This document shows positions 1 to 64,000 of a stretch of DNA of 64,000 nt, piece after piece. Source of the DNA: Candidatus Parcubacteria bacterium. GTDB taxonomy: Bacteria > Patescibacteriota > Minisyncoccia > Phycocordibacterales > PALSA-1337. Both the position numbers and the translations under genes were made by a program. The first letter of the stretch is position 1; every line of letters starts with the position of its first letter. The notes below the pieces were generated by a model that saw only the letters and a program-made list of their open reading frames with translations, was not told the origin of the DNA and ran no database searches. The stretch covers positions 14,740 to 78,739 of the forward strand of contig CAVYBN010000009.1 of the NCBI GenBank assembly GCA_963766795.1. The letters are read 5' to 3'.

Positions 1-464
1 CGGGCGATGGCCACGCGCTGGATCTGTCCGCCGGAGAGCTGGTTCGACATGTGATGCCAGCGGTCTTCGTCCAGACTGGCGCTCTTGAGGGCACTCCGAG
101 CGCGAGTCAGACGCTCGGCTTCTGGCACACCAGCATAGATGAGAGGCAGAGTCACATTGCGGAGCACGGTGGCGCGTGGCAGGAGATTGAATGACTGGAA
201 GACGAAGCCGATGCGGTTCCTGCGGATATCGGCCAGCTGGTCGTCGGAGAGCTTCGATACATCCTCTCCGTCGAGCGTGTAAGTCCCGGAAGTCGGCGTA
301 TCCAGAGCTCCCAGGATATGCATGAGCGTGGACTTTCCCGATCCTGAAGGCCCCATGATGGCCACGAATTCTCCGTCCTCTATCGTGAATGACACGCCGC
401 GCAAGGCATGCGTGGCGATGTCGCCGGTCATGTAGGTCTTGACGATGTCATTTATTTTGATCAT
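1..464 (-). CDS. ABC transporter ATP-binding protein (MacB/LolD-like); C-terminal end lies beyond the window edge
   Basis: Own minus-strand translation from the ATG at 462-464: [15 protein letters not shown]..., Walker [10 protein letters not shown], signature [13 protein letters not shown] at the edge. Lies just downstream of a HlyD-type adaptor gene. Confidence 0.9.
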
Positions 465-475
465 GTCGTTTGGGA

Positions 476-705
476 ATTTCTAATTGACCTAATTGACCTA
501 ATTTCTAAATAAATCCAAAATCTCAAAATTCAATTTCCAGAAAAATCTCAAAAATCAAATTCCAAATGATGCAGACATATCTTTTTTGATTTTTGGAATT
601 TGGAGCTTGTCTGGAATTTGTGATTTGGATTTTGATATTTAAATCGGTGTTTGGGATTTGGAACTTTTTAGGTCAATTAGGTTAATTAGGTAATTAGGTC
701 AATTT
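476..705. repeat. Family A long AT-rich imperfect palindrome, copy 1 of 4
   Basis: Left arm (tttctaattgacctaatt...caaattccaaa) pairs with right arm (tttggaatttgg...aattaggtcaatt). The same cores CAAATTCCAGAAAA / TCTGGAATTTGTGATTTG recur at 26166, 29462 and 51141. Confidence 0.75.
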
Positions 706-715
706 TCTATGCTTC

Positions 716-2656
716 CTAATTGCCTGCCGGCCTGGCTGCTGCCGCCGGCGCGGCTGTCGGACGGGCTCCGCCCCCGCCTCCTCCTCCGATGCCTGCTCTG
801 GCGCCCAAGCTCGAGAGCAGGCTAGGCGCCGCCGTGGCGGTCGAAGCCGCGCTTCCGGCAATGGTGCGCGTCACGACCCATTGTCCTGGCGTGAGGCCGC
901 TCAATATCTGGATATTCGTAGAGTCGGATTGCCCGACGGTGACATTGACGCTCGAAGGGGAAGTCGCCGAGGGCATGGTCACTGATAATCCAGCTCGGCC
1001 AGTGCCGCCCGCGCTTCCCGCGAACAAGCCCGAGAATGAACGAGTGCTTGAAGCCGCGCCGCCGGAACCGCCGGTGGTCGAGCTGAAAGCCCCGCCGGCG
1101 TTCGGGTAGCTCTGCGCATTCGAACCGGTTCCAGCTCCCGGCAAGCTCCGCGTGCTAGAACCAGATCCCGTTCCCGAATAATTCCGAGTGGTCGAACCTG
1201 TGCGGCCGCTCGCTCCGCTCGCGGCCGCCTGCTTCTGCATGTAAGCTCTGACCGTAGCGGGATCGATGGTTTGGACATAGCTCTGCTTGCCGGAAGCCTT
1301 CACGGCCGCGGTCGGCACGATCGTCACTCCGTCGAGCTCGTTGGTGATGATAGTGACATTCAGGCTCATGCCCGGCAATATGCGCGGATCTACGGTATTG
1401 ATGGCGATCTTGACGCCGAAGCTGACCACGCCTCCGCTCACGGTTCCGACTAGATCGACTTCAGAGACGGTTCCCGTGGCCGTGAAATTATTTATGGCGT
1501 CGAACGAGACGGTGACCTTCTGTCCGACTTTGACATTGGCCGCGTCGACTTCGTCGAGAGAGATATTGGCCAGCTTCTGGTCGCCGACGACCGTGGCTAT
1601 CACGGTCGAGTCGCCGGCCTGGCTGTAGAGCGCCGCCGGGATGCGCCCGATCACTCCGTCGAACGGCGCGCGGATGAAATAATCGTCATATGTCTGTTGT
1701 GCTTGTGCGAGCGAGATCTGACCGGCTTGTACCGCCAATGGATCGGCGCCAGTCTCCAGATTGTAGAGGGAATTCGCGCTTGAGACGATGGTATCGCTGG
1801 CTCCAGAAAGGCTGGAAACATCCCCATTCACGGAATTGCTCCAGCTGGTCGCGTCGGCTTCGGCGGTGGCCAAGCCGGTCGGGTCGTATTTCGGCTGTGC
1901 GTTGGAGATCCAAGTGATGGCGTTCTGCGTGTTCTGCAGGGCGGTCGAAACATCCCTGGCCATGCCATAAGCGTCGGTGATCAGTTGGGCGATGCTCGAA
2001 GTGGCGCTCTGTCTGTTCAAAGATTTGTATTCCGTGAGCACCGTGCCGTATTCGGCATTGGCTTTGTCATAAGCTTGTCCGGCCGTCTCGCGATAATTCT
2101 GACCGGTGTCGCTGAGGAGCGTGGACCTCTGATCGCTCAAGAATCCGGTCTGGCCGTAGAGCATATCGTTCAGCCCCGGCATGATGGTCTGCAAGTCGGT
2201 GAATGTCCCGGAAACCGAGCTGTAGCCGTCGGTGTAGCTTTTGGCGACGGCATTCACGGCATTGGCGATGTCGCCTGGCTTGGCCGGCTCGGTCAGTTGC
2301 GCGAATGAGAGCTTGGCGTTATTCAAAGCGTTCAAAGCGTTGGTATCGTCGATCGTCGCGAGCAAGTCGCCGGCATGCACATGCTGTCCGACCGAGACAT
2401 CTATGGAGGTGATAGCCCCGGAAGCTTGGCTGGTCACATCGATCTGATTGGCGGCCGAGACCTGGCCGCTGCCGGTGACGGTCTGGATGATGCTGCCGAC
2501 TGTGACGGGGGACAGAACATATTGGGTCGCGGCCTTGGCAGTCGTGGCGGAGCGGTACATGCCGAAGCCGCCGACGATGACGACGGCGACGATGAGCACA
2601 CTGCCGAATTTATGTGTCGAGCTCCACGCGCGGACTGTGGGTATGGGATTTTTCAT
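716..2656 (-). CDS. Efflux periplasmic adaptor (HlyD/MacA-type membrane fusion protein) with a Gly/Ser/Ala-rich C-terminal tail
   Basis: 646-aa ORF with an N-terminal TM. It has lipoyl-like hairpin motifs (GDLLATIDD ... VVGDQKL), a long coiled-coil middle and a beta-barrel region. It is adjacent to the ABC ATPase. Confidence 0.75.
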   Translation of the reverse strand: MKNPIPTVRAWSSTHKFGSVLIVAVVIVGGFGMYRSATTAKAATQYVLSPVTVGSIIQTVTGSGQVSAANQIDVTSQASGAITSIDVSVGQHVHAGDLLATIDDTNALNALNNAKLSFAQLTEPAKPGDIANAVNAVAKSYTDGYSSVSGTFTDLQTIMPGLNDMLYGQTGFLSDQRSTLLSDTGQNYRETAGQAYDKANAEYGTVLTEYKSLNRQSATSSIAQLITDAYGMARDVSTALQNTQNAITWISNAQPKYDPTGLATAEADATSWSNSVNGDVSSLSGASDTIVSSANSLYNLETGADPLAVQAGQISLAQAQQTYDDYFIRAPFDGVIGRIPAALYSQAGDSTVIATVVGDQKLANISLDEVDAANVKVGQKVTVSFDAINNFTATGTVSEVDLVGTVSGGVVSFGVKIAINTVDPRILPGMSLNVTIITNELDGVTIVPTAAVKASGKQSYVQTIDPATVRAYMQKQAAASGASGRTGSTTRNYSGTGSGSSTRSLPGAGTGSNAQSYPNAGGAFSSTTGGSGGAASSTRSFSGLFAGSAGGTGRAGLSVTMPSATSPSSVNVTVGQSDSTNIQILSGLTPGQWVVTRTIAGSAASTATAAPSLLSSLGARAGIGGGGGGGARPTAAPAAAARPAGN

Positions 2657-2698
2657 TGATTTTGATTTGATTATGCTAGCGGATGGTTTCGAGCTCGA

Positions 2699-3199
2699 TC
2701 ACTGCCGCGCACCGGGCGGAGGCTGTCCGCCATTTTGAGGCGCTGTGTTCATAGGCGCTGTCGGCACGATGCGGATGAGCGAAGCCTGGATGTCGCCCTT
2801 GCTGTCCGGTTCGCCGATGACGATGACGGTCTCTCCGGGAGCGAGGTCAGTGGTAGTTGCCAAGGCGTGCGATCGACGGATGACGGTCGCGCCACCGACG
2901 ATCACGGTCTTCTCGCTCTCGGTCGCTCCTTTGACGATCATCTCGGGCAAACGCACGCCGACGATCTCGCCGAAGGCTCCGTGGGCGCTCATGAACGAAT
3001 CATCACGGTCTCCTTGCGGCACGAACGGAGAGCCGGGTCCGCCGAACTGCTGGGAGTAATTATTCCCCCAGTCTCCCGAGAATTTGGCCTCGCGGTATCC
3101 CACGGCCGTTCCTGCCCAGAATATGAGCAGAGCGGACAAGAGGATGCCGAGAATGGCGATCAGTTTGGAGACACTGGGAGATTTTGAAGATTCGTTCAT
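2699..3199 (-). CDS. Membrane-anchored hypothetical protein (one beta-rich domain like those in the 31528-32421 protein)
   Basis: 166-aa ORF with an N-terminal TM (LIAILGILLSALLIFWAG). It is in the same strand run as the sigma/anti-sigma and efflux genes. Confidence 0.55.
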   Translation of the reverse strand: MNESSKSPSVSKLIAILGILLSALLIFWAGTAVGYREAKFSGDWGNNYSQQFGGPGSPFVPQGDRDDSFMSAHGAFGEIVGVRLPEMIVKGATESEKTVIVGGATVIRRSHALATTTDLAPGETVIVIGEPDSKGDIQASLIRIVPTAPMNTAPQNGGQPPPGARQ

Positions 3200-3237
3200 G
3201 AGATTTAAGGCAATTAAAATGTAAAACCATTTGCTTT

Positions 3238-3308
3238 GTCATCCCCGCGAAAGCGGGGATCCAGTGTTATCTGGTGATACTCTGGATTCCCGCTTTCGCG
3301 GGAATGAC
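3238..3308. repeat. Family C compound palindromic element, copy 1 of 4
   Basis: gtcatccccgcgaaagcggggatccag ... ctggattcccgctttcgcgggaatgac. Each arm is itself a hairpin and the two arms are mutually inverted. Confidence 0.85.
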
Positions 3309-3341
3309 AGCATCTGTCATTTTTCATTTTGATTTTGCATG

Positions 3342-3707
3342 TCATGCATGTGCCGCGTTGAAACGAATCCGGCCCCAATCTCCGGCGGTCTTGGTCGCGC
3401 CGTAGGCCAACGCGATCAAGATGCCCAAGACCAGCGCGCAGCCGGCGATCGGCGCCGATTCCACCAGAGTCAGGCCAAAGGACTGCCAAGAATGGGCGAG
3501 CATTGAACTGTCCGAAGCCATGAGCGAGAGGTAAGCGGAAAATCCTGACGCCGCGGCGCTGTTGGACAGGTATCCGTACGCTGGGACCAGCGCGACGAGC
3601 GCTCCCAATGAGATAATCCCATGCAAAGCTCCCCATAATCGTGCCTGCCTCACGCGCCTTTCGGCGATGCGCGTCATGACTTCCTTGATCATCAGTTCGG
3701 TGTTCAT
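3342..3707 (-). CDS. Small membrane protein, putative anti-sigma factor (assigned by position only)
   Basis: 121-aa ORF lying 23 nt downstream of the ECF sigma gene. It has a short cytoplasmic N-terminus followed by 3 predicted TM segments. Confidence 0.45.
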   Translation of the reverse strand: MNTELMIKEVMTRIAERRVRQARLWGALHGIISLGALVALVPAYGYLSNSAAASGFSAYLSLMASDSSMLAHSWQSFGLTLVESAPIAGCALVLGILIALAYGATKTAGDWGRIRFNAAHA

Positions 3708-3730
3708 GTTGTTGCGTCAATACGATTATA

Positions 3731-4324
3731 TCAGATTTTCTGGTGCGGCAGGCGATGAGGCAGCAGCGGGCGGAGCTTCTGGAGAGCCCGGCGGTGCCAG
3801 CTCTTGACCGTGTTCATCGGACGGTCCATCACGGCCGCGATCTCGTCGAAAGTCAGCTCCTCGCGGTAATGCATGACCAATACGGCGCGATGGTCTGGAT
3901 GGAGGCTTTCCATGGATGCCGCCAATTCACCGACTAGCTCGGCCTGCTCGAACAGCTCCGGTGGGAGAGGCTCCGCGTCCTCGATCGTGTCGGCGAATTG
4001 TAGGTCGTTCTCGGCGTCGTCGAGGTCGGAAAAGACCATGGCGCGGCGCTTCTTGATGTGGTCGAGCGCCGTGTTCCGGGCGATGGCGAAGAGCCAGGGC
4101 TTCCACGGCCGGCCTTTCTTGAAGCGCTTGATGTGCCGCCAAACCTTGAAGAATGCGTCCTGCACGATATCTTCGATCTCATCGTCGGCCTTGACATATT
4201 GGCGTACGAAGTTGAATACCGGCCGGGCGTGCCGCTCCATGAGCTCCTTGAAGGCCGCATCGTCGCCTTCTTTGCAGGCCTCGGCCAATTCCGGGTCGGT
4301 TTTCGTCGAGTACTCCGTGGGCAT
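3731..4324 (-). CDS. RNA polymerase sigma-70 factor, ECF subfamily
   Basis: 197 aa. Region 2 motif: DIVQDAFFKVWRHIKRF...WLFAIARNTALDHIKKRR. Region 4 HTH: LTFDEIAAVMDRPMNTVKSWHRRALQKLR. Confidence 0.9.
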   Translation of the reverse strand: MPTEYSTKTDPELAEACKEGDDAAFKELMERHARPVFNFVRQYVKADDEIEDIVQDAFFKVWRHIKRFKKGRPWKPWLFAIARNTALDHIKKRRAMVFSDLDDAENDLQFADTIEDAEPLPPELFEQAELVGELAASMESLHPDHRAVLVMHYREELTFDEIAAVMDRPMNTVKSWHRRALQKLRPLLPHRLPHQKI

Positions 4325-4427
4325 GACTCATTGATGGTAGCATGGAAATCGGGGAGAGGTGGAATGAATGTAAAAACCATCAAATACGGCATAGTTTTAA
4401 AAAGGCCATTCATGTTATGATTTCGTC

Positions 4428-5339
4428 ATGTCCTGGTTTTTGATCGCGCTTGGCGCGCCGGCTCTGTGGGGCCTCGTCAACCACGTAGATAAATATATCA
4501 TCAAGCGATTTTTCGTCGGCGACAAAGGCGTTGGGTCACTGGTTCTCTTCACGGCCGCGAGCGGAGCGATCATGGCGATACCGATCGGAATATTTGCTTT
4601 CGGTTCGTTAGACATCGGAGTCATTGCGACGTTCGTCATCGCCGTGAATGGCGCCATCTTGGTCGCATCATTTATTCCATATATGTATGCCATAGAGCAC
4701 GAGGAAGCTTCTTTTGTTACGTCGCTTTTCCAGCTCATCCCAGTGTTCACTTATCTGTTAGCAATGGTCTTTTTACATGAATACCTGACGGTCGGCCAAC
4801 TGTTCGCTTCGGCTCTGGTAGTTGTTGGAGCAGTCATTATCTCTCTTGACCTAACCCATACGATTCGTTTCAAAGCCAAACCGTTCTGGCTGATGGTCTT
4901 GTCCTCATTCATGCTGGCAGTCAACGCACTTATCTTCAAAGTCATAGCTCTCGACGCCAATTTCTGGGGGACGGCTTTCTGGGAATATGTCGGCGGCGCC
5001 ATCTTCGGTATTTTGCTTATGCTTTTCATCCCGCTTTACCGTCAGCAATTCATCGCCACTATAAAAAAAGGCGGCCTCAAGGTCACTGGCGTGAATTTTG
5101 TCGCAGAGATCATGAACATCATCGCTAAGCTTCTGGCCAATTTTGCCAGCCTCCTGGCTCCGCTCGCGCTCGTCTGGGTCGTCAATGGGTTCCAGCCGAT
5201 GCTGGTATTCATCTACGGCGTCATTCTCACGCTCTTTATTCCTCAATGGGGTAAGGAGGACTTGTCGAAAAAGACCATCATTCAGAAGCTGTGTGCCATC
5301 GCCATCATCTTCGCGGGGGTTGTGCTGTTGTTGAAGTAA
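4428..5339 (+). CDS. EamA/DMT-family transporter
   Basis: 303 aa with about 10 hydrophobic segments arranged as two similar halves, typical of the drug/metabolite transporter superfamily. Confidence 0.75.
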   Translation: MSWFLIALGAPALWGLVNHVDKYIIKRFFVGDKGVGSLVLFTAASGAIMAIPIGIFAFGSLDIGVIATFVIAVNGAILVASFIPYMYAIEHEEASFVTSLFQLIPVFTYLLAMVFLHEYLTVGQLFASALVVVGAVIISLDLTHTIRFKAKPFWLMVLSSFMLAVNALIFKVIALDANFWGTAFWEYVGGAIFGILLMLFIPLYRQQFIATIKKGGLKVTGVNFVAEIMNIIAKLLANFASLLAPLALVWVVNGFQPMLVFIYGVILTLFIPQWGKEDLSKKTIIQKLCAIAIIFAGVVLLLK

Positions 5340-5450
5340 AGCCTATTATCCACACAAATCAGCTTGCTTTTTTATGTACATGCGCTAATATGATTAACAT
5401 ATCGCGTTAATAGAATTAATCATGGCTATTGGGGTCGAATAGCCTCCATT

Positions 5451-5798
5451 ATGAAAATACTAATATCTGAACGACTGTTTGAAGGACCTGCAAGAGAATT
5501 TGAAGATTTCATAAAGTCAAAGTATGAAAGTTCGACCCAGAAGATCCTTATAAGAAGATTGCGTAATGCTGAAGCCGTCAATAATCTATGCGTCTTGTTA
5601 CAGCCCGGATTCCCGGGAGACTGGCATTGGCTTGAAGGTGATCGAAATCATCAGATCTCTGCGAATTTGGATGGTGGCAGGCGCATCGTGTTCGATGTCG
5701 AAGGTGGTTTGCGTCAGTACAGAGATGCTAGCGGCGGCATTGATTGTAAGTTGATCACGGTCTTAGTCCTTGTCGAAGTGGTTAATTATCATAAATAA
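5451..5798 (+). CDS. higB: HigB-like (RelE superfamily) toxin
   Basis: 115 aa. The pattern HWLEGDRNHQISANL..RRIVFDV....VVNYHK matches the HigB killer-protein pattern (H.L.GDR..Q.S..i...RI.F.....DYH). Its stop is 1 nt before the HTH gene start. Confidence 0.65.
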   Translation: MKILISERLFEGPAREFEDFIKSKYESSTQKILIRRLRNAEAVNNLCVLLQPGFPGDWHWLEGDRNHQISANLDGGRRIVFDVEGGLRQYRDASGGIDCKLITVLVLVEVVNYHK

Positions 5799-5799
5799 A

Positions 5800-6903
5800 A
5801 TGACTGTAAATAAAAATGAGGGTGGAAATTTATACGAGCCTCTTTTTCTTGTTGCGCCCGGTGAGACTTTGGATGAGATATTGAACGAACGGGATATAAC
5901 CCAGGTCGAATTTGCCAAGCGTGTCGGTAAACATCCCAAGACGATAAATGAGATCATAAAAGGGATTGCTGTCATAACTCCTGAGACATCGCTTAGATTT
6001 GAACAGGTACTCGGCATTCCCGCGCATTTTTGGAATAACCTTGAGGCTCGGTATCAAGAGATGAAGATCAGAAAGGAGACCGAAAATCTCCAGTTCTCAT
6101 TTATAAGTGAAGCCGAGAAATATCCATACCTTGAAATGGCCAAATATGGATGGTTGCCGCATACTACCGATTCCAAGGAAAAAGTTGCTCATCTCCTGTC
6201 ATTTTTTGCTGTGACCGACTTTAAAAATATTATAGAAAAAGGAGCATTCAGAATTTCATCAAAGCATGAGTACTCCATGCCATCTATAATGGCTTGGTTG
6301 AGAAAAGGATCGATAGATGGTACGAAAATTGAGACTTGTGGATTTGATAAAGAATCAATTAAGGCTAATTTGGCTGCGCTCAGATTGCTTACAAAAGAAG
6401 ATGATCCGAATAAAGTGATGAAAGAGATTAACAGGCTACTCGCGAATTGCGGAGTTGCTTTTGTGGTAACGCAAAGCCTTAAGCATGCTCCGATTAATGG
6501 GGTAACTAGATGGCTTAGTCCCAATAAAGTATTGTTACAGCTTAGTCTTAGATATAAATATGCGGATATCTTTTGGTTTAGTCTATTCCATGAGATTGGT
6601 CACACCCTTTTTGACAATAAAAAGGATTTTAATGTTGATTTGGTGAACAACCCCGTTGAGGTGGAAAAAGAGAAAAGGGCTGATAGATTTGCATGTGACG
6701 AATTAATTCCGCCCGCTCAATATGAAAAGCTCACTTCATATTTGAAACGACATCTTTTGACCGGTACAGATATGTATAACGCTATAGTAAAGTTTGCATC
6801 TCAGGTCGATATTCATCCGGGAATCGTTTCGGGTAGACTGCAACATGATAAAATTTTGCCCATGAACATGAATAAATTACGAGTGAAATTTGAATGGTCG
6901 TAG
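5800..6903 (+). CDS. HigA-type HTH antitoxin fused to an ImmA/IrrE (COG2856) zinc-metallopeptidase domain
   Basis: N-terminal Xre/VapI HTH (ITQVEFAKRVGKHPKTINEIIKG). C-terminal HEIGH zinc motif (FSLFHEIGHTLF). ATG at 5800 chosen; the track ORF begins at 5770. Confidence 0.75.
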   Translation: MTVNKNEGGNLYEPLFLVAPGETLDEILNERDITQVEFAKRVGKHPKTINEIIKGIAVITPETSLRFEQVLGIPAHFWNNLEARYQEMKIRKETENLQFSFISEAEKYPYLEMAKYGWLPHTTDSKEKVAHLLSFFAVTDFKNIIEKGAFRISSKHEYSMPSIMAWLRKGSIDGTKIETCGFDKESIKANLAALRLLTKEDDPNKVMKEINRLLANCGVAFVVTQSLKHAPINGVTRWLSPNKVLLQLSLRYKYADIFWFSLFHEIGHTLFDNKKDFNVDLVNNPVEVEKEKRADRFACDELIPPAQYEKLTSYLKRHLLTGTDMYNAIVKFASQVDIHPGIVSGRLQHDKILPMNMNKLRVKFEWS

Positions 6904-7268
6904 AGGATATTATTTGTATGTTCAAATTCATCAAGAAAATCACAGGAAACAGCACGCCAGTTGACCAGAAAAAGGACGATTTCTCTGACTTTTTTCTGCA
7001 TGCTGATTCAAAGGAAAAAACAAAGCGATGACAAGCCCTATGATGAGTGTGGCGAATGATCCCAGACCCATACCGATAAAGATACTCTGCAAATCAAAGT
7101 TCTGCATACAAGCCTTTCAATACATTGTTCATAAAAAGGCTACCACACGAATACTTCATTGTCTATTCAATGTTTTCCGTTGATTCCCGCCCAATTTCCA
7201 TCTAAGCAATATCCCAGTCAAGCCGACCAACTTGCGCCACAACCCCTGTCTTTGCTCGTATACCAAAC

Positions 7269-9140
7269 ATGGTCCTCTTCGCCGTCTCATTCATCGCCGG
7301 AGTGCTCACCGTGCTGGCGCCATGCGTATTGCCGCTTTTACCAGTGACTTTAGGCGGAGCCATGGCTGAAGCGGGGAATCGCCGGCGGCCATTGGTTATA
7401 ATCGGTTCACTTGCCGTCTCGGTTTTCATTTTCACTCTTCTATTAAAAGGTTCGACGGCGTTGCTTGGCACCTCGCCAACCTTTTGGTCGTATGTTTCAG
7501 CGATCATTTTAATCGCATTCGGTCTGACGCTGCTTTTTCCGATAACTTGGGCCAAGATCGTCCTCAAATTGCCCGGCCACAATAAGCCGGAATCGTGGAT
7601 GGCCAAGGGCTATCAGAGCCGCAGTCATTGGTGGGGCGACATCTTGGTCGGCGCGGCGCTCGGTCCGGTTTTCACCACCTGTTCGCCGACATTCTTCGTA
7701 ATCTTGGCGACAGTCTTGCCACAATCGCTTGGACTCGGGATCATTGATCTGCTCGCATACATCGTTGGTCTTTCATTGTCGCTCCTTTTGATCGCGTACA
7801 TCGGCCAGAAGCTGGTCGGCAAGCTTGATTGGGCGATCGACCCCAATGGCTGGTTCAGAAAAGCGCTTGGCGTCCTTTTCATTGTCGTGGCTGTGGTTAT
7901 CGTTTTCGGTTGGGACAAACAGATAGAGGCCAAGATTCTGAACAGCGGGTTCTTCGATGTTACGACGCTGGAGCAGAACATTCACCAGAGCTTGGAAGGG
8001 CCGAAAAGCTACAAGGAGCCGGTAGCTGGTAGTCAGGAGCTAGGAGCTGGAAGCTTGAAGCTAGGAGAAACACAATCGCAGTCAAGCGTTTCCTCGACTT
8101 CTCAACTTCAAGCTCCAAGCTCCAAGCTTCAAGCTTCTGCGGCCAATCAAATCTCGCATGCCAATCTCCCGCCTCCGCCGGTTGAGCAGAATGAGGGACG
8201 CTATGTCGAGATCGCCGACCCGGCCGGATTCGTCAACAGCGCGCCGTTCAAGCTCGCCGACTTCATCGGCAAGAAAGTCATTCTCGTGGATTTCATAGAC
8301 TACACTTGCATCAATTGCGAGCGAACCTTTCCATACCTCGAGAATTGGTGGGACAAGTACAACGATCAAGGCTTGGAAGTCGTGGCTATCCACACGCCGG
8401 AGTTCGCTTTCGAGAAGGATATCTCCAATGTCACCGCCGGCGCCAAGCAGTTCGGCCTGACGTTCCCGATAGTGCTCGATAACGGCTATGCCACTTGGAA
8501 CGCTTACGGCAATGAATACTGGCCGCACAAATACTTCATCGACATCCACGGCGATATCGTCTACGACAAGATCGGCGAAGGCGGCGACAATGTCGTCGAA
8601 GCCGAGATCGTCAAGCTCTTGAATGATCGCCTACGATTCTTGGGCCAGAATGCGGCGGTCAATACAGGCACTTCGACGATGCCGGATTACACGATTCAGA
8701 CCGAAAGCCCCGAGACTTATTTCGGCGCGATGAGGAATGAGTACTTTGGGAATGGCACGCTTTCAATCGCCGGCGATGATTCGTATACGACTCCAAATCA
8801 GTTGACGCCGAATAAATTTTACTTAGGCGGCTCGTGGCATATCGATCAAGAGTACGCAGAAACTAAATCCGCCGGCGACACCTTGTCGTACGAATTCACC
8901 GCCACGAATATGTATATCATCGCCACGACGGCTGATGGAACGCCGGCAATTGCCACGATCCTGATTGACGGTCATTCGATCCCATCCACTTGGGAGGGAA
9001 GCGATGTCGTGAATGGCAAGGTCACGATCAATGCTTCACGTCTCTACCATTTATATTCCAATCCGACGCTCGGCCAGCATCGCATAGATGTCATATTCGA
9101 CAAGCCTGGGACGAGAGTCTACACATTCACGTTTGGGTGA
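7269..9140 (+). CDS. CcdA/DsbD-type transmembrane electron transporter fused to an extracytoplasmic thioredoxin-fold (TlpA/redoxin-like) domain
   Basis: 623 aa. CcdA start VLAPCVLPLLPV with multiple TMs, then a low-complexity linker, then the redoxin motif YTCINCERTFPYL. Confidence 0.85.
   Translation: MVLFAVSFIAGVLTVLAPCVLPLLPVTLGGAMAEAGNRRRPLVIIGSLAVSVFIFTLLLKGSTALLGTSPTFWSYVSAIILIAFGLTLLFPITWAKIVLKLPGHNKPESWMAKGYQSRSHWWGDILVGAALGPVFTTCSPTFFVILATVLPQSLGLGIIDLLAYIVGLSLSLLLIAYIGQKLVGKLDWAIDPNGWFRKALGVLFIVVAVVIVFGWDKQIEAKILNSGFFDVTTLEQNIHQSLEGPKSYKEPVAGSQELGAGSLKLGETQSQSSVSSTSQLQAPSSKLQASAANQISHANLPPPPVEQNEGRYVEIADPAGFVNSAPFKLADFIGKKVILVDFIDYTCINCERTFPYLENWWDKYNDQGLEVVAIHTPEFAFEKDISNVTAGAKQFGLTFPIVLDNGYATWNAYGNEYWPHKYFIDIHGDIVYDKIGEGGDNVVEAEIVKLLNDRLRFLGQNAAVNTGTSTMPDYTIQTESPETYFGAMRNEYFGNGTLSIAGDDSYTTPNQLTPNKFYLGGSWHIDQEYAETKSAGDTLSYEFTATNMYIIATTADGTPAIATILIDGHSIPSTWEGSDVVNGKVTINASRLYHLYSNPTLGQHRIDVIFDKPGTRVYTFTFG
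8045..8147. repeat. Family D (GGAGCT/GAAGCT-unit) hairpin-forming low-complexity block lying in frame in the CcdA-Trx linker
   Basis: aggagctaggagctggaagcttgaagctaggag ... ctcaacttcaagctccaagctccaagcttcaagcttc. The same unit type is at 55354-55422 inside gyrA. Confidence 0.65.
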
Positions 9141-9166
9141 TTCTATCGATGTCCGACCTCTATGGC

Positions 9167-9337
9167 TCAATTCCCGCCCAGCTTCCACCCGAGCCAGATG
9201 CCGGCCAAGCCGCCGATCATCGAGAAGAATATGGATGACAGCGAAAGCACATCGTAATTCCCCCAGAGCGCCGGTATATAAGCGCCGATCGTTCCGCCGA
9301 CGAAGACGCCGATCCAGATCAAGGTTTTCGTGCTCAT
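9167..9337 (-). CDS. Small 2-TM membrane protein (56 aa), function unknown
   Basis: Below the track length cutoff. Own translation: MSTKTLIWIGVFVGGTIGAYIPALWGNYDVLSLSSIFFSMIGGLAGIWLGWKLGGN*. 57 codons checked with no internal stop. Confidence 0.4.
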   Translation of the reverse strand: MSTKTLIWIGVFVGGTIGAYIPALWGNYDVLSLSSIFFSMIGGLAGIWLGWKLGGN

Positions 9338-9338
9338 A

Positions 9339-9367
9339 TTGCCAATAAGTCTAACACAGGTTATACT
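9339..9367 (+). promoter_or_regulatory. Sigma-70-like promoter upstream of msrA
   Basis: TTGCCA, 17-nt spacer, TATACT. The -10 box ends 9 nt before the ATG at 9377. Confidence 0.4.
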
Positions 9368-9376
9368 AGGCGCACT

Positions 9377-9493
9377 ATGGCAAAAAGAGCATCAGTCCAA
9401 GTCCACGGCTCGCGTTCACGCAAAACCAAGAAGCGTTTGGCCGTCAAGCATGCGCGCAAACTCGCATGGCTGAACAAAAGCAAGAAAAAGTAA
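9377..9493 (+). CDS. Possible 38-aa highly basic leader peptide overlapping the msrA start (speculative)
   Basis: Own translation: MAKRASVQVHGSRSRKTKKRLAVKHARKLAWLNKSKKK*. It starts 9 nt after a good -10 box and overlaps msrA by 28 nt in another frame. Confidence 0.25.
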   Translation: MAKRASVQVHGSRSRKTKKRLAVKHARKLAWLNKSKKK

Positions 9494-10047
9494 GCGAAAC
9501 CGCAGTTTTCGCTGGCGGCTGCTTCTGGTGCACGGAAGCGGTCTTCTCGATGTTGAAAGGCGTCAAGTCGGTCATGTCGGGATACTCCGGCGGCAGGCCT
9601 ATGCCCGTAGGCAAGGCTCCGACGTATGAGCAAGTGTCTAATGGCGATACTGGCTACGCCGAATCATTGAAGATCGAATTTGATCCGAGCATCATCACAT
9701 ACGACGATTTGCTCGCGGTCTTCTTCAATACGCACGATCCCACGACCTTGAATCGGCAGGGCTACGATATCGGCTCCGAATATCGTTCGGCCATCTTCTA
9801 TTCGAATGAGGAGCAGAAGCACAAAGCCGAAGCTTTGATCAAGGAATTGGATGACGCCAAAGCCTACGACAAGCCAGTCGTGACCGAGGTACGACCTCTC
9901 GGAGAGTTCTACCCGGCCGAAGAATATCATCGGGATTTTTACAAGAACAACAAGGATTCGATGTATTGCGAGATCGTCATCGAGCCGAAATTGGAGAAGT
10001 TGCAGAAGAGGTTCAGCGAACTCTTGAAAGTTCAAGACGCCGCATGA
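9466..10047 (+). CDS. msrA: Peptide-methionine (S)-S-oxide reductase MsrA
   Basis: Catalytic motif AVFAGGCFWCTEAVF, then YHRDFY. 193 aa. Confidence 0.95.
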   Translation: MAEQKQEKVSETAVFAGGCFWCTEAVFSMLKGVKSVMSGYSGGRPMPVGKAPTYEQVSNGDTGYAESLKIEFDPSIITYDDLLAVFFNTHDPTTLNRQGYDIGSEYRSAIFYSNEEQKHKAEALIKELDDAKAYDKPVVTEVRPLGEFYPAEEYHRDFYKNNKDSMYCEIVIEPKLEKLQKRFSELLKVQDAA

Positions 10048-10354
10048 TGTGGAACATCCTGTTCCATTCATCCTCGAGCTCTCTCATATGGCGGCGTCCG
10101 TTTTCAGTGCGGCTAAAGCATTTGCGCGGCGCGCCAACATCGAGCTCCTCGTAATTTTTTGAGACAAGGCTTCTTGCATCAAGCGATTGGAGCGTCTTAT
10201 AAAGAGTGGTTAGCGGTATCGGCATCTTCATTTCCTTGAATTTGAGCGCAAGCTCGACGACTGGAAGCGGTTCTATGGCTATCAGCTTCAGGACGAATAA
10301 TTCGATGACGCTAGTACGAGTTATTTCTATGCGGTCAGGTTTGAGTTTGTTCAT
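10013..10354 (-). CDS. PadR-family transcriptional regulator
   Basis: 113-aa winged-helix pattern (ELFVLKLIA..PLPVVELALKF...TTLYKTLQSLDARSLV...R.CFSRTENGRR). Convergent with msrA and overlaps its 3' end by 35 nt. Confidence 0.75.
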   Translation of the reverse strand: MNKLKPDRIEITRTSVIELFVLKLIAIEPLPVVELALKFKEMKMPIPLTTLYKTLQSLDARSLVSKNYEELDVGAPRKCFSRTENGRRHMRELEDEWNRMFHIMRRLELSRVR

Positions 10355-10539
10355 GTTCTCAGTAAGTAATTCTAGTTGATAAGAACATTCATTTGTTAAT
10401 TTACAATCCGCGCAATCAGTTACTAGGAAACAATTAATAGAAGACGAGCAAGCTTTTTAAGAAGATGATTTGAAATTCTCCTTTTGGGAGAAAAAACGTC
10501 GGCAGCTAATTTGCAGTAGTCATTTCCTCTCGTTCATCT

Positions 10540-10664
10540 CACGCATTATGAAACTGGAAGTTTTGATAATAAGTAGGCGTAAAATGGCAATTCAATCCGA
10601 TTTGATGGCTAAAAATCATCGCAAAGAAGCGACTTATTATCAACTTTTCCATTTTCATTTCTCG
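10540..10664. repeat. Family G element, copy A (conserved flanks, 12-bp perfect IR TTGATAATAAGT/ACTTATTATCAA, 57-nt core)
   Basis: IR-L 10563-10574, core 10575-10631, IR-R 10632-10643. The second copy is at 56183-56307 with the core in the opposite orientation. Confidence 0.75.
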
Positions 10665-10854
10665 TGAAGCGAAAGAGAAGGAACCATCCCCATAAGGCCA
10701 TGAACCAGTCATCAATGTTCCTAATCTTAACATGAACTTCATTTCCGACACGCTCACAATGCTACACTTCCTTAAAAAGCTTCCATAAAAGCCTTCCTTT
10801 GGCAGTATGGACTCGCACCAGATTATACTATACTTGTGTAGTATGATTACAACC

Positions 10855-11232
10855 ATGACCGAAGACGAATTCAAGAAAAAGCTCACGCCCGAGGAATACC
10901 GCGTGCTCCGAGAGAAGGGCACCGAGGCGCCTTTTTCCGGGCCTCTCCTCAAAGAGAAGCGCGCCGGCATGTATGTCTGCAAGGCTTGCGGTGCGCCGCT
11001 CTTCCCGTCGACGGCCAAATTCGACAGCGGCACCGGCTGGCCGTCATTCGACCAAGCCTTGCCCGGCGCGGTCAAGCTTTCCATCGATTCCAGTCACGGC
11101 GAGATCCGCACCGAAGTCGCCTGCGCCGATTGCGGCTCGCATCTCGGCCACGTCTTTTCCGACGGTCCCACTCCGACCGGCGAACGCTATTGCATGAATT
11201 CGGTGTGTCTGGAATTAAAAGCTGAAAAATAA
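10855..11232 (+). CDS. msrB: Peptide-methionine (R)-S-oxide reductase MsrB
   Basis: CKACGAPLF...GTGWPSF...[16 protein letters not shown]...RYCMNS. ATG at 10855 chosen (MTEDEF...). Confidence 0.92.
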
Positions 11233-11235
11233 TTT

Positions 11236-12654
11236 CTATTTCTTCTTTTTGCGTAGCTCAATGCCGAGCTCGCGGAATTGCTTCTCGGAGATCTCAGAAG
11301 GTGCGCCCATCAGGAGATCCTTGCCTTCGCCGGTCTTTGCGAAAGCGATGACCTCGCGGATGTTCGGCTCGTTCTCGAGGAGCATCACGATGCGGTCGAT
11401 GCCCGGCGCGAATCCGCCGTGCGGCGGCGTGCCGAACTTGAAGGCTTCGAGCATGTGGCCGAACTTGGCTCTCTGTTCTTCAGGCGAAATGCCGAGATAT
11501 TCGAAGACCTTAGCCTGCATGTCGGCCTTGTGGATGCGGATCGAGCCGGAACTCAATTCATAGCCGTTCAGGACCAAGTCGTACGAATTGGCGCGCACGC
11601 TCATCAGATCTTTACCCGACATGAATTTGTCTATGTCCTCGTCCTTGATCGAGCAGAACGGATGATGAGCCGCCTGCATGTTGCCCTCGTCATCCTTTTC
11701 GAACATCGGGAAATCCACGACCCACGCGAACGCCAATTCATTCGGATCATTCTTATCTTTGCGCATATCCGGCTTGTCAGAGCCGAATTTCTTGACGGAT
11801 TCGGCGTAAGTGAGTCGCGGGAACGGCGTCTCGGTGATCTTCTTATTCGGATACAGTGTCTTAACTAGTTCAATGAACATCCTCTCCGTGTATTTCAATA
11901 CTTCCTCCTGCGTGATGAACGACATCTCATAGTCGAGCTGGGTGAATTCCGGCTGGCGGTCGCCGCGGGTGTCTTCGTCGCGGAAACAGCGAGCGATCTG
12001 GAAATATTTCTCGAAGCCTGCCACCATCGAGAGCTGTTTGAATTGCTGGGGGGTCTGCGGCAGGACGTAGAACTTGCCGTTCTCGAGACGCGATGGCACC
12101 ACGTATTCGCGCGAGCCTTCAGGCGTGCCCTTCATCAGGATCGGAGTCTCTATTTCAACAAAACCGTTCTCGTGCATGTAGTCGCGGAAGAATGAGATGA
12201 TCCTGTCGCGCTGTCTGATATTCTTCTGCATCCTCGGCCGGCGCAAGTCTAGATAGCGGTACTTCAATCGCAATTCCTCATTGATGTCATGGCCGTCGCC
12301 GCGCACGTCGAATGGGGGAGTCTCGGCTTCGTTCAAGATCTCTAGCTTCTTCAATTCAAGCTCGATGTCGCCGTTCGGTTCGATCTCTCCCTTCTCCTTG
12401 TTCTTGGAGACCATCTTCTCGGGGCGCTTGTTGACCATGCCGGTCGCGCGCACCACCCATTCAGGCCGTACCTTGCCTGCGGTCTCGTGGGCTTCCTTAT
12501 TATTTGGCAATGCCACCGATTGCACCCGTCCGCTCATGTCGCGCAGGTCGATGAAGATGATCTTGCCGTGGTCGCGACGGATATCCACCCAGCCGGATAT
12601 GCTAACTTCCTTGCCGACCGACGCTTTCAAGTCCTTGATATAGGTGCGTTCCAT
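11236..12654 (-). CDS. aspS: Aspartate--tRNA ligase, bacterial type but lacking the GAD insertion domain
   Basis: 472 aa. OB-fold N-terminus, motif 2 FRDEDTRGDRQPEFTQLD, motif 3 GFAPGIDRIVML. SDKPDMRKDKNDPNELAFAWVVDFPMFE joins directly where E. coli AspRS carries about 130 aa. Confidence 0.93.
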   Translation of the reverse strand: MERTYIKDLKASVGKEVSISGWVDIRRDHGKIIFIDLRDMSGRVQSVALPNNKEAHETAGKVRPEWVVRATGMVNKRPEKMVSKNKEKGEIEPNGDIELELKKLEILNEAETPPFDVRGDGHDINEELRLKYRYLDLRRPRMQKNIRQRDRIISFFRDYMHENGFVEIETPILMKGTPEGSREYVVPSRLENGKFYVLPQTPQQFKQLSMVAGFEKYFQIARCFRDEDTRGDRQPEFTQLDYEMSFITQEEVLKYTERMFIELVKTLYPNKKITETPFPRLTYAESVKKFGSDKPDMRKDKNDPNELAFAWVVDFPMFEKDDEGNMQAAHHPFCSIKDEDIDKFMSGKDLMSVRANSYDLVLNGYELSSGSIRIHKADMQAKVFEYLGISPEEQRAKFGHMLEAFKFGTPPHGGFAPGIDRIVMLLENEPNIREVIAFAKTGEGKDLLMGAPSEISEKQFRELGIELRKKKK

Positions 12655-12720
12655 GAGGAAAAATATAGCATAAATGGCCAGCTATTTCCACGCAATGCAT
12701 CCGTCTGCTATAGTAAGCCA

Positions 12721-13743
12721 ATGAAGAAAGACGACATCTCACCCATTATCCGCGAAAAAGCGCCGCTCATCTTGGCGGAGATAAAGAAGGCCAAGTCCAT
12801 ATTACTGCATTGCCATCCTTCTCCAGATCCCGATTCCGTCGGTTCGGCTCTGGCCATGAAGTTCGCCCTAGAATCGCTCGGAAAGAAGGCCACCGTCATC
12901 CGCGGCGATTCAGAGATCCCGCAGGCTTTCATGCACTTTCCCGGCGCTGATGAGATCGTGCCCAAGAATTTCGGAGAGGTAGATCTAAAGGAGTTTGATC
13001 TGTTCATCATCCAAGATTCAGGATCGACCGAGATGATGTCCCGTTGGAAGAAGATCAGCTTTCCGTTGCCGATACGCACAGTCGTCATCGATCACCATCC
13101 CTCCAATCCTTCTTACGCTGATCTGAATCTTGTCGAACCGGCGTACCCTGCAGTCGCGCAGATCCTTTTTGATCTGTTCACACTCTGGGATGTGAAGCTC
13201 ACGCCAGAGATCGCGGCGAATCTCTTCATCGGCATGTATACGGATACCGGCGGATTCAAATACACTGGCACTACTGGACATTCATTCGCGATCGCGAGCG
13301 AGCTGGTCAAGGCTTTCCCTGATTTTCCAAGATTGATCTCGGAAATGGAAAATTCGAATACGCCGGAAACCCTGGCTTTTGAAGGCTTGGCTCTGGACTC
13401 GATTGAGACATTCCTAGGCGGCGCGCTCGGCCTGTCTGTCGTCTCGAACAGTGTTCTTAAAAGCAAGGCCATCCCGCCTTTGGAGATTAGCGGTGCGCAC
13501 GTTTCTACCAAGCTCCGGACTGTCGCTCAATGGAGAGTCTCGGGAACGCTCATCGAGATCGAGCCTGAGCAGATCAAGATGAGCTTTCGCAGCAAGGACG
13601 GCGATAAATATGATGTCTCTAAGCTGGCCGTCGCCTTGGGCGGCGGGGGACACAAGGCTGCGGCCGGCGCCACTTTGAATATGCCGCTAGATGAAGCCAA
13701 GCGTCAAGTTGTCGCCAAAGCCAAAGAGCTGTACAATCTGTAA
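12721..13743 (+). CDS. DHH-family phosphoesterase (NrnA-like oligoribonuclease/pAp phosphatase)
   Basis: LLHCHPSPDPDSVGSALA, DHH motif VVIDHHPSN, DHHA1 GGGGHKAAAG. The part of the track ORF upstream of 12721 overlaps aspS and is discounted. Confidence 0.85.
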   Translation: MKKDDISPIIREKAPLILAEIKKAKSILLHCHPSPDPDSVGSALAMKFALESLGKKATVIRGDSEIPQAFMHFPGADEIVPKNFGEVDLKEFDLFIIQDSGSTEMMSRWKKISFPLPIRTVVIDHHPSNPSYADLNLVEPAYPAVAQILFDLFTLWDVKLTPEIAANLFIGMYTDTGGFKYTGTTGHSFAIASELVKAFPDFPRLISEMENSNTPETLAFEGLALDSIETFLGGALGLSVVSNSVLKSKAIPPLEISGAHVSTKLRTVAQWRVSGTLIEIEPEQIKMSFRSKDGDKYDVSKLAVALGGGGHKAAAGATLNMPLDEAKRQVVAKAKELYNL

Positions 13744-13796
13744 ATTATCAATTTTCAATCTTTCAATCGTTCAATTAAACATTAAATTTAAATTTT

Positions 13797-14561
13797 ATGT
13801 CGACAAAAAACATCTGGATCTGGATAGCAGTAGTCATCGTCGTCATCGGGATCGCCTGGTTCTTCATCGACCATCGTTTCACCCAAGCTGTGCAAACGCC
13901 TGACTTATTCGCGACTTCGACTTCTGCCACGGCCGCTGATCAAACGCCGCCCGCTGCTTCGCCGACTTCAGCTGCTCCGGCTAATACACAAACTGCCGCT
14001 GCCGCTTCGGCTGGTCCAGCCGCACCGACTTCCGTTAATAATCAATCAGTAAAAAACTTCATGCATACAGTCACCATCAAGACCAGCAAGGGCATCATCG
14101 TCTTCGAGACTTACGACGCCGACGCGCCGAAGACCGTCGCCAATTTCATCACGCTCGCCGGCAAGGGCTTCTACAACGGCACCATATTCCATCGCGTCAT
14201 TCCCGGCTTCATGATCCAGGGCGGCGATCCGACCGGCACCGGCACCGGCGGTCCCGGCTATACATTCGCCGACGAGCTCGATTCTTCGACGCCTTCATAC
14301 CAAGCCGGCTATGTGCGCGGCACCGTGGCCATGGCCAACAGCGGTTCCAACACCAACGGATCTCAATTCTTCATCATGCAGGCCGACAACCCGTTGCCGC
14401 ACAACTACACCATCTTCGGCAAGGTCATCTCGGGAATGGATGTCGTAGACGCCATAGCCAAAGTTCCGGTGGACAGCTCGACTCATAATATGCCGACGAC
14501 GCCGATCACGATGACGAGCGGTCACAGTAGCGGAGACGAAATAGTTCACAATTTACAGTGA
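13797..14561 (+). CDS. Peptidyl-prolyl cis-trans isomerase, cyclophilin type, membrane-anchored; C-terminus probably frame-shifted near 14520
   Basis: [15 protein letters not shown]...[18 protein letters not shown]. Skipping one G at 14520 gives ...ITMTSVTVAETK* (stop ending at 14544), resembling the E. coli PpiB end ..IIESVTVSE. Confidence 0.88.
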
Positions 14562-14623
14562 AAAATTATTAGTGAAGTGCGATTTAACTAATCACTTATC
14601 ATTGTAAACTGTAAACTTGCCTT

Positions 14624-15424
14624 ATGTCCGACTACTACAACTTCCGTCGCGATAAGAACCTGTTCGACCCGGCTTCGTCGGAGCCGTTCCGTTGCAGCCG
14701 TTCGAAGATAGACCTGTTCCTGAATTGTCCGCTCTGCTTCTACCTCGATTGCCGTCTAGGCGTCGGTCGGCCGCCCGGCTATCCATTCGCGTTGAACAGC
14801 GCTGTTGACGCGCTCCTGAAGAAAGAATTCGACATACACCGTGCCGCCAAAGCGCCGCACCCCTTGATGGAAGCGTACGGATTGAGAGACGTCATCCCGT
14901 ATGATCACAAGGATCTTGGTCTCTGGCGGCAGAACTTCAAGGGCATCCGTTTCATCCATAAGCCGACCAATCTATTAGTGACCGGCGCCGTTGACGATGT
15001 CTGGGTGGATTCTAAAGGAGAATTGATCATTGTAGATTACAAGTCCACCAGTAAAGAGGAGAAAGTTTCGCTCGACAAGGAATGGCAGATCGGCTACAAG
15101 CGCCAGATGGAAGTCTATCAGTGGCTGTTCCGACAGAACGGCTTCAAGGTCTCTTCGACCGGCTATTTCGTTTATTGTAACGGCAAGACCGACCGCAAGG
15201 CTTTCGACGCCAAGCTCGAATTCGACATCGATCTAATCCCATACAAAGGCGACGCTTCATGGATCGAGAAAGCTCTGGCTGACATCAAAAAATGCTTGTT
15301 GCTCGACAAGCCGCCCAAGCCGGCGCCTCCGCCAGCTGGCGGATGCGATCATTGCAATTACCGGAAAGCGGCGAGGGATGTGCAATCAGAAACTCAAAAG
15401 TCAAAAGGCAAAAGTCAAAAATAG
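14624..15424 (+). CDS. PD-(D/E)XK nuclease family protein (Cas4/RecB-like, Cys-cluster)
   Basis: 266 aa. N-terminal CPLCFYLDC, core GAVDDVW...LIIVDYKST, QMEVYQWL, C-terminal CDHCNY. Confidence 0.7.
   Translation: MSDYYNFRRDKNLFDPASSEPFRCSRSKIDLFLNCPLCFYLDCRLGVGRPPGYPFALNSAVDALLKKEFDIHRAAKAPHPLMEAYGLRDVIPYDHKDLGLWRQNFKGIRFIHKPTNLLVTGAVDDVWVDSKGELIIVDYKSTSKEEKVSLDKEWQIGYKRQMEVYQWLFRQNGFKVSSTGYFVYCNGKTDRKAFDAKLEFDIDLIPYKGDASWIEKALADIKKCLLLDKPPKPAPPPAGGCDHCNYRKAARDVQSETQKSKGKSQK
15328..15343. repeat. 16-bp palindrome TCCGCCAGCTGGCGGA (perfect)
   Basis: Lies inside the PD-(D/E)XK nuclease gene and is read as PPAGG immediately before CDHC. Confidence 0.95.
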
Positions 15425-15594
15425 TTTGTCACCGCATTGCTGTTTCAAAAAGCCGCGCTGTATTTTTACGAACGCGGCTTTCGCACCTGCCAGGCGCCTT
15501 TGGGACGGTCAAAATGGAAGCTTTCCGCGGTGATCACCACATTAAGTGTTAAGGGTTATTCGACGATAACCGCCGTCAGTTTACGCTCTGGCAC

Positions 15595-15646
15595 ATTAAG
15601 AAACCTATAAGAAAAGTTAAAATAATCGTGAAGAAAAGTTAAAATT
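15595..15646 (-). repeat. Family H 52-nt motif (two TTTTAACTTTTCTT units), copy 1, inverted relative to copies 2 and 3
   Basis: The reverse complement equals aattttaacttttcttcacgattattttaacttttcttataggtttcttaat, identical to 51639-51690. Confidence 0.8.
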
Positions 15647-15710
15647 TTCGTGAAGAAAAATACGAAGGCGTAGAGCCATTGTTCTGTCTTCGCTCGCGCG
15701 TATGCCCGCC

Positions 15711-16448
<738 letters not shown>

Positions 16449-16532
16449 GGCCGCAGTCTAGCACACAATCAGGAAGTGTGAAGCAACTGCTGAAAGGGGA
16501 GAAACTAGGGATAACTGGATATAAGTCGGCTA

Positions 16533-16560
16533 TTGACTTACGAGTTTTAAAATGTATACT
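16533..16560 (+). promoter_or_regulatory. Sigma-70-like promoter (TTGACT-16-TATACT)
   Basis: Good -35 and -10 hexamers. It points into a terminator-ended 75-nt noncoding stretch. Confidence 0.4.
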
Positions 16561-16566
16561 TGTAAG

Positions 16567-16641
16567 TACGAAACTGCCCCCGTACCGAAAAAGTGGCGTT
16601 TATCGCCCAGCTTTCCCGAAAGGGATAGGTACGGGGGTTTT
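16567..16641 (+). ncRNA. Candidate ~75-nt small RNA (promoter to intrinsic terminator), convergent with the DUF3800 gene
   Basis: Outer 10-bp stem cccccgtacc (16577-86) / ggtacggggg (16628-37) followed by TTTT. Inner hairpins ggcg-tttat-cgcc and tttccc-gaaa-ggga. Confidence 0.3.
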
Positions 16642-16647
16642 CGCTGC

Positions 16648-17289
16648 TCAATTTGGCCATACATCGACATTTTCTTCGTGTCGGACGATGAGTTTTCTGA
16701 AACTGTCTTTCGCCTTGGAATTACCGACCATCGATCTGTTGATAGCGCCAGCCACATAATCCGCTAATTGTAAGAGGTTGTTCGATTCAGATCTTTGTAG
16801 ATTGACGCGTTTGATCACTTTCGAATCGCGGTTCATCTTGTGTCTCAGATATTGTCTAAGCTTGTTGCCAAAGTCTAGATTTCCAGTCCTATCTATGACC
16901 ACCGCGGCATCATGTAAATCGTGCTTGGCATTTTCAAATACGAGTCCGCATGCATATTGATAAAAATCGTCTTTGTTAGCCAGTCCTTGGATTAATGGAT
17001 CATGTAAGTCCTTCCGTATGACGACGCCGTAATAATAGAAGTCACAGGATGCGACTGTCATCAGGAATTTTTCCCTGATCTTATTGGAGTTCATTTTGAA
17101 ATGAAACTCGCTGTCAGGTTTCCAGCCAAGCTCTTTTCTCAAAAGATCTATCCGGCGTTCGCAAGCCAGAGCGTCTTCATCATCTTCAAATACGACCATA
17201 GTAATGGTAAAGAAACGGCTGGAGCCGCTCTCCAACTTGAGCCCTGAATCCCCTGATTCGTCGATGAATGCGAGCATTGGTTTAAACAA
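16648..17289 (-). CDS. DUF3800-family protein
   Basis: 213 aa. N-terminal LAFIDESGDSG motif typical of DUF3800. Lies in an AT-rich islet. Confidence 0.65.
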   Translation of the reverse strand: MFKPMLAFIDESGDSGLKLESGSSRFFTITMVVFEDDEDALACERRIDLLRKELGWKPDSEFHFKMNSNKIREKFLMTVASCDFYYYGVVIRKDLHDPLIQGLANKDDFYQYACGLVFENAKHDLHDAAVVIDRTGNLDFGNKLRQYLRHKMNRDSKVIKRVNLQRSESNNLLQLADYVAGAINRSMVGNSKAKDSFRKLIVRHEENVDVWPN

Positions 17290-17468
17290 TCAATTAAAAA
17301 ACGCGCCTCTCGGCGGTCGTCTTCTTTTGGCTGCGCATGCCGCGGGGCAGGCACAGTTGACTGTGAACCTATTATACCAAATGCCAAATTGGAAACAAAA
17401 TCAACCCAACAAAAATCGTAGCAGGCCTCGTTTGACTTCGCTCTGCCTTTTTGGTAAGTTGTACCGAC

Positions 17469-18227
17469 ATGTCAAACGCACAGAAATCCATGGAAACCAT
17501 GTTCACGGCCGGAGCCCACTTCGGCCTGGGACGCTCGCGACGGCACCCGTCAGCCAAGCCCTACATCTTCGGCACCAAGAACTCTACCGACATCTTCGAC
17601 CTCGAGAAGACCGGTGCCATGCTCGAAGCCGCCAAGGCATACGTAGCCGATTTGGCCAAGAATGGCAAGACGATCCTATTTGTCGGAGGCAAGAAGGAAG
17701 CCAGCGCTGCCGTCAAGGCCGGCGCCCAGTCGGTCGATCTCCCGTATGTCGAGGGCCGCTGGATCGGAGGGACCATCACCAATTTCTCGCAGATCAGGAA
17801 GCGCATCGAGCGCTACGAGAAGCTCGTCTCCGACAAGGAAAAGGGCGAGCTTGCCAAATACACCAAGCGCGAGCGCATGCTCTTCGACAAGGAGATCGCC
17901 GACCTGGAGAAGATGTTCCTCGGCATCGTGCCGCTGAAGAAGGCCCCTGACGCGCTCTTCGTCATCGATCCCCGCCGCGAATCCATCGCTATAGCCGAAG
18001 CCGCCCACGGCAAGATTCCGGTAGTCGCCCTGGCTGGCTCCGATTGCGATATGCGCGCCATCGCCTATCCGATCGCCGGCAATGACTCTTCCAAGGGCAG
18101 CATCCAGTTCTTCGTGGGAGAGATCGTTGATGCTTATCAGGAAGGCAAGAAGTCCGCGCCTCCGCCGGCTGGCGGATCAGTGCCAGCGACCGCACCGAAG
18201 GCCATGCCTGACGGCAGGCAGGCTTAA
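17469..18227 (+). CDS. rpsB: 30S ribosomal protein S2
   Basis: MFTAGAHFGLGRSRRHPSAKPYIFG..N.TDIFDLEKT...; followed by tsf. ATG at 17469. Confidence 0.95.
   Translation: MSNAQKSMETMFTAGAHFGLGRSRRHPSAKPYIFGTKNSTDIFDLEKTGAMLEAAKAYVADLAKNGKTILFVGGKKEASAAVKAGAQSVDLPYVEGRWIGGTITNFSQIRKRIERYEKLVSDKEKGELAKYTKRERMLFDKEIADLEKMFLGIVPLKKAPDALFVIDPRRESIAIAEAAHGKIPVVALAGSDCDMRAIAYPIAGNDSSKGSIQFFVGEIVDAYQEGKKSAPPPAGGSVPATAPKAMPDGRQA
18161..18176. repeat. 16-bp palindrome, one-mismatch variant TCCGCCGGCTGGCGGA
   Basis: Lies in the RpsB C-terminal tail and is read as PPAGG. Confidence 0.85.
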
Positions 18228-18297
18228 CATGCTCTCGCCGTTCCTCCTCTGGCACAAATCGACGAAAAAGCCAGCCGACAATCATTCAAGTACAACC

Positions 18298-18933
18298 ATG
18301 CCTAAGACCAATAACAATCAATCGTCAAATCCGAAAGCCTCGCCCGCCATCTCGACCGAGCTCATCAAAGAGCTCCGCGACCAGACCGGCGTCTCCATCA
18401 TGCAATGCAAGAAGGCCCTTGAAGAGGCCGGCGGCGACATGGCCAAAGCCCTGGTCATCCTGCGCAAGTCTTCGTCCGGAGCTTCCGCTAAGAAAGCCGA
18501 CCGCGCATTTAAGGCTGGTACCATACAATCTTATATCCATGCCAATGGCAACGTAGCCGCCATGGTAGAACTCGATTGCGAGAGCGACTTCGTGTCGGAT
18601 AACGCCGATTTCAAGGCTCTGGCGCGAGACATCGCCATGCATGTGACCGCCACCAACCCGAAATTCATCTGCAAAGAGGATGTCACCCCAGCCGATACCA
18701 AGGCTGCGCGCGAAGTCTTCGAGGCCGAGGTCAAGGGGAAACCGGAGGCCGTTCGTGCTAAGATACTAGAAGGCAAGCTCTCCGCTTATTTCGCCGAGAT
18801 GGTCCTCATGGATCAGCCGTTCATCAAGAACCCGGAAGTGACCATCCAAGGCCTCATCGACGCCGCCGTCCAGAAGTTCGGCGAGAAGACCGCCGTCGGC
18901 CGCTTTGTCCGCTTCAAGATCTTAGAAAGGTAG
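18298..18933 (+). CDS. tsf: Elongation factor Ts (short form, 211 aa)
   Basis: UBA-like N-terminus ELIKELRDQTGVSIMQCKKALEEAGGDMAKALVILRK, then IHANGNVAAMVELDCESDFV. Confidence 0.92.
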   Translation: MPKTNNNQSSNPKASPAISTELIKELRDQTGVSIMQCKKALEEAGGDMAKALVILRKSSSGASAKKADRAFKAGTIQSYIHANGNVAAMVELDCESDFVSDNADFKALARDIAMHVTATNPKFICKEDVTPADTKAAREVFEAEVKGKPEAVRAKILEGKLSAYFAEMVLMDQPFIKNPEVTIQGLIDAAVQKFGEKTAVGRFVRFKILER

Positions 18934-18993
18934 ATTCAGGATTCAGGATTCAGGATTCACGATTCATGAATCCAGAATCTTGAATCATGAATC
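18934..18993. terminator. GATTCA-unit hairpin after tsf (the empty form of the inverted repeat that flanks the four-helix-bundle gene at 38 kb)
   Basis: attcaggattcaggattcaggattcacgattcat / atgaatccagaatcttgaatcatgaatc. Confidence 0.55.
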
Positions 18994-19002
18994 TAAACAA
19001 TC

Positions 19003-19389
19003 ATGTACACTCTAATCGCCATCTTCTACGTTTCCCTCCTCGCCATGATCGCCATGGTGGCTTTCAAGCGCCATGAGATGAAGACCGGCAACCCGAGCTT
19101 CGTCTCCAAGGCCGGCGCCCAGAGCGACCACGTATTCCAAGCCTTCTTTTCCGTCATCCGCCGCGTCCTCGCGTATTTCAATCGCCGCACATTCGCGGCC
19201 CTGGTCCAGTGGCTGGCTTTCCACGTATTGAAATTCTTCCGCACGCTCTATGTCGAGATCAAGCACCGCTTCATCTCGACTGATCACGGCAAGAAGCTCA
19301 TCGACGCCGTGCGCGGCCGCGGCGAATTGAGCGACCACGGTGCCTCGTTCTTTCTGCGCAACATCGCGGCGGAAGGGAAGCGCTCATAG
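19003..19389 (+). CDS. Hypothetical membrane protein
   Basis: 128-aa ORF with an N-terminal TM. GC content and codon usage look like the core genes. Confidence 0.55.
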   Translation: MYTLIAIFYVSLLAMIAMVAFKRHEMKTGNPSFVSKAGAQSDHVFQAFFSVIRRVLAYFNRRTFAALVQWLAFHVLKFFRTLYVEIKHRFISTDHGKKLIDAVRGRGELSDHGASFFLRNIAAEGKRS

Positions 19390-19461
19390 AATCGATAGTA
19401 GACAGTCATCAGTAAACAGTGAAGTCTGCCGGTCTCGCGGGACACAGCTTTGAGATATGCG

Positions 19462-19490
19462 TTGATTGGTATGCCAATACCTGTTAAATT
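19462..19490 (+). promoter_or_regulatory. Sigma-70-like promoter upstream of tRNA-Thr (TTGATT-17-TAAATT)
   Basis: Hexamers with a 17-nt spacer, about 55 nt upstream of the tRNA. Confidence 0.35.
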
Positions 19491-19543
19491 GTCATAGTCG
19501 ATCGTAATTTTTGACTTTTGAGTTTTGAATTTTGAGTTAACTT

Positions 19544-19616
19544 GCCGCCTTAGCTCAGTTGGTAGAGCAACGCTTTTGTAAAGCGAAGGTCCCCAGTTCA
19601 AGCCTGGGAGGCGGCT
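19544..19616 (+). tRNA. tRNA-Thr (anticodon UGU)
   Basis: Manual cloverleaf: acceptor GCCGCCT/AGGCGGC, D arm GCTC-AGTTGGTA-GAGC, anticodon loop TTTGTAA, T arm CCCAG-TTCAAGC-CTGGG. 73 nt, no encoded CCA. Confidence 0.9.
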
Positions 19617-19665
19617 CCTAGAAAAACTTAAAACTCAAAAGTCAAAATTCAAAACTGCCAGCCAG

Positions 19666-20850
19666 ATGAAATATCCCGTCTTTTCTGGTAGAGTTATGGG
19701 CATTCCCATGAGACGCAATATCGTCATAACCGACAAGGATGAGCAGAAGATTTTGAAGACGCTGGAGAAGCGCACCGACTTCAAGAGTCTGCGCATGAAG
19801 CGTCTTTTGGCCTTGCCGGATCTGACGAAAAAAACCGATTCACCCGTGAAGATCCTGGTTGATCGGATCTTAGATCTGCCGAGATTTAAGGATTTCGACA
19901 CAGTGGATTTCCCGCGTATCGTTACCGTAGAGCAAGATTTCGACCTCTTGAACACGCCCAAGGACCACCCCAGCCGGCGCGAGACTGACACCTATTATGT
20001 CGACGAGACGCACCTCCTGCGCACGCAGATGACCGCTTTCTGGTCATTCTATCTGAAGGATTCCGAGGTCTTGAAGCGATTGGAGACGGAAGGGGAGATC
20101 AAGGCGCTGTCTCCCGGCATCGTATTCAGGAAAGATGAGATAGATCGGCATCATTTCCCGGCTTTCCATCAGATCGACGGATTATTGATCTGCAAGAAAT
20201 CAAAGAAGGTCATCACACAGAATGACTTGAAAGATGTCCAAGCGGATCTGGCCAAGGGCATATTCGGGCCCAAGATCGAATACAAATTCTTGGACGACGA
20301 TTTCCCGTACACTGTCGAGAGCCTCGAGATGGACATCATGTTCAACAGGGCATGGCTCGAAGTCAACGGCGCCGGCCTGGTCAATCCAGTGGTGCTCCGA
20401 AATTTCGGCATCGACCCCGAGATCTACAACGGCTGGGCTTTCGGCTTCGGCGAGCGGCTGGCCATGATCAAGATGGGCATCCCCGACATCCGCATCCTCT
20501 GGTCCGATGACCCGCGCATCACCCGGCAATTCAAGGACATAGATTCCAAATACAAGGAAGTCAGCAAGTATCCGTCCACCTTGCGCGACATCTCTTTCGT
20601 CGTCGACAAGGGCGTCAGCCTGAACAATTATTTCGAGATCGTCCGCGAATACGCCGGCAACCTGATCGAAGAAGCCAAATTGCTCGACACATACGAGAAT
20701 CCCGAGAAATTCGGCGCCGGCAAGGTCAGCTACACCTTCCGCATCGTATATTGCTCGCCGGAGCGCACGCTCACCAACGACGAAGTTAATTCGATTCAAG
20801 ACAAGATTCGCACCAAGACCGAGAGCGAGCTCAAAGCGGTGTTGAGGTAA
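19666..20850 (+). CDS. pheS: Phenylalanine--tRNA ligase, single-chain type: PheS catalytic core plus a C-terminal FDX-ACB anticodon-binding domain
   Basis: Class II motifs (DHPSRRETDTYY, FRKDEIDRHHFPAFHQIDG, GWAFGFGERLAMIKMGIPDIRILW), followed by SKYPSTLRDISFVV...KVSYTFRIVYCSPERTLTNDEV. The start codon is uncertain. Confidence 0.9.
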   Translation: MKYPVFSGRVMGIPMRRNIVITDKDEQKILKTLEKRTDFKSLRMKRLLALPDLTKKTDSPVKILVDRILDLPRFKDFDTVDFPRIVTVEQDFDLLNTPKDHPSRRETDTYYVDETHLLRTQMTAFWSFYLKDSEVLKRLETEGEIKALSPGIVFRKDEIDRHHFPAFHQIDGLLICKKSKKVITQNDLKDVQADLAKGIFGPKIEYKFLDDDFPYTVESLEMDIMFNRAWLEVNGAGLVNPVVLRNFGIDPEIYNGWAFGFGERLAMIKMGIPDIRILWSDDPRITRQFKDIDSKYKEVSKYPSTLRDISFVVDKGVSLNNYFEIVREYAGNLIEEAKLLDTYENPEKFGAGKVSYTFRIVYCSPERTLTNDEVNSIQDKIRTKTESELKAVLR

Positions 20851-21048
20851 TACACAGGTTCGACCTGTGTAGAGAGTAAAAAAGCAAAAAGAAAATTCTG
20901 ACACAAAATTTCCTCGCACGGAACTTGTGCGGAAATGATTTCCTTTGATACAATTGTCGCACATACATATCTAATTGGCGGGACTGACTGCCAGCAATTC
21001 CGCATCACGCAATTTGTCTCCGGATCATTTCGATTATAAGAATAAGCA

Positions 21049-21333
21049 TTGTCATATATGTCTAAAGACGCAATACTCTCACCCATGCAACCTAATTATG
21101 TAAATAAAGAAGAGTTCGGAAGATTTTCTCAAAAGATCGATAAGAAATTCGACGAGCAGAAGGATTATATGGATGGAGGTTTCAAGCAGGCTTTCAAGCA
21201 GATTGATGCCGTTGAAAGCCATCTGGGAAAGAAGATAGATTTATTGGCAGGTGATGTTTCGTGGCTCAAGAGATCGATGGGAAAGGTGTTGATCAATATG
21301 GACAAAGTGATGGATAAATTGGGAGTATCATGA
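21049..21333 (+). CDS. Hypothetical coiled-coil protein
   Basis: 94-aa ORF in an AT-rich islet with heptad-like charged sequence. A hairpin follows it. Confidence 0.45.
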   Translation: MSYMSKDAILSPMQPNYVNKEEFGRFSQKIDKKFDEQKDYMDGGFKQAFKQIDAVESHLGKKIDLLAGDVSWLKRSMGKVLINMDKVMDKLGVS

Positions 21334-21392
21334 GCTATGACAAAAAACCGCCTCTCCTTTTGAAGGGAGAGGTCGGGTGAAAAACAATCACT

Positions 21393-21785
21393 CTATTGTT
21401 CTGCCCACTCTAACTCGTAATGGGCGGAAACAATTTCCGCAACTTTCTCCAACGCTTCCCAACGGAAGCTGATGGAAGCCTCGTAGTTCCTTGCAGAAGG
21501 AGGCATGTTCTCTAGATCCTCCTCTGCTTCCAAGTCTGGGTTCCAGAACGACCTGAGGTATCCCAGGGGGTATGTTCCCGGGATCTCATTGATTGAGGCA
21601 GGTCGTTGAGTTCCCAGAAGCTTTCCAATTATGGAATTTATATCCGGCAAGGAGCCGTCACCCCCTGCGATTACGGTCACTTCATTTCCTTCCATAACTG
21701 TTTTTCCGAGGTGTATTGAGGCCAGTGCTCCCGCATTGCACACTAATGCGTACACCTTTCCTGGGATCCAATTCATTTTCTTCAT
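21393..21785 (-). CDS. Hypothetical protein
   Basis: 130-aa ORF in an AT-rich islet. The hairpin at 21350-21371 with a T-run on the minus strand fits a terminator. Confidence 0.45.
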   Translation of the reverse strand: MKKMNWIPGKVYALVCNAGALASIHLGKTVMEGNEVTVIAGGDGSLPDINSIIGKLLGTQRPASINEIPGTYPLGYLRSFWNPDLEAEEDLENMPPSARNYEASISFRWEALEKVAEIVSAHYELEWAEQ

Positions 21786-22113
21786 ATTTTCTTTCTACCA
21801 ATAATTGAGGCTTATTGGTCAGCCTTATTTCAAAGGGTAAGGACGTATTTTGTCCCGACCTAACGAGTGTACACATTTGGTGTAAACCCATCTCAAATCT
21901 TTTTCTATTGTATCATATATCAATATCTTTGTCAATCGGCCAATAGGTGAATTTACCAAGCAAACGCGATACTTGCAGAAATAATCGCAAACTACTTGCA
22001 ATGTGTATAATTCCAGCCTTTATTTAAGCCATATTTTAATGATTTTAACGCGTGCAATTTGGCTTTGATTCTGGTACAATGGAGGCACAAAAGCCTCGCG
22101 CTTTTTTCTTTGA

Positions 22114-24300
<2,187 letters not shown>

Positions 24301-24305
24301 TAACA

Positions 24306-25088
24306 ATGGCAAATCTTTTTAAGGACGCCGCTAAATACTATAAGTACAGGCCAGAATATCCTGTTGTTCTTATCAAGTTGATAAGCTCCAAGCTTGGTTT
24401 GAATGGAAAAGGGAACCTCCTTGATATCGGCAGTGGTACTGGCTATTTATCAATTCCGCTTAGCAATAGATTCGAGCATGTCTTTGCGGTCGATATCGAT
24501 GCGGGCATGCTTGCTGAAGGAGAAAATAAGGCTTCAGCGCTGGATATAAAAAATATCGATTGGATTAACAAACCTGCTGAAGAATTGTCTGATGATTTCA
24601 ATGACGTAAGAGTGGTTTCGTTCGGATATTCGCTTCATTGGCTAGATCCAGAAAAAATCTTAGCCTATGCATACAGATTGCTTCCAAAGGGTGGAGCAGT
24701 TCTCATCATTTCAGGTACGACGATCTGGAGATATGCTCCGCAATTATGGAAACAGAAGACTTTAGAAGTGATCAAAAGATATCTGGGGCCAGATCGGTTG
24801 ACTCTCAATGGAAAATATAAGCCTCCAAAATATTCGTTCGAGCAGTCCCTTGAAGCCTCAGGTTTTAAGAGATTGCAGTCGTTTGAGTTCAATTATCCGA
24901 CACAAATACTAAGTGCAGATGATATCATCGGTATCCTCCATAGCACCTCATATGCAGCCCCCGCGCTCTTCAAAGATAAGCTTGCCGATTTTGACGACGA
25001 ATTAAGATCAGAATTATTGAAGATCACTCCGGATAACAAGTTTGATTCACAAGACAAAGACTCGATCTTGATTGGCTGGAAGATTTGA
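24306..25088 (+). CDS. Class I SAM-dependent methyltransferase
   Basis: Motif I LLDIGSGTGYLS, then FAVDID. 260 aa, AT-rich. Confidence 0.85.
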   Translation: MANLFKDAAKYYKYRPEYPVVLIKLISSKLGLNGKGNLLDIGSGTGYLSIPLSNRFEHVFAVDIDAGMLAEGENKASALDIKNIDWINKPAEELSDDFNDVRVVSFGYSLHWLDPEKILAYAYRLLPKGGAVLIISGTTIWRYAPQLWKQKTLEVIKRYLGPDRLTLNGKYKPPKYSFEQSLEASGFKRLQSFEFNYPTQILSADDIIGILHSTSYAAPALFKDKLADFDDELRSELLKITPDNKFDSQDKDSILIGWKI

Positions 25089-25519
25089 CCACCCTCGTCT
25101 CAATCGTTAGATCTCTTTCTTCGCCAGAATCAAAAAGAGCATAAGGACGATCACGAGGAGCGCTCCCAATATATAAAAGTTGACCATAAAATTTGTTATG
25201 CTATTTTCCATAATGTTTATCGAGAAAGATAGATGCTTAATGACCAGCATGTTACTGTCATGGAGAGTCCAGACAGAACCAAAAGCCCATTGGTCGTTTG
25301 TCCGACGATCGGCTCGATGAGTATCGACGCCAAGAATACTTGGCCGGCGTCATTCAAAACCTCTCGAATTGTCGCTATTCTGCCTCTGGTAATATTGATC
25401 ATTGGATTATTTTTTAAAGGAACACAATCCAATCGCTTGATAATGCACATATGATACGCCTAAAAACATCCGAGTCAATATTTACGGAAAAGAAAAATTG
25501 TTTTCTGCTATGAATTTTC

Positions 25520-26083
25520 CTACGCCGTTCTGACTTTGAGCTTCGACTGGCGCTTCTTGTCGAGCTTGGGCAATTTCAATATGAGCAAGCCGTGCTTCTC
25601 GATGGCTTCGGCGGCATCTACGTCGATCTCCTCCGGTAAAGCCACCGTCCGCGAGAATGAGCCCCAATAGAGCTCGCGGGTGAAATAATCATTGTCTTCG
25701 GCCACGCGCTCTTCTTCTCGCTTGCCGCGGACAGTCACGCTGTCGCGGGTGATGGAGACGTCGAGGTCTTCGGGACGGACGCCTGCGATCATGCTCTTCA
25801 CGACGATCATGTCTGGCGTCTGGTAGACGTCCACGGTCAGCTCGGCCTCCTTGTCGGTGTCCTCGTCGATCCATTGCGAGAGGCTTTCGCCGCGTCCGCC
25901 ATCCGCCGACTGGCGGAGCGGATTGCCGTTCTTGCCATTCGCTCGAGCGAGGGACTTCGCGTGCTCCACTGCTCCACGGCCGTTGCCGTCGGTGGACAGC
26001 CGCCTCGTCTCCTCGGGCGCGTCTTCATCCATGCGCACTGCTCCGGTCAAACGCTCGAAGAAGGATCTTTTATCTTTGGACAT
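25520..26083 (-). CDS. Hsp20/alpha-crystallin family small heat-shock protein
   Basis: Alpha-crystallin domain: LTVDVYQTPDMIVVKSMIAGVRPEDLDVSITRDSVTVRGKRE...GSFSRTVALPEEID...HGLLILKLPK. Confidence 0.9.
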   Translation of the reverse strand: MSKDKRSFFERLTGAVRMDEDAPEETRRLSTDGNGRGAVEHAKSLARANGKNGNPLRQSADGGRGESLSQWIDEDTDKEAELTVDVYQTPDMIVVKSMIAGVRPEDLDVSITRDSVTVRGKREEERVAEDNDYFTRELYWGSFSRTVALPEEIDVDAAEAIEKHGLLILKLPKLDKKRQSKLKVRTA

Positions 26084-26165
26084 GATGGTTAGGGGAGATT
26101 GTTGTTAGGAGGCTATTATAGCACTATCAGGCTATTGAGGTTAAGGGGTGGGGATTACCACTAAA

Positions 26166-26364
26166 ATTTCTAATTGACCTAATTACCTAATTTCTAAGAA
26201 AATATCAAATCCCAAAAATCAAATTCCAGAAAAATCTCAATGTTCAAATTTCAAAAGTCATTGTATTATTTTGATTATTGAATTTCGGAGCTTCTCTGGA
26301 ATCTGTGATTTGAATTTTGAAATTTTAATCATTGATTGGGATTTAGAACTTTTTAGGTCAATTT
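26166..26364. repeat. Family A long AT-rich imperfect palindrome, copy 2
   Basis: tttctaattgacctaattacctaatttctaa...caaattccagaaaaatctcaa // ggagcttctctggaatctgtgatttg...ttaggtcaatt. Confidence 0.75.
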
Positions 26365-26372
26365 CCAGCCTT

Positions 26373-27068
26373 TCAATTCTCCGCCAGCTTCGGTCTTACC
26401 GCCTTTACCTCTTCGAACAGGACTATCAGAAGGACTACCGCTCCCCAGACCCAGCCGAAAGCCTTGATCGTGTCGGCTGAGCTGGCGCTAGTGATGGCGA
26501 TGTTGAAAGAAGCATGAATCGCTATGGCGGCGATGAGACCCACGACCAGAAGAGAGGCTTTGGCCAGCCAGCCGCGGTAATAGGCCTCGCCCAGCGCGAA
26601 GCCGATGAACGCGGAGCTCACCGTATGCACCAGTGTGGCTCCGATGAAGCGCATGTTTCCGGTGACGATGCCGGCGGCCAAGTCTCCGCCCGAGAGCGGC
26701 TGCATGATGAAGAATATGTTCTCCAGTGCGGCGAAGCCCAGAGCCACGGCGATGCAGTAGATCATGGCGTCGATCGGCTCGTCGTTGGAGCGGGCATGCA
26801 GGGCCACCGCCGCCACTGCCGTGAATTTGAGGATCTCCTCGATGGCCGCCCAAAGCGTGTAGCGCCACGACGGGTCGCTCAACATGTCCGCCACGAAGCG
26901 CTCGGCTGGGATGGCGAACAATACCGCCAGCATTCCGGCCAGGAAACAGCCGGCTAGGAGCGATTTCGGTTCCGGTTGCTCATGGTCTTCGCGAGTCCAG
27001 AAGAAGAGCCAGACGAGCGACGGCACCAGTCCGGCGGTCGCGGCGTAGATGAATTCGGAGCCTGTCAT
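26373..27068 (-). CDS. PrsW-family intramembrane metalloprotease
   Basis: Multi-TM protein with AAIEEILKF, ALGFAALENIFF and ATLVHTVSSAF motifs. ATG at 27068 preferred; the track ORF extends to 27230. Confidence 0.72.
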   Translation of the reverse strand: MTGSEFIYAATAGLVPSLVWLFFWTREDHEQPEPKSLLAGCFLAGMLAVLFAIPAERFVADMLSDPSWRYTLWAAIEEILKFTAVAAVALHARSNDEPIDAMIYCIAVALGFAALENIFFIMQPLSGGDLAAGIVTGNMRFIGATLVHTVSSAFIGFALGEAYYRGWLAKASLLVVGLIAAIAIHASFNIAITSASSADTIKAFGWVWGAVVLLIVLFEEVKAVRPKLAEN

Positions 27069-27245
27069 GGCGTAAGTATACAAGATGATAGCCCCCATTG
27101 ACAAATATGGTGATATCTGATAGTAAGAAGATAAAGCAGATTTCGAGTTTTTTGAATCTGTAAGGAAAACACCGAGGAAACGGCTTGCTTTGTGGAATTG
27201 CAGGTCAATCTCGGTATCGTTAGAGTCCATTGAAAATTGAGAATT

Positions 27246-28298
27246 ATGAAAACAAAAGCACTGATAACATCATTGGTTGCCTCGGCAACCATCGTTTTGG
27301 CTACTAACGCGGCCGAGACAATCACACCGCCCCCTACGGGCGATTCGGTAACATCCAGCGCGGTGAATGCAAACGTCAAAAAAGGTTTGCAAGCCGCCGG
27401 CATCAAGGCGAATGTATTGGCCAGCGGCCAGCCCGCCGTTGTGTCGGTCACGCCGTTGTTGATGGTGAACATCGATTCACCGTCGTGGCCGGCGGCGGCC
27501 GACAAGGCCATCGCTGATGCTCTGGCTGGTACGATCACAACGCGCACCAGTATCACTGTTCCCACGGATTATGCCATCTGTGATTTCAAGATTGCTTGGT
27601 CTAATCTGGTTGAAAGCACGACGGTTCCAATGTGGGGCGGCATGCTGAACCCGCCTTCTCCGTTCAACAATGAATTGGGAGGGCCATTGGTCTGGCAATT
27701 GCTCGACGCTCGAGCGACTTCCGGACAAAATGAATTGTCGTTGGACATGCTGTCATTGACGACAGTTTCGAGCGACGGGAATGCTCTCGGCGATACGATC
27801 AGTTTCAACGGCGATTCGTATACCGCCCGGGCCATTGCAATCAATGCCAACGGCACTACGAACAGTAGCGGCGTTGCCTCAGAAAAAGGGGTTCGGGTTC
27901 TAGCATTGACCTGCACGAAGCTCTTTAATGGTGGCGACACACAGGATCGTCTGACTGCCGTGAACACCTGGGTGAATCAGAAGTCTCCTTACAAGATCAC
28001 CTACACCGCCATGGTCGGCGGAGACGGAACAACAGCATCATTCGCAACTGTGTCAACGATTACGCCGCCAGTCTTGCCGGCCGCACCGACATTGGCGATC
28101 GTCAACAACGGGAACGGATCCGGGATTATCTCATTGTCCGGCGCTACGGCGACGGAACAATACCAGATTCTCTCGAGCGCCTCGGTGCTTGGACCTTGGT
28201 CACTGGTCGGATTGGTCACTGCGAATGGCGCAGGGAAGGGTTCACTGGCCATCACAGCCGGTGCCTCGGCACAGTTCTACCGCGCCAAGGCGCAGTAA
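27246..28298 (+). CDS. Secreted hypothetical protein
   Basis: Signal peptide MKTKALITSLVASATIVLATNA. C-terminal beta-rich module ends ..QYQILSSASVLGPWSLVG...AQFYRAKAQ. A terminator follows. Confidence 0.6.
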   Translation: MKTKALITSLVASATIVLATNAAETITPPPTGDSVTSSAVNANVKKGLQAAGIKANVLASGQPAVVSVTPLLMVNIDSPSWPAAADKAIADALAGTITTRTSITVPTDYAICDFKIAWSNLVESTTVPMWGGMLNPPSPFNNELGGPLVWQLLDARATSGQNELSLDMLSLTTVSSDGNALGDTISFNGDSYTARAIAINANGTTNSSGVASEKGVRVLALTCTKLFNGGDTQDRLTAVNTWVNQKSPYKITYTAMVGGDGTTASFATVSTITPPVLPAAPTLAIVNNGNGSGIISLSGATATEQYQILSSASVLGPWSLVGLVTANGAGKGSLAITAGASAQFYRAKAQ

Positions 28299-28330
28299 TC
28301 AGCGCTTAACGCTGATTGAAATCTACAAGT

Positions 28331-28362
28331 CCCCGGGAATAGCATTTCCCGGGGCCTTTTCT
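28331..28362 (+). terminator. Intrinsic terminator
   Basis: ccccgggaa-tagca-tttcccgggg followed by ccttttctt. Confidence 0.6.
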
Positions 28363-28509
28363 TATGTGTGCCTCATATACGAAGATTCCGAAAATAGGCC
28401 TTGACTTTTTTAGCCAGTATGGTATACAGAGCGAACGCTACCGTTAACATCAATTGTAATGCCGGTGCGATTATAAGGCTTAAATTATAGGTTTAATCGA
28501 TTAAATCAC

Positions 28510-29457
28510 ATGAATAAGAACAAATTTATCAGCTTGGTTTGCGCGGCACTCATCGCCATTCCGGCTGTTGCCGTAGCCCAATCTGCTCCGGCAGCTGGGG
28601 ATTCCGTCTCGAGCGCGTCTGTTTCTGCCGCTCCCTCGACCGGAGGTTCTGTATCGTCCGCTTCTTCGGATTCCGCTCCGTCTACTGGCGGTTCTGTTTC
28701 CAGCGCCAGCTCCGGATCGGCTCCTTCTACCGGCGGCTCATCTTCGTCTGCTAGTTCAGGTTCAGCTCCTTCTACCGGCGGATCTGTTTCCAGCGCCGGA
28801 CAGGGAGCTTCACCCGTCACTCCCGCTCCGACACCGACCCCTGCCGGCGGCTCTTCCGGCTCTTCCGGTTCCAGCGGTTCTTACTCCGGCGGCGGTTCGT
28901 ACGGCGGCTACTCTTCCGGTGGATCGTCGGTGGTTCCGGTTGCCGGCTTCTGCCCGTTCGTGAGCGATCTCATGAGCCCCGGCGCTTCTAACGACGCTGT
29001 CCAAGTCTCCAAGCTCCAGGCTTTCCTCAAAGACACCGAGGGATACGATGTCGACGTGAACGGGGCTTTCGACCGGAAGACCGAGGCCGCCGTCATCGCC
29101 TTCCAGACCAAGTATATGTCCGACATCATGGGCCCTTGGGGCGCCACCAAAGCTTCCGGCACGGTCTATCTCACCACACTGAAAAAGATCAATGAGATCG
29201 CTTGCAGCACGGCTCTCAATCTGACCGTCTCCGATCTCGCGATCATCAACGCTTACAAGCAGGGCAATTCAGCCTCGGCCGTTTCCGGAACGGTCGGCGT
29301 GAATCAGAATGCGAATAGCGTCGTCGCTGTCGGTTCCGCTGTCACCGCTTCTACTTCAGGCTCTGACATTCTCTCCACCGGCAATCCGAACGTCGCCGCC
29401 GTCGGTCAAGCTTCCATCTTTACCCGCTTCTGGAATTTCCTGAAGAGTTTGTTCTAA
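28510..29457 (+). CDS. Secreted protein with a Ser-rich tandem repeat and a peptidoglycan-binding (PG_binding_1-like) domain
   Basis: Signal peptide. About 4 tandem 16-aa units APSTGGSVSSASSGS (48-bp period, about 28630-28800). Then VSKLQAFLKDTEGYDVDVNGAFDRKTEAAVIAFQTKY. Confidence 0.7.
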   Translation: MNKNKFISLVCAALIAIPAVAVAQSAPAAGDSVSSASVSAAPSTGGSVSSASSDSAPSTGGSVSSASSGSAPSTGGSSSSASSGSAPSTGGSVSSAGQGASPVTPAPTPTPAGGSSGSSGSSGSYSGGGSYGGYSSGGSSVVPVAGFCPFVSDLMSPGASNDAVQVSKLQAFLKDTEGYDVDVNGAFDRKTEAAVIAFQTKYMSDIMGPWGATKASGTVYLTTLKKINEIACSTALNLTVSDLAIINAYKQGNSASAVSGTVGVNQNANSVVAVGSAVTASTSGSDILSTGNPNVAAVGQASIFTRFWNFLKSLF

Positions 29458-29461
29458 TCAT

Positions 29462-29548
29462 AAAAATCTCAAATTCCAAAGATCAAATTCCAGAGAAGCT
29501 CCAAATCTCAAAGATCAATTAATATATGTATCTTTGAAATTTGAAATC
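29462..29548. repeat. Family A element, short copy 3
   Basis: aaaaatctcaaattccaaagatcaaattccagagaagctccaaatctcaaagatcaa ... tctttgaaatttgaaatc. Confidence 0.6.
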
Positions 29549-30852
29549 TAGCATGTTCCTAACTGCTTGGTGCCATGCGCCCGGATCCGCCAGCTGGCGG
29601 AACCGGGCGTTTTGGCATCCAAATGATGCAATGCGCCGGCCACGGCTATCATCAGGGCATTATCGCCGGATATGTGGCGAGATGGCAGGAATATAGGGAT
29701 CCCATATTCTGCCGCGGTCTTTTCGAACCTTTGTCGGAGCATATGATTGGCGCTGACGCCGCCGCCGACGATGATCGACTGCGCGCCGGACTTCTCGACG
29801 GCCGTGCGCAGCTTGCCGTCGAGCGTGTCGGCCACGGCCTGCTCGAATTCACGGGCCAGGCCTTTTTTGAAATCGTCAGTCAGCTCAAAATGATCGGTCG
29901 TCGAAGGGGGAGTCGCTGCTTTTTGGATCGCCGCGTCTCGCACGGCATAGAGCACGGCCGTCTTCAGGCCTGCGAATGAGAAATCCAGATCGCCGCTTTT
30001 GAGCATCGGACGAGGGAGTTTGACCGGCGAAGAGATCTTTTCTTCCCAGGCTTTGTGCGACAATTCAGCCAAATGCGGTCCGCCCGGATATGGCAACCCG
30101 AGCAATCGTGCCGCCTTGTCGAAGGCTTCGCCCACCGCGTCATCTTTTGTCCGGCCTAGAATCTCGTAATCGCCGAGCTTCGAGACCTTCACCAATTCCG
30201 TATGCCCGCCGCTGATGAGCAAGGCAACGGCTGGTAAGGGAGCGTCATAGAGCCCTTGCCAGACGCCATTGGCAACGTCTGACGGCAATAACGATCCAAG
30301 GATGTGTCCCTCCATATGGTCGACCGGAATGATAGGCACTTCCCAGAGCGCCGCGAGCATCCGGGCAAAATTGATGCCCACCCAGAGCGTCGGTTCCAAG
30401 CCCGGCCCTTCGGTCACGGCAATGCGGTCTATCGGTGGTATGGTTTTCAGAAAATCAGCGCCGGCGAACGATTCGAATAATTCAGGATTCTGCCGCTCCA
30501 CGTCTGCACGGAAAGATTCGAGTATGGCTTTGAATTGAAGATCAGTGAGTGGATTCTCAGAGGTCGGACCTCCGTCCGGATGACCCCTAGGTCCGACCTC
30601 GGAAAATCCGCCGCCTTCAATAAGCAGCTTGTGAAGCAGCGGCACGATATTCTTGCCGTGCTCGCGCTTGGCCAGAGTAGGGAAGACGCCGCCGTAAGCG
30701 CTGTGCAGTTCCGCCTGCGAATGCACCAGCGACTGTATGACGCGGCATTCGAGCCGGCCGCCGCTTCCGTCAGCGGTAGCTCCATGTCCGCGAGTTTCAA
30801 TAAGAGCCAGCGCCGTCTCATCGCATGAAGTCTCGATGCCGAGGATGATCAT
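29548..30852 (-). CDS. tsaD: tRNA N6-adenosine threonylcarbamoyltransferase TsaD (expanded, about 434 aa)
   Basis: ILGIETSCDETALALIE, HMEGHIL, LLISGGHTELV, IIVGGGVSAN. ATG at 30852 preferred. It carries a large internal insertion that includes a REP doublet. Confidence 0.9.
   Translation of the reverse strand: MIILGIETSCDETALALIETRGHGATADGSGGRLECRVIQSLVHSQAELHSAYGGVFPTLAKREHGKNIVPLLHKLLIEGGGFSEVGPRGHPDGGPTSENPLTDLQFKAILESFRADVERQNPELFESFAGADFLKTIPPIDRIAVTEGPGLEPTLWVGINFARMLAALWEVPIIPVDHMEGHILGSLLPSDVANGVWQGLYDAPLPAVALLISGGHTELVKVSKLGDYEILGRTKDDAVGEAFDKAARLLGLPYPGGPHLAELSHKAWEEKISSPVKLPRPMLKSGDLDFSFAGLKTAVLYAVRDAAIQKAATPPSTTDHFELTDDFKKGLAREFEQAVADTLDGKLRTAVEKSGAQSIIVGGGVSANHMLRQRFEKTAAEYGIPIFLPSRHISGDNALMIAVAGALHHLDAKTPGSASWRIRAHGTKQLGTC
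29586..29601. repeat. 16-bp palindrome TCCGCCAGCTGGCGGA (perfect)
   Basis: Lies in the TsaD C-terminal tail and is read as G-SASWR-I. Confidence 0.95.
30560..30600. repeat. REP doublet (family B, GAGGTCGGACCT core) lying in frame inside tsaD
   Basis: gaggtcggacctc (30560-72) and aggtccgacctc (30589-600) are inverted. Translated as ..EVGPRGHPDGGPTSE.. within a TsaD insertion. Confidence 0.8.
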
Positions 30853-30912
30853 GACGCCAGTATATACTTTCCAGGCGTTTGGTGTATAGTAGTGTCGGAA
30901 AGTTGAAAATTT

Positions 30913-39640: not shown

Positions 39641-39824
39641 GGGTGTAAACTCAAAAATTAAAACTTAAAAGTCAAAACTGCGAGCAGAAATTAAAGAAGA
39701 ACCTTCTTCGCGGGGGCTTCGAAGGCCAAGAAGATCGAAAGTCAAAGTTAAGGGCGAAAAGCCCTGCTTGGTAGGTACGCAATAATACTAGCACATGAAT
39801 AATCGGGCGCAAGCGTTGGCCTGA

Positions 39825-40397
39825 TCATTGACACAAGGCCCACAGCGCCGCCAAAGTTATCAGGATCTCCAGCCAGACTGTCCAGCTCTTTAAATATGGG
39901 CCGGTCACGAATCGCCAATAAGACTTGAAGGTTCCCTTAGAAACGGCCGCATTGTCTCTCTCGATCCTGGCGTATTCGATGTCAGGATCCGTGTTCAGCA
40001 ATGCGCGTCTCTTATTCGAGAACGGCCACAGCCATCTGATGCCATGCTCGAGCGAGTCAAGGATGAAGTGGCAGAATGTTCCGGCCAATATCATCCAGCC
40101 TATGGATTGAACGAAGCTTGAATCAAAGATGCGTCCTGTCGTGACGATCGCCAAGCTTAAAACCAGCCAGACCAAAGGAGTGTGAGTGAAATAATCGCGG
40201 TGCTCGGCGACTTTCTTGGAAGCCTTCGAGCGCTGATTGAAGTAGAAGAATAAAAGGTCGATGTCCGGAGCTTCGCCGGCCAGGGTTCCAATAACGAGCA
40301 ATGTCGCCGCCTGCGTCGGCGAGAATGACGCGTGCGTCAAAAAAAGCACGGCGCGAGCCGCCAAGTAACCTCCAGCTAAATGACCCGGTAGGACCAT
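39825..40397 (-). CDS. Membrane-bound metal-dependent hydrolase (YdjM/DUF457-like)
   Basis: 190 aa. MVLPGHLAGGYL..., EAPDIDL, HRDYFTHTP, FCHFILDSLEHG. Confidence 0.65.
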   Translation of the reverse strand: MVLPGHLAGGYLAARAVLFLTHASFSPTQAATLLVIGTLAGEAPDIDLLFFYFNQRSKASKKVAEHRDYFTHTPLVWLVLSLAIVTTGRIFDSSFVQSIGWMILAGTFCHFILDSLEHGIRWLWPFSNKRRALLNTDPDIEYARIERDNAAVSKGTFKSYWRFVTGPYLKSWTVWLEILITLAALWALCQ

Positions 40398-40498
40398 GAT
40401 GGAGAGTTTACATGAATGAGCGATTCATGGAAAGATGGCTCTCCAAAGTCGCCCGCGGCCTCGGCCTCAAAATCAAGATCGTGCCGGCGTGAATTTCC

Positions 40499-41682
40499 CT
40501 ACGGCAAGAACTGCTTGAACCACCTCGTCGTCCTCTTCCAGGTATTCTTGAAGAAATCAGCCATGGCGTCGATCTCCGGACCTTCATCGGTGTGCAAGCC
40601 CCAGATGCACAGGCCATAGGCCACCGCCCAAGTGGCGTCCTTATAGGAAGATTTGGCGTCGATGCCGCCGATCGAGCCGATGCGCGATGGGAGTTTCAGT
40701 GCGGCCTTGGCCATGATGTCGATGTTGTTCAGGCCGGAGCCGCCGCCGGTGATGACGATGCCCGCCGGCAGGAGCCCGTTCCTGCCGATCTTCCGGAGAT
40801 GCGTCTCGATGAGCTCGAATATGTCCGAAAGCCGCGCGGCCACGATCTCCTCGAGCTTCTTCCGCGGGAATGATCGAGCCGGTGATGGCGCCGATCTTGA
40901 TCTGCTCGGCTTCTTCAAGCGGGACTTTCAGTCCCAAGGCGATGTCGTTGGTGATGTCGGTCGAGCCGATCGGGAAGACCTCGAGCGAGGTCGGGATGCT
41001 GTTCTCAAAGACGGCGATCGAGACCGTCTCGGCGCCGATATTGGCCAGCACGCAACCGGCGACTTTCTGCGATTTCGACAAGGTCACGAATCCGGCGGCT
41101 ATGGGCGCGGCCATGACATCTTCGACTTCGATGCCGGCTTCATTCACGGCCTGGATCAGGTCGGCCACGTGATGGTCGAGGCAGGTGATGAAGATCATCT
41201 TTTGCTCGAGCTTGTTGCCGGTCATGCCGGAAGGATTCCCCAAGACGGGCGTGCCGTCGATCTTGTACTGCATCGGCACGTCGAAGATGATGCGGCGGTT
41301 GGCGCTCGAGGCCGGCGGGATGTCAGCCTCGCATTGCTCGCGCAATTTTGCCAAGTCGAGGTCGGTCATCTTCTGCGTCAGCCCGCGAAGTCATGACCGT
41401 GCTCGCGATCGCCACGCTCGAGAGTCCGATGCCGCCGACGCCCACGAATGCTTTCTTGACCTTGACGCCGGCCTTCTCCTCGGCGACGGCGACTGCCTTG
41501 CGGATGCTCTCGGCTACGTCGCGCACATTGGTCACGTATCCGTGGCGCAGGCCGCGCGATTCGGCTAGCCCAGCGCCGATGACCTTGGGCAGGCCCTTCT
41601 CGTTCTTCTCGCGCGCGTCGACGACCACCGCCTTGACTACGCTGGTGCCGACGTCGATGCCTGTGACTATGTTGCGGGCCAT
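40499..41682 (-). pseudogene. ftsA: Cell division protein FtsA, reading frame interrupted twice (each break repaired by removing one base)
   Basis: Three overlapping track ORFs join to a full FtsA (IVTGIDVGTSVVKAVV ... GNKLEQKMIFITC ... VLANIGAETVSIAVF ... GIVITGGGS). Breaks are near 41369-41373 and at the GGG run 40866-40868. Confidence 0.88.
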
Positions 41683-41770
41683 TGTATTTAATAACCAATA
41701 ACCAAGTCTCCAATAACCAAACACTGACACTTACGTTTGGTTATTGTATCTTGGTTATTGGTCATTTCAT

Positions 41771-42154
41771 CTAGATGTTAAACTTCTTGTGCAACCTTGC
41801 TTCTATACGCTCCATTGTAGCGCCATGCTCGTATCCTTTCAAATGGACGCAGCCGTGGATAAAGAGGAATTCGATGAAATTGGCGTACGACCGATTGAAA
41901 TTCGCGGCTTCCTTGCGTGCCTCGCTCTGACAGATGTAGATCTCGCCCTCTTTCTTTGAAAGGGCAAAGCTCAAAATGTCGGTGGCCTTGTCTTTATCTC
42001 TGTAGATCAAGTTGAGCTTTTTAATCCGTGCTGGCGTCGTGAATATCAGGCTTAGATCGTAATCAGTGCCCAAAGCCGCTTCCTTGATGGCACGAAAACG
42101 CGCCTTGGCTGGAATGCCGGCGCGCGTCTCATTGACGATGGAAAAGCCGCTCAT
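41771..42154 (-). CDS. ybeY: rRNA maturation endoribonuclease YbeY
   Basis: 127 aa with zinc motif FIHGCVHLKGYEH. Confidence 0.9.
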   Translation of the reverse strand: MSGFSIVNETRAGIPAKARFRAIKEAALGTDYDLSLIFTTPARIKKLNLIYRDKDKATDILSFALSKKEGEIYICQSEARKEAANFNRSYANFIEFLFIHGCVHLKGYEHGATMERIEARLHKKFNI

Positions 42155-42406
42155 TATTTCCTCCCGCCGCGCTCCGGCTTGACTGGAGCCTTGCCGAGCT
42201 TGATGAGCTCGGCCATGGCCGCGTGGCGGCCTAGGCGCTTCAAAGCCTTCTGCTTGACCTTATAAGGGGATTGGACGCGACCGCTGTAGCGGATGCTCCT
42301 CATGCGCGGGATGACGCCGGCGGATTGGACCTTGCGGCTAAAGCGGCGGAGCGTCGCTCAAAGAGCTTTCTCCGGAATTGCGGGTGATCTCGACGTTGGT
42401 TGACAT
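42154..42406 (-). pseudogene. rpsU: 30S ribosomal protein S21, frame broken by one extra base
   Basis: Not in the track. Own translation MSTNVEITRNSGESSLS then, after dropping the base at about 42354, ALRRFSRKVQSAGVIPRMRSIRYSGRVQSPYKVKQKALKRLGRH.... The span is 253 nt (84 codons + 1). Stop overlaps the ybeY ATG. Confidence 0.75.
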
Positions 42407-42500
42407 AGAGAGCACAGGATAGCATGGAATAATTGGGAGCGCAAATGCCAGCTGGGGTATCGTGGCGATGGCTCTAGGCCATCGTATTTTTCTTAATAAA

Positions 42501-42552
42501 GATTTTAACAAATATTCACGACTATTTTAACTTTTCTTTAAGGTTTCTTTAA
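42501..42552 (+). repeat. Family H motif, copy 2 (diverged), ending 7 nt upstream of the MazF-like ORF
   Basis: gattttaacaaatattcacgactattttaacttttctttaaggtttctttaac. Confidence 0.65.
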
Positions 42553-42559
42553 CTCATTT

Positions 42560-42976
42560 ATGATATTTTGTGGCATGCCAGAATTTATCAAACGTTTTTC
42601 AGAATGGATGCCTGTCAAAGCAAAGCTGGACAGTAGCAGACATTCACCACCGTTATTCAAAGAACGGGAGATTTGGTGGTGCCATATCGGTGAAAATATA
42701 GGCGACGAGATCAGTGGGAAAAGCTCCGGGTTTGAAAGACCAGTCCTTGTATTGCACAAACTCAACATATTCACATTTATCGGTTTACCGCTCACACGGA
42801 CACAGAAAACAGGTTCGTGGTACGAACGTTTGCAAATAGGTGAATTTGAAAATACGGTTATACTCAGTCAACCGAGGCATTTTGATTATCGAAGAATGGA
42901 CAATCATATTCACACGGTCGCAGTCAAGGATTTCGAACGGATACGAGATTCTTTCATAAAACTGTTTACCCAATAA
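42560..42976 (+). CDS. PemK/MazF-family toxin-like protein, no adjacent antitoxin ORF
   Basis: 138 aa. REIWWCHIGENIGDEISGKSSGFERPVLVL...GLPLT pattern of PemK-like growth inhibitors. Confidence 0.72.
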   Translation: MIFCGMPEFIKRFSEWMPVKAKLDSSRHSPPLFKEREIWWCHIGENIGDEISGKSSGFERPVLVLHKLNIFTFIGLPLTRTQKTGSWYERLQIGEFENTVILSQPRHFDYRRMDNHIHTVAVKDFERIRDSFIKLFTQ

Positions 42977-43040
42977 TACCTCACCCGCCCCGATGGACAT
43001 CGGGACGGGTGGACGTGGCGAATGCCAAACACACGGGGAT

Positions 43041-43080
43041 ATGATATGCCCGTGAATCTCAAAAGTCAAGTTGACAGAAT
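43041..43080 (+). repeat. ~40-bp direct repeat containing TTGACA, copy 1
   Basis: atgatatgcccgtgaatctcaaaagtcaagttgacagaat, compared with copy 2 at 43377-43415. Confidence 0.7.
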
Positions 43081-43376
43081 AGTTTTACCGTAATTTGTTT
43101 TTCGGTTCAAAAGCAAAACCCCATCGGGTGATGGAGTTGTGCCGGATCCTACAAATACAGTGACGGGGTGAACGAAATTCCGGATGCATACACAGGATAG
43201 CCCGGGAAATCGCGTGACCGCTCATCGAAACCTCTTCCTGTGGTCGAGGAATCTCGGAGCCCGAAGGCCAGTGTGCTTCAAGTTTAGCAGAATCAAAGAG
43301 CCTGTCAAGCGAAAACCGCGAGTCGCCTCGCGGCTTTGCGTCCTACCACCGAAGCAGTAGGGGGAGTCGTGACTAA

Positions 43377-43415
43377 ATGATATGTCCGTGAATGCAAAAA
43401 GTCAAGTTGACAAAT
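43377..43415 (+). repeat. ~40-bp direct repeat containing TTGACA, copy 2 (just upstream of the NUDIX gene)
   Basis: atgatatgtccgtgaatgcaaaaagtcaagttgacaaat. Confidence 0.7.
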
Positions 43416-43461
43416 GCTTTATCTAGGCGTAGAACTACTCTCAGTAGACTTTAGTATATCT

Positions 43462-43941
43462 ATGAAAAATCGAATTACGTCCGCAGTTGCGGTCTATCTG
43501 ATACTTGAACGCGAAGACGATGGCATCTTAATTATGAGGCGTTGCAACACTGGATACCAGGATGGAATGTATCAGGTGTGTGCTGGCCATCTCGAAACAG
43601 GAGAGTTGCCGACAGAGGCTATGATCCGGGAAGCCAAGGAAGAGATCGGTGTTGTGCTTAAGAAAGAGGATCTGGAGCTGGTCCATGTCTCAGCGCGTCC
43701 GAAGCATGACGAGACTGGCAATCGGATCGATTTCTTCTACAAGGCCTGTCGTTGGGAAGGAGACCTAAGAATCATTGAACCGGACAAGTGTGATGACATG
43801 CGCTGGTCATTCTTGGATAGTCTGCCAGAGAATTTCACTCCTCATGTCAAGCTTGGCATACAAAACGCCAAACAAGGGATATTTTTCTCTGAACTTGATT
43901 TGAATTGGATAAAATCCCATCCGGTGTATGGAATCAAATGA
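43462..43941 (+). CDS. NUDIX hydrolase
   Basis: Nudix box GHLETGELPTEAMIREAKEEIGV. ATG at 43462 preferred. Confidence 0.85.
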   Translation: MKNRITSAVAVYLILEREDDGILIMRRCNTGYQDGMYQVCAGHLETGELPTEAMIREAKEEIGVVLKKEDLELVHVSARPKHDETGNRIDFFYKACRWEGDLRIIEPDKCDDMRWSFLDSLPENFTPHVKLGIQNAKQGIFFSELDLNWIKSHPVYGIK

Positions 43942-43980
43942 GATCCAGCAAGGGGCGGTCGTAGGACCGTCCTTTTTCTT

Positions 43981-45294
43981 TCACTTCCCCCAATACTGTT
44001 TCTCGACTTTCTTCATGTAGTCCGGAAGGTCGCACAGTGGAACGGTCTCCTGCGAATAGGTGTCGACGCGGCGGACGATGGCGGTCTTGTCCATGGCCTC
44101 CTTCTTGCCGATGACGATGACATACGGCGTGTGGTATTTCTCGACGGTCGAGACTTGCGCGCCGAGGCGGTCCTTGGCCAAGGACAGCTGGAGCGGGATC
44201 TTAGCCAAGCGCAGCTTCTCAACGATGTCGAGCGACAAGAGCTTGGATTCGAGCCCGAGCTGGACGAACGAGGCGATCGGCCGCTTGATCTTCTTCAGGG
44301 GATCGCGCAAGCCCTTGCCGTTTCCCTTGATCAGGAGCGACAAGCCGACGCCTTGGATGTCTTTCTTGACGCTCAAGCGCTTGGCCAAGCCGTTGTAGCG
44401 CAGGCCGAGAGCCAGGATGCGCTGATGGTCCTTGCCGCTCTTCCCGGTGGGTTCGGCGGCGATGACCGTGAAGATGGTCTCGGTGCAATAGGAGCGGTTG
44501 CCGATGAGCCCGTTATTGACGGCGTACGGGATCTTCAAGGCCTCGAGATATTCGAGGACTTCCTCGAGATGATGCCGGCTGGCTTCCGACAGGAAATCCA
44601 TGGCTCGCGGCGCGCGCTCATTCAAGGCCTTGCAGGCTTCGTCGCGCGACGCCAAGAGCTCGAAGGGATCGCGCTTGAGGAGCTGGCGGCATTCCGGCGT
44701 CATCTCGTTGATGTTCTTGCGGTAATAAGCGATGAGCTCTCGTCCGAAGCGTGCTAGTGAATCGCGGTCGCCGACGCTATTGACCTCCACGCGCGTGTCC
44801 GCGTAGCCTTCGGCGGCGAGCATGGCCCGCCCGGCTTGGATGAGGATGGCTTCGGCGATCGGACCGGAAGATCCGAGGATCTCGAGATCGGCGTAGCGGT
44901 GGCAGGCGCTCTTCCGCCAGCTGGCGGATGCAGCCGAGGCTGGCTTCTCCTGCCTGCCGGCAGGCAGGTTGCAGGCGTACCGGCAGGGATCTTTGAGATA
45001 GATCATGACCGGCTGGGGCATCTCGTGCCAATCCAGCTCATGATAGCTGCGGATCAAGGCGATCTTCTCCTCGACGGACAAGGACAGCTTGCCGTGACGC
45101 TCGGTCTCGTCGTCCACGAAGTCGTCTCCGGCGATGCCGCGCGCGGCCTCGAGATCGGCTTTGACGATGGTCGGGCTCTTCATGGGCGTGAATCCGTAAT
45201 AGGTGGCGATCTCACCGACTTTGTCGAGATATTCGACGGACTGGAGCCTGGACGGTCCGCCGGCAACCCTTTTCTGTTTTGGTTTTGAGCTCAT
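43981..45294 (-). CDS. Histidyl-tRNA synthetase-like class II protein (divergent; may be HisS or a HisZ-like paralogue)
   Basis: Class II HisRS layout with a C-terminal anticodon-binding-like domain (YVIVIGKKE...). GGRYD position reads GLRYNG. The motif-2 loop carries an insertion containing the 16-bp palindrome. Confidence 0.6.
   Translation of the reverse strand: MSSKPKQKRVAGGPSRLQSVEYLDKVGEIATYYGFTPMKSPTIVKADLEAARGIAGDDFVDDETERHGKLSLSVEEKIALIRSYHELDWHEMPQPVMIYLKDPCRYACNLPAGRQEKPASAASASWRKSACHRYADLEILGSSGPIAEAILIQAGRAMLAAEGYADTRVEVNSVGDRDSLARFGRELIAYYRKNINEMTPECRQLLKRDPFELLASRDEACKALNERAPRAMDFLSEASRHHLEEVLEYLEALKIPYAVNNGLIGNRSYCTETIFTVIAAEPTGKSGKDHQRILALGLRYNGLAKRLSVKKDIQGVGLSLLIKGNGKGLRDPLKKIKRPIASFVQLGLESKLLSLDIVEKLRLAKIPLQLSLAKDRLGAQVSTVEKYHTPYVIVIGKKEAMDKTAIVRRVDTYSQETVPLCDLPDYMKKVEKQYWGK
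44913..44928. repeat. 16-bp palindrome TCCGCCAGCTGGCGGA (perfect)
   Basis: Lies in the HisRS-like gene and is read as A-SASWR-K. Confidence 0.95.
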
Positions 45295-45304
45295 GGTTTT
45301 TGTG

Positions 45305-45949
45305 TTACTGATGATAAGCGCCCGGCAAGACGGAGATTTCATTCAATGGAGTGAGACGGACGAGCGGCCGGCCGATGATATTCGCGGCCGGTAGCGGTCC
45401 CCAGGAGCGCGAGTCGGAGCTCTCGGCGCGGTTGTCTCCCATGACGAAATATTGGCCCGCGTCCAGCGTGACGGTCAGGTCATCGTGCGAAGCATGGCTT
45501 GTTTCGATGTATGGCTCGTCGAGCGCGACCGGCGTGGATGAGGCGGCTCCGCCAGCTTGCGGAGCTTCGATCGAGACGGCGCCGTCCTTGATGATCACAG
45601 TCTCGCCCGGAAGCCCGATGATGCGCTTGATGTAGTCTTGGCTGGGGTCGCCTGGGTACTTGAAGACGATGACGTCGTTCCTCTGTGGAGCCTTGAAATC
45701 ATAGGTCAAACGGTCGACCAGCAGGAATTGGCCGGTCGAAAACGTCGGATCCATCGAAGCGCCGATGACTACGAAAGGCTCGATCACGGCGGAACGGATG
45801 ATCCAGGCGACTACCAGCGCGGCCGCCAGCGTCAACGCCCATTCGCGCGCGGCATGCGCTTTGCCGGTTTTCTTTTTGTCGGACGAAGCCTCATTTTTGG
45901 CGGAAATCGGTTGATTGGGAGCGTTTGGAGGAGTGCTTCCGGTTTCCAT
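45305..45949 (-). CDS. lepB: Signal peptidase I
   Basis: VIGASMDPTF (catalytic Ser), YIKRIIGLPGE (Lys box), VMGDNRAESSDSRSWG. Confidence 0.92.
   Translation of the reverse strand: METGSTPPNAPNQPISAKNEASSDKKKTGKAHAAREWALTLAAALVVAWIIRSAVIEPFVVIGASMDPTFSTGQFLLVDRLTYDFKAPQRNDVIVFKYPGDPSQDYIKRIIGLPGETVIIKDGAVSIEAPQAGGAASSTPVALDEPYIETSHASHDDLTVTLDAGQYFVMGDNRAESSDSRSWGPLPAANIIGRPLVRLTPLNEISVLPGAYHQ
45548..45563. repeat. 16-bp palindrome, one-mismatch variant TCCGCCAGCTTGCGGA
   Basis: Lies in lepB and is read as PQAGG. Confidence 0.85.
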
Positions 45950-45999
45950 AGTGCGGCTATTGTAGGCTAAAAAATTGCTTTACGCAAGTTTTTTGTCTT

Positions 46000-46082
46000 G
46001 TCATCCCCGCGAAAGCGGGGATCCAGGGTTTTAATATTTTATCAGTGTTTCGACCCTGGATTCCGGCTTTCGCCGGAATGAC
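46000..46082. repeat. Family C compound palindromic element, copy 2
   Basis: gtcatccccgcgaaagcggggatccagg ... ccctggattccggctttcgccggaatgac. Confidence 0.85.
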
Positions 46083-46515
46083 AGAGTTTAAATTTGATAT
46101 TTGAAGTTTGTGATTCGGTGCTTGCAGGCAATATGCAGATGTGAAAGAATTGATGTGGCAAATTGAACCGCTCTTCCAAGAGCACAAAAATTAAATAAGC
46201 CTATGAATACTTCAAGTCAGACTCAGCCGATAAGTTCAAAGCTACGCCGACATGGCGTAGTCGCTATTCACACCGAAGGTGATACGTTAACGGAGGCTGG
46301 GCAAGATGCTCTTGCTTCAGTCTATGACGCGATGCAACCTGCCTTGACAAGTGAACTTGCCCGAACTGATGAACCTGAATGCCCCGAAGATCCTCGCGTT
46401 CCCAGGTTCGATTGACGGGCTCAATCGTTCTTCGTTTTCCAAGCTCTTTCACAACCCTCCCTTCACCGGGAGGACTTTTTTGCCTTTTCAATCAAAAAGA
46501 CATATCATAGTCGCC

Positions 46516-47124
46516 ATGCCATTCATCATCGCCGGTCTCGGAAATCCCGGGGAAGAATACGAGAACACGCGGCATAGCACAGGCCGCATAGTTTTGGACG
46601 TCATCCGCAAAGAGTTGGATGGCGGCGATTTTACCTTTGACAAGAAGCTGAACGCGCAAGTCGCGACGATTAAGGTTGGTAAAGCAGAGGTGATGCTTGT
46701 CGCGCCGGATACTTTCATGAACAAGTCCGGCAATGCATTGAAATCGCTCGTGAAGATCAAATCCAACGCAAAGCTCAAATTGAAGACCGCCGATGATTTT
46801 CTCGTCATTTACGACGACTTTCAATTGCCGTTAGGCCGAATGAAGATCTCGTACAACAAAAGCTCCGGTGGTCACAACGGATTGGAGTCGGTCATCAAGG
46901 CTGTGAAGACTGAAGCCTTCCCGCGCATTCGAATCGGAACTGCGGCGACAAACTCAAAAGGCCAAGCCAAAGTCCCGCACGGCGACGACAAGATCGAGAA
47001 GTTCATTCTGGGTAGGTTCAAAGACGATGAATTGAAGGTCGTCAAAAAGCTCAGCAAGAAAGCCGCCGAAGTCGTTCAGATCTGGGTCAAAAGAGGGAAG
47101 AGAAAAGGCGACGAATGTGTGTAA
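46516..47124 (+). CDS. pth: Peptidyl-tRNA hydrolase
   Basis: IIAGLGNPGEEYENTRHSTG, DDFQLPLGRMKI...GGHNGLES. ATG at 46516 preferred over the track start at 46351. Confidence 0.9.
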   Translation: MPFIIAGLGNPGEEYENTRHSTGRIVLDVIRKELDGGDFTFDKKLNAQVATIKVGKAEVMLVAPDTFMNKSGNALKSLVKIKSNAKLKLKTADDFLVIYDDFQLPLGRMKISYNKSSGGHNGLESVIKAVKTEAFPRIRIGTAATNSKGQAKVPHGDDKIEKFILGRFKDDELKVVKKLSKKAAEVVQIWVKRGKRKGDECV

Positions 47125-47141
47125 TGCCTGGTAATCAGATT

Positions 47142-47229
47142 CCCCGAGGTCGGACCTCTGTCAGGCTGTATGCCGATGTTTTACTCGATTCGATTATCAG
47201 TAGTTTTTACTCGAGGTCCGACCTCGGGG
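47142..47229. repeat. REP pair (family B) forming a 17-bp-stem inverted repeat between convergent genes
   Basis: ccccgaggtcggacctc (47142-58) and gaggtccgacctcgggg (47213-29). Confidence 0.85.
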
Positions 47230-47233
47230 ATAA

Positions 47234-48655
47234 CTATTTTGCGCCAGCAAAGGATAACGCCATCTTCTGCTCCTTAGGGTCGAAGAGCGAGATCTTGAAC
47301 GGATAGGTCTTGCCGAGCTCGAGGGCTTTCTTGAGCTTCTCCTCGGAGCCGAACTCGCTGACATGGACCAGGCCGGCCACGCCTTCCTCGATCGAGGCCA
47401 AAGCGCCGTGCTTGTTGAACTTGATGATCACGCCCGAGACGGACATGTCCTTCTTGTATTTCTTGCCGGCGTCGATCCAAGGATTCTGGCGGAGCTGCTT
47501 GATCGAGAGCGAGATCTTGCCGTCCTTGATCTCGATGATCTTGGCCTTGATCTTGTCGCCGACTTTGACGAAATGGCGCGGGTCGTCCACCAATCCCCAA
47601 TCGATCTCGGAGATGTGGACCAGGCCCTCGAGCCCTTCCTCGAGCTTGACGAAGACGCCGAAGTCCACCACGCCGGTGGCCACGCCCTCGACTTCGTCGC
47701 CGATCTCGTACTTGCTGACGATCTTCTCCTTTTCCTTGTGCTCGGAGCCTTTCTCCGAGAAGATCAGCTTGCCTTCCTTTGGGTCGGCGGTGATGATCGA
47801 GAGCTGGAGGCGCGTGCCGACCAGCTTCTTCAGTTCTTCCAGGATCTTGTCCTTGTCGCCGTCGCCGACGCGCGGATAGTGCTCGGCTTTGAGCTGGGAG
47901 GCCGGCAGGAATCCGGTGATGCCCTGCCATTCGATGAGCAAGCCGCCCTTGTTGGCTTCCTTGATCGGGAGGTCGAGGACGCGCTTCTCCTTGATGGAGA
48001 GCTCCGCTTCGCTCCAGATCAGGGCTTGGCGGGCCTCTTTCAATGACAATTCATAATAGCCTTCCTTGTGGCTCCAGTCCACGATCTTGGCGGCCACGAC
48101 ATCGCCGACGTTGATCTTCTTTATGACGTCGCGGGCGATGATGTATTCACGGCCATAGATGATGCCGGTGCCGAATGGCGTCAAGTCCACGAATATCGCG
48201 GCTTTGTCGATGGCGATGACCGGACCTTCGATGAGGTCGCCGATGCCAGGCGGATTCTTCGTCGTCGCGGCCAAGAGAAGCCCCATCGGGCTGGCTTTCT
48301 GCTCTTCGGTCAATTCCATCTCGCCCTGTTTCTTGGTGGTCGGCTTCGGATCAGAGAGATCCACATGCGAATCTTTATCCGCGCGCTTAGCACGCTTGGC
48401 AGTCTTCGCATCGGTAGGATTAGAATCGGCCACGGCTTTAGCCGCTTTCGGTGAAGCGGGATCAGTTTTCGCCTTATTCGCTTTTACGCTCTTACTATCA
48501 GTATCAGCGTCTCCCGCGGAGGTTCGACCTCCGTTGTCGTTGTCTTTATTCTCGCTGGCTTCAATGCCAGCATCCTTATTAGTATCAGAATCGCTCGGCT
48601 CTTTAGTCGCGGGATCTTTGACCCCCGTGAGGGTCTCTCTTAATTTTTTGAACAT
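47234..48655 (-). CDS. rpsA: 30S ribosomal protein S1-like protein (four S1 domains, acidic/basic N-terminal extension)
   Basis: Repeated S1 motifs, e.g. VEGVATGVVDFGVFVKLEEGLEGLVHISEI and VSGVIIKFNKHGALASIEEGVAGLVHVSEF. Confidence 0.82.
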   Translation of the reverse strand: MFKKLRETLTGVKDPATKEPSDSDTNKDAGIEASENKDNDNGGRTSAGDADTDSKSVKANKAKTDPASPKAAKAVADSNPTDAKTAKRAKRADKDSHVDLSDPKPTTKKQGEMELTEEQKASPMGLLLAATTKNPPGIGDLIEGPVIAIDKAAIFVDLTPFGTGIIYGREYIIARDVIKKINVGDVVAAKIVDWSHKEGYYELSLKEARQALIWSEAELSIKEKRVLDLPIKEANKGGLLIEWQGITGFLPASQLKAEHYPRVGDGDKDKILEELKKLVGTRLQLSIITADPKEGKLIFSEKGSEHKEKEKIVSKYEIGDEVEGVATGVVDFGVFVKLEEGLEGLVHISEIDWGLVDDPRHFVKVGDKIKAKIIEIKDGKISLSIKQLRQNPWIDAGKKYKKDMSVSGVIIKFNKHGALASIEEGVAGLVHVSEFGSEEKLKKALELGKTYPFKISLFDPKEQKMALSFAGAK

Positions 48656-48904
48656 ATTTGGTTCCGCGAGCCGCCAGTTGCTTTATGATAATAAGGATTG
48701 GGAAATCCTTTTGTCGGTTCGCTCGTTCGAAATCCATGCGAGCATGGACTTCTCTCTCGCTGCCGACAATAAAGGCGGGATGACGCGGATTGGTAAGGAC
48801 ACACTATAAACTAACAAATAAGGACGATTAAGCCCTTATTGAGCAATCTAGCGCATATTTGATGTTTTGTCCATTAAAGAGTAGGCTTTAGACGGAGGTG
48901 AATT

Positions 48905-49144
48905 ATGTTTACACTACATGAATTAGTGACCAACCAGCGAGCGCAAAAGGATCTCGATTGTTTTTATGAGGCAACGGCTTCTCGGTGTTGCATGTGCAAT
49001 CAACCGTTTACCGAAGCTCAAAGGCAGGAAGAAGATATCCATCAAACGAAAGATGGACTGGTCTGCGGCGATTGTTATTACAACGCGCTCGGCGAAGGAA
49101 TCGAAGAACATCCGATTGTGTCAGGGCGCATTCATCGCGGATAA
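48905..49144 (+). CDS. Small Cys-rich hypothetical protein
   Basis: 79 aa with CCMCN...CGDC. Followed by a clear terminator. Confidence 0.45.
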   Translation: MFTLHELVTNQRAQKDLDCFYEATASRCCMCNQPFTEAQRQEEDIHQTKDGLVCGDCYYNALGEGIEEHPIVSGRIHRG

Positions 49145-49165
49145 TAGGGAATGAATAAACTTCAA

Positions 49166-49196
49166 GGCCTGCCAGCTTCGGCAGGTCCTTTTTTTC
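49166..49196 (+). terminator. Intrinsic terminator
   Basis: cctgccagcttcggcagg followed by tcc and TTTTTTT. Confidence 0.7.
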
Positions 49197-49350
49197 GTAA
49201 AATGGTTTATCAGCGGCGCTCCCGGTCTGTCCTTTCCTCGAAAAAACTAAAAGGCCTTTTTCACGTCGTACAATATTTTGCGTTCCAAACGAGCCTTGTG
49301 TCGCCTGTGCAACTAGACCATGCTTTTGTGGTTTTGACTTAGAATTTTCT

Positions 49351-50340
49351 GGAGAGGTATCCCCGCACGGCCTAATTTGCTGATAGAATTACCGCATGGC
49401 CAGGTCATCCAAATACGGGATCCGCGAGCTTCACCGCGATTTTCCGACGAACAAGGCCTGTCTCGAATTCATATTTGATTCGCTTCATACCCGCAGATGT
49501 TCATGCGGCGGTACCTATGCTCTTCGCAATGAGCGCAAAAAATTTCAATGCGGCAGGTGCCGTTCCGAGATCGCCCCGGCCGTCGGTACGGTATTCGAGA
49601 AATCATCGACTCCGTTCGTGCTCTGGTTCCACGCTCTCATGGTTTTCTCCAATGCCAAAAGCGGCGTCTCGGCCAAGCAATTGGAGCGTCACTTGGCCGT
49701 CACATACAAGTGCGCATGGAGGATCCTCCACGAGATCAGAACCTCGCTGAAGCAAGGCATTAAAAGGCTTGTCGGTGATGTTGAAACCGATGGGGCGTAC
49801 TTTGGCGGCAGAAAGACCGGTCCAAAAGACGGAAAGCGGCTCAGGGAGGCCTTCGAGAGGAAATCCAAGGCCATGGCAGCCGTCGAACGAGGCGGGGACA
49901 TGCGAGCCAAGACGGTCATTGGAATGGGAACGGCGCCGACCGGCGATTTCGTTCTCCGTCATATCGAGCCCGGAACGCGCCTCATGACCGACAAGAGCAA
50001 CACATTCGTCAAAGTCGGAAGGCTGTATGATCATCATGCCGTGGACCATCACCGGAAGGAGTATGTCCGCGGGGACGTTCACGTCAACACGGTCGAATCG
50101 TTCTGGTCGCACGTCAAGCGGAGCGTTGCCGGGACGCACAAGGGCGTTTCGAAACAGCATTTGGAGGAGTACCTAAACGGCTTTGTTTTCCACTACAACA
50201 ACCGGAGCAACGACAGGAAACGCTTCCTGACCTTGCTTGATATCGTATTACGCGCCTCAAAAGCGCAAGAAATTCCGCTCTCTTCACGCAACAAAGTATA
50301 TATCAATTCAGCAAATTAGGCCGTGCGGGGATACCTCTGA
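49351..50340 (+). mobile_element. IS1595-family insertion sequence (about 990 bp)
   Basis: Perfect 31-bp terminal IRs, agaggtatccccgcacggcctaatttgctga (49353-83) and its reverse complement (50308-38). TTTTCT lies at both outer flanks (49345-50 and 50341-46). Single transposase ORF. Confidence 0.85.
49396..50319 (+). CDS. IS1595-family (ISXO2-like) DDE transposase with an N-terminal zinc ribbon
   Basis: CSCGG...CGRC zinc ribbon, VETDGAYFGG, LMTDKSNTF, HHAVDHHRKEYVRGDVHVNTVESFWSHVKR. Confidence 0.85.
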   Translation: MARSSKYGIRELHRDFPTNKACLEFIFDSLHTRRCSCGGTYALRNERKKFQCGRCRSEIAPAVGTVFEKSSTPFVLWFHALMVFSNAKSGVSAKQLERHLAVTYKCAWRILHEIRTSLKQGIKRLVGDVETDGAYFGGRKTGPKDGKRLREAFERKSKAMAAVERGGDMRAKTVIGMGTAPTGDFVLRHIEPGTRLMTDKSNTFVKVGRLYDHHAVDHHRKEYVRGDVHVNTVESFWSHVKRSVAGTHKGVSKQHLEEYLNGFVFHYNNRSNDRKRFLTLLDIVLRASKAQEIPLSSRNKVYINSAN

Positions 50341-50471
50341 TTTTCTAGCAAGAAAGATGTGTCATGCCGCCCGCATTTCCATGTCTTTCAACCGCCTGGT
50401 CTGTTTTCTAATCGAGCCAAGCCTTAAAAGAATGCTTGAAACTAATCACTTCTCACTGTAAACTGTAAACT

Positions 50472-51104
50472 ATGATAATAACCTTCCTCGGCGGGGAATT
50501 CGTCAAAGTGCAGTTCGGCGACACGACGCTGGCTTTCAATCCGGTCTCCAAGGATTCGAGCCTGAAGACCGCCAAATTTGGCGCGGACATCGTGCTCTCG
50601 TCTTTGAATCATCCTGACATGAATGGCGTGGACCAAGTCTCATTCGGCGACAAGAAGGCTTTCGCGGTCACGGGTCCCGGCGAATTCGAGATCAAAGGCG
50701 TCTTCATCAAAGGCCTGGCATCCGGTTCGAATTATGACAATGAAAAAAGGATCAACACCATATTCACGGTCGTGCTCGAAGGCATGAATATCTGCTTCCT
50801 GGGCGCGCTCAACGATCCGGAATTGCCGAAAGAAGCCGAGGAGGCCATAGATGGTGTGGATATCCTATTCGTGCCGATCGGCGGCAACGGCGTCTTGGAT
50901 ACAGCCAAGGCTTACAAGCTGGCGGTCTCGATAGGTCCCAAAATCATCATTCCCATCCATTATGGCGACATCGGCGGCAAGGACGCTCTCAAAGCTTTCC
51001 TCAAGGAAGCCGGCGAAAATCCCAAGCCTGAAGCCAAGCTGACCTTGAAGAAGAAGGACTTGGAAGGGAAGGATGCGGATGTTGTGGTACTTGAAAAGGA
51101 GTAG
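50472..51104 (+). CDS. MBL-fold metal-dependent hydrolase (UPF0173-like)
   Basis: 210 aa. MIITFLGGEFVKVQF...DIVLSSLNHPD...VDILFVPIGG...IIPIHYG. Confidence 0.75.
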   Translation: MIITFLGGEFVKVQFGDTTLAFNPVSKDSSLKTAKFGADIVLSSLNHPDMNGVDQVSFGDKKAFAVTGPGEFEIKGVFIKGLASGSNYDNEKRINTIFTVVLEGMNICFLGALNDPELPKEAEEAIDGVDILFVPIGGNGVLDTAKAYKLAVSIGPKIIIPIHYGDIGGKDALKAFLKEAGENPKPEAKLTLKKKDLEGKDADVVVLEKE

Positions 51105-51140
51105 TATGATTATAACGGTTGATTAGAAGACAATCGCCGT

Positions 51141-51272
51141 AAATTCCAAAGACCAAATATCAAATTCCAGAAAAGCTCCAAATTTCAATGATCAAACAGC
51201 ATATGAATTTTTGGAATTTGGGTTTTGAGATTTATCTGGAATTTGTGATTTGAAATTTAAGATTTTAATCGC
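51141..51272. repeat. Family A element, copy 4
   Basis: aaattccaaagaccaaatatcaaattccagaaaagctccaaatttcaa // tttggaatttgggttttgagatttatctggaatttgtgatttgaaattt. Confidence 0.7.
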
Positions 51273-51292
51273 CAATCTTTCAATTAATTATC

Positions 51293-51595
51293 ATGAGCTT
51301 CGCAACCTATATCGAAAACCTGCGCGCCAAGCCGGAGCATGAGCGCAAGCGCTTCGCATTCTGGTCGTCGCTCTGCTTCACGGCGATCATCGCCGCGTTC
51401 TGGCTGGCTTCGTTCACCGGCATCAATATCGGCGCGGAAAGCGCCGTCAGCTCCGCCGTCGCCAAAGCCGGCACGCCGGCGCAATCGTTGGTAGCCGGAG
51501 TCGGCGCATTCGGCGGCGATGTCTGGACGATGTTGACCGGTCCCAAGAAGATCAGCTACGCCGAGATACAGGTCTCGCCGGGGAAATCCCACTGA
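51293..51595 (+). CDS. Small membrane protein, hypothetical
   Basis: 100 aa with one TM (FAFWSSLCFTAIIAAFWLASF). Confidence 0.5.
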   Translation: MSFATYIENLRAKPEHERKRFAFWSSLCFTAIIAAFWLASFTGINIGAESAVSSAVAKAGTPAQSLVAGVGAFGGDVWTMLTGPKKISYAEIQVSPGKSH

Positions 51596-51620
51596 GGTCG
51601 GACCTACGTAGGTCGGACCT
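51594..51620. repeat. REP (family B) tandem half-sites upstream of the RAYT gene
   Basis: gaggtcggacct-acgt-aggtcggacct. Confidence 0.8.
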
Positions 51621-51638
51621 ATGCATCGAGATTAAGGA

Positions 51639-51690
51639 AATTTTAACTTTTCTTCACGATTATTTTAACTTTTCTTATAGGTTTCTTAAT
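51639..51690 (+). repeat. Family H motif, copy 3
   Basis: aattttaacttttcttcacgattattttaacttttcttataggtttcttaat. Identical to the reverse complement of 15595-15646. Confidence 0.8.
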
Positions 51691-51707
51691 CACCCATCTG
51701 ATACTCT

Positions 51708-51734
51708 GAGGTCGGACCTACGGAGGTCCGACCT
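51708..51734. repeat. REP hairpin ending at the RAYT start codon
   Basis: gaggtcggacct-acgg-aggtccgacct, then ATG at 51735. Confidence 0.8.
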
Positions 51735-52295
51735 ATGTATTACCATGTGTACAACCGAGGAGCTCACAAGGCGCCAATATTTCTGGAACCTCAAGATTAT
51801 CAGAGATTCTTGAGACTTTTATATATTTCCAACAGCACGAGATCTTTCATGACTAGGGATTTTGCTGACAGCTCCATATTCACTGCTGATCGAGGGAAAA
51901 ACATCGTATCAATAGCTGCCTATTGTCTTATGCCAAATCACTTCCATATTGTCCTCGAGGAAAACGATGGATGCGGAATGACAAAATTTATGCGTAAGTT
52001 ATGTACCGGATATTCAATGTATTACAACAAAAAATATAAGCATTCCGGCACGATCTTTCAAGGAAAATATAAGTCAAAGTCAGTGATTGACGATGTCTAT
52101 TTTCAAGTTCTTATGAATTATGTGCACTTGAATCCATTCGGTATAGAGGAACCGATGCTTATGAAATCGACATATACAGAACATTTTAAAGAAGCCTTTG
52201 CAGCCTCAAGTAAATACGAATATTCAAGTCTAAAGGATTATTTAGGAGAAAATCGCCCTCAAAAAGTCATTCTCGCCGAGGTCCGACCTACGTAG
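51735..52295 (+). CDS. REP-associated tyrosine transposase (RAYT; IS200-like Y1 HUH transposase)
   Basis: 186 aa. HUH motif CLMPNHFHIVLEE, then SGTIFQGKYKSK, then catalytic-Tyr region NYVHLNP. Confidence 0.85.
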   Translation: MYYHVYNRGAHKAPIFLEPQDYQRFLRLLYISNSTRSFMTRDFADSSIFTADRGKNIVSIAAYCLMPNHFHIVLEENDGCGMTKFMRKLCTGYSMYYNKKYKHSGTIFQGKYKSKSVIDDVYFQVLMNYVHLNPFGIEEPMLMKSTYTEHFKEAFAASSKYEYSSLKDYLGENRPQKVILAEVRPT

Positions 52296-52305
52296 GTCGG
52301 ACCTC
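52278..52305. repeat. REP, perfect 28-bp palindrome overlapping the RAYT stop codon
   Basis: gaggtccgacctacgtaggtcggacctc is its own reverse complement. Confidence 0.9.
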
Positions 52306-52376
52306 GAGGGTAATATAAAACCCCCGCGGCCGGTTTGACGCGGCGCGCGGGGATGGGGAAAGTGGGGGAACGCAAT

Positions 52377-52736
52377 TCAGTCGGGTTTCTGTTTGAGATA
52401 AGCAAGCGTAGCTTCGAGAAACTCGACTTCGCTCGCGAATTCACAGAGGGCCCAGCCATTTTCCACTGTAAGAGTCCGCAAGCAAACCTTAAGCGTAGTA
52501 GCAGAAGCGCTTCCGTGAAGATCTTGTTCGAATCCAACAGAATCTCCGCGGCCTTGAACGAACCATAGGTCATTGCCCAGACGGCCGGGCAACTTGTAGA
52601 GGCGGTGGAAAGCAAGCTTTTTTTCCGAGAACCATGCGATGATTGGCCGATGCCAAACCAAATCGTTCCGTTCCGTTTCTGTCGCTTTGCTGACACGCTC
52701 CACCCAAGAATTATTTGTCTTAGGAGTCGAGTACAT
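52377..52736 (-). CDS. Hypothetical protein
   Basis: 119-aa ORF with a good upstream promoter (52835-52863). An overlapping 145-aa ORF in another frame is less likely. Confidence 0.4.
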   Translation of the reverse strand: MYSTPKTNNSWVERVSKATETERNDLVWHRPIIAWFSEKKLAFHRLYKLPGRLGNDLWFVQGRGDSVGFEQDLHGSASATTLKVCLRTLTVENGWALCEFASEVEFLEATLAYLKQKPD

Positions 52737-52834
52737 TTTTAAGTCTTTTCTAGGTTTATGTTCGCGACCCAGTGGCCTCCTTTCAAGGCCTTTAACGCGT
52801 GAGCTTTCAATGAGCTCGTTTGACTGCTAGCAAT

Positions 52835-52863
52835 AAGATAGCATATATGTATATTGTTGTCAA
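52835..52863 (-). promoter_or_regulatory. Sigma-70-like promoter (TTGACA-17-TATCTT on the minus strand)
   Basis: Shares the block atatatgctatc with the promoter at 63788-63816. Confidence 0.4.
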
Positions 52864-53036
52864 GTCGCTTACTCGCCTCTTTTTTGCTATATAGATGACT
52901 ATATAGCAATTTCACTCGGACATTGAGCAAATGTAATTTGCCCATGATCCTCGTTCATTGCTATAATTAAACAGTAAAAAGGTGCGGTTGTGAGGGCTTT
53001 TTCTTTTTGCAATCAGGTAAGGGTATAGGGGCTGGT

Positions 53037-53123
53037 GTCATCCCCGCGAAAGCGGGGATCCAGGGTCAGACCACAGATATCGAAAGAGGTGATACACTGG
53101 ATTCCCGCGTGCGCGGGAATGAC
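53037..53123. repeat. Family C compound palindromic element, copy 3
   Basis: gtcatccccgcgaaagcggggatccagg ... cactggattcccgcgtgcgcgggaatgac. Confidence 0.85.
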
Positions 53124-53212
53124 AAAAAATCTTTCCTTACTGATTTCCAATCCCAATTTGGTTCCAATCTCTGATTCTGAATTCCTGTACCCTGTATTCT
53201 GAACCCTAATTC

Positions 53213-55767
53213 ATGGCCAAAAAATCCGACAACAACCCAGAGCCAGTTGCACCAATCAGAGCTGAAGGCGCCGGCATCATCGCGCGCTCGATCACGACCG
53301 AGATGCGCGAATCATTCCTCGACTACGCCATGTCGGTCATCACCGACCGCGCATTTGCCGGACGTGCGCGACGGCTTGAAGCCGGTGCATCGCCGCATCC
53401 TCTATGCCATGCACGAGAAGGGTCTGACGTTCCAGGCGAAGTTCCGCAAGTCCGCGGTCGTCGTCGGTGACGTCTTGGGCAATTATCACCCGCACGGCGA
53501 TGTGGCCGTCTATGAATCCATGGTCAAGATGGCGCAGGACTTCACCATGCGCTATCCCTTGATTCAAGGCCAAGGAAACTTCGGCACGGTCGACGGCGAC
53601 TCTGCGGCTGCCATGCGCTACACCGAAGCCAAGATGTCGCGATTGGCGTCAGAGCTGCTGCAAAGACATCGACAAGAATACCGTGGATTTCCGGCCGAAC
53701 TATGACGGCACCAAGAAAGAGCCGTCGGTCCTGCCGACCGCCGTTCCAAACCTGCTCCTGAATGGCACGCTCGGCATCGCCGTCGGCATGGCCACCAACA
53801 TCGCTCCGCACAATCTCGGCGAAGTCGTGGACGCCAGCGTCCATCTCATCGACAATCCAGAAGCTTCGACCGATGACCTCTGCCAATTCATCAAAGGCCC
53901 GGATTTTCCGCTCGGCGCCGTCATTTACGGCGAGAAGGATATTCGGCATGCCTATGCTACCGGCCGCGGCGGCATGACCGTGCGCGGCGAAGCCGAGATC
54001 ACCGAAGACAAGAAGGGCATGTACCAGATCATCATCACCTCCATCCCATTCAGCGTCAACAAGAGCGAGCTCATCATCAAGATCGCCGACTTGGTCCGCG
54101 AGAAAGACATCGAAGGCGTCAAGGCTCTTGCGCGACGAATCAGACAAGGAGCTCCGCATCGTCATTGACCTGAAGCAAGGCTCATACCCGGAAAAAGTCC
54201 TCAATCTTCTGTACAAGCACACGCAATTGGAAGAGACTTTCCATATGAATACGTTGGCGTTGGTCCACGGCGTGCCGCAGACATCTGTCATTGAAATCGA
54301 TCCTGCAGGAATTCGTCACGCATCGCATCGAAGTCATCCGCCGCCGCACCAAGTTCGATCTCGACGCCGCCGAAGCGCGCGAGCACATTTTGCTCGGCTT
54401 GAAGAAAGCCCTTGACCACATAGACGAGATCATCACGCTCATCCGCGCTTCCGCCGATGTCGCCGACGCCAAGGCCGGCTTGATGAAGAAATTCAAGTTC
54501 AGCGACCTTCAGGCGACTGCGATCCTTGAAATGCGCTTGCAGAAGCTGGCAGGTCTCGAACGCAAGAAAGTCCTCGATGAATTGAAAGAAGTGCAGGCGC
54601 TTATCGAAGATTTGAAGGGTATTCTTGGCTCGGAGAAGCGCGTGCGTACCATCATCAAGACCGAGCTTGCCGACATCAAGACGAAATATGGAGACGAGCG
54701 TCGCACAAAAATCGTCAAGCATGGCGTCAAGGAATTCAGCGTCGAGGATCTCATCGCCGACGAGGAGTCGGTGCTGGTCCTCACCAAGGGCGGCTACATC
54801 AAGCGCACCGATCCCGGCGAATATCGCAAACAGAAGCGCGGCGGCGTCGGCGTCGTCGATCTTGATACAAAGGAGGAGGATTTCATATCGCATCTGATCT
54901 TCGCCACGACTCACAACGACCTCCTGTTCTTCACCGACAAAGGCAAGGCCTATCAGCTCAAGATGTTCGAGATCCCCGAAGGCAAGCGCGCCACCAAGGG
55001 CAAATCCATCATGAATTTCCTGTCATTGGCGGAAGGCGAGCGCGTGACTTCGATCTTGCCTATGCCCCACGAATAAGAAGGAGGCTGAAGGATTGTCGCT
55101 CATGATGGTGACTAAGAATGGCACTGGCAAGAAATCGTCAGCCGCTCATTTCAAGGATGTGCGCCGCTCGGGATTGATCGCGATCACTCTCGATCCAGGC
55201 GACGAATTGATCTCCGTCTCATTCGTGTCCAAGTCGGATGAAGTCGTCATCGCCACCAAGGAAGGGCAGTCGATCCACTTCAAAGAGTCTGATGTTAGAG
55301 AGATGGGCAGGAATGCGGCAGGGGTTAGAGTGATCAAATTGGCGGAAATAAAAGAAGCTAGGAGCTCGAAGCTAGGAGCTAGTAGCAAATCTTCCAGCTC
55401 CAAGCTCCCAGCTCCAAGCTCCGATTGTGTCATCTCCGCCGACGTAGTTTCCAAAGACGCCAAGAATCCGGCATTATTCGTCATGAGCTCCAACGGCTAC
55501 GGCAAGAAGACCAAGCTCTCCGAATACAAAGTCCAAGGACGCGGCGGTTCCGGCATCCTGACCATGAATGTCACGCCCAAGACCGGCTCGCTCATGGCCG
55601 CCAAAGTCGTCACCGACGATGTCGAGGAGGTCGTGGCTATGTCCAAGAAATCCCAAGTCATCCGCGTTGCCCTCACAGAGATCCCAGCCTTGTCCCGCGC
55701 CACTCAAGGCGTGCGCGTCATGAAGCTCCGCGACGGCGACCAGCTGGCGAGCTTGATCTGTTTGTAA
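53213..55767 (+). pseudogene. gyrA: DNA gyrase subunit A, reading frame interrupted five times (each break repaired by removing one base)
   Basis: Six track ORFs concatenate to a full GyrA ([11 protein letters not shown]|[19 protein letters not shown]...YHPHGD...|[14 protein letters not shown]...|RDESDKELRIVIDLK...|LKSILQEFVTHRIEVIRRR...|KKEAEGLSLMMVTKNG...). Breaks are at about 53354-56, 53662-64, 54130, 54285 and 55074. Confidence 0.9.
55354..55422. repeat. Family D (GAAGCT/GGAGCT-unit) hairpin block lying in frame in the GyrA C-terminal domain
   Basis: gaagctaggagctcgaagctaggagctag - tagcaaatctt - ccagctccaagctcccagctccaagctcc. Translated as EARSSKLGASSKSSSSKLPAPSS. Confidence 0.7.
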
Positions 55768-55773
55768 GATACA

Positions 55774-56127
55774 ATGCCGAATAATCAAATTTCCATTAAG
55801 TTTGCGGCAGAATTAGTGCCGCTTGTTAAAAACGGGGCAAAGACATTGACATACCGGCTCGGTAACAAATTCGACTTTCTTTCTGAGGGTGATAGAGTTA
55901 ATGTCGCTGATGATGAAGGAATAGTCTTTGCAAAAGTCCGAATTCTCGAAAAGACCAGAACTGCATTTAAGTATCTGCCATTTGATAGATCAGGCCACGA
56001 AACATATAAATCTACTAAAGATATGGCAGAAGTCTTTGAAAGATATTATGGCAGAAAGATCGATCCCCAAGAGAGCGTCATTGTTTTGAAATACGAGCTG
56101 GTAGGGAATATTAAATGTGAACGTTAA
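55774..56127 (+). CDS. ASCH-domain protein
   Basis: 117 aa. ISIKFAAELVPLVKNGAKTLTYRL...GDRVNV pattern of the ASCH/PUA-like fold. Confidence 0.65.
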   Translation: MPNNQISIKFAAELVPLVKNGAKTLTYRLGNKFDFLSEGDRVNVADDEGIVFAKVRILEKTRTAFKYLPFDRSGHETYKSTKDMAEVFERYYGRKIDPQESVIVLKYELVGNIKCER

Positions 56128-56182
56128 CCACAAAACCCGCCTGCCTGACGGTAGACAGGCGGGGGTGTGGTGTTCTTTTATC

Positions 56183-56307
56183 CACGCATTATGAAACTGG
56201 AAGATTTGATAATAAGTCGAGAGATTTCTTCGGATGATAGCCATGTTTCGGTTAAATTATCCACATTTTAGACGACTTATTATCAAAATTTCTAATTTCA
56301 AAAATCG
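56183..56307. repeat. Family G element, copy B (core inverted relative to copy A)
   Basis: IR-L 56206-56217, core 56218-56274, IR-R 56275-56286. Left flank cacgcattatgaaactggaag is identical to copy A. Confidence 0.75.
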
Positions 56308-56456
56308 TCGTTGCGGACAGAGGAGCCAGAGCGCAACGTCAAGTCGGATGAATTCCAGCGGACAAAACCTTTGAGACCTATTATTTGATTGTGCTTTTTG
56401 TCATAACCACAAAACCCGCCTGACTGCCAGCAGGCGGGCCGGAGCGGGTGATTAGT

Positions 56457-56849
56457 TTACAAAGCAAAGAACTTTTTAAGTTGCTCTTTGATCTCAGCGA
56501 GCTTCTTTTCCGAGATCCGGCCTTTACGCGAGAGCACTCTCTTTTGAGAGACTGTCCGAGATTGGTGGACGCATAGGGAAACGGTCCTTCCTTGAAATTC
56601 AAAAGGCAAATAGCCGGCCACTTCTTTGACGCTGGTTGAAAGCGGAACGACCAAGGCCAAATTAGATCCAATGACATGAATGATCAGAGCTGGCCGAGTG
56701 AAAGTCTTTCCTTTTCCGTCGATCTCGCTTCCGATATTCACGCCGAAAGCGACCCAGCGGACTTCTCCGGCACGGATATTGACGCGTCTATCGTCAGAAT
56801 TAAGATGCTTTTGCATCTCATTCCAATTGTCAAAATCTTTAATGTACAT
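56457..56849 (-). CDS. PemK/MazF-family toxin-like protein, no adjacent antitoxin ORF
   Basis: 130 aa. GEVRWVAFGVNIGSEIDGKGKTFTRPALIIHV...VVPLST. Paralogous in pattern to the 42560 ORF. Confidence 0.72.
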   Translation of the reverse strand: MYIKDFDNWNEMQKHLNSDDRRVNIRAGEVRWVAFGVNIGSEIDGKGKTFTRPALIIHVIGSNLALVVPLSTSVKEVAGYLPFEFQGRTVSLCVHQSRTVSQKRVLSRKGRISEKKLAEIKEQLKKFFAL

Positions 56850-57034
56850 TTGCTGTAAATTTACAGACCCCTTGCGGGGCCTGTTGACGCCTTACGGCGA
56901 TGGTAGAAACAGTTTAGCAAATCAGAGTTGAAAGTCAACTAGCGGAGGCATAGTTTCTGTGTCCAAATGGTGTTCATTCTGGATGTCCCCACACCCTTAA
57001 TACCTTTCTACTTTTATACTGTTATACTTAACCT

Positions 57035-57571
57035 ATGTTCTCCGACCCAGCTGTAAATCTGGCCAAACTCGGCCTTTCCCACGGCATGAAAGTCGTCGAC
57101 ATCGGCGCCGGCTCGGGTTTCTACTCCGTCGAAGCCGCCAAACTGGTCGGCTCTGCCGGCCGCGTCTATGCCGTCGACGTGCAGAAAGACCTCTTGGAGC
57201 GCTTGCGCAACCTCGGCTCGAAGCAGGGCCTGCGCAATATCGAGGTCGTCTGGGGCAATGCCGAGAAGATCGGAGGCACCAAGCTCGCCGAGAATATCGC
57301 CGACCGCATCGTCGCCTCGAACGTCCTTTTCCAGATCGTAAAACCGGACGATTTCGCCCTGGAGATGAAGCGCATCCTCAAGCCCGGCGGCAAGATCCTG
57401 ATCGTCGATTGGAGCGAGCTCTCGCCGATCGGCCCGAAGACGCTCGTCTCATCGATTAAGGCACAATCTCTCTTTGAACAGAATGGATTCGCATTAGACC
57501 AATCATTCAATGCCGGCGAGCACCACTACGGATTAGTTATGACCAAGACTGCCGCAAAATCTAATCTCTAA
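57035..57571 (+). CDS. Class I SAM-dependent methyltransferase
   Basis: Motif I VVDIGAGSGFYS, then VYAVDV, then GGKILIVDW. Confidence 0.85.
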   Translation: MFSDPAVNLAKLGLSHGMKVVDIGAGSGFYSVEAAKLVGSAGRVYAVDVQKDLLERLRNLGSKQGLRNIEVVWGNAEKIGGTKLAENIADRIVASNVLFQIVKPDDFALEMKRILKPGGKILIVDWSELSPIGPKTLVSSIKAQSLFEQNGFALDQSFNAGEHHYGLVMTKTAAKSNL

Positions 57572-57583
57572 TCTCTTTTTCTT

Positions 57584-64000: not shown

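Follow-up and report, generated by a model that had tools for sequence, protein, structure and literature searches.

Several essential genes in a 64,000-nucleotide stretch of DNA (the window), from a Candidatus Taylorbacteria MAG (Paceibacteria, CPR), an ultra-small bacterium, host in-frame short DNA repeats that are otherwise mostly intergenic, with floppy surface loops as the predicted product. The in-frame repeats are of three kinds: a REP doublet, a MITE-like palindrome referred to here as family C, and tandem arrays with a period of 7. Every insert preserves the frame and has homology on both flanks. The true inserts sit at sites whose length varies across the lineage, namely a junction in TsaD, a beta-hairpin loop in TrxB, a turn in the GyrA C-terminal domain (CTD) and the linker between CcdA and Trx, and those in TsaD and TrxB are predicted to be disordered loops (pLDDT < 50 in the models). 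Most orthologues lack the inserts, which are a derived and lineage-restricted state; those found in close relatives reflect common descent. All seven items described in an earlier sequence-only reading lie where it had placed them, with their peptides correctly quoted, and its proposal that such repeats survive where frame and fold tolerate them is well supported by the length-variable sites and the low model confidence.

REP elements, their likely transposase and the tsaD insert

29548..30852, minus strand: tsaD coding sequence, 434 aa from M25 of the longest ORF (Pfam TsaD, 3.7e-68; PDB and orthologue alignments)
30545..30615, minus strand: REPIN in frame in tsaD, encoding ..SEVGPRGHPDGGPTSE..
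47141..47230: intergenic REP pair, its 18-nt arms perfectly complementary, with 54 nt between them
48519..48531, minus strand: REP singlet with 1 mismatch, read in frame as part of the low-complexity N-terminal extension encoded by an S1 protein gene (..DNDNGGRTSAGDAD..)
51594..51735: two REP doublets (51594-51621 and 51708-51735), 5' of the RAYT gene
51735..52295, plus strand: RAYT-like Y1/HUH transposase gene, 186 aa, its last codons (..AEVRPT and stop) within a REP doublet
52278..52305: REP doublet at the 3' end of the RAYT gene, inverted with respect to 51708-51735

The REP core GAGGTCGGACCTC has 28 matches in the window at two mismatches or fewer, against 1.7 expected, and two of these make up the tsaD doublet. 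There the cores are inverted (30560-30572 and 30588-30600) around a 15-nt centre, the palindrome reaches 21-nt arms, and the RNA has a predicted fold of -40.4 kcal/mol (z -4.35). A RAYT-type HUH tyrosine transposase, the product of the gene at 51735-52295, serves the REP/REPIN family, whose core is GAGGTCSGACCTC, and is likely to be the transposase of the tsaD element. This protein matches Pfam Y1_Tnp (8.5e-10) and carries the motifs HFHIV (HUH) and YVHLNP (Tyr); its only NCBIfam match is to the REP-associated tyrosine transposase, at 40.8 bits and so below the curated cut-off of 80, and a sequence search for a solved relative found none. An orthologous RAYT gene in another species (L029, 3051-3644) also has REP doublets on its flanks, and the REP core is found in six further loci besides L002.

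The tsaD doublet had been described as a palindromic element of mobile type, and this description holds: it has the 13-nt core of the spacer REPs, the window contains a REP-flanked RAYT-like gene, and its presence and orientation vary among relatives. Locus L002 carries a REPIN at the same tsaD codon site in the opposite orientation, its centre being identical to that of the window at 15 of 17 positions when reversed and at 3 of 17 in the same orientation, and other relatives are without the element. Among Paceibacteria the insert site is anywhere between 0 and 45 aa long, and in L001 an unrelated 124 nt occupies it. The REPIN contributes about 16 aa, which fall exactly in a coil of the model with pLDDT < 50 (residues 84-97), in place of a longer variable segment, and it is therefore not a clean insertion. 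Inspection of the REPIN and family C copies found neither target-site duplications nor empty-site footprints.

Family C and the period-7 arrays

3237..3309: 73-nt copy of family C
45999..46083: intergenic 85-nt copy of family C
53036..53124: intergenic 89-nt copy of family C, 5' of gyrA
58956..59066, plus strand: 110-nt copy of family C in a pilin-like gene, one of its arms containing a nested 30-nt insert

Family C copies measure 73-110 nt, and a 28-mer from the arm has five matches in the window, where 0 are expected. One of these (59038-59065) belongs to the copy in the pilin-like gene, in agreement with its earlier interpretation as a palindromic mobile-type element. This copy has a predicted fold of -56.7 kcal/mol (z -4.3) and lies in frame in the n-region of the signal peptide, between the ATG at 58897 and the hydrophobic core. 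Orthologues begin M..SKFK.. and continue into the h-region, and no in-frame start codon is present 3' of the copy; the gene could be a pseudogene.

The tandem arrays have a period of 7, or in some cases 8 or 9, with a unit in which six bases are fixed and one wobbles, and they often occur as inverted pairs that make stems of 25-35 bp. Since 7 is not divisible by 3, the repeats are a feature of the DNA and not of the protein. Only 8 of 26 arrays lie in gene interiors, while 82% of the window is coding, which is a depletion of about ten-fold and fits survival where frame and fold tolerate the repeats.

15390..15420, plus strand: (AAAGTCA)n array at the 3' edge of the PD-(D/E)XK gene (14624-15424)
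19509..19656, plus strand: inverted TTTTGAN arrays forming an intergenic stem around tRNA-Thr (19544-19618), fold z -6.1
38011..38427, minus strand: four-helix-bundle (23S rRNA IVS protein family) gene, 38022-38414, with its flanking arrays

Two ORFs end in such arrays. The Pfam domain of the PD-(D/E)XK protein ends at residue 248 of 266, and the 12 aa after it run into the array, from which the last 11 codons and the context of the stop derive. The four-helix-bundle gene has inverted GATTCAN arrays at its two ends (38011-38041 and 38400-38427), which encode only its first seven or so and last six or so residues, and in L001 an NlpC/P60-like gene fills its slot. The sequence-only reading was right that these ends are array-coded; as insertions into coding DNA we reject them, and regard them as ORF edges that run into flanking arrays.

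Array inserts in CcdA-Trx, GyrA and TrxB

7269..9140, plus strand: CcdA(DsbD_TM)-redoxin-Thioredoxin_10 fusion gene, 623 aa
8014..8137, plus strand: period-7 hairpin in the CcdA-Trx linker, encoding aa 249-293
35970..36995, minus strand: trxB, AhpF-like thioredoxin reductase coding sequence, 341 aa
36647..36742, minus strand: pair of period-7 arrays in trxB, reading (GTTCAAA)x4.3 and (ACAAGGN)x5.6 on the coding strand
53213..55767, plus strand: gyrA, readable only over five +1 frame changes; its CTD segment (55093-55767) forms a single ORF
55353..55422, plus strand: AGCT-unit period-7 hairpin in a beta-turn of the GyrA CTD, encoding EARSSKLGASSKSSSSKLPAPSS

The sequence AGCTNNNAGCTNNNAGCT has 11 matches in the window against 0.12 expected, all of them in the CcdA linker or in GyrA. 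The CcdA hairpin consists of a 5' arm of AGGAGCT/GAAGCT units, a 34-nt loop and a 3' arm of CAAGCTC/CAAGCTT units, with a predicted fold of -44.4 kcal/mol (z -4.6). The linker is hypervariable, with 0-70 aa in relatives; an identical hairpin is present in L084, an independent Logan assembly that is 99.93% identical, and L083 is without it, its linker containing a plain 18-nt tandem duplication. The GyrA hairpin (-31.7 kcal/mol, z -4.65) adds about 27 aa relative to residues 200-214 of the E. coli GyrA CTD and is also carried by L085 (86% identity). A tight turn, LGKGD, stands at this site in 55 of 80 plus 46 of 77 related loci, and others have different inserts at the turn, several of which are 7-mer arrays (L003, L005, L008 and L009). 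Not all hosts are the intact ORFs they had been taken for, as gyrA in this assembly has five single-base insertions, all 5' of the hairpin; its 224-aa CTD segment, hairpin included, stays in frame, with homologous sequence to either side. The AGCT hairpins could have been either copied or home-grown.

The arrays in trxB (TRF scores 53-70) had been thought to be inserted palindromic DNA, which they are not: they do not form a hairpin (fold z -1.25), and the 28-nt spacer between them aligns with the native turn (AKIEVG, equivalent to AKTTAG of an insert-free orthologue). Because the native turn persists between the arrays and the first array resembles native GCAAAAGT, the comparison points to growth of this array by slippage in place rather than by insertion. 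The insert, at residues 93-120 of the model, is common to the three closest genomes. In the orthologous insert of L001 the units differ in every copy (TGCAAAA, against GTTCAAA in the window) and the spacer is conserved; the units have been homogenised differently there, that is, they have turned over. At the same codon, a further subclade carries arrays of GTCAAAG and AAGTCGA. Of the hosts described as unusually long, TrxB is so, as the arrays together add about 30 aa and insert-free relatives have 304-311 aa; TsaD is not long within its lineage (390-505 aa), and its excess over the E. coli protein is mostly a lineage-wide helical insert.

The designation of these repeats as spacer-type likewise stands in part, for REP and family C by sequence. 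No spacer in the window contains a copy of the AGCT-type or TrxB units, and about 1.5 Mb of related loci yielded a single loosely similar array (L009), so that the link of these units to the spacer repeats is architectural, through the common period of 7, and not one of sequence. Unrelated lineages also have inserts at the same sites, which would speak against the insertion reading if they were homologous; these are mostly different in sequence, and the sites are thus recurrent hot spots.

Proposed origin and maintenance of the inserts

We consider it probable that three mainly intergenic repeat systems occasionally enter genes and survive in frame at tolerant sites. REPINs and family C would reach genes by transposition, and arrays would originate through replication slippage and template switching, seeded in at least one case by native codons. 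Selection would then purge events that break the frame, introduce stops or disturb the fold, leaving a few in-frame copies in linkers, beta-turns and domain junctions as disordered low-complexity loops. For the TrxB and GyrA inserts, given the few close relatives available, an ancient array followed by many losses fits as well as repeated gains do. The inserts are presumably translated, and we infer their neutrality as well as the actual events of movement or slippage.

A reading that we hold to be considerably less likely needs no movement: the array inserts of TrxB, GyrA and CcdA would be home-grown, microsatellite-like expansions of native loop codons, with hairpin arms produced by intrastrand template switching and a likeness to spacer arrays that reflects a common slippage bias of the replication machinery. 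It accommodates the native turn retained between the TrxB arrays, where native GCAAAAGT resembles a GCAAAAT unit, and the recurrence of a GTNNAAA unit family, which separate subclades of TrxB have at the same codon and which is also present in the GyrA of L008 and L009. The L085 GyrA 5' arm begins at GCAGAAGCT, the codons for A-E-A present at this turn in several relatives, and the duplication in the L083 linker and the lack of spacer copies of the AGCT and TrxB units in the window fit as well. However, the tsaD REPIN and family C, which match dispersed spacer copies, are left unexplained, and the unlinked ccdA and gyrA genes have the same unusual repertoire of hairpin units, which is all but missing from about 1.5 Mb of related loci.

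The strong stems (-31 to -44 kcal/mol, z about -4.5), the retention of the GyrA hairpin in L085 despite sequence changes, and the spacer arrays whose stems enclose a tRNA and a small gene could also suggest selected RNA or DNA structures (for RNase III or other processing, translation pausing or replication signals), with the same function as the tRNA-Thr and four-helix-bundle stems and the peptide as a by-product. This is improbable: most orthologues have no hairpin at these sites, the TrxB arrays do not pair, and cutting an essential mRNA internally would be harmful. Somewhat more doubtful still is selection on the protein for flexible K/S/Q/E-rich loops or linkers, for instance for solubility or interactions, with the nucleotide periodicity incidental. 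Low-complexity inserts of many sequences do occur at the same sites across the lineage, and an 8-aa insert of the EADAKKKIAAD type is conserved throughout one GyrA subclade, but the 7-nt period and the complementarity of the arms belong to the nucleic acid and have no meaning at the amino-acid level, either orientation of the REPIN is tolerated although the peptides differ, and array units change in concert as the peptide changes freely. We give very little weight to misassembly of repeats into genes, or to pseudogenes in a poor MAG, in spite of single-base insertions in gyrA (five) and in a tRNA-Val anticodon; the same in-gene repeats recur in independent assemblies or samples (L084 for CcdA, L085 for GyrA, L002 for tsaD, and P0002/L001 and P0003 for TrxB), and each insert keeps the frame between flanks of homologous sequence.

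In-frame selfish or slippage-derived repeats are already known from the RPEs of Rickettsia, which likewise lie inside genes, although the repeat types differ from those described here; the present case is a real one, with other kinds of repeat. Once fixed, such inserts would pass on vertically and evolve as DNA repeats rather than as protein, with array units homogenised by concerted evolution and REPINs able to flip.

Repeat families of the window and their placement

The window has a G+C content of about 52%, and the nearest relatives of its TrxB, TsaD and CcdA-Trx proteins come from Patescibacteria/Paceibacterota MAGs; the best 80 GyrA C-terminal domain (CTD) loci from species-representative genomes are mostly of Candidatus Taylorbacteria or Paceibacteria, an assignment that the T4SS-type pilin genes fit. 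The repeats are REP/REPIN elements, the MITE-like palindrome of family C and tandem arrays of period 7, and their in-gene sites include the following.

8014-8137, + strand: hairpin in the linker of the CcdA-Trx gene
30545-30615, - strand: REPIN in tsaD
36647-36742, - strand: arrays in trxB
55353-55422, + strand: hairpin in the CTD segment of gyrA
58956-59066, + strand: family C element in a pilin-like gene

The sequence-only reading had taken such sites for spacer-type palindromic repeats inserted in frame in conserved enzymes. Its element coordinates and translations all proved correct on re-checking (the insert peptides include EVGPRGHPDGGPTSE, SSKLGASSK and VQSPKFKVQNEE); by sequence, however, the description as spacer-type holds for REP and family C only, the AGCT and TrxB units being unique to their genes within the window.

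Period-7 arrays are strikingly in excess throughout the window, where they dominate the output of Tandem Repeats Finder; strict period scans found none in shuffled sequence, and related loci hold 88 in 0.92 Mb. The units consist of six fixed bases and a wobbling seventh, some arrays having period 8 or 9. GATTCAN, TTTTGAN, AGCTNNN and TCTAATC are among those in the window, and inverted pairs, which form stems, are a frequent arrangement. In a census of arrays with period 7-9 and at least 2.7 copies (n=26), 13 were intergenic, 5 touched a gene edge and 8 fell inside a gene, which, with about 82% of the window coding, amounts to a roughly ten-fold depletion in gene interiors. An array at 29000-29022, in a gene for a PG-binding protein, was rejected as an insert and is ordinary conserved coding sequence. 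Also rejected was a requirement that coding arrays be free of stops in all three frames, since the 5' arm in GyrA is open solely in the frame used.

Two further cases that had been put forward as insertions into coding DNA turned out to concern ORF edges only. The PD-(D/E)XK domain stops at residue 248 of the 266, after which the ORF enters an (AAAGTCA)n spacer array, and inverted GATTCAN arrays supply no more than the first ~7 and last ~6 residues of the four-helix-bundle gene (23S rRNA IVS protein family). Together with these arrays the latter gene behaves as a cassette: it occupies (38011-38427) a slot that has ftsZ on one side and a conserved terminator hairpin on the other, and the related locus L001 has an NlpC/P60-like gene in that slot (5896-6750). 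The tRNA-Thr gene (19544-19618) lies within inverted TTTTGAN arrays (19509-19656) whose pairing gives a stem of ~25 bp (fold z -6.1), and tRNA-Glu (35879-35951) has such an array upstream only; array stems were rejected as a general tRNA feature, being found at 1 of 21 tRNAs (the tRNA-Thr of the window) and 0 of 17 in related loci. The spacer upstream of the solute-binding-protein gene carries (TCTAATC)n in the window (57560-57576) and a (CTCTAAG)n hairpin in the related locus L009 (8440-8550), a one-base difference in every copy that is concerted evolution at an orthologous spacer.

Several other elements were observed. The sequence (A)CTGTAAACTGTAAACT occurs at 14603-14617 and 50455-50471, each time directly upstream of a start codon (ATG 14624 of the PD-(D/E)XK gene and ATG 50472 of a metallo-beta-lactamase-fold gene). 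Compound spacer palindromes of CTAATTGAC 9-mers and TCAAATTCCAGA-type modules lie at 480-704, 26170-26353, 29469-29496 and 51141-51265, and a further inverted-repeat family (ACGCATTATGAAACTGGAAG..) at 10523-10683 and 56184-56308. A DUF3800-IX RNA (Rfam) was detected at 16576-16642, scoring 51.6 bits where the gathering threshold is 36.8.

REP elements and family C within reading frames

The REP core, GAGGTCSGACCTC, is an imperfect palindrome of 13 nt with 28 strand-hits at 14 positions in the window against 1.7 expected, arranged as singlets, tight doublets and one spaced pair; besides the locus of the closest relative (L002), six other Taylorbacteria loci contain it. The REP features outside tsaD include the following.

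47141-47230: REP doublet
48519-48531: REP singlet (1 mismatch), in frame within the low-complexity N-terminal extension (~115 aa) of an S1 ribosomal protein gene (..DNDNGGRTSAGDAD..); an addition to the sites of the sequence-only reading
51594-51621: REP doublet
51708-51735: REP doublet
51735-52295: RAYT-like HUH/Tyr transposase gene with REP doublets on both sides, its stop codon within one of them
52278-52305: REP doublet

The RAYT-like ORF matches Pfam Y1_Tnp (8.5e-10) and has the HUH motif HFHIV and the tyrosine motif YVHLNP; its sole NCBIfam match is to the REP-associated tyrosine transposase (REP_Tyr_transpos), with a score of 40.8 bits where the cut-off is 80. The equivalent arrangement, an orthologous gene flanked by REP doublets, is present in another species (L029, 3051-3682). 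A module of ~42 nt with two copies of AAGAAAAGTTAAAATAATCGTG is present twice in the window and on opposite strands, at 15600-15660 and at ~51630-51695, the latter flanked by the two REP doublets that precede the RAYT gene, and an IS1595 (ISXO2-like) DDE transposase gene (49396-50319) precedes the RAYT region by 1.4 kb. A REP-like 13-mer in msrA (9886-9898) falls within the Pfam domain and is probably a chance match.

REPIN-RAYT systems have been described for proteobacteria, with REPINs treated as extragenic (Bertels & Rainey 2011, PMC3116915; PMC3337134), and are the closest system for the tsaD element. The window shares with them a repeated short palindromic core, inverted doublets predicted to form hairpins and a single REP-flanked gene for a Y1 HUH/Tyr transposase, all of which related species share. 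It differs in that the extragenic rule is broken, for although most copies are extragenic the tsaD doublet and the S1 singlet are in frame in genes; in addition, the RAYT is divergent and the spacer lengths are unlike those of the Pseudomonas cases. We met no report of REPIN-RAYT in CPR bacteria in a literature search that was not aimed at that point.

The tsaD doublet has arms of 21 nt and a predicted fold of -40.4 kcal/mol (z -4.35). TsaD had been thought unusually long, and compared with E. coli TsaD it does gain ~55 residues between positions 67 and 70, but the REPIN is not the main cause: in an alignment of 26 Paceibacteria TsaD proteins most of the extra length is a helical segment conserved throughout the lineage (LESFRAEV..QNPELFESF..ADFLK), preceded by a spot of 0 to ~45 residues, and it is exactly there that the REPIN lies. 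In the AlphaFold model its peptide (residues 84-97) is coil with pLDDT below 50, flanked by helix 58-79 and by the lineage-specific helices 104-136. The closest relative (protein P0121, locus L002; 86-87% identity) has a REPIN at the identical place, inverted, with identical arms and a 17-nt centre that agrees with that of the window at 15 of 17 positions in reverse complement and 3 of 17 directly; both orientations are open, giving the peptides FSEVGPRGHPDGGPTSEN and FSEVGPPSGCPRGPTSEN. The next relatives (locus L001 and proteins P0122 and P0124) have an unrelated, longer segment at this spot. Among relatives the REPIN at one tsaD site is present, absent or oppositely oriented, which lends indirect support to a possible RAYT-dependent mobility. 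Its inversion in L002, taken with the unrelated segment in the next relatives, points to a young element of a small clade only, which would have been either re-inserted or flipped. In L001 the tsaD gene (16362-17941) is called as two ORFs owing to a frame break, and has an extra insert of ~190 nt at a third variable site (17355-17567) that matches the long insert of P0122.

Family C is a palindrome of 73-110 nt with terminal inverted repeats of ~31 nt, each holding a small CCCCGCGAAAGCGGGG hairpin. The window has four copies, further copies occur in four related loci, and a family C 28-mer has 5 matches in the window against 0 expected. With intragenic MITEs of other bacteria, such as ERIC, BOX, the Anabaena MITEs and Coxiella QMITE1 (review PMC10969869), it has in common its terminal inverted repeats, small size, lack of an ORF of its own, dispersed copies and in-frame fusion with a host ORF; it differs from them in its insertion in a signal-peptide n-region. 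Inspection of four flanks gave no evident target-site duplication, and no parent IS was identified.

After the initial M, orthologues of the pilin-like protein have an n-region that is short and basic (often ..SKFK..) and then a hydrophobic core. The only in-frame starts of the window gene, GTG 58879 and ATG 58897, are both upstream of family C, with none in the stretch from the element to the hydrophobic core, so that family C would be translated if the protein is made at all, as an in-frame insertion in the predicted n-region. The hydrophobic core itself is encoded by a perfect (TTCTCCTT)x4 array (59090-59121), the unit length of which is not a multiple of 3, so that slippage would switch the gene off and the array is a possible phase-variation site. 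Simple-sequence contingency loci bring about phase variation through repeat slippage in surface-protein genes, and the (TTCTCCTT)x4 array resembles them in its perfection, its non-triplet unit and its place in the 5' part of a pilin-like gene; in contrast, the arrays of gyrA, trxB and ccdA are imperfect and lie in essential genes that a cell could not survive switching off.

Arrays in trxB, ccdA-trx and gyrA

The extra length claimed for TrxB was borne out by PDB alignments, in which it has ~30 additional residues, and by a common length of 304-311 aa among 120 close homologues, in which the insert falls in one loop of very variable length. In the model two adjacent strands enclose it, and pLDDT is below 50 for residues 93-120. 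The three closest genomes have the insert in common; relative to the window, L001 conserves a 28-nt centre (NEEAKIEVG) and differs in the second array, and every copy of the first array reads TGCAAAA in L001 and GTTCAAA in the window, a change that is concerted evolution. In the insert-free orthologue L167 the native turn AKTTAG aligns with the NEEAKIEVG centre, so that the two arrays flank the native turn; the native GCAAAAGT of this gene resembles the array unit, and the first array looks as if grown in place. A separate TrxB subclade has GTCAAAG and AAGTCGA arrays that start at the identical codon.

The CcdA-Trx hairpin is situated in the linker joining the membrane domain to the redoxin domain, which varies from 0 to 70 residues and is of low complexity in all relatives; in a relative at 78% identity a tandem duplication of 18 nt takes the place of the hairpin. 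In an independent Logan assembly of the same population (L084), a difference of one C from the window at 8168, in a CCC run just past the hairpin, truncates the CcdA-Trx ORF to 342 aa (P0332).

The GyrA hairpin adds ~27 residues relative to the E. coli GyrA CTD and lies in a turn that is tight (VIKL-GKGD-EVISAD) in 55 of 80 genomes and, among metagenome loci, in 46 of 77. The inserts that other species have there are different, and several are 7-mer arrays (L008 with CGAAAGT, L005 with GCGCAAA, L009 and L003). In the closest relative (L085, 86% identity) the AGCT hairpin is also present, altered by small changes and an in-frame indel of 9 nt. The gene was described as an intact ORF, which does not apply in this assembly: gyrA (53213-55767) can be read through only if five single-base +1 shifts are corrected, all ahead of the CTD segment (near 53356, 53640, 54115, 54284 and 55066). 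In at least two cases the surplus base sits in a short homopolymer, and the five reflect either errors of the consensus or decay of the gene. The tRNA at 32674-32748 has an anticodon loop of 8 nt (ARAGORN anticodon 'gatc'); its orthologue in L001 is a normal tRNA-Val(GAC), the sole difference within the tRNA being an extra T in the window anticodon, which is a +1 lesion of the same kind as those of gyrA. Quadruplet decoding of the gyrA sites by this tRNA was rejected because GATC is absent from all of them.

Origin and meaning of the in-gene repeats

The best reading of the in-gene repeats is a sieve acting on mobile palindromes and slippage-prone arrays. Such elements would arise everywhere but persist only where the event keeps the frame, brings in no stop and falls in a disordered loop, a turn or a linker; the survivors would then evolve as DNA repeats. 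The main rival, which concerns the arrays only, is purely local slippage without copying. Every one of the 11 matches to the AGCT-spaced motif (0.12 expected) is in the CcdA linker or GyrA; at the level of the lineage the GTNNAAA unit family recurs in TrxB, GyrA and spacer arrays. For TrxB local slippage is favoured; the AGCT hairpins may equally be copied or grown locally.

Other explanations seem less likely. Were the repeats functional RNA structures, the single-strand folds of the CcdA, GyrA, tsaD and family C elements, far better than those of shuffles (z -4.3 to -4.65), would be in keeping; the TrxB arrays do not stand out in this way (z -1.25). Rfam found no known RNA family at any repeat in the window, its matches being four tRNAs and the DUF3800-IX RNA. 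Selection at the protein level is a less probable account of inserts that are predicted disordered loops in TsaD and TrxB and lie in a turn in GyrA and a linker in CcdA-Trx. An artefact also appears less likely; the CcdA hairpin is identical in L084, which is 99.93% identical to the window over 4.4 kb, the two near-identical assemblies overlapping only at 4206-8603.

For the sieve reading, the closest precedent for the phenomenon is provided by in-frame Rickettsia palindromic elements (RPEs; Ogata et al. 2000), which, according to a review, are of ~100-150 bp, encode a conserved peptide and have nearly half of their copies in genes (PMC10969869). As with RPEs, hairpin-forming palindromes of the window are both intergenic and in frame in unrelated housekeeping genes of a reduced genome (palindromes in tsaD, S1 and pilin genes, hairpin arrays in gyrA and ccdA-trx), where they would add peptides at fold-compatible positions. 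Unlike RPEs, the elements are a REPIN of 41-59 nt, a palindrome of 73-110 nt and period-7 arrays, the in-gene copies are a small minority and the host is a CPR bacterium; given these differences in size and organization, the likeness claimed is one of working only. Heptanucleotide tandem repeats (STRR) were reportedly described from cyanobacteria by Mazel and co-workers in 1990. TAACTGA heptamer repeats are found in Beggiatoaceae (PMC4679880). The arrays of the window are like both in being abundant, mainly intergenic and lineage-specific, but they have other units, commonly form stems as inverted pairs, wobble at the seventh base and would in some cases be translated in essential genes, and the host is Candidatus Taylorbacteria, not a cyanobacterium. 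The literature search yielded nothing relevant on CPR-specific palindromic or in-frame repeats or on family C peptides (SFPRKRES, VIPAKAGIQ and others).

A bolder reading, which we consider less likely than not, is that Taylorbacteria/Paceibacteria have an undescribed, lineage-wide system of period-7 'wobble' arrays with a dedicated mechanism, along with a CPR REPIN-RAYT that settles in an essential gene. The units of such a system may be GTCRAAA, GATTCAN and AGCTNNN; the arrays, made or spread by the dedicated mechanism, may form spacer stems around tRNAs and small gene cassettes, and may repeatedly colonize the same surface turns of essential enzymes (GyrA, TrxB and the CcdA-Trx linker) and evolve in concert. 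If this is true, CPR bacteria would run a REPIN-RAYT system that can enter an essential gene in frame, and part of the insert-rich character of CPR proteins would come from repeat dynamics at the DNA level and not from selection at the protein level.

The proteins of CPR/Patescibacteria are known for lineage-specific inserts, which distort alignments, gene calling and structure prediction in these bacteria. For some of them the sieve reading offers a concrete, testable source, in which a REPIN, a MITE-like palindrome and 7-nt arrays would give rise to translated loops at permissive sites of tsaD, gyrA, trxB and a thiol-redox fusion protein. A REPIN, extragenic by definition, is here found within an essential gene in either orientation, and concerted evolution of non-triplet arrays is documented inside reading frames. 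In-frame selfish DNA of the Rickettsia type would thereby be extended to a very different lineage with reduced genomes.

Follow-up and report, generated by a model that had tools for sequence, protein, structure and literature searches.

Background

MITEs of the Correia, ERIC and RUP type are non-coding units of 100-160 bp with terminal inverted repeats, which are scattered in intergenic DNA, are present or absent between relatives, and can form long RNA hairpins and carry promoter-like boxes. REPINs are REP doublets that form hairpins and are mobilised by RAYT Y1 transposases; a genome has many of them, and its single-copy RAYT gene is flanked by the same REP. In a REPIN, two inverted REPs enclose a less conserved, hairpin-forming spacer, and the conserved REP sequences tabulated for SBW25 are 16 bp long (PMC3337134). 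The reversal of short segments is also described: plastid non-coding DNA has hairpin-associated small inversions of 4-50 bp (PMC12371153), and the quasi-palindromes of E. coli mutate by template switching (PMC7202029). Invertons, finally, are invertible promoters driven by an invertase. In one curated set, over 75% of them have a length below 300 bases (PMC11602134).

Here we analyse an element that is present twice in a stretch of 64,000 nucleotides (the window), with its centre in opposite polarity in the two copies, A and B. The reading that we favour, with about an even chance of being right, is that A and B are paralogs, both of them copies of a discrete intergenic repeat of about 127 nt which forms a hairpin and is built like a REPIN or MITE, and that the polarity of the centre is an old, fixed event and not a switch.

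Two copies of the element in the window

Copy A (10540..10666) and copy B (56183..56309), neither of which is assigned a strand, are both imperfect palindromes of 127 nt with the ends CACG...CGTG. The former lies between padR and msrB, the latter between an ASCH-domain gene and a MazF/PemK toxin gene. As the original prediction had it, they share an identical left flank: the 21-nt CACGCATTATGAAACTGGAAG occurs exactly twice in the window, at 10540 and 56183, and no further site with up to three mismatches is found in the whole window, nor in shuffled sequences. The left arm of A (10540..10574) consists of this flank, 2 nt and the 12-nt inner repeat TTGATAATAAGT, and the right arm (10632..10666) of ACTTATTATCAA followed by the right flank. 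A pattern search of the window finds TTGATAATAAGT and its complement at the four arm positions only. The left arms of A and B are identical at 34/35 positions, and within the left arm there is a small dyad, TTATGAAA-N8-TTTGATAA, which is found nowhere else in the window. Both cores are indeed 57 nt long, as had been claimed. The core of A (10575..10631, plus strand) carries the conserved blocks TAAAATG (10580) and ATGGCTA (10605), and the core of B (56218..56274, minus strand), mirrored with respect to that of A, carries TAGCCAT (56238) and CATTTTA (56264).

The inner repeat is perfect in all three copies at hand, with 12 nt in A and 14-15 nt in B and in the ortholog A' described below, and mismatches occur in the outer arms. 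The perfect 12-nt repeat thus agrees with the original prediction, but its extension is not confined to about 20 bp: the inverted repeat has arms of 52 nt in A (73% complementary) and of 36 nt in B (81%), so that what had been taken as flanks is the outer part of the palindrome's own arms. In A, a putative outward extension of the left arm (10523..10539) may pair with 10667-10683. The right flanks, taken before to be similar, are shared in part, with only 14/24 positions alike between A and B; that of B matches the complement of the left flank (17/23) better than it matches the right flank of A. In all orientations compared, the similarity of A and B ends at the boundaries of the unit of about 127 nt. 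Neither copy has a target-site duplication, A being preceded by CATCT and followed by AAGCG, and B by TTATC and GTTGC.

Further copies were looked for by pattern search, by BLAST and by a covariance model, R1, built from the three sequences A, A' and B, which scores copy A with 152 bits and copy B with 134 bits. By all three, the count suggested as a check on the original prediction stays at two in the 64-kb window, with no third copy there, and A' alone is found in about 105 kb of related loci. Partial arm matches are not found elsewhere in the window. The exact pattern of the left flank and arm has no match in the public genome and metagenome contig collections, and BLAST against the phage and plasmid collections finds no match to the element. 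Pattern scans of the viral collections return nothing, or chance matches (L020 and L021). Two matches to the paired-arms pattern are also chance matches, one (L002) being a Bacteroides terminator hairpin and the other (L003) a site within a 1308-aa ORF.

Comparison with known repeat families

The element is like a REPIN in that its two conserved inverted arms are each an imperfect small palindrome and fold into a hairpin, with a less conserved spacer some tens of bases long between them, and in that it is intergenic and without target duplication (PMC3337134). Besides, a Y1/RAYT-like gene is present in the window. However, this gene is flanked by another palindrome (GGTCGGACC...) and not by the element, and R1 detects no copy of the element at the gene (51735-52295). 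Other differences are that only two copies of the element are seen in 64 kb, that its arms have about 35 nt against the 16-bp REPs of SBW25 (PMC3337134), and that its spacer carries conserved polar blocks. As for MITEs, the ends CACG...CGTG and the arms of about 35 nt correspond to terminal inverted repeats, and copy B is absent from a relative (L022, see below). Unlike in MITEs, there is no target-site duplication at the element, nor any IS with matching ends, those of the IS1595 element in the window (AGAGGTATCCCCGCACGG...) being unrelated. Because the palindrome of the Y1 gene differs and no IS ends match, we do not assign the element to REPINs or to MITEs; it would work like a hairpin repeat of the REPIN/MITE type without being a member of either family.

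Several other repeats and genes of interest are seen in the window. A complete IS1595-family insertion sequence (49353-50338) has perfect 31-nt terminal inverted repeats, AGAGGTATCCCCGCACGGCCTAATTTGCTGA, and a DDE transposase ORF of 307 aa (49396-50319; PF12762, E = 5e-34). The Y1/IS200-like transposase ORF at 51735-52295 (PF01797, E = 8.5e-10) has REP-like palindromes, CTGAGGTCGGACCTACGTAGGTCGGACCT, on its flanks at 51592, 51706 and 52276 (region 51592-52310), which are also found at 30558 and 59607; together they resemble a RAYT and its REPs, here in a genome that is Patescibacteria-like. A dispersed family of repeats of about 80-110 nt (15570-15679, 42468-42554 and 51638-51715), with 84-85% identity and in both orientations, has one copy abutting the Y1 transposase. 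AT-rich intergenic repeats with a periodicity of about 7 nt (TTTTGAA/TTTGGAA...) lie in both orientations around many genes, for example at 490-680, 26196-26363, 29456-29543 and 51137-51286, and a GC hairpin module, GTCATCCCCGCGAAAGCGGGGATCCAG, occurs at 3230-3312, 45992-46083, 53029-53124 and 59029-59068, often in inverted pairs. Rfam identifies a DUF3800-IX RNA (RF02968) at 16576-16642 on the plus strand, with 51.6 bits, which exceeds the gathering score of 36.8. For the tRNA at 32674-32748 (plus strand), ARAGORN gives an odd 4-nt anticodon 'gatc' (tRNA-???), while Rfam finds a normal tRNA with 62.5 bits.

Genomic context and conservation

The annotations of neighbouring genes and the best MazF matches indicate a Patescibacteria- or Paceibacterota-like organism of the candidate phyla radiation. 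The neighbours of copy A are padR (10013-10354, minus strand) and the divergently transcribed msrB (CDS from about 10855, plus strand). A homologue of the PadR protein with 88% identity is found on the ENA contig L004 and on the Logan contig L005, and the padR-msrB intergenic region of L004 contains the ortholog A', whose core has the orientation of A in both assemblies. When the window is compared with L004, 34/35 positions agree in the left arm, 36/36 in the right arm (10632-10667) and 42/57 in the core, with identities of 91% for the padR CDS, 88% for the msrB CDS, 80% for the msrA CDS and 44-70% for other intergenic DNA. The arms (70/71) are thus more conserved than the core (Fisher p = 1.7e-5) and more conserved than the pooled CDS of padR, msrA and msrB (p = 3e-4), which suggests that the arms are the part of the element that is under strong constraint or being homogenised. 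The sole arm substitution between A and A' falls at an unpaired position. Except in two or three blocks, the rate at which the core evolves is close to that of neutral DNA.

Some features near A are observed in addition. About 45 nt to its left, in a block conserved with L004, there is a hairpin TTCTCC-N5-GGAGAA (10479-10495), which on the minus strand is followed by TTTCAAAT and so makes a weak terminator-like site. Genes of diversity-generating retroelements (DGRs; RVT_1 and bAvd) adjoin msrA in L004 (11254-12459) and a MazF homologue in L006 (6399-7743), and the window has only about 330 nt at the site equivalent to that of L004. A link of the element to DGRs is rejected, the RT and Avd genes near these two loci being insertions that are absent from the window.

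Copy B lies between two convergent genes, the ASCH-domain gene (55774-56127, plus strand) and the MazF/PemK toxin gene (56457-56849, minus strand). It is bracketed by two hairpins that are terminator-like on the minus strand: T1 (56127..56170), a GC-rich hairpin ACCACAAAACCCGCCTG...CAGGCGGG at 13 nt from B, and T2 (56406..56445), a direct-repeat copy of T1 with a period of 279 nt, which terminates mazF. In the locus L022, with a methyltransferase at least 90% identical and the shared order gyrA ... methyltransferase ... SBP ... pilin, the interval equivalent to that of B holds a different gene and is without the ASCH gene, the element and the MazF gene; the whole interval differs, so it is not a clean empty site. 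The element is also not found at the loci of MazF homologues with 87-91% identity (L006-L014 and L019), for which reason an association with MazF is rejected. Since the interval of L022 differs and the loci of close MazF homologues are without the element, B sits in variable, accessory DNA. The locus of the ASCH homologue (L015-L017) is not syntenic.

Two observations concern the genes around B. The MazF/PemK gene has no obvious antitoxin ORF upstream, and its homologues, 85-91% identical, are found in many different Patescibacteria contexts, so that the gene is mobile. In the window, an additional T at 55063 splits the C-terminal region of gyrA into the ORFs 54291-55076 and 55093-55767. The Logan contig L018, identical apart from this, lacks the T and has a continuous gyrA; the split is likely an assembly indel or a recent frameshift.

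Hairpin fold and possible functions

Folded as RNA, copy A has -31.6 kcal/mol (z = -4.2) and copy B -36.2 kcal/mol (z = -5.3). On either strand the fold is an interrupted stem of about 30 bp, with z from -3.0 to -5.3, and in A and B that of the plus strand (z -4.2 to -5.3) is slightly better than that of the minus strand. On the whole, 87/90 arm cells of A, A' and B are paired, and a G-U pair is kept in all three copies on the plus strand, with a second one in B. The folding and covariance analysis that had been proposed thus yields a stable hairpin but no covariation in the stem, because 26/30 pairs never vary among A, A' and B; covariation thus offers no proof that the pairing itself is selected. 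The outer extension of A, which makes up its 52-nt arms, is paired in the MFE fold of A and not in that of A'. An extension of the outer stem with compensatory changes between A and A' was dropped for this, as the MFE fold of A' does not reproduce it.

These folds could belong to a family of structured small RNAs or cis-acting RNA hairpins with two paralogs, in which the long stem would be functional, for example as a dsRNA substrate or a protein-binding platform, and the apical 57 nt would tolerate either polarity. We regard this as rather unlikely, and it overlaps with the repeat reading, since a repeat can also be transcribed. The stable plus-strand folds and the conserved G-U pairs would fit an RNA, as would arms frozen between orthologs with their only substitution at an unpaired base; however, an RNA with conserved apical blocks should not tolerate the reversal of its apical domain, and the stem is without covariation. 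Copy B stands between two terminator-like hairpins, as might be expected of an independent unit, yet no convincing promoter is found before either copy and no terminator after A on the plus strand, and B is absent from the close syntenic relative L022. Neither copy has a relevant match in a covariance search of Rfam 15 (including 6S, Y RNA and SRP), the sole match to the element being the plant miRNA hairpin MIR7807 with 33 bits against a gathering score of 90. The families of 6S RNA, Y RNA and other RNAs are rejected, having no Rfam support.

It is improbable that the element serves as a pair of operators for a DNA-binding regulator, for instance the adjacent PadR, where each arm would form a dyad of about 24 bp and the phasing would be set by the 57-bp spacer. 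The place of A between the divergently transcribed padR and msrB would suit a regulator, but the genes on either side of B are convergent, which leaves it nothing to regulate, and no padR is close to it. The left arm does hold the dyad, which however occurs nowhere else in the window, and the right arm of B is degenerate. The spacer is exactly 57 nt in A, A' and B despite the indels in the alignment of A and B, and conservation is at the level of the sequence, without covariation, both of which count in favour of this reading. The arm motif, however, seems unlike the PadR operators of the ATGT-N8-ACAT type.

A coding role is rejected for the two kinds of short ORFs in the element. The ORFs beginning with MKLE, whose sharing had been thought possibly coincidental, have only 39 aa in A, 26 aa in B and 18 aa in A' and agree only where they overlap the conserved arm, of which they are a by-product. 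A mini-ORF, MAKN...HFS*, starts at ATGGCTA and is in frame in A and A', with four non-synonymous changes against one synonymous, without a ribosome-binding site and without a stop in B. The conserved polar blocks of the core, its length of 57 nt and this poorly conserved in-frame mini-ORF are not explained by a pure 'spacer' view.

The mirrored core

The original prediction stated that core B aligns to the reverse complement of core A and not to core A itself, and that a direct alignment as good or better would speak against it. The global alignment of core B with the reverse complement of core A has 40 matches and a score of 7, while the direct orientation scores -8. Against dinucleotide-preserving shuffles, the reverse complement reaches p = 0.002-0.004 and the direct orientation p = 0.39-0.48; for core A' in reverse complement against core B, p = 0.025-0.03. 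As an independent statistic, we counted the bases covered by exact 6-mers whose offsets mirror each other to within 2 nt; there are 14 for the reverse complement and 0 for the direct orientation, with p = 0.002 for A and 0.00075 for A'. Across the tests, the direct orientation carries no signal (p 0.39-1.0). In A as in B, the distance of TAGCCAT/ATGGCTA to one arm is exactly 20 nt, and that of TAAAATG/CATTTTA to the opposite arm is 5 or 4 nt. The break points of the mirrored interior fall at the perfect inner repeat. Overall, the claim is borne out by alignment, shuffles and mirrored 6-mers: with the one arm that A and B share identically as the reference, the interior is indeed mirrored, and the mirrored homology of the two cores is very probably real, as judged from these comparisons.

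There is accordingly little room left for the reading without inversion, in which the core is merely hypervariable and the similarity of A and B in reverse complement is due to chance in AT-rich sequence; we give it a slim chance. The mirrored pattern was found post hoc, the local alignments are weaker (p 0.01-0.2 for A and 0.29-0.45 for A'), and conservation between A and A' is no more frequent at the bases of core A that match B than at the others (Fisher p = 0.48). Against this reading, two independent statistics agree at p of about 0.001-0.004 with the signal repeated by the ortholog A', two exact 7-mers stand at mirrored offsets within 1 nt, and the direct orientation is empty.

Is the element a switch?

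The same evidence had been taken to indicate recombination or template switching across the inverted repeat, as in a flip/flop element or inverton at work. The break points at the inner repeat fit the former, but a working switch is not what we find. Every locus has one orientation in the assemblies, that of A in the window and in L001 (100% identical over A), that of A' in L004 and L005, and that of B in the window and in L018 (99.93% identical over B, with three differences, all outside B), this evidence coming from consensus contigs and so being blind to a minority orientation. L001 and L018 are Logan contigs of the same strain and are collinear with the window over A and B. A' keeps the orientation of A although the neighbouring genes differ by 9-20% in DNA. 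As to the linked invertase suggested for checking, a Pfam scan finds no serine or tyrosine recombinase among the 40 ORFs of the window, where the IS1595 DDE transposase and the Y1 (IS200/RAYT-like) transposase are the only mobility genes, and there is none in the gene calls of the 20-kb related locus L004 either. The inversion event would be old, because the cores of A and B differ by about 30%. We infer that one old event, now fixed, gave the centre its opposite polarity in A and B, with no present-day toggling.

An active mini-inverton would need a recombinase encoded elsewhere that flips the 57-bp core across the inner repeats of 12-14 bp; a promoter would take its -10 (TAAAAT) from the core and its -35 from whichever arm is upstream, and would be directed to msrB in A and to T1 in B. 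Such an active inverton is very unlikely. Like invertons, the element has inverted repeats flanking a short segment with a -10-like box, and its size would be in line with the curated set mentioned above; the inner repeat is perfect in three copies whose outer arms have mismatches, and the core is mirrored cleanly at this repeat. Unlike invertons, it has no evidence of two states at one locus, no recombinase in the window or in L004, and no complete promoter in the segment. TAAAATG next to the arm is conserved in A, A' and B, but in A the -35 candidate of the TAAAAT box matches at 3/6 positions with a spacing of 19 nt and is not called by the promoter scan on the plus strand. A role of this box as a promoter toward msrB also finds no support from the side of the gene, msrB having its own promoter-like site (10799..10826, plus strand; TTGGCA-16-GATTAT), which is conserved in L004 and lies about 130 nt downstream of A, outside the element. 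On the minus strand of B the scan does call a 9/12 promoter, TAGAAA-18-TAAAAT, with the -35 in the arm; however, it would fire into the terminator T1 with no gene behind. Judged from known invertase systems, 57 bp is very short for recombinase synapsis.

A related version, in which recombination is independent of a recombinase or uses one in trans, the core holds only a -10 and a start (TAAAAT ... ATGGCTA), the arms give a -35 on either side, and a flip redirects transcription to left or right with A and B as the two states, seems to us slightly less likely still. Finally, the view of A and B as the attL/attR pair of a 45-kb insert is rejected, since housekeeping genes (aspS, ftsZ, pheS, tRNAs) lie between the two copies and the palindrome is complete in the ortholog.

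Origin of the mirrored centre and implications

For the hairpin-forming repeat that we favour, the picture would be one of two conserved arms of about 35 nt, each with a small internal dyad, inverted around a less conserved 57-nt spacer, where the arms would be the recognised part, either as a hairpin of ssDNA or RNA or as paired protein-binding sites. Two routes might lead to the mirrored centre. In the first, the spacer would have been inverted across the perfect inner repeat of 12-14 nt, by intramolecular recombination or by template switching in the hairpin during replication, a mechanism which has also been put forward for the small plastid inversions (PMC12371153) and for the correction of quasi-palindromes in E. 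coli (PMC7202029). In the second, the whole quasi-palindromic unit would have been inserted in opposite orientation, and its left arm would then have been converted or selectively retained; flanks that are themselves palindromic would allow for this route. If both arms are counted, the two orientations of B are about equally close to A, with 60 and 57 of 71 arm positions alike. There is nevertheless a real asymmetry: where the arms are unpaired, A and B are identical at 6/7 positions in the left arm and at 0/7 in the right arm, so either route needs a constraint specific to the left arm or a recent conversion tract.

An origin mediated by the inverted repeat is plausible. In plastid inversions and in the quasi-palindromes of E. 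coli, a short segment bounded by a hairpin-forming inverted repeat is likewise found reversed, with no recombinase required (PMC12371153, PMC7202029), and the mirrored offsets of the blocks show that the reversed segment of the element is bounded exactly by its hairpin-forming repeat. The plastid inversions differ in being 4-50 bp long, against 57 bp, and in flipping recurrently between close relatives, while the two states of the element are found in paralogs and the ortholog A' is unflipped.

Some points tell against the reading as a repeat. There are only three sequences behind the family, two paralogs and one ortholog, and neither a target-site duplication nor a matching autonomous element. 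The strong conservation of the arms at the orthologous site argues for a function at the level of the host, which a 'selfish repeat' alone does not explain. The polar blocks (TAAAATG and ATGGCTA) and the fixed length of 57 nt suggest that the centre is more than a spacer, and the asymmetry of the left and right arms needs the extra assumption of a strand-specific constraint or gene conversion.

We find nothing in the literature on MITEs or palindromic repeats in Patescibacteria. The element does not by itself open a long-standing question. If our reading is right, it would stand for a family of hairpin repeats that has not been described before, in a group as little studied as the Patescibacteria, and some factor must read the arms, because they are held tighter than the adjacent protein-coding genes. 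It would also show clearly, for a bacterium, that the spacer of a hairpin can become fixed in either polarity, and such mirrored spacers can mislead alignment-based comparisons as well as inverton predictors that work from sequence only.
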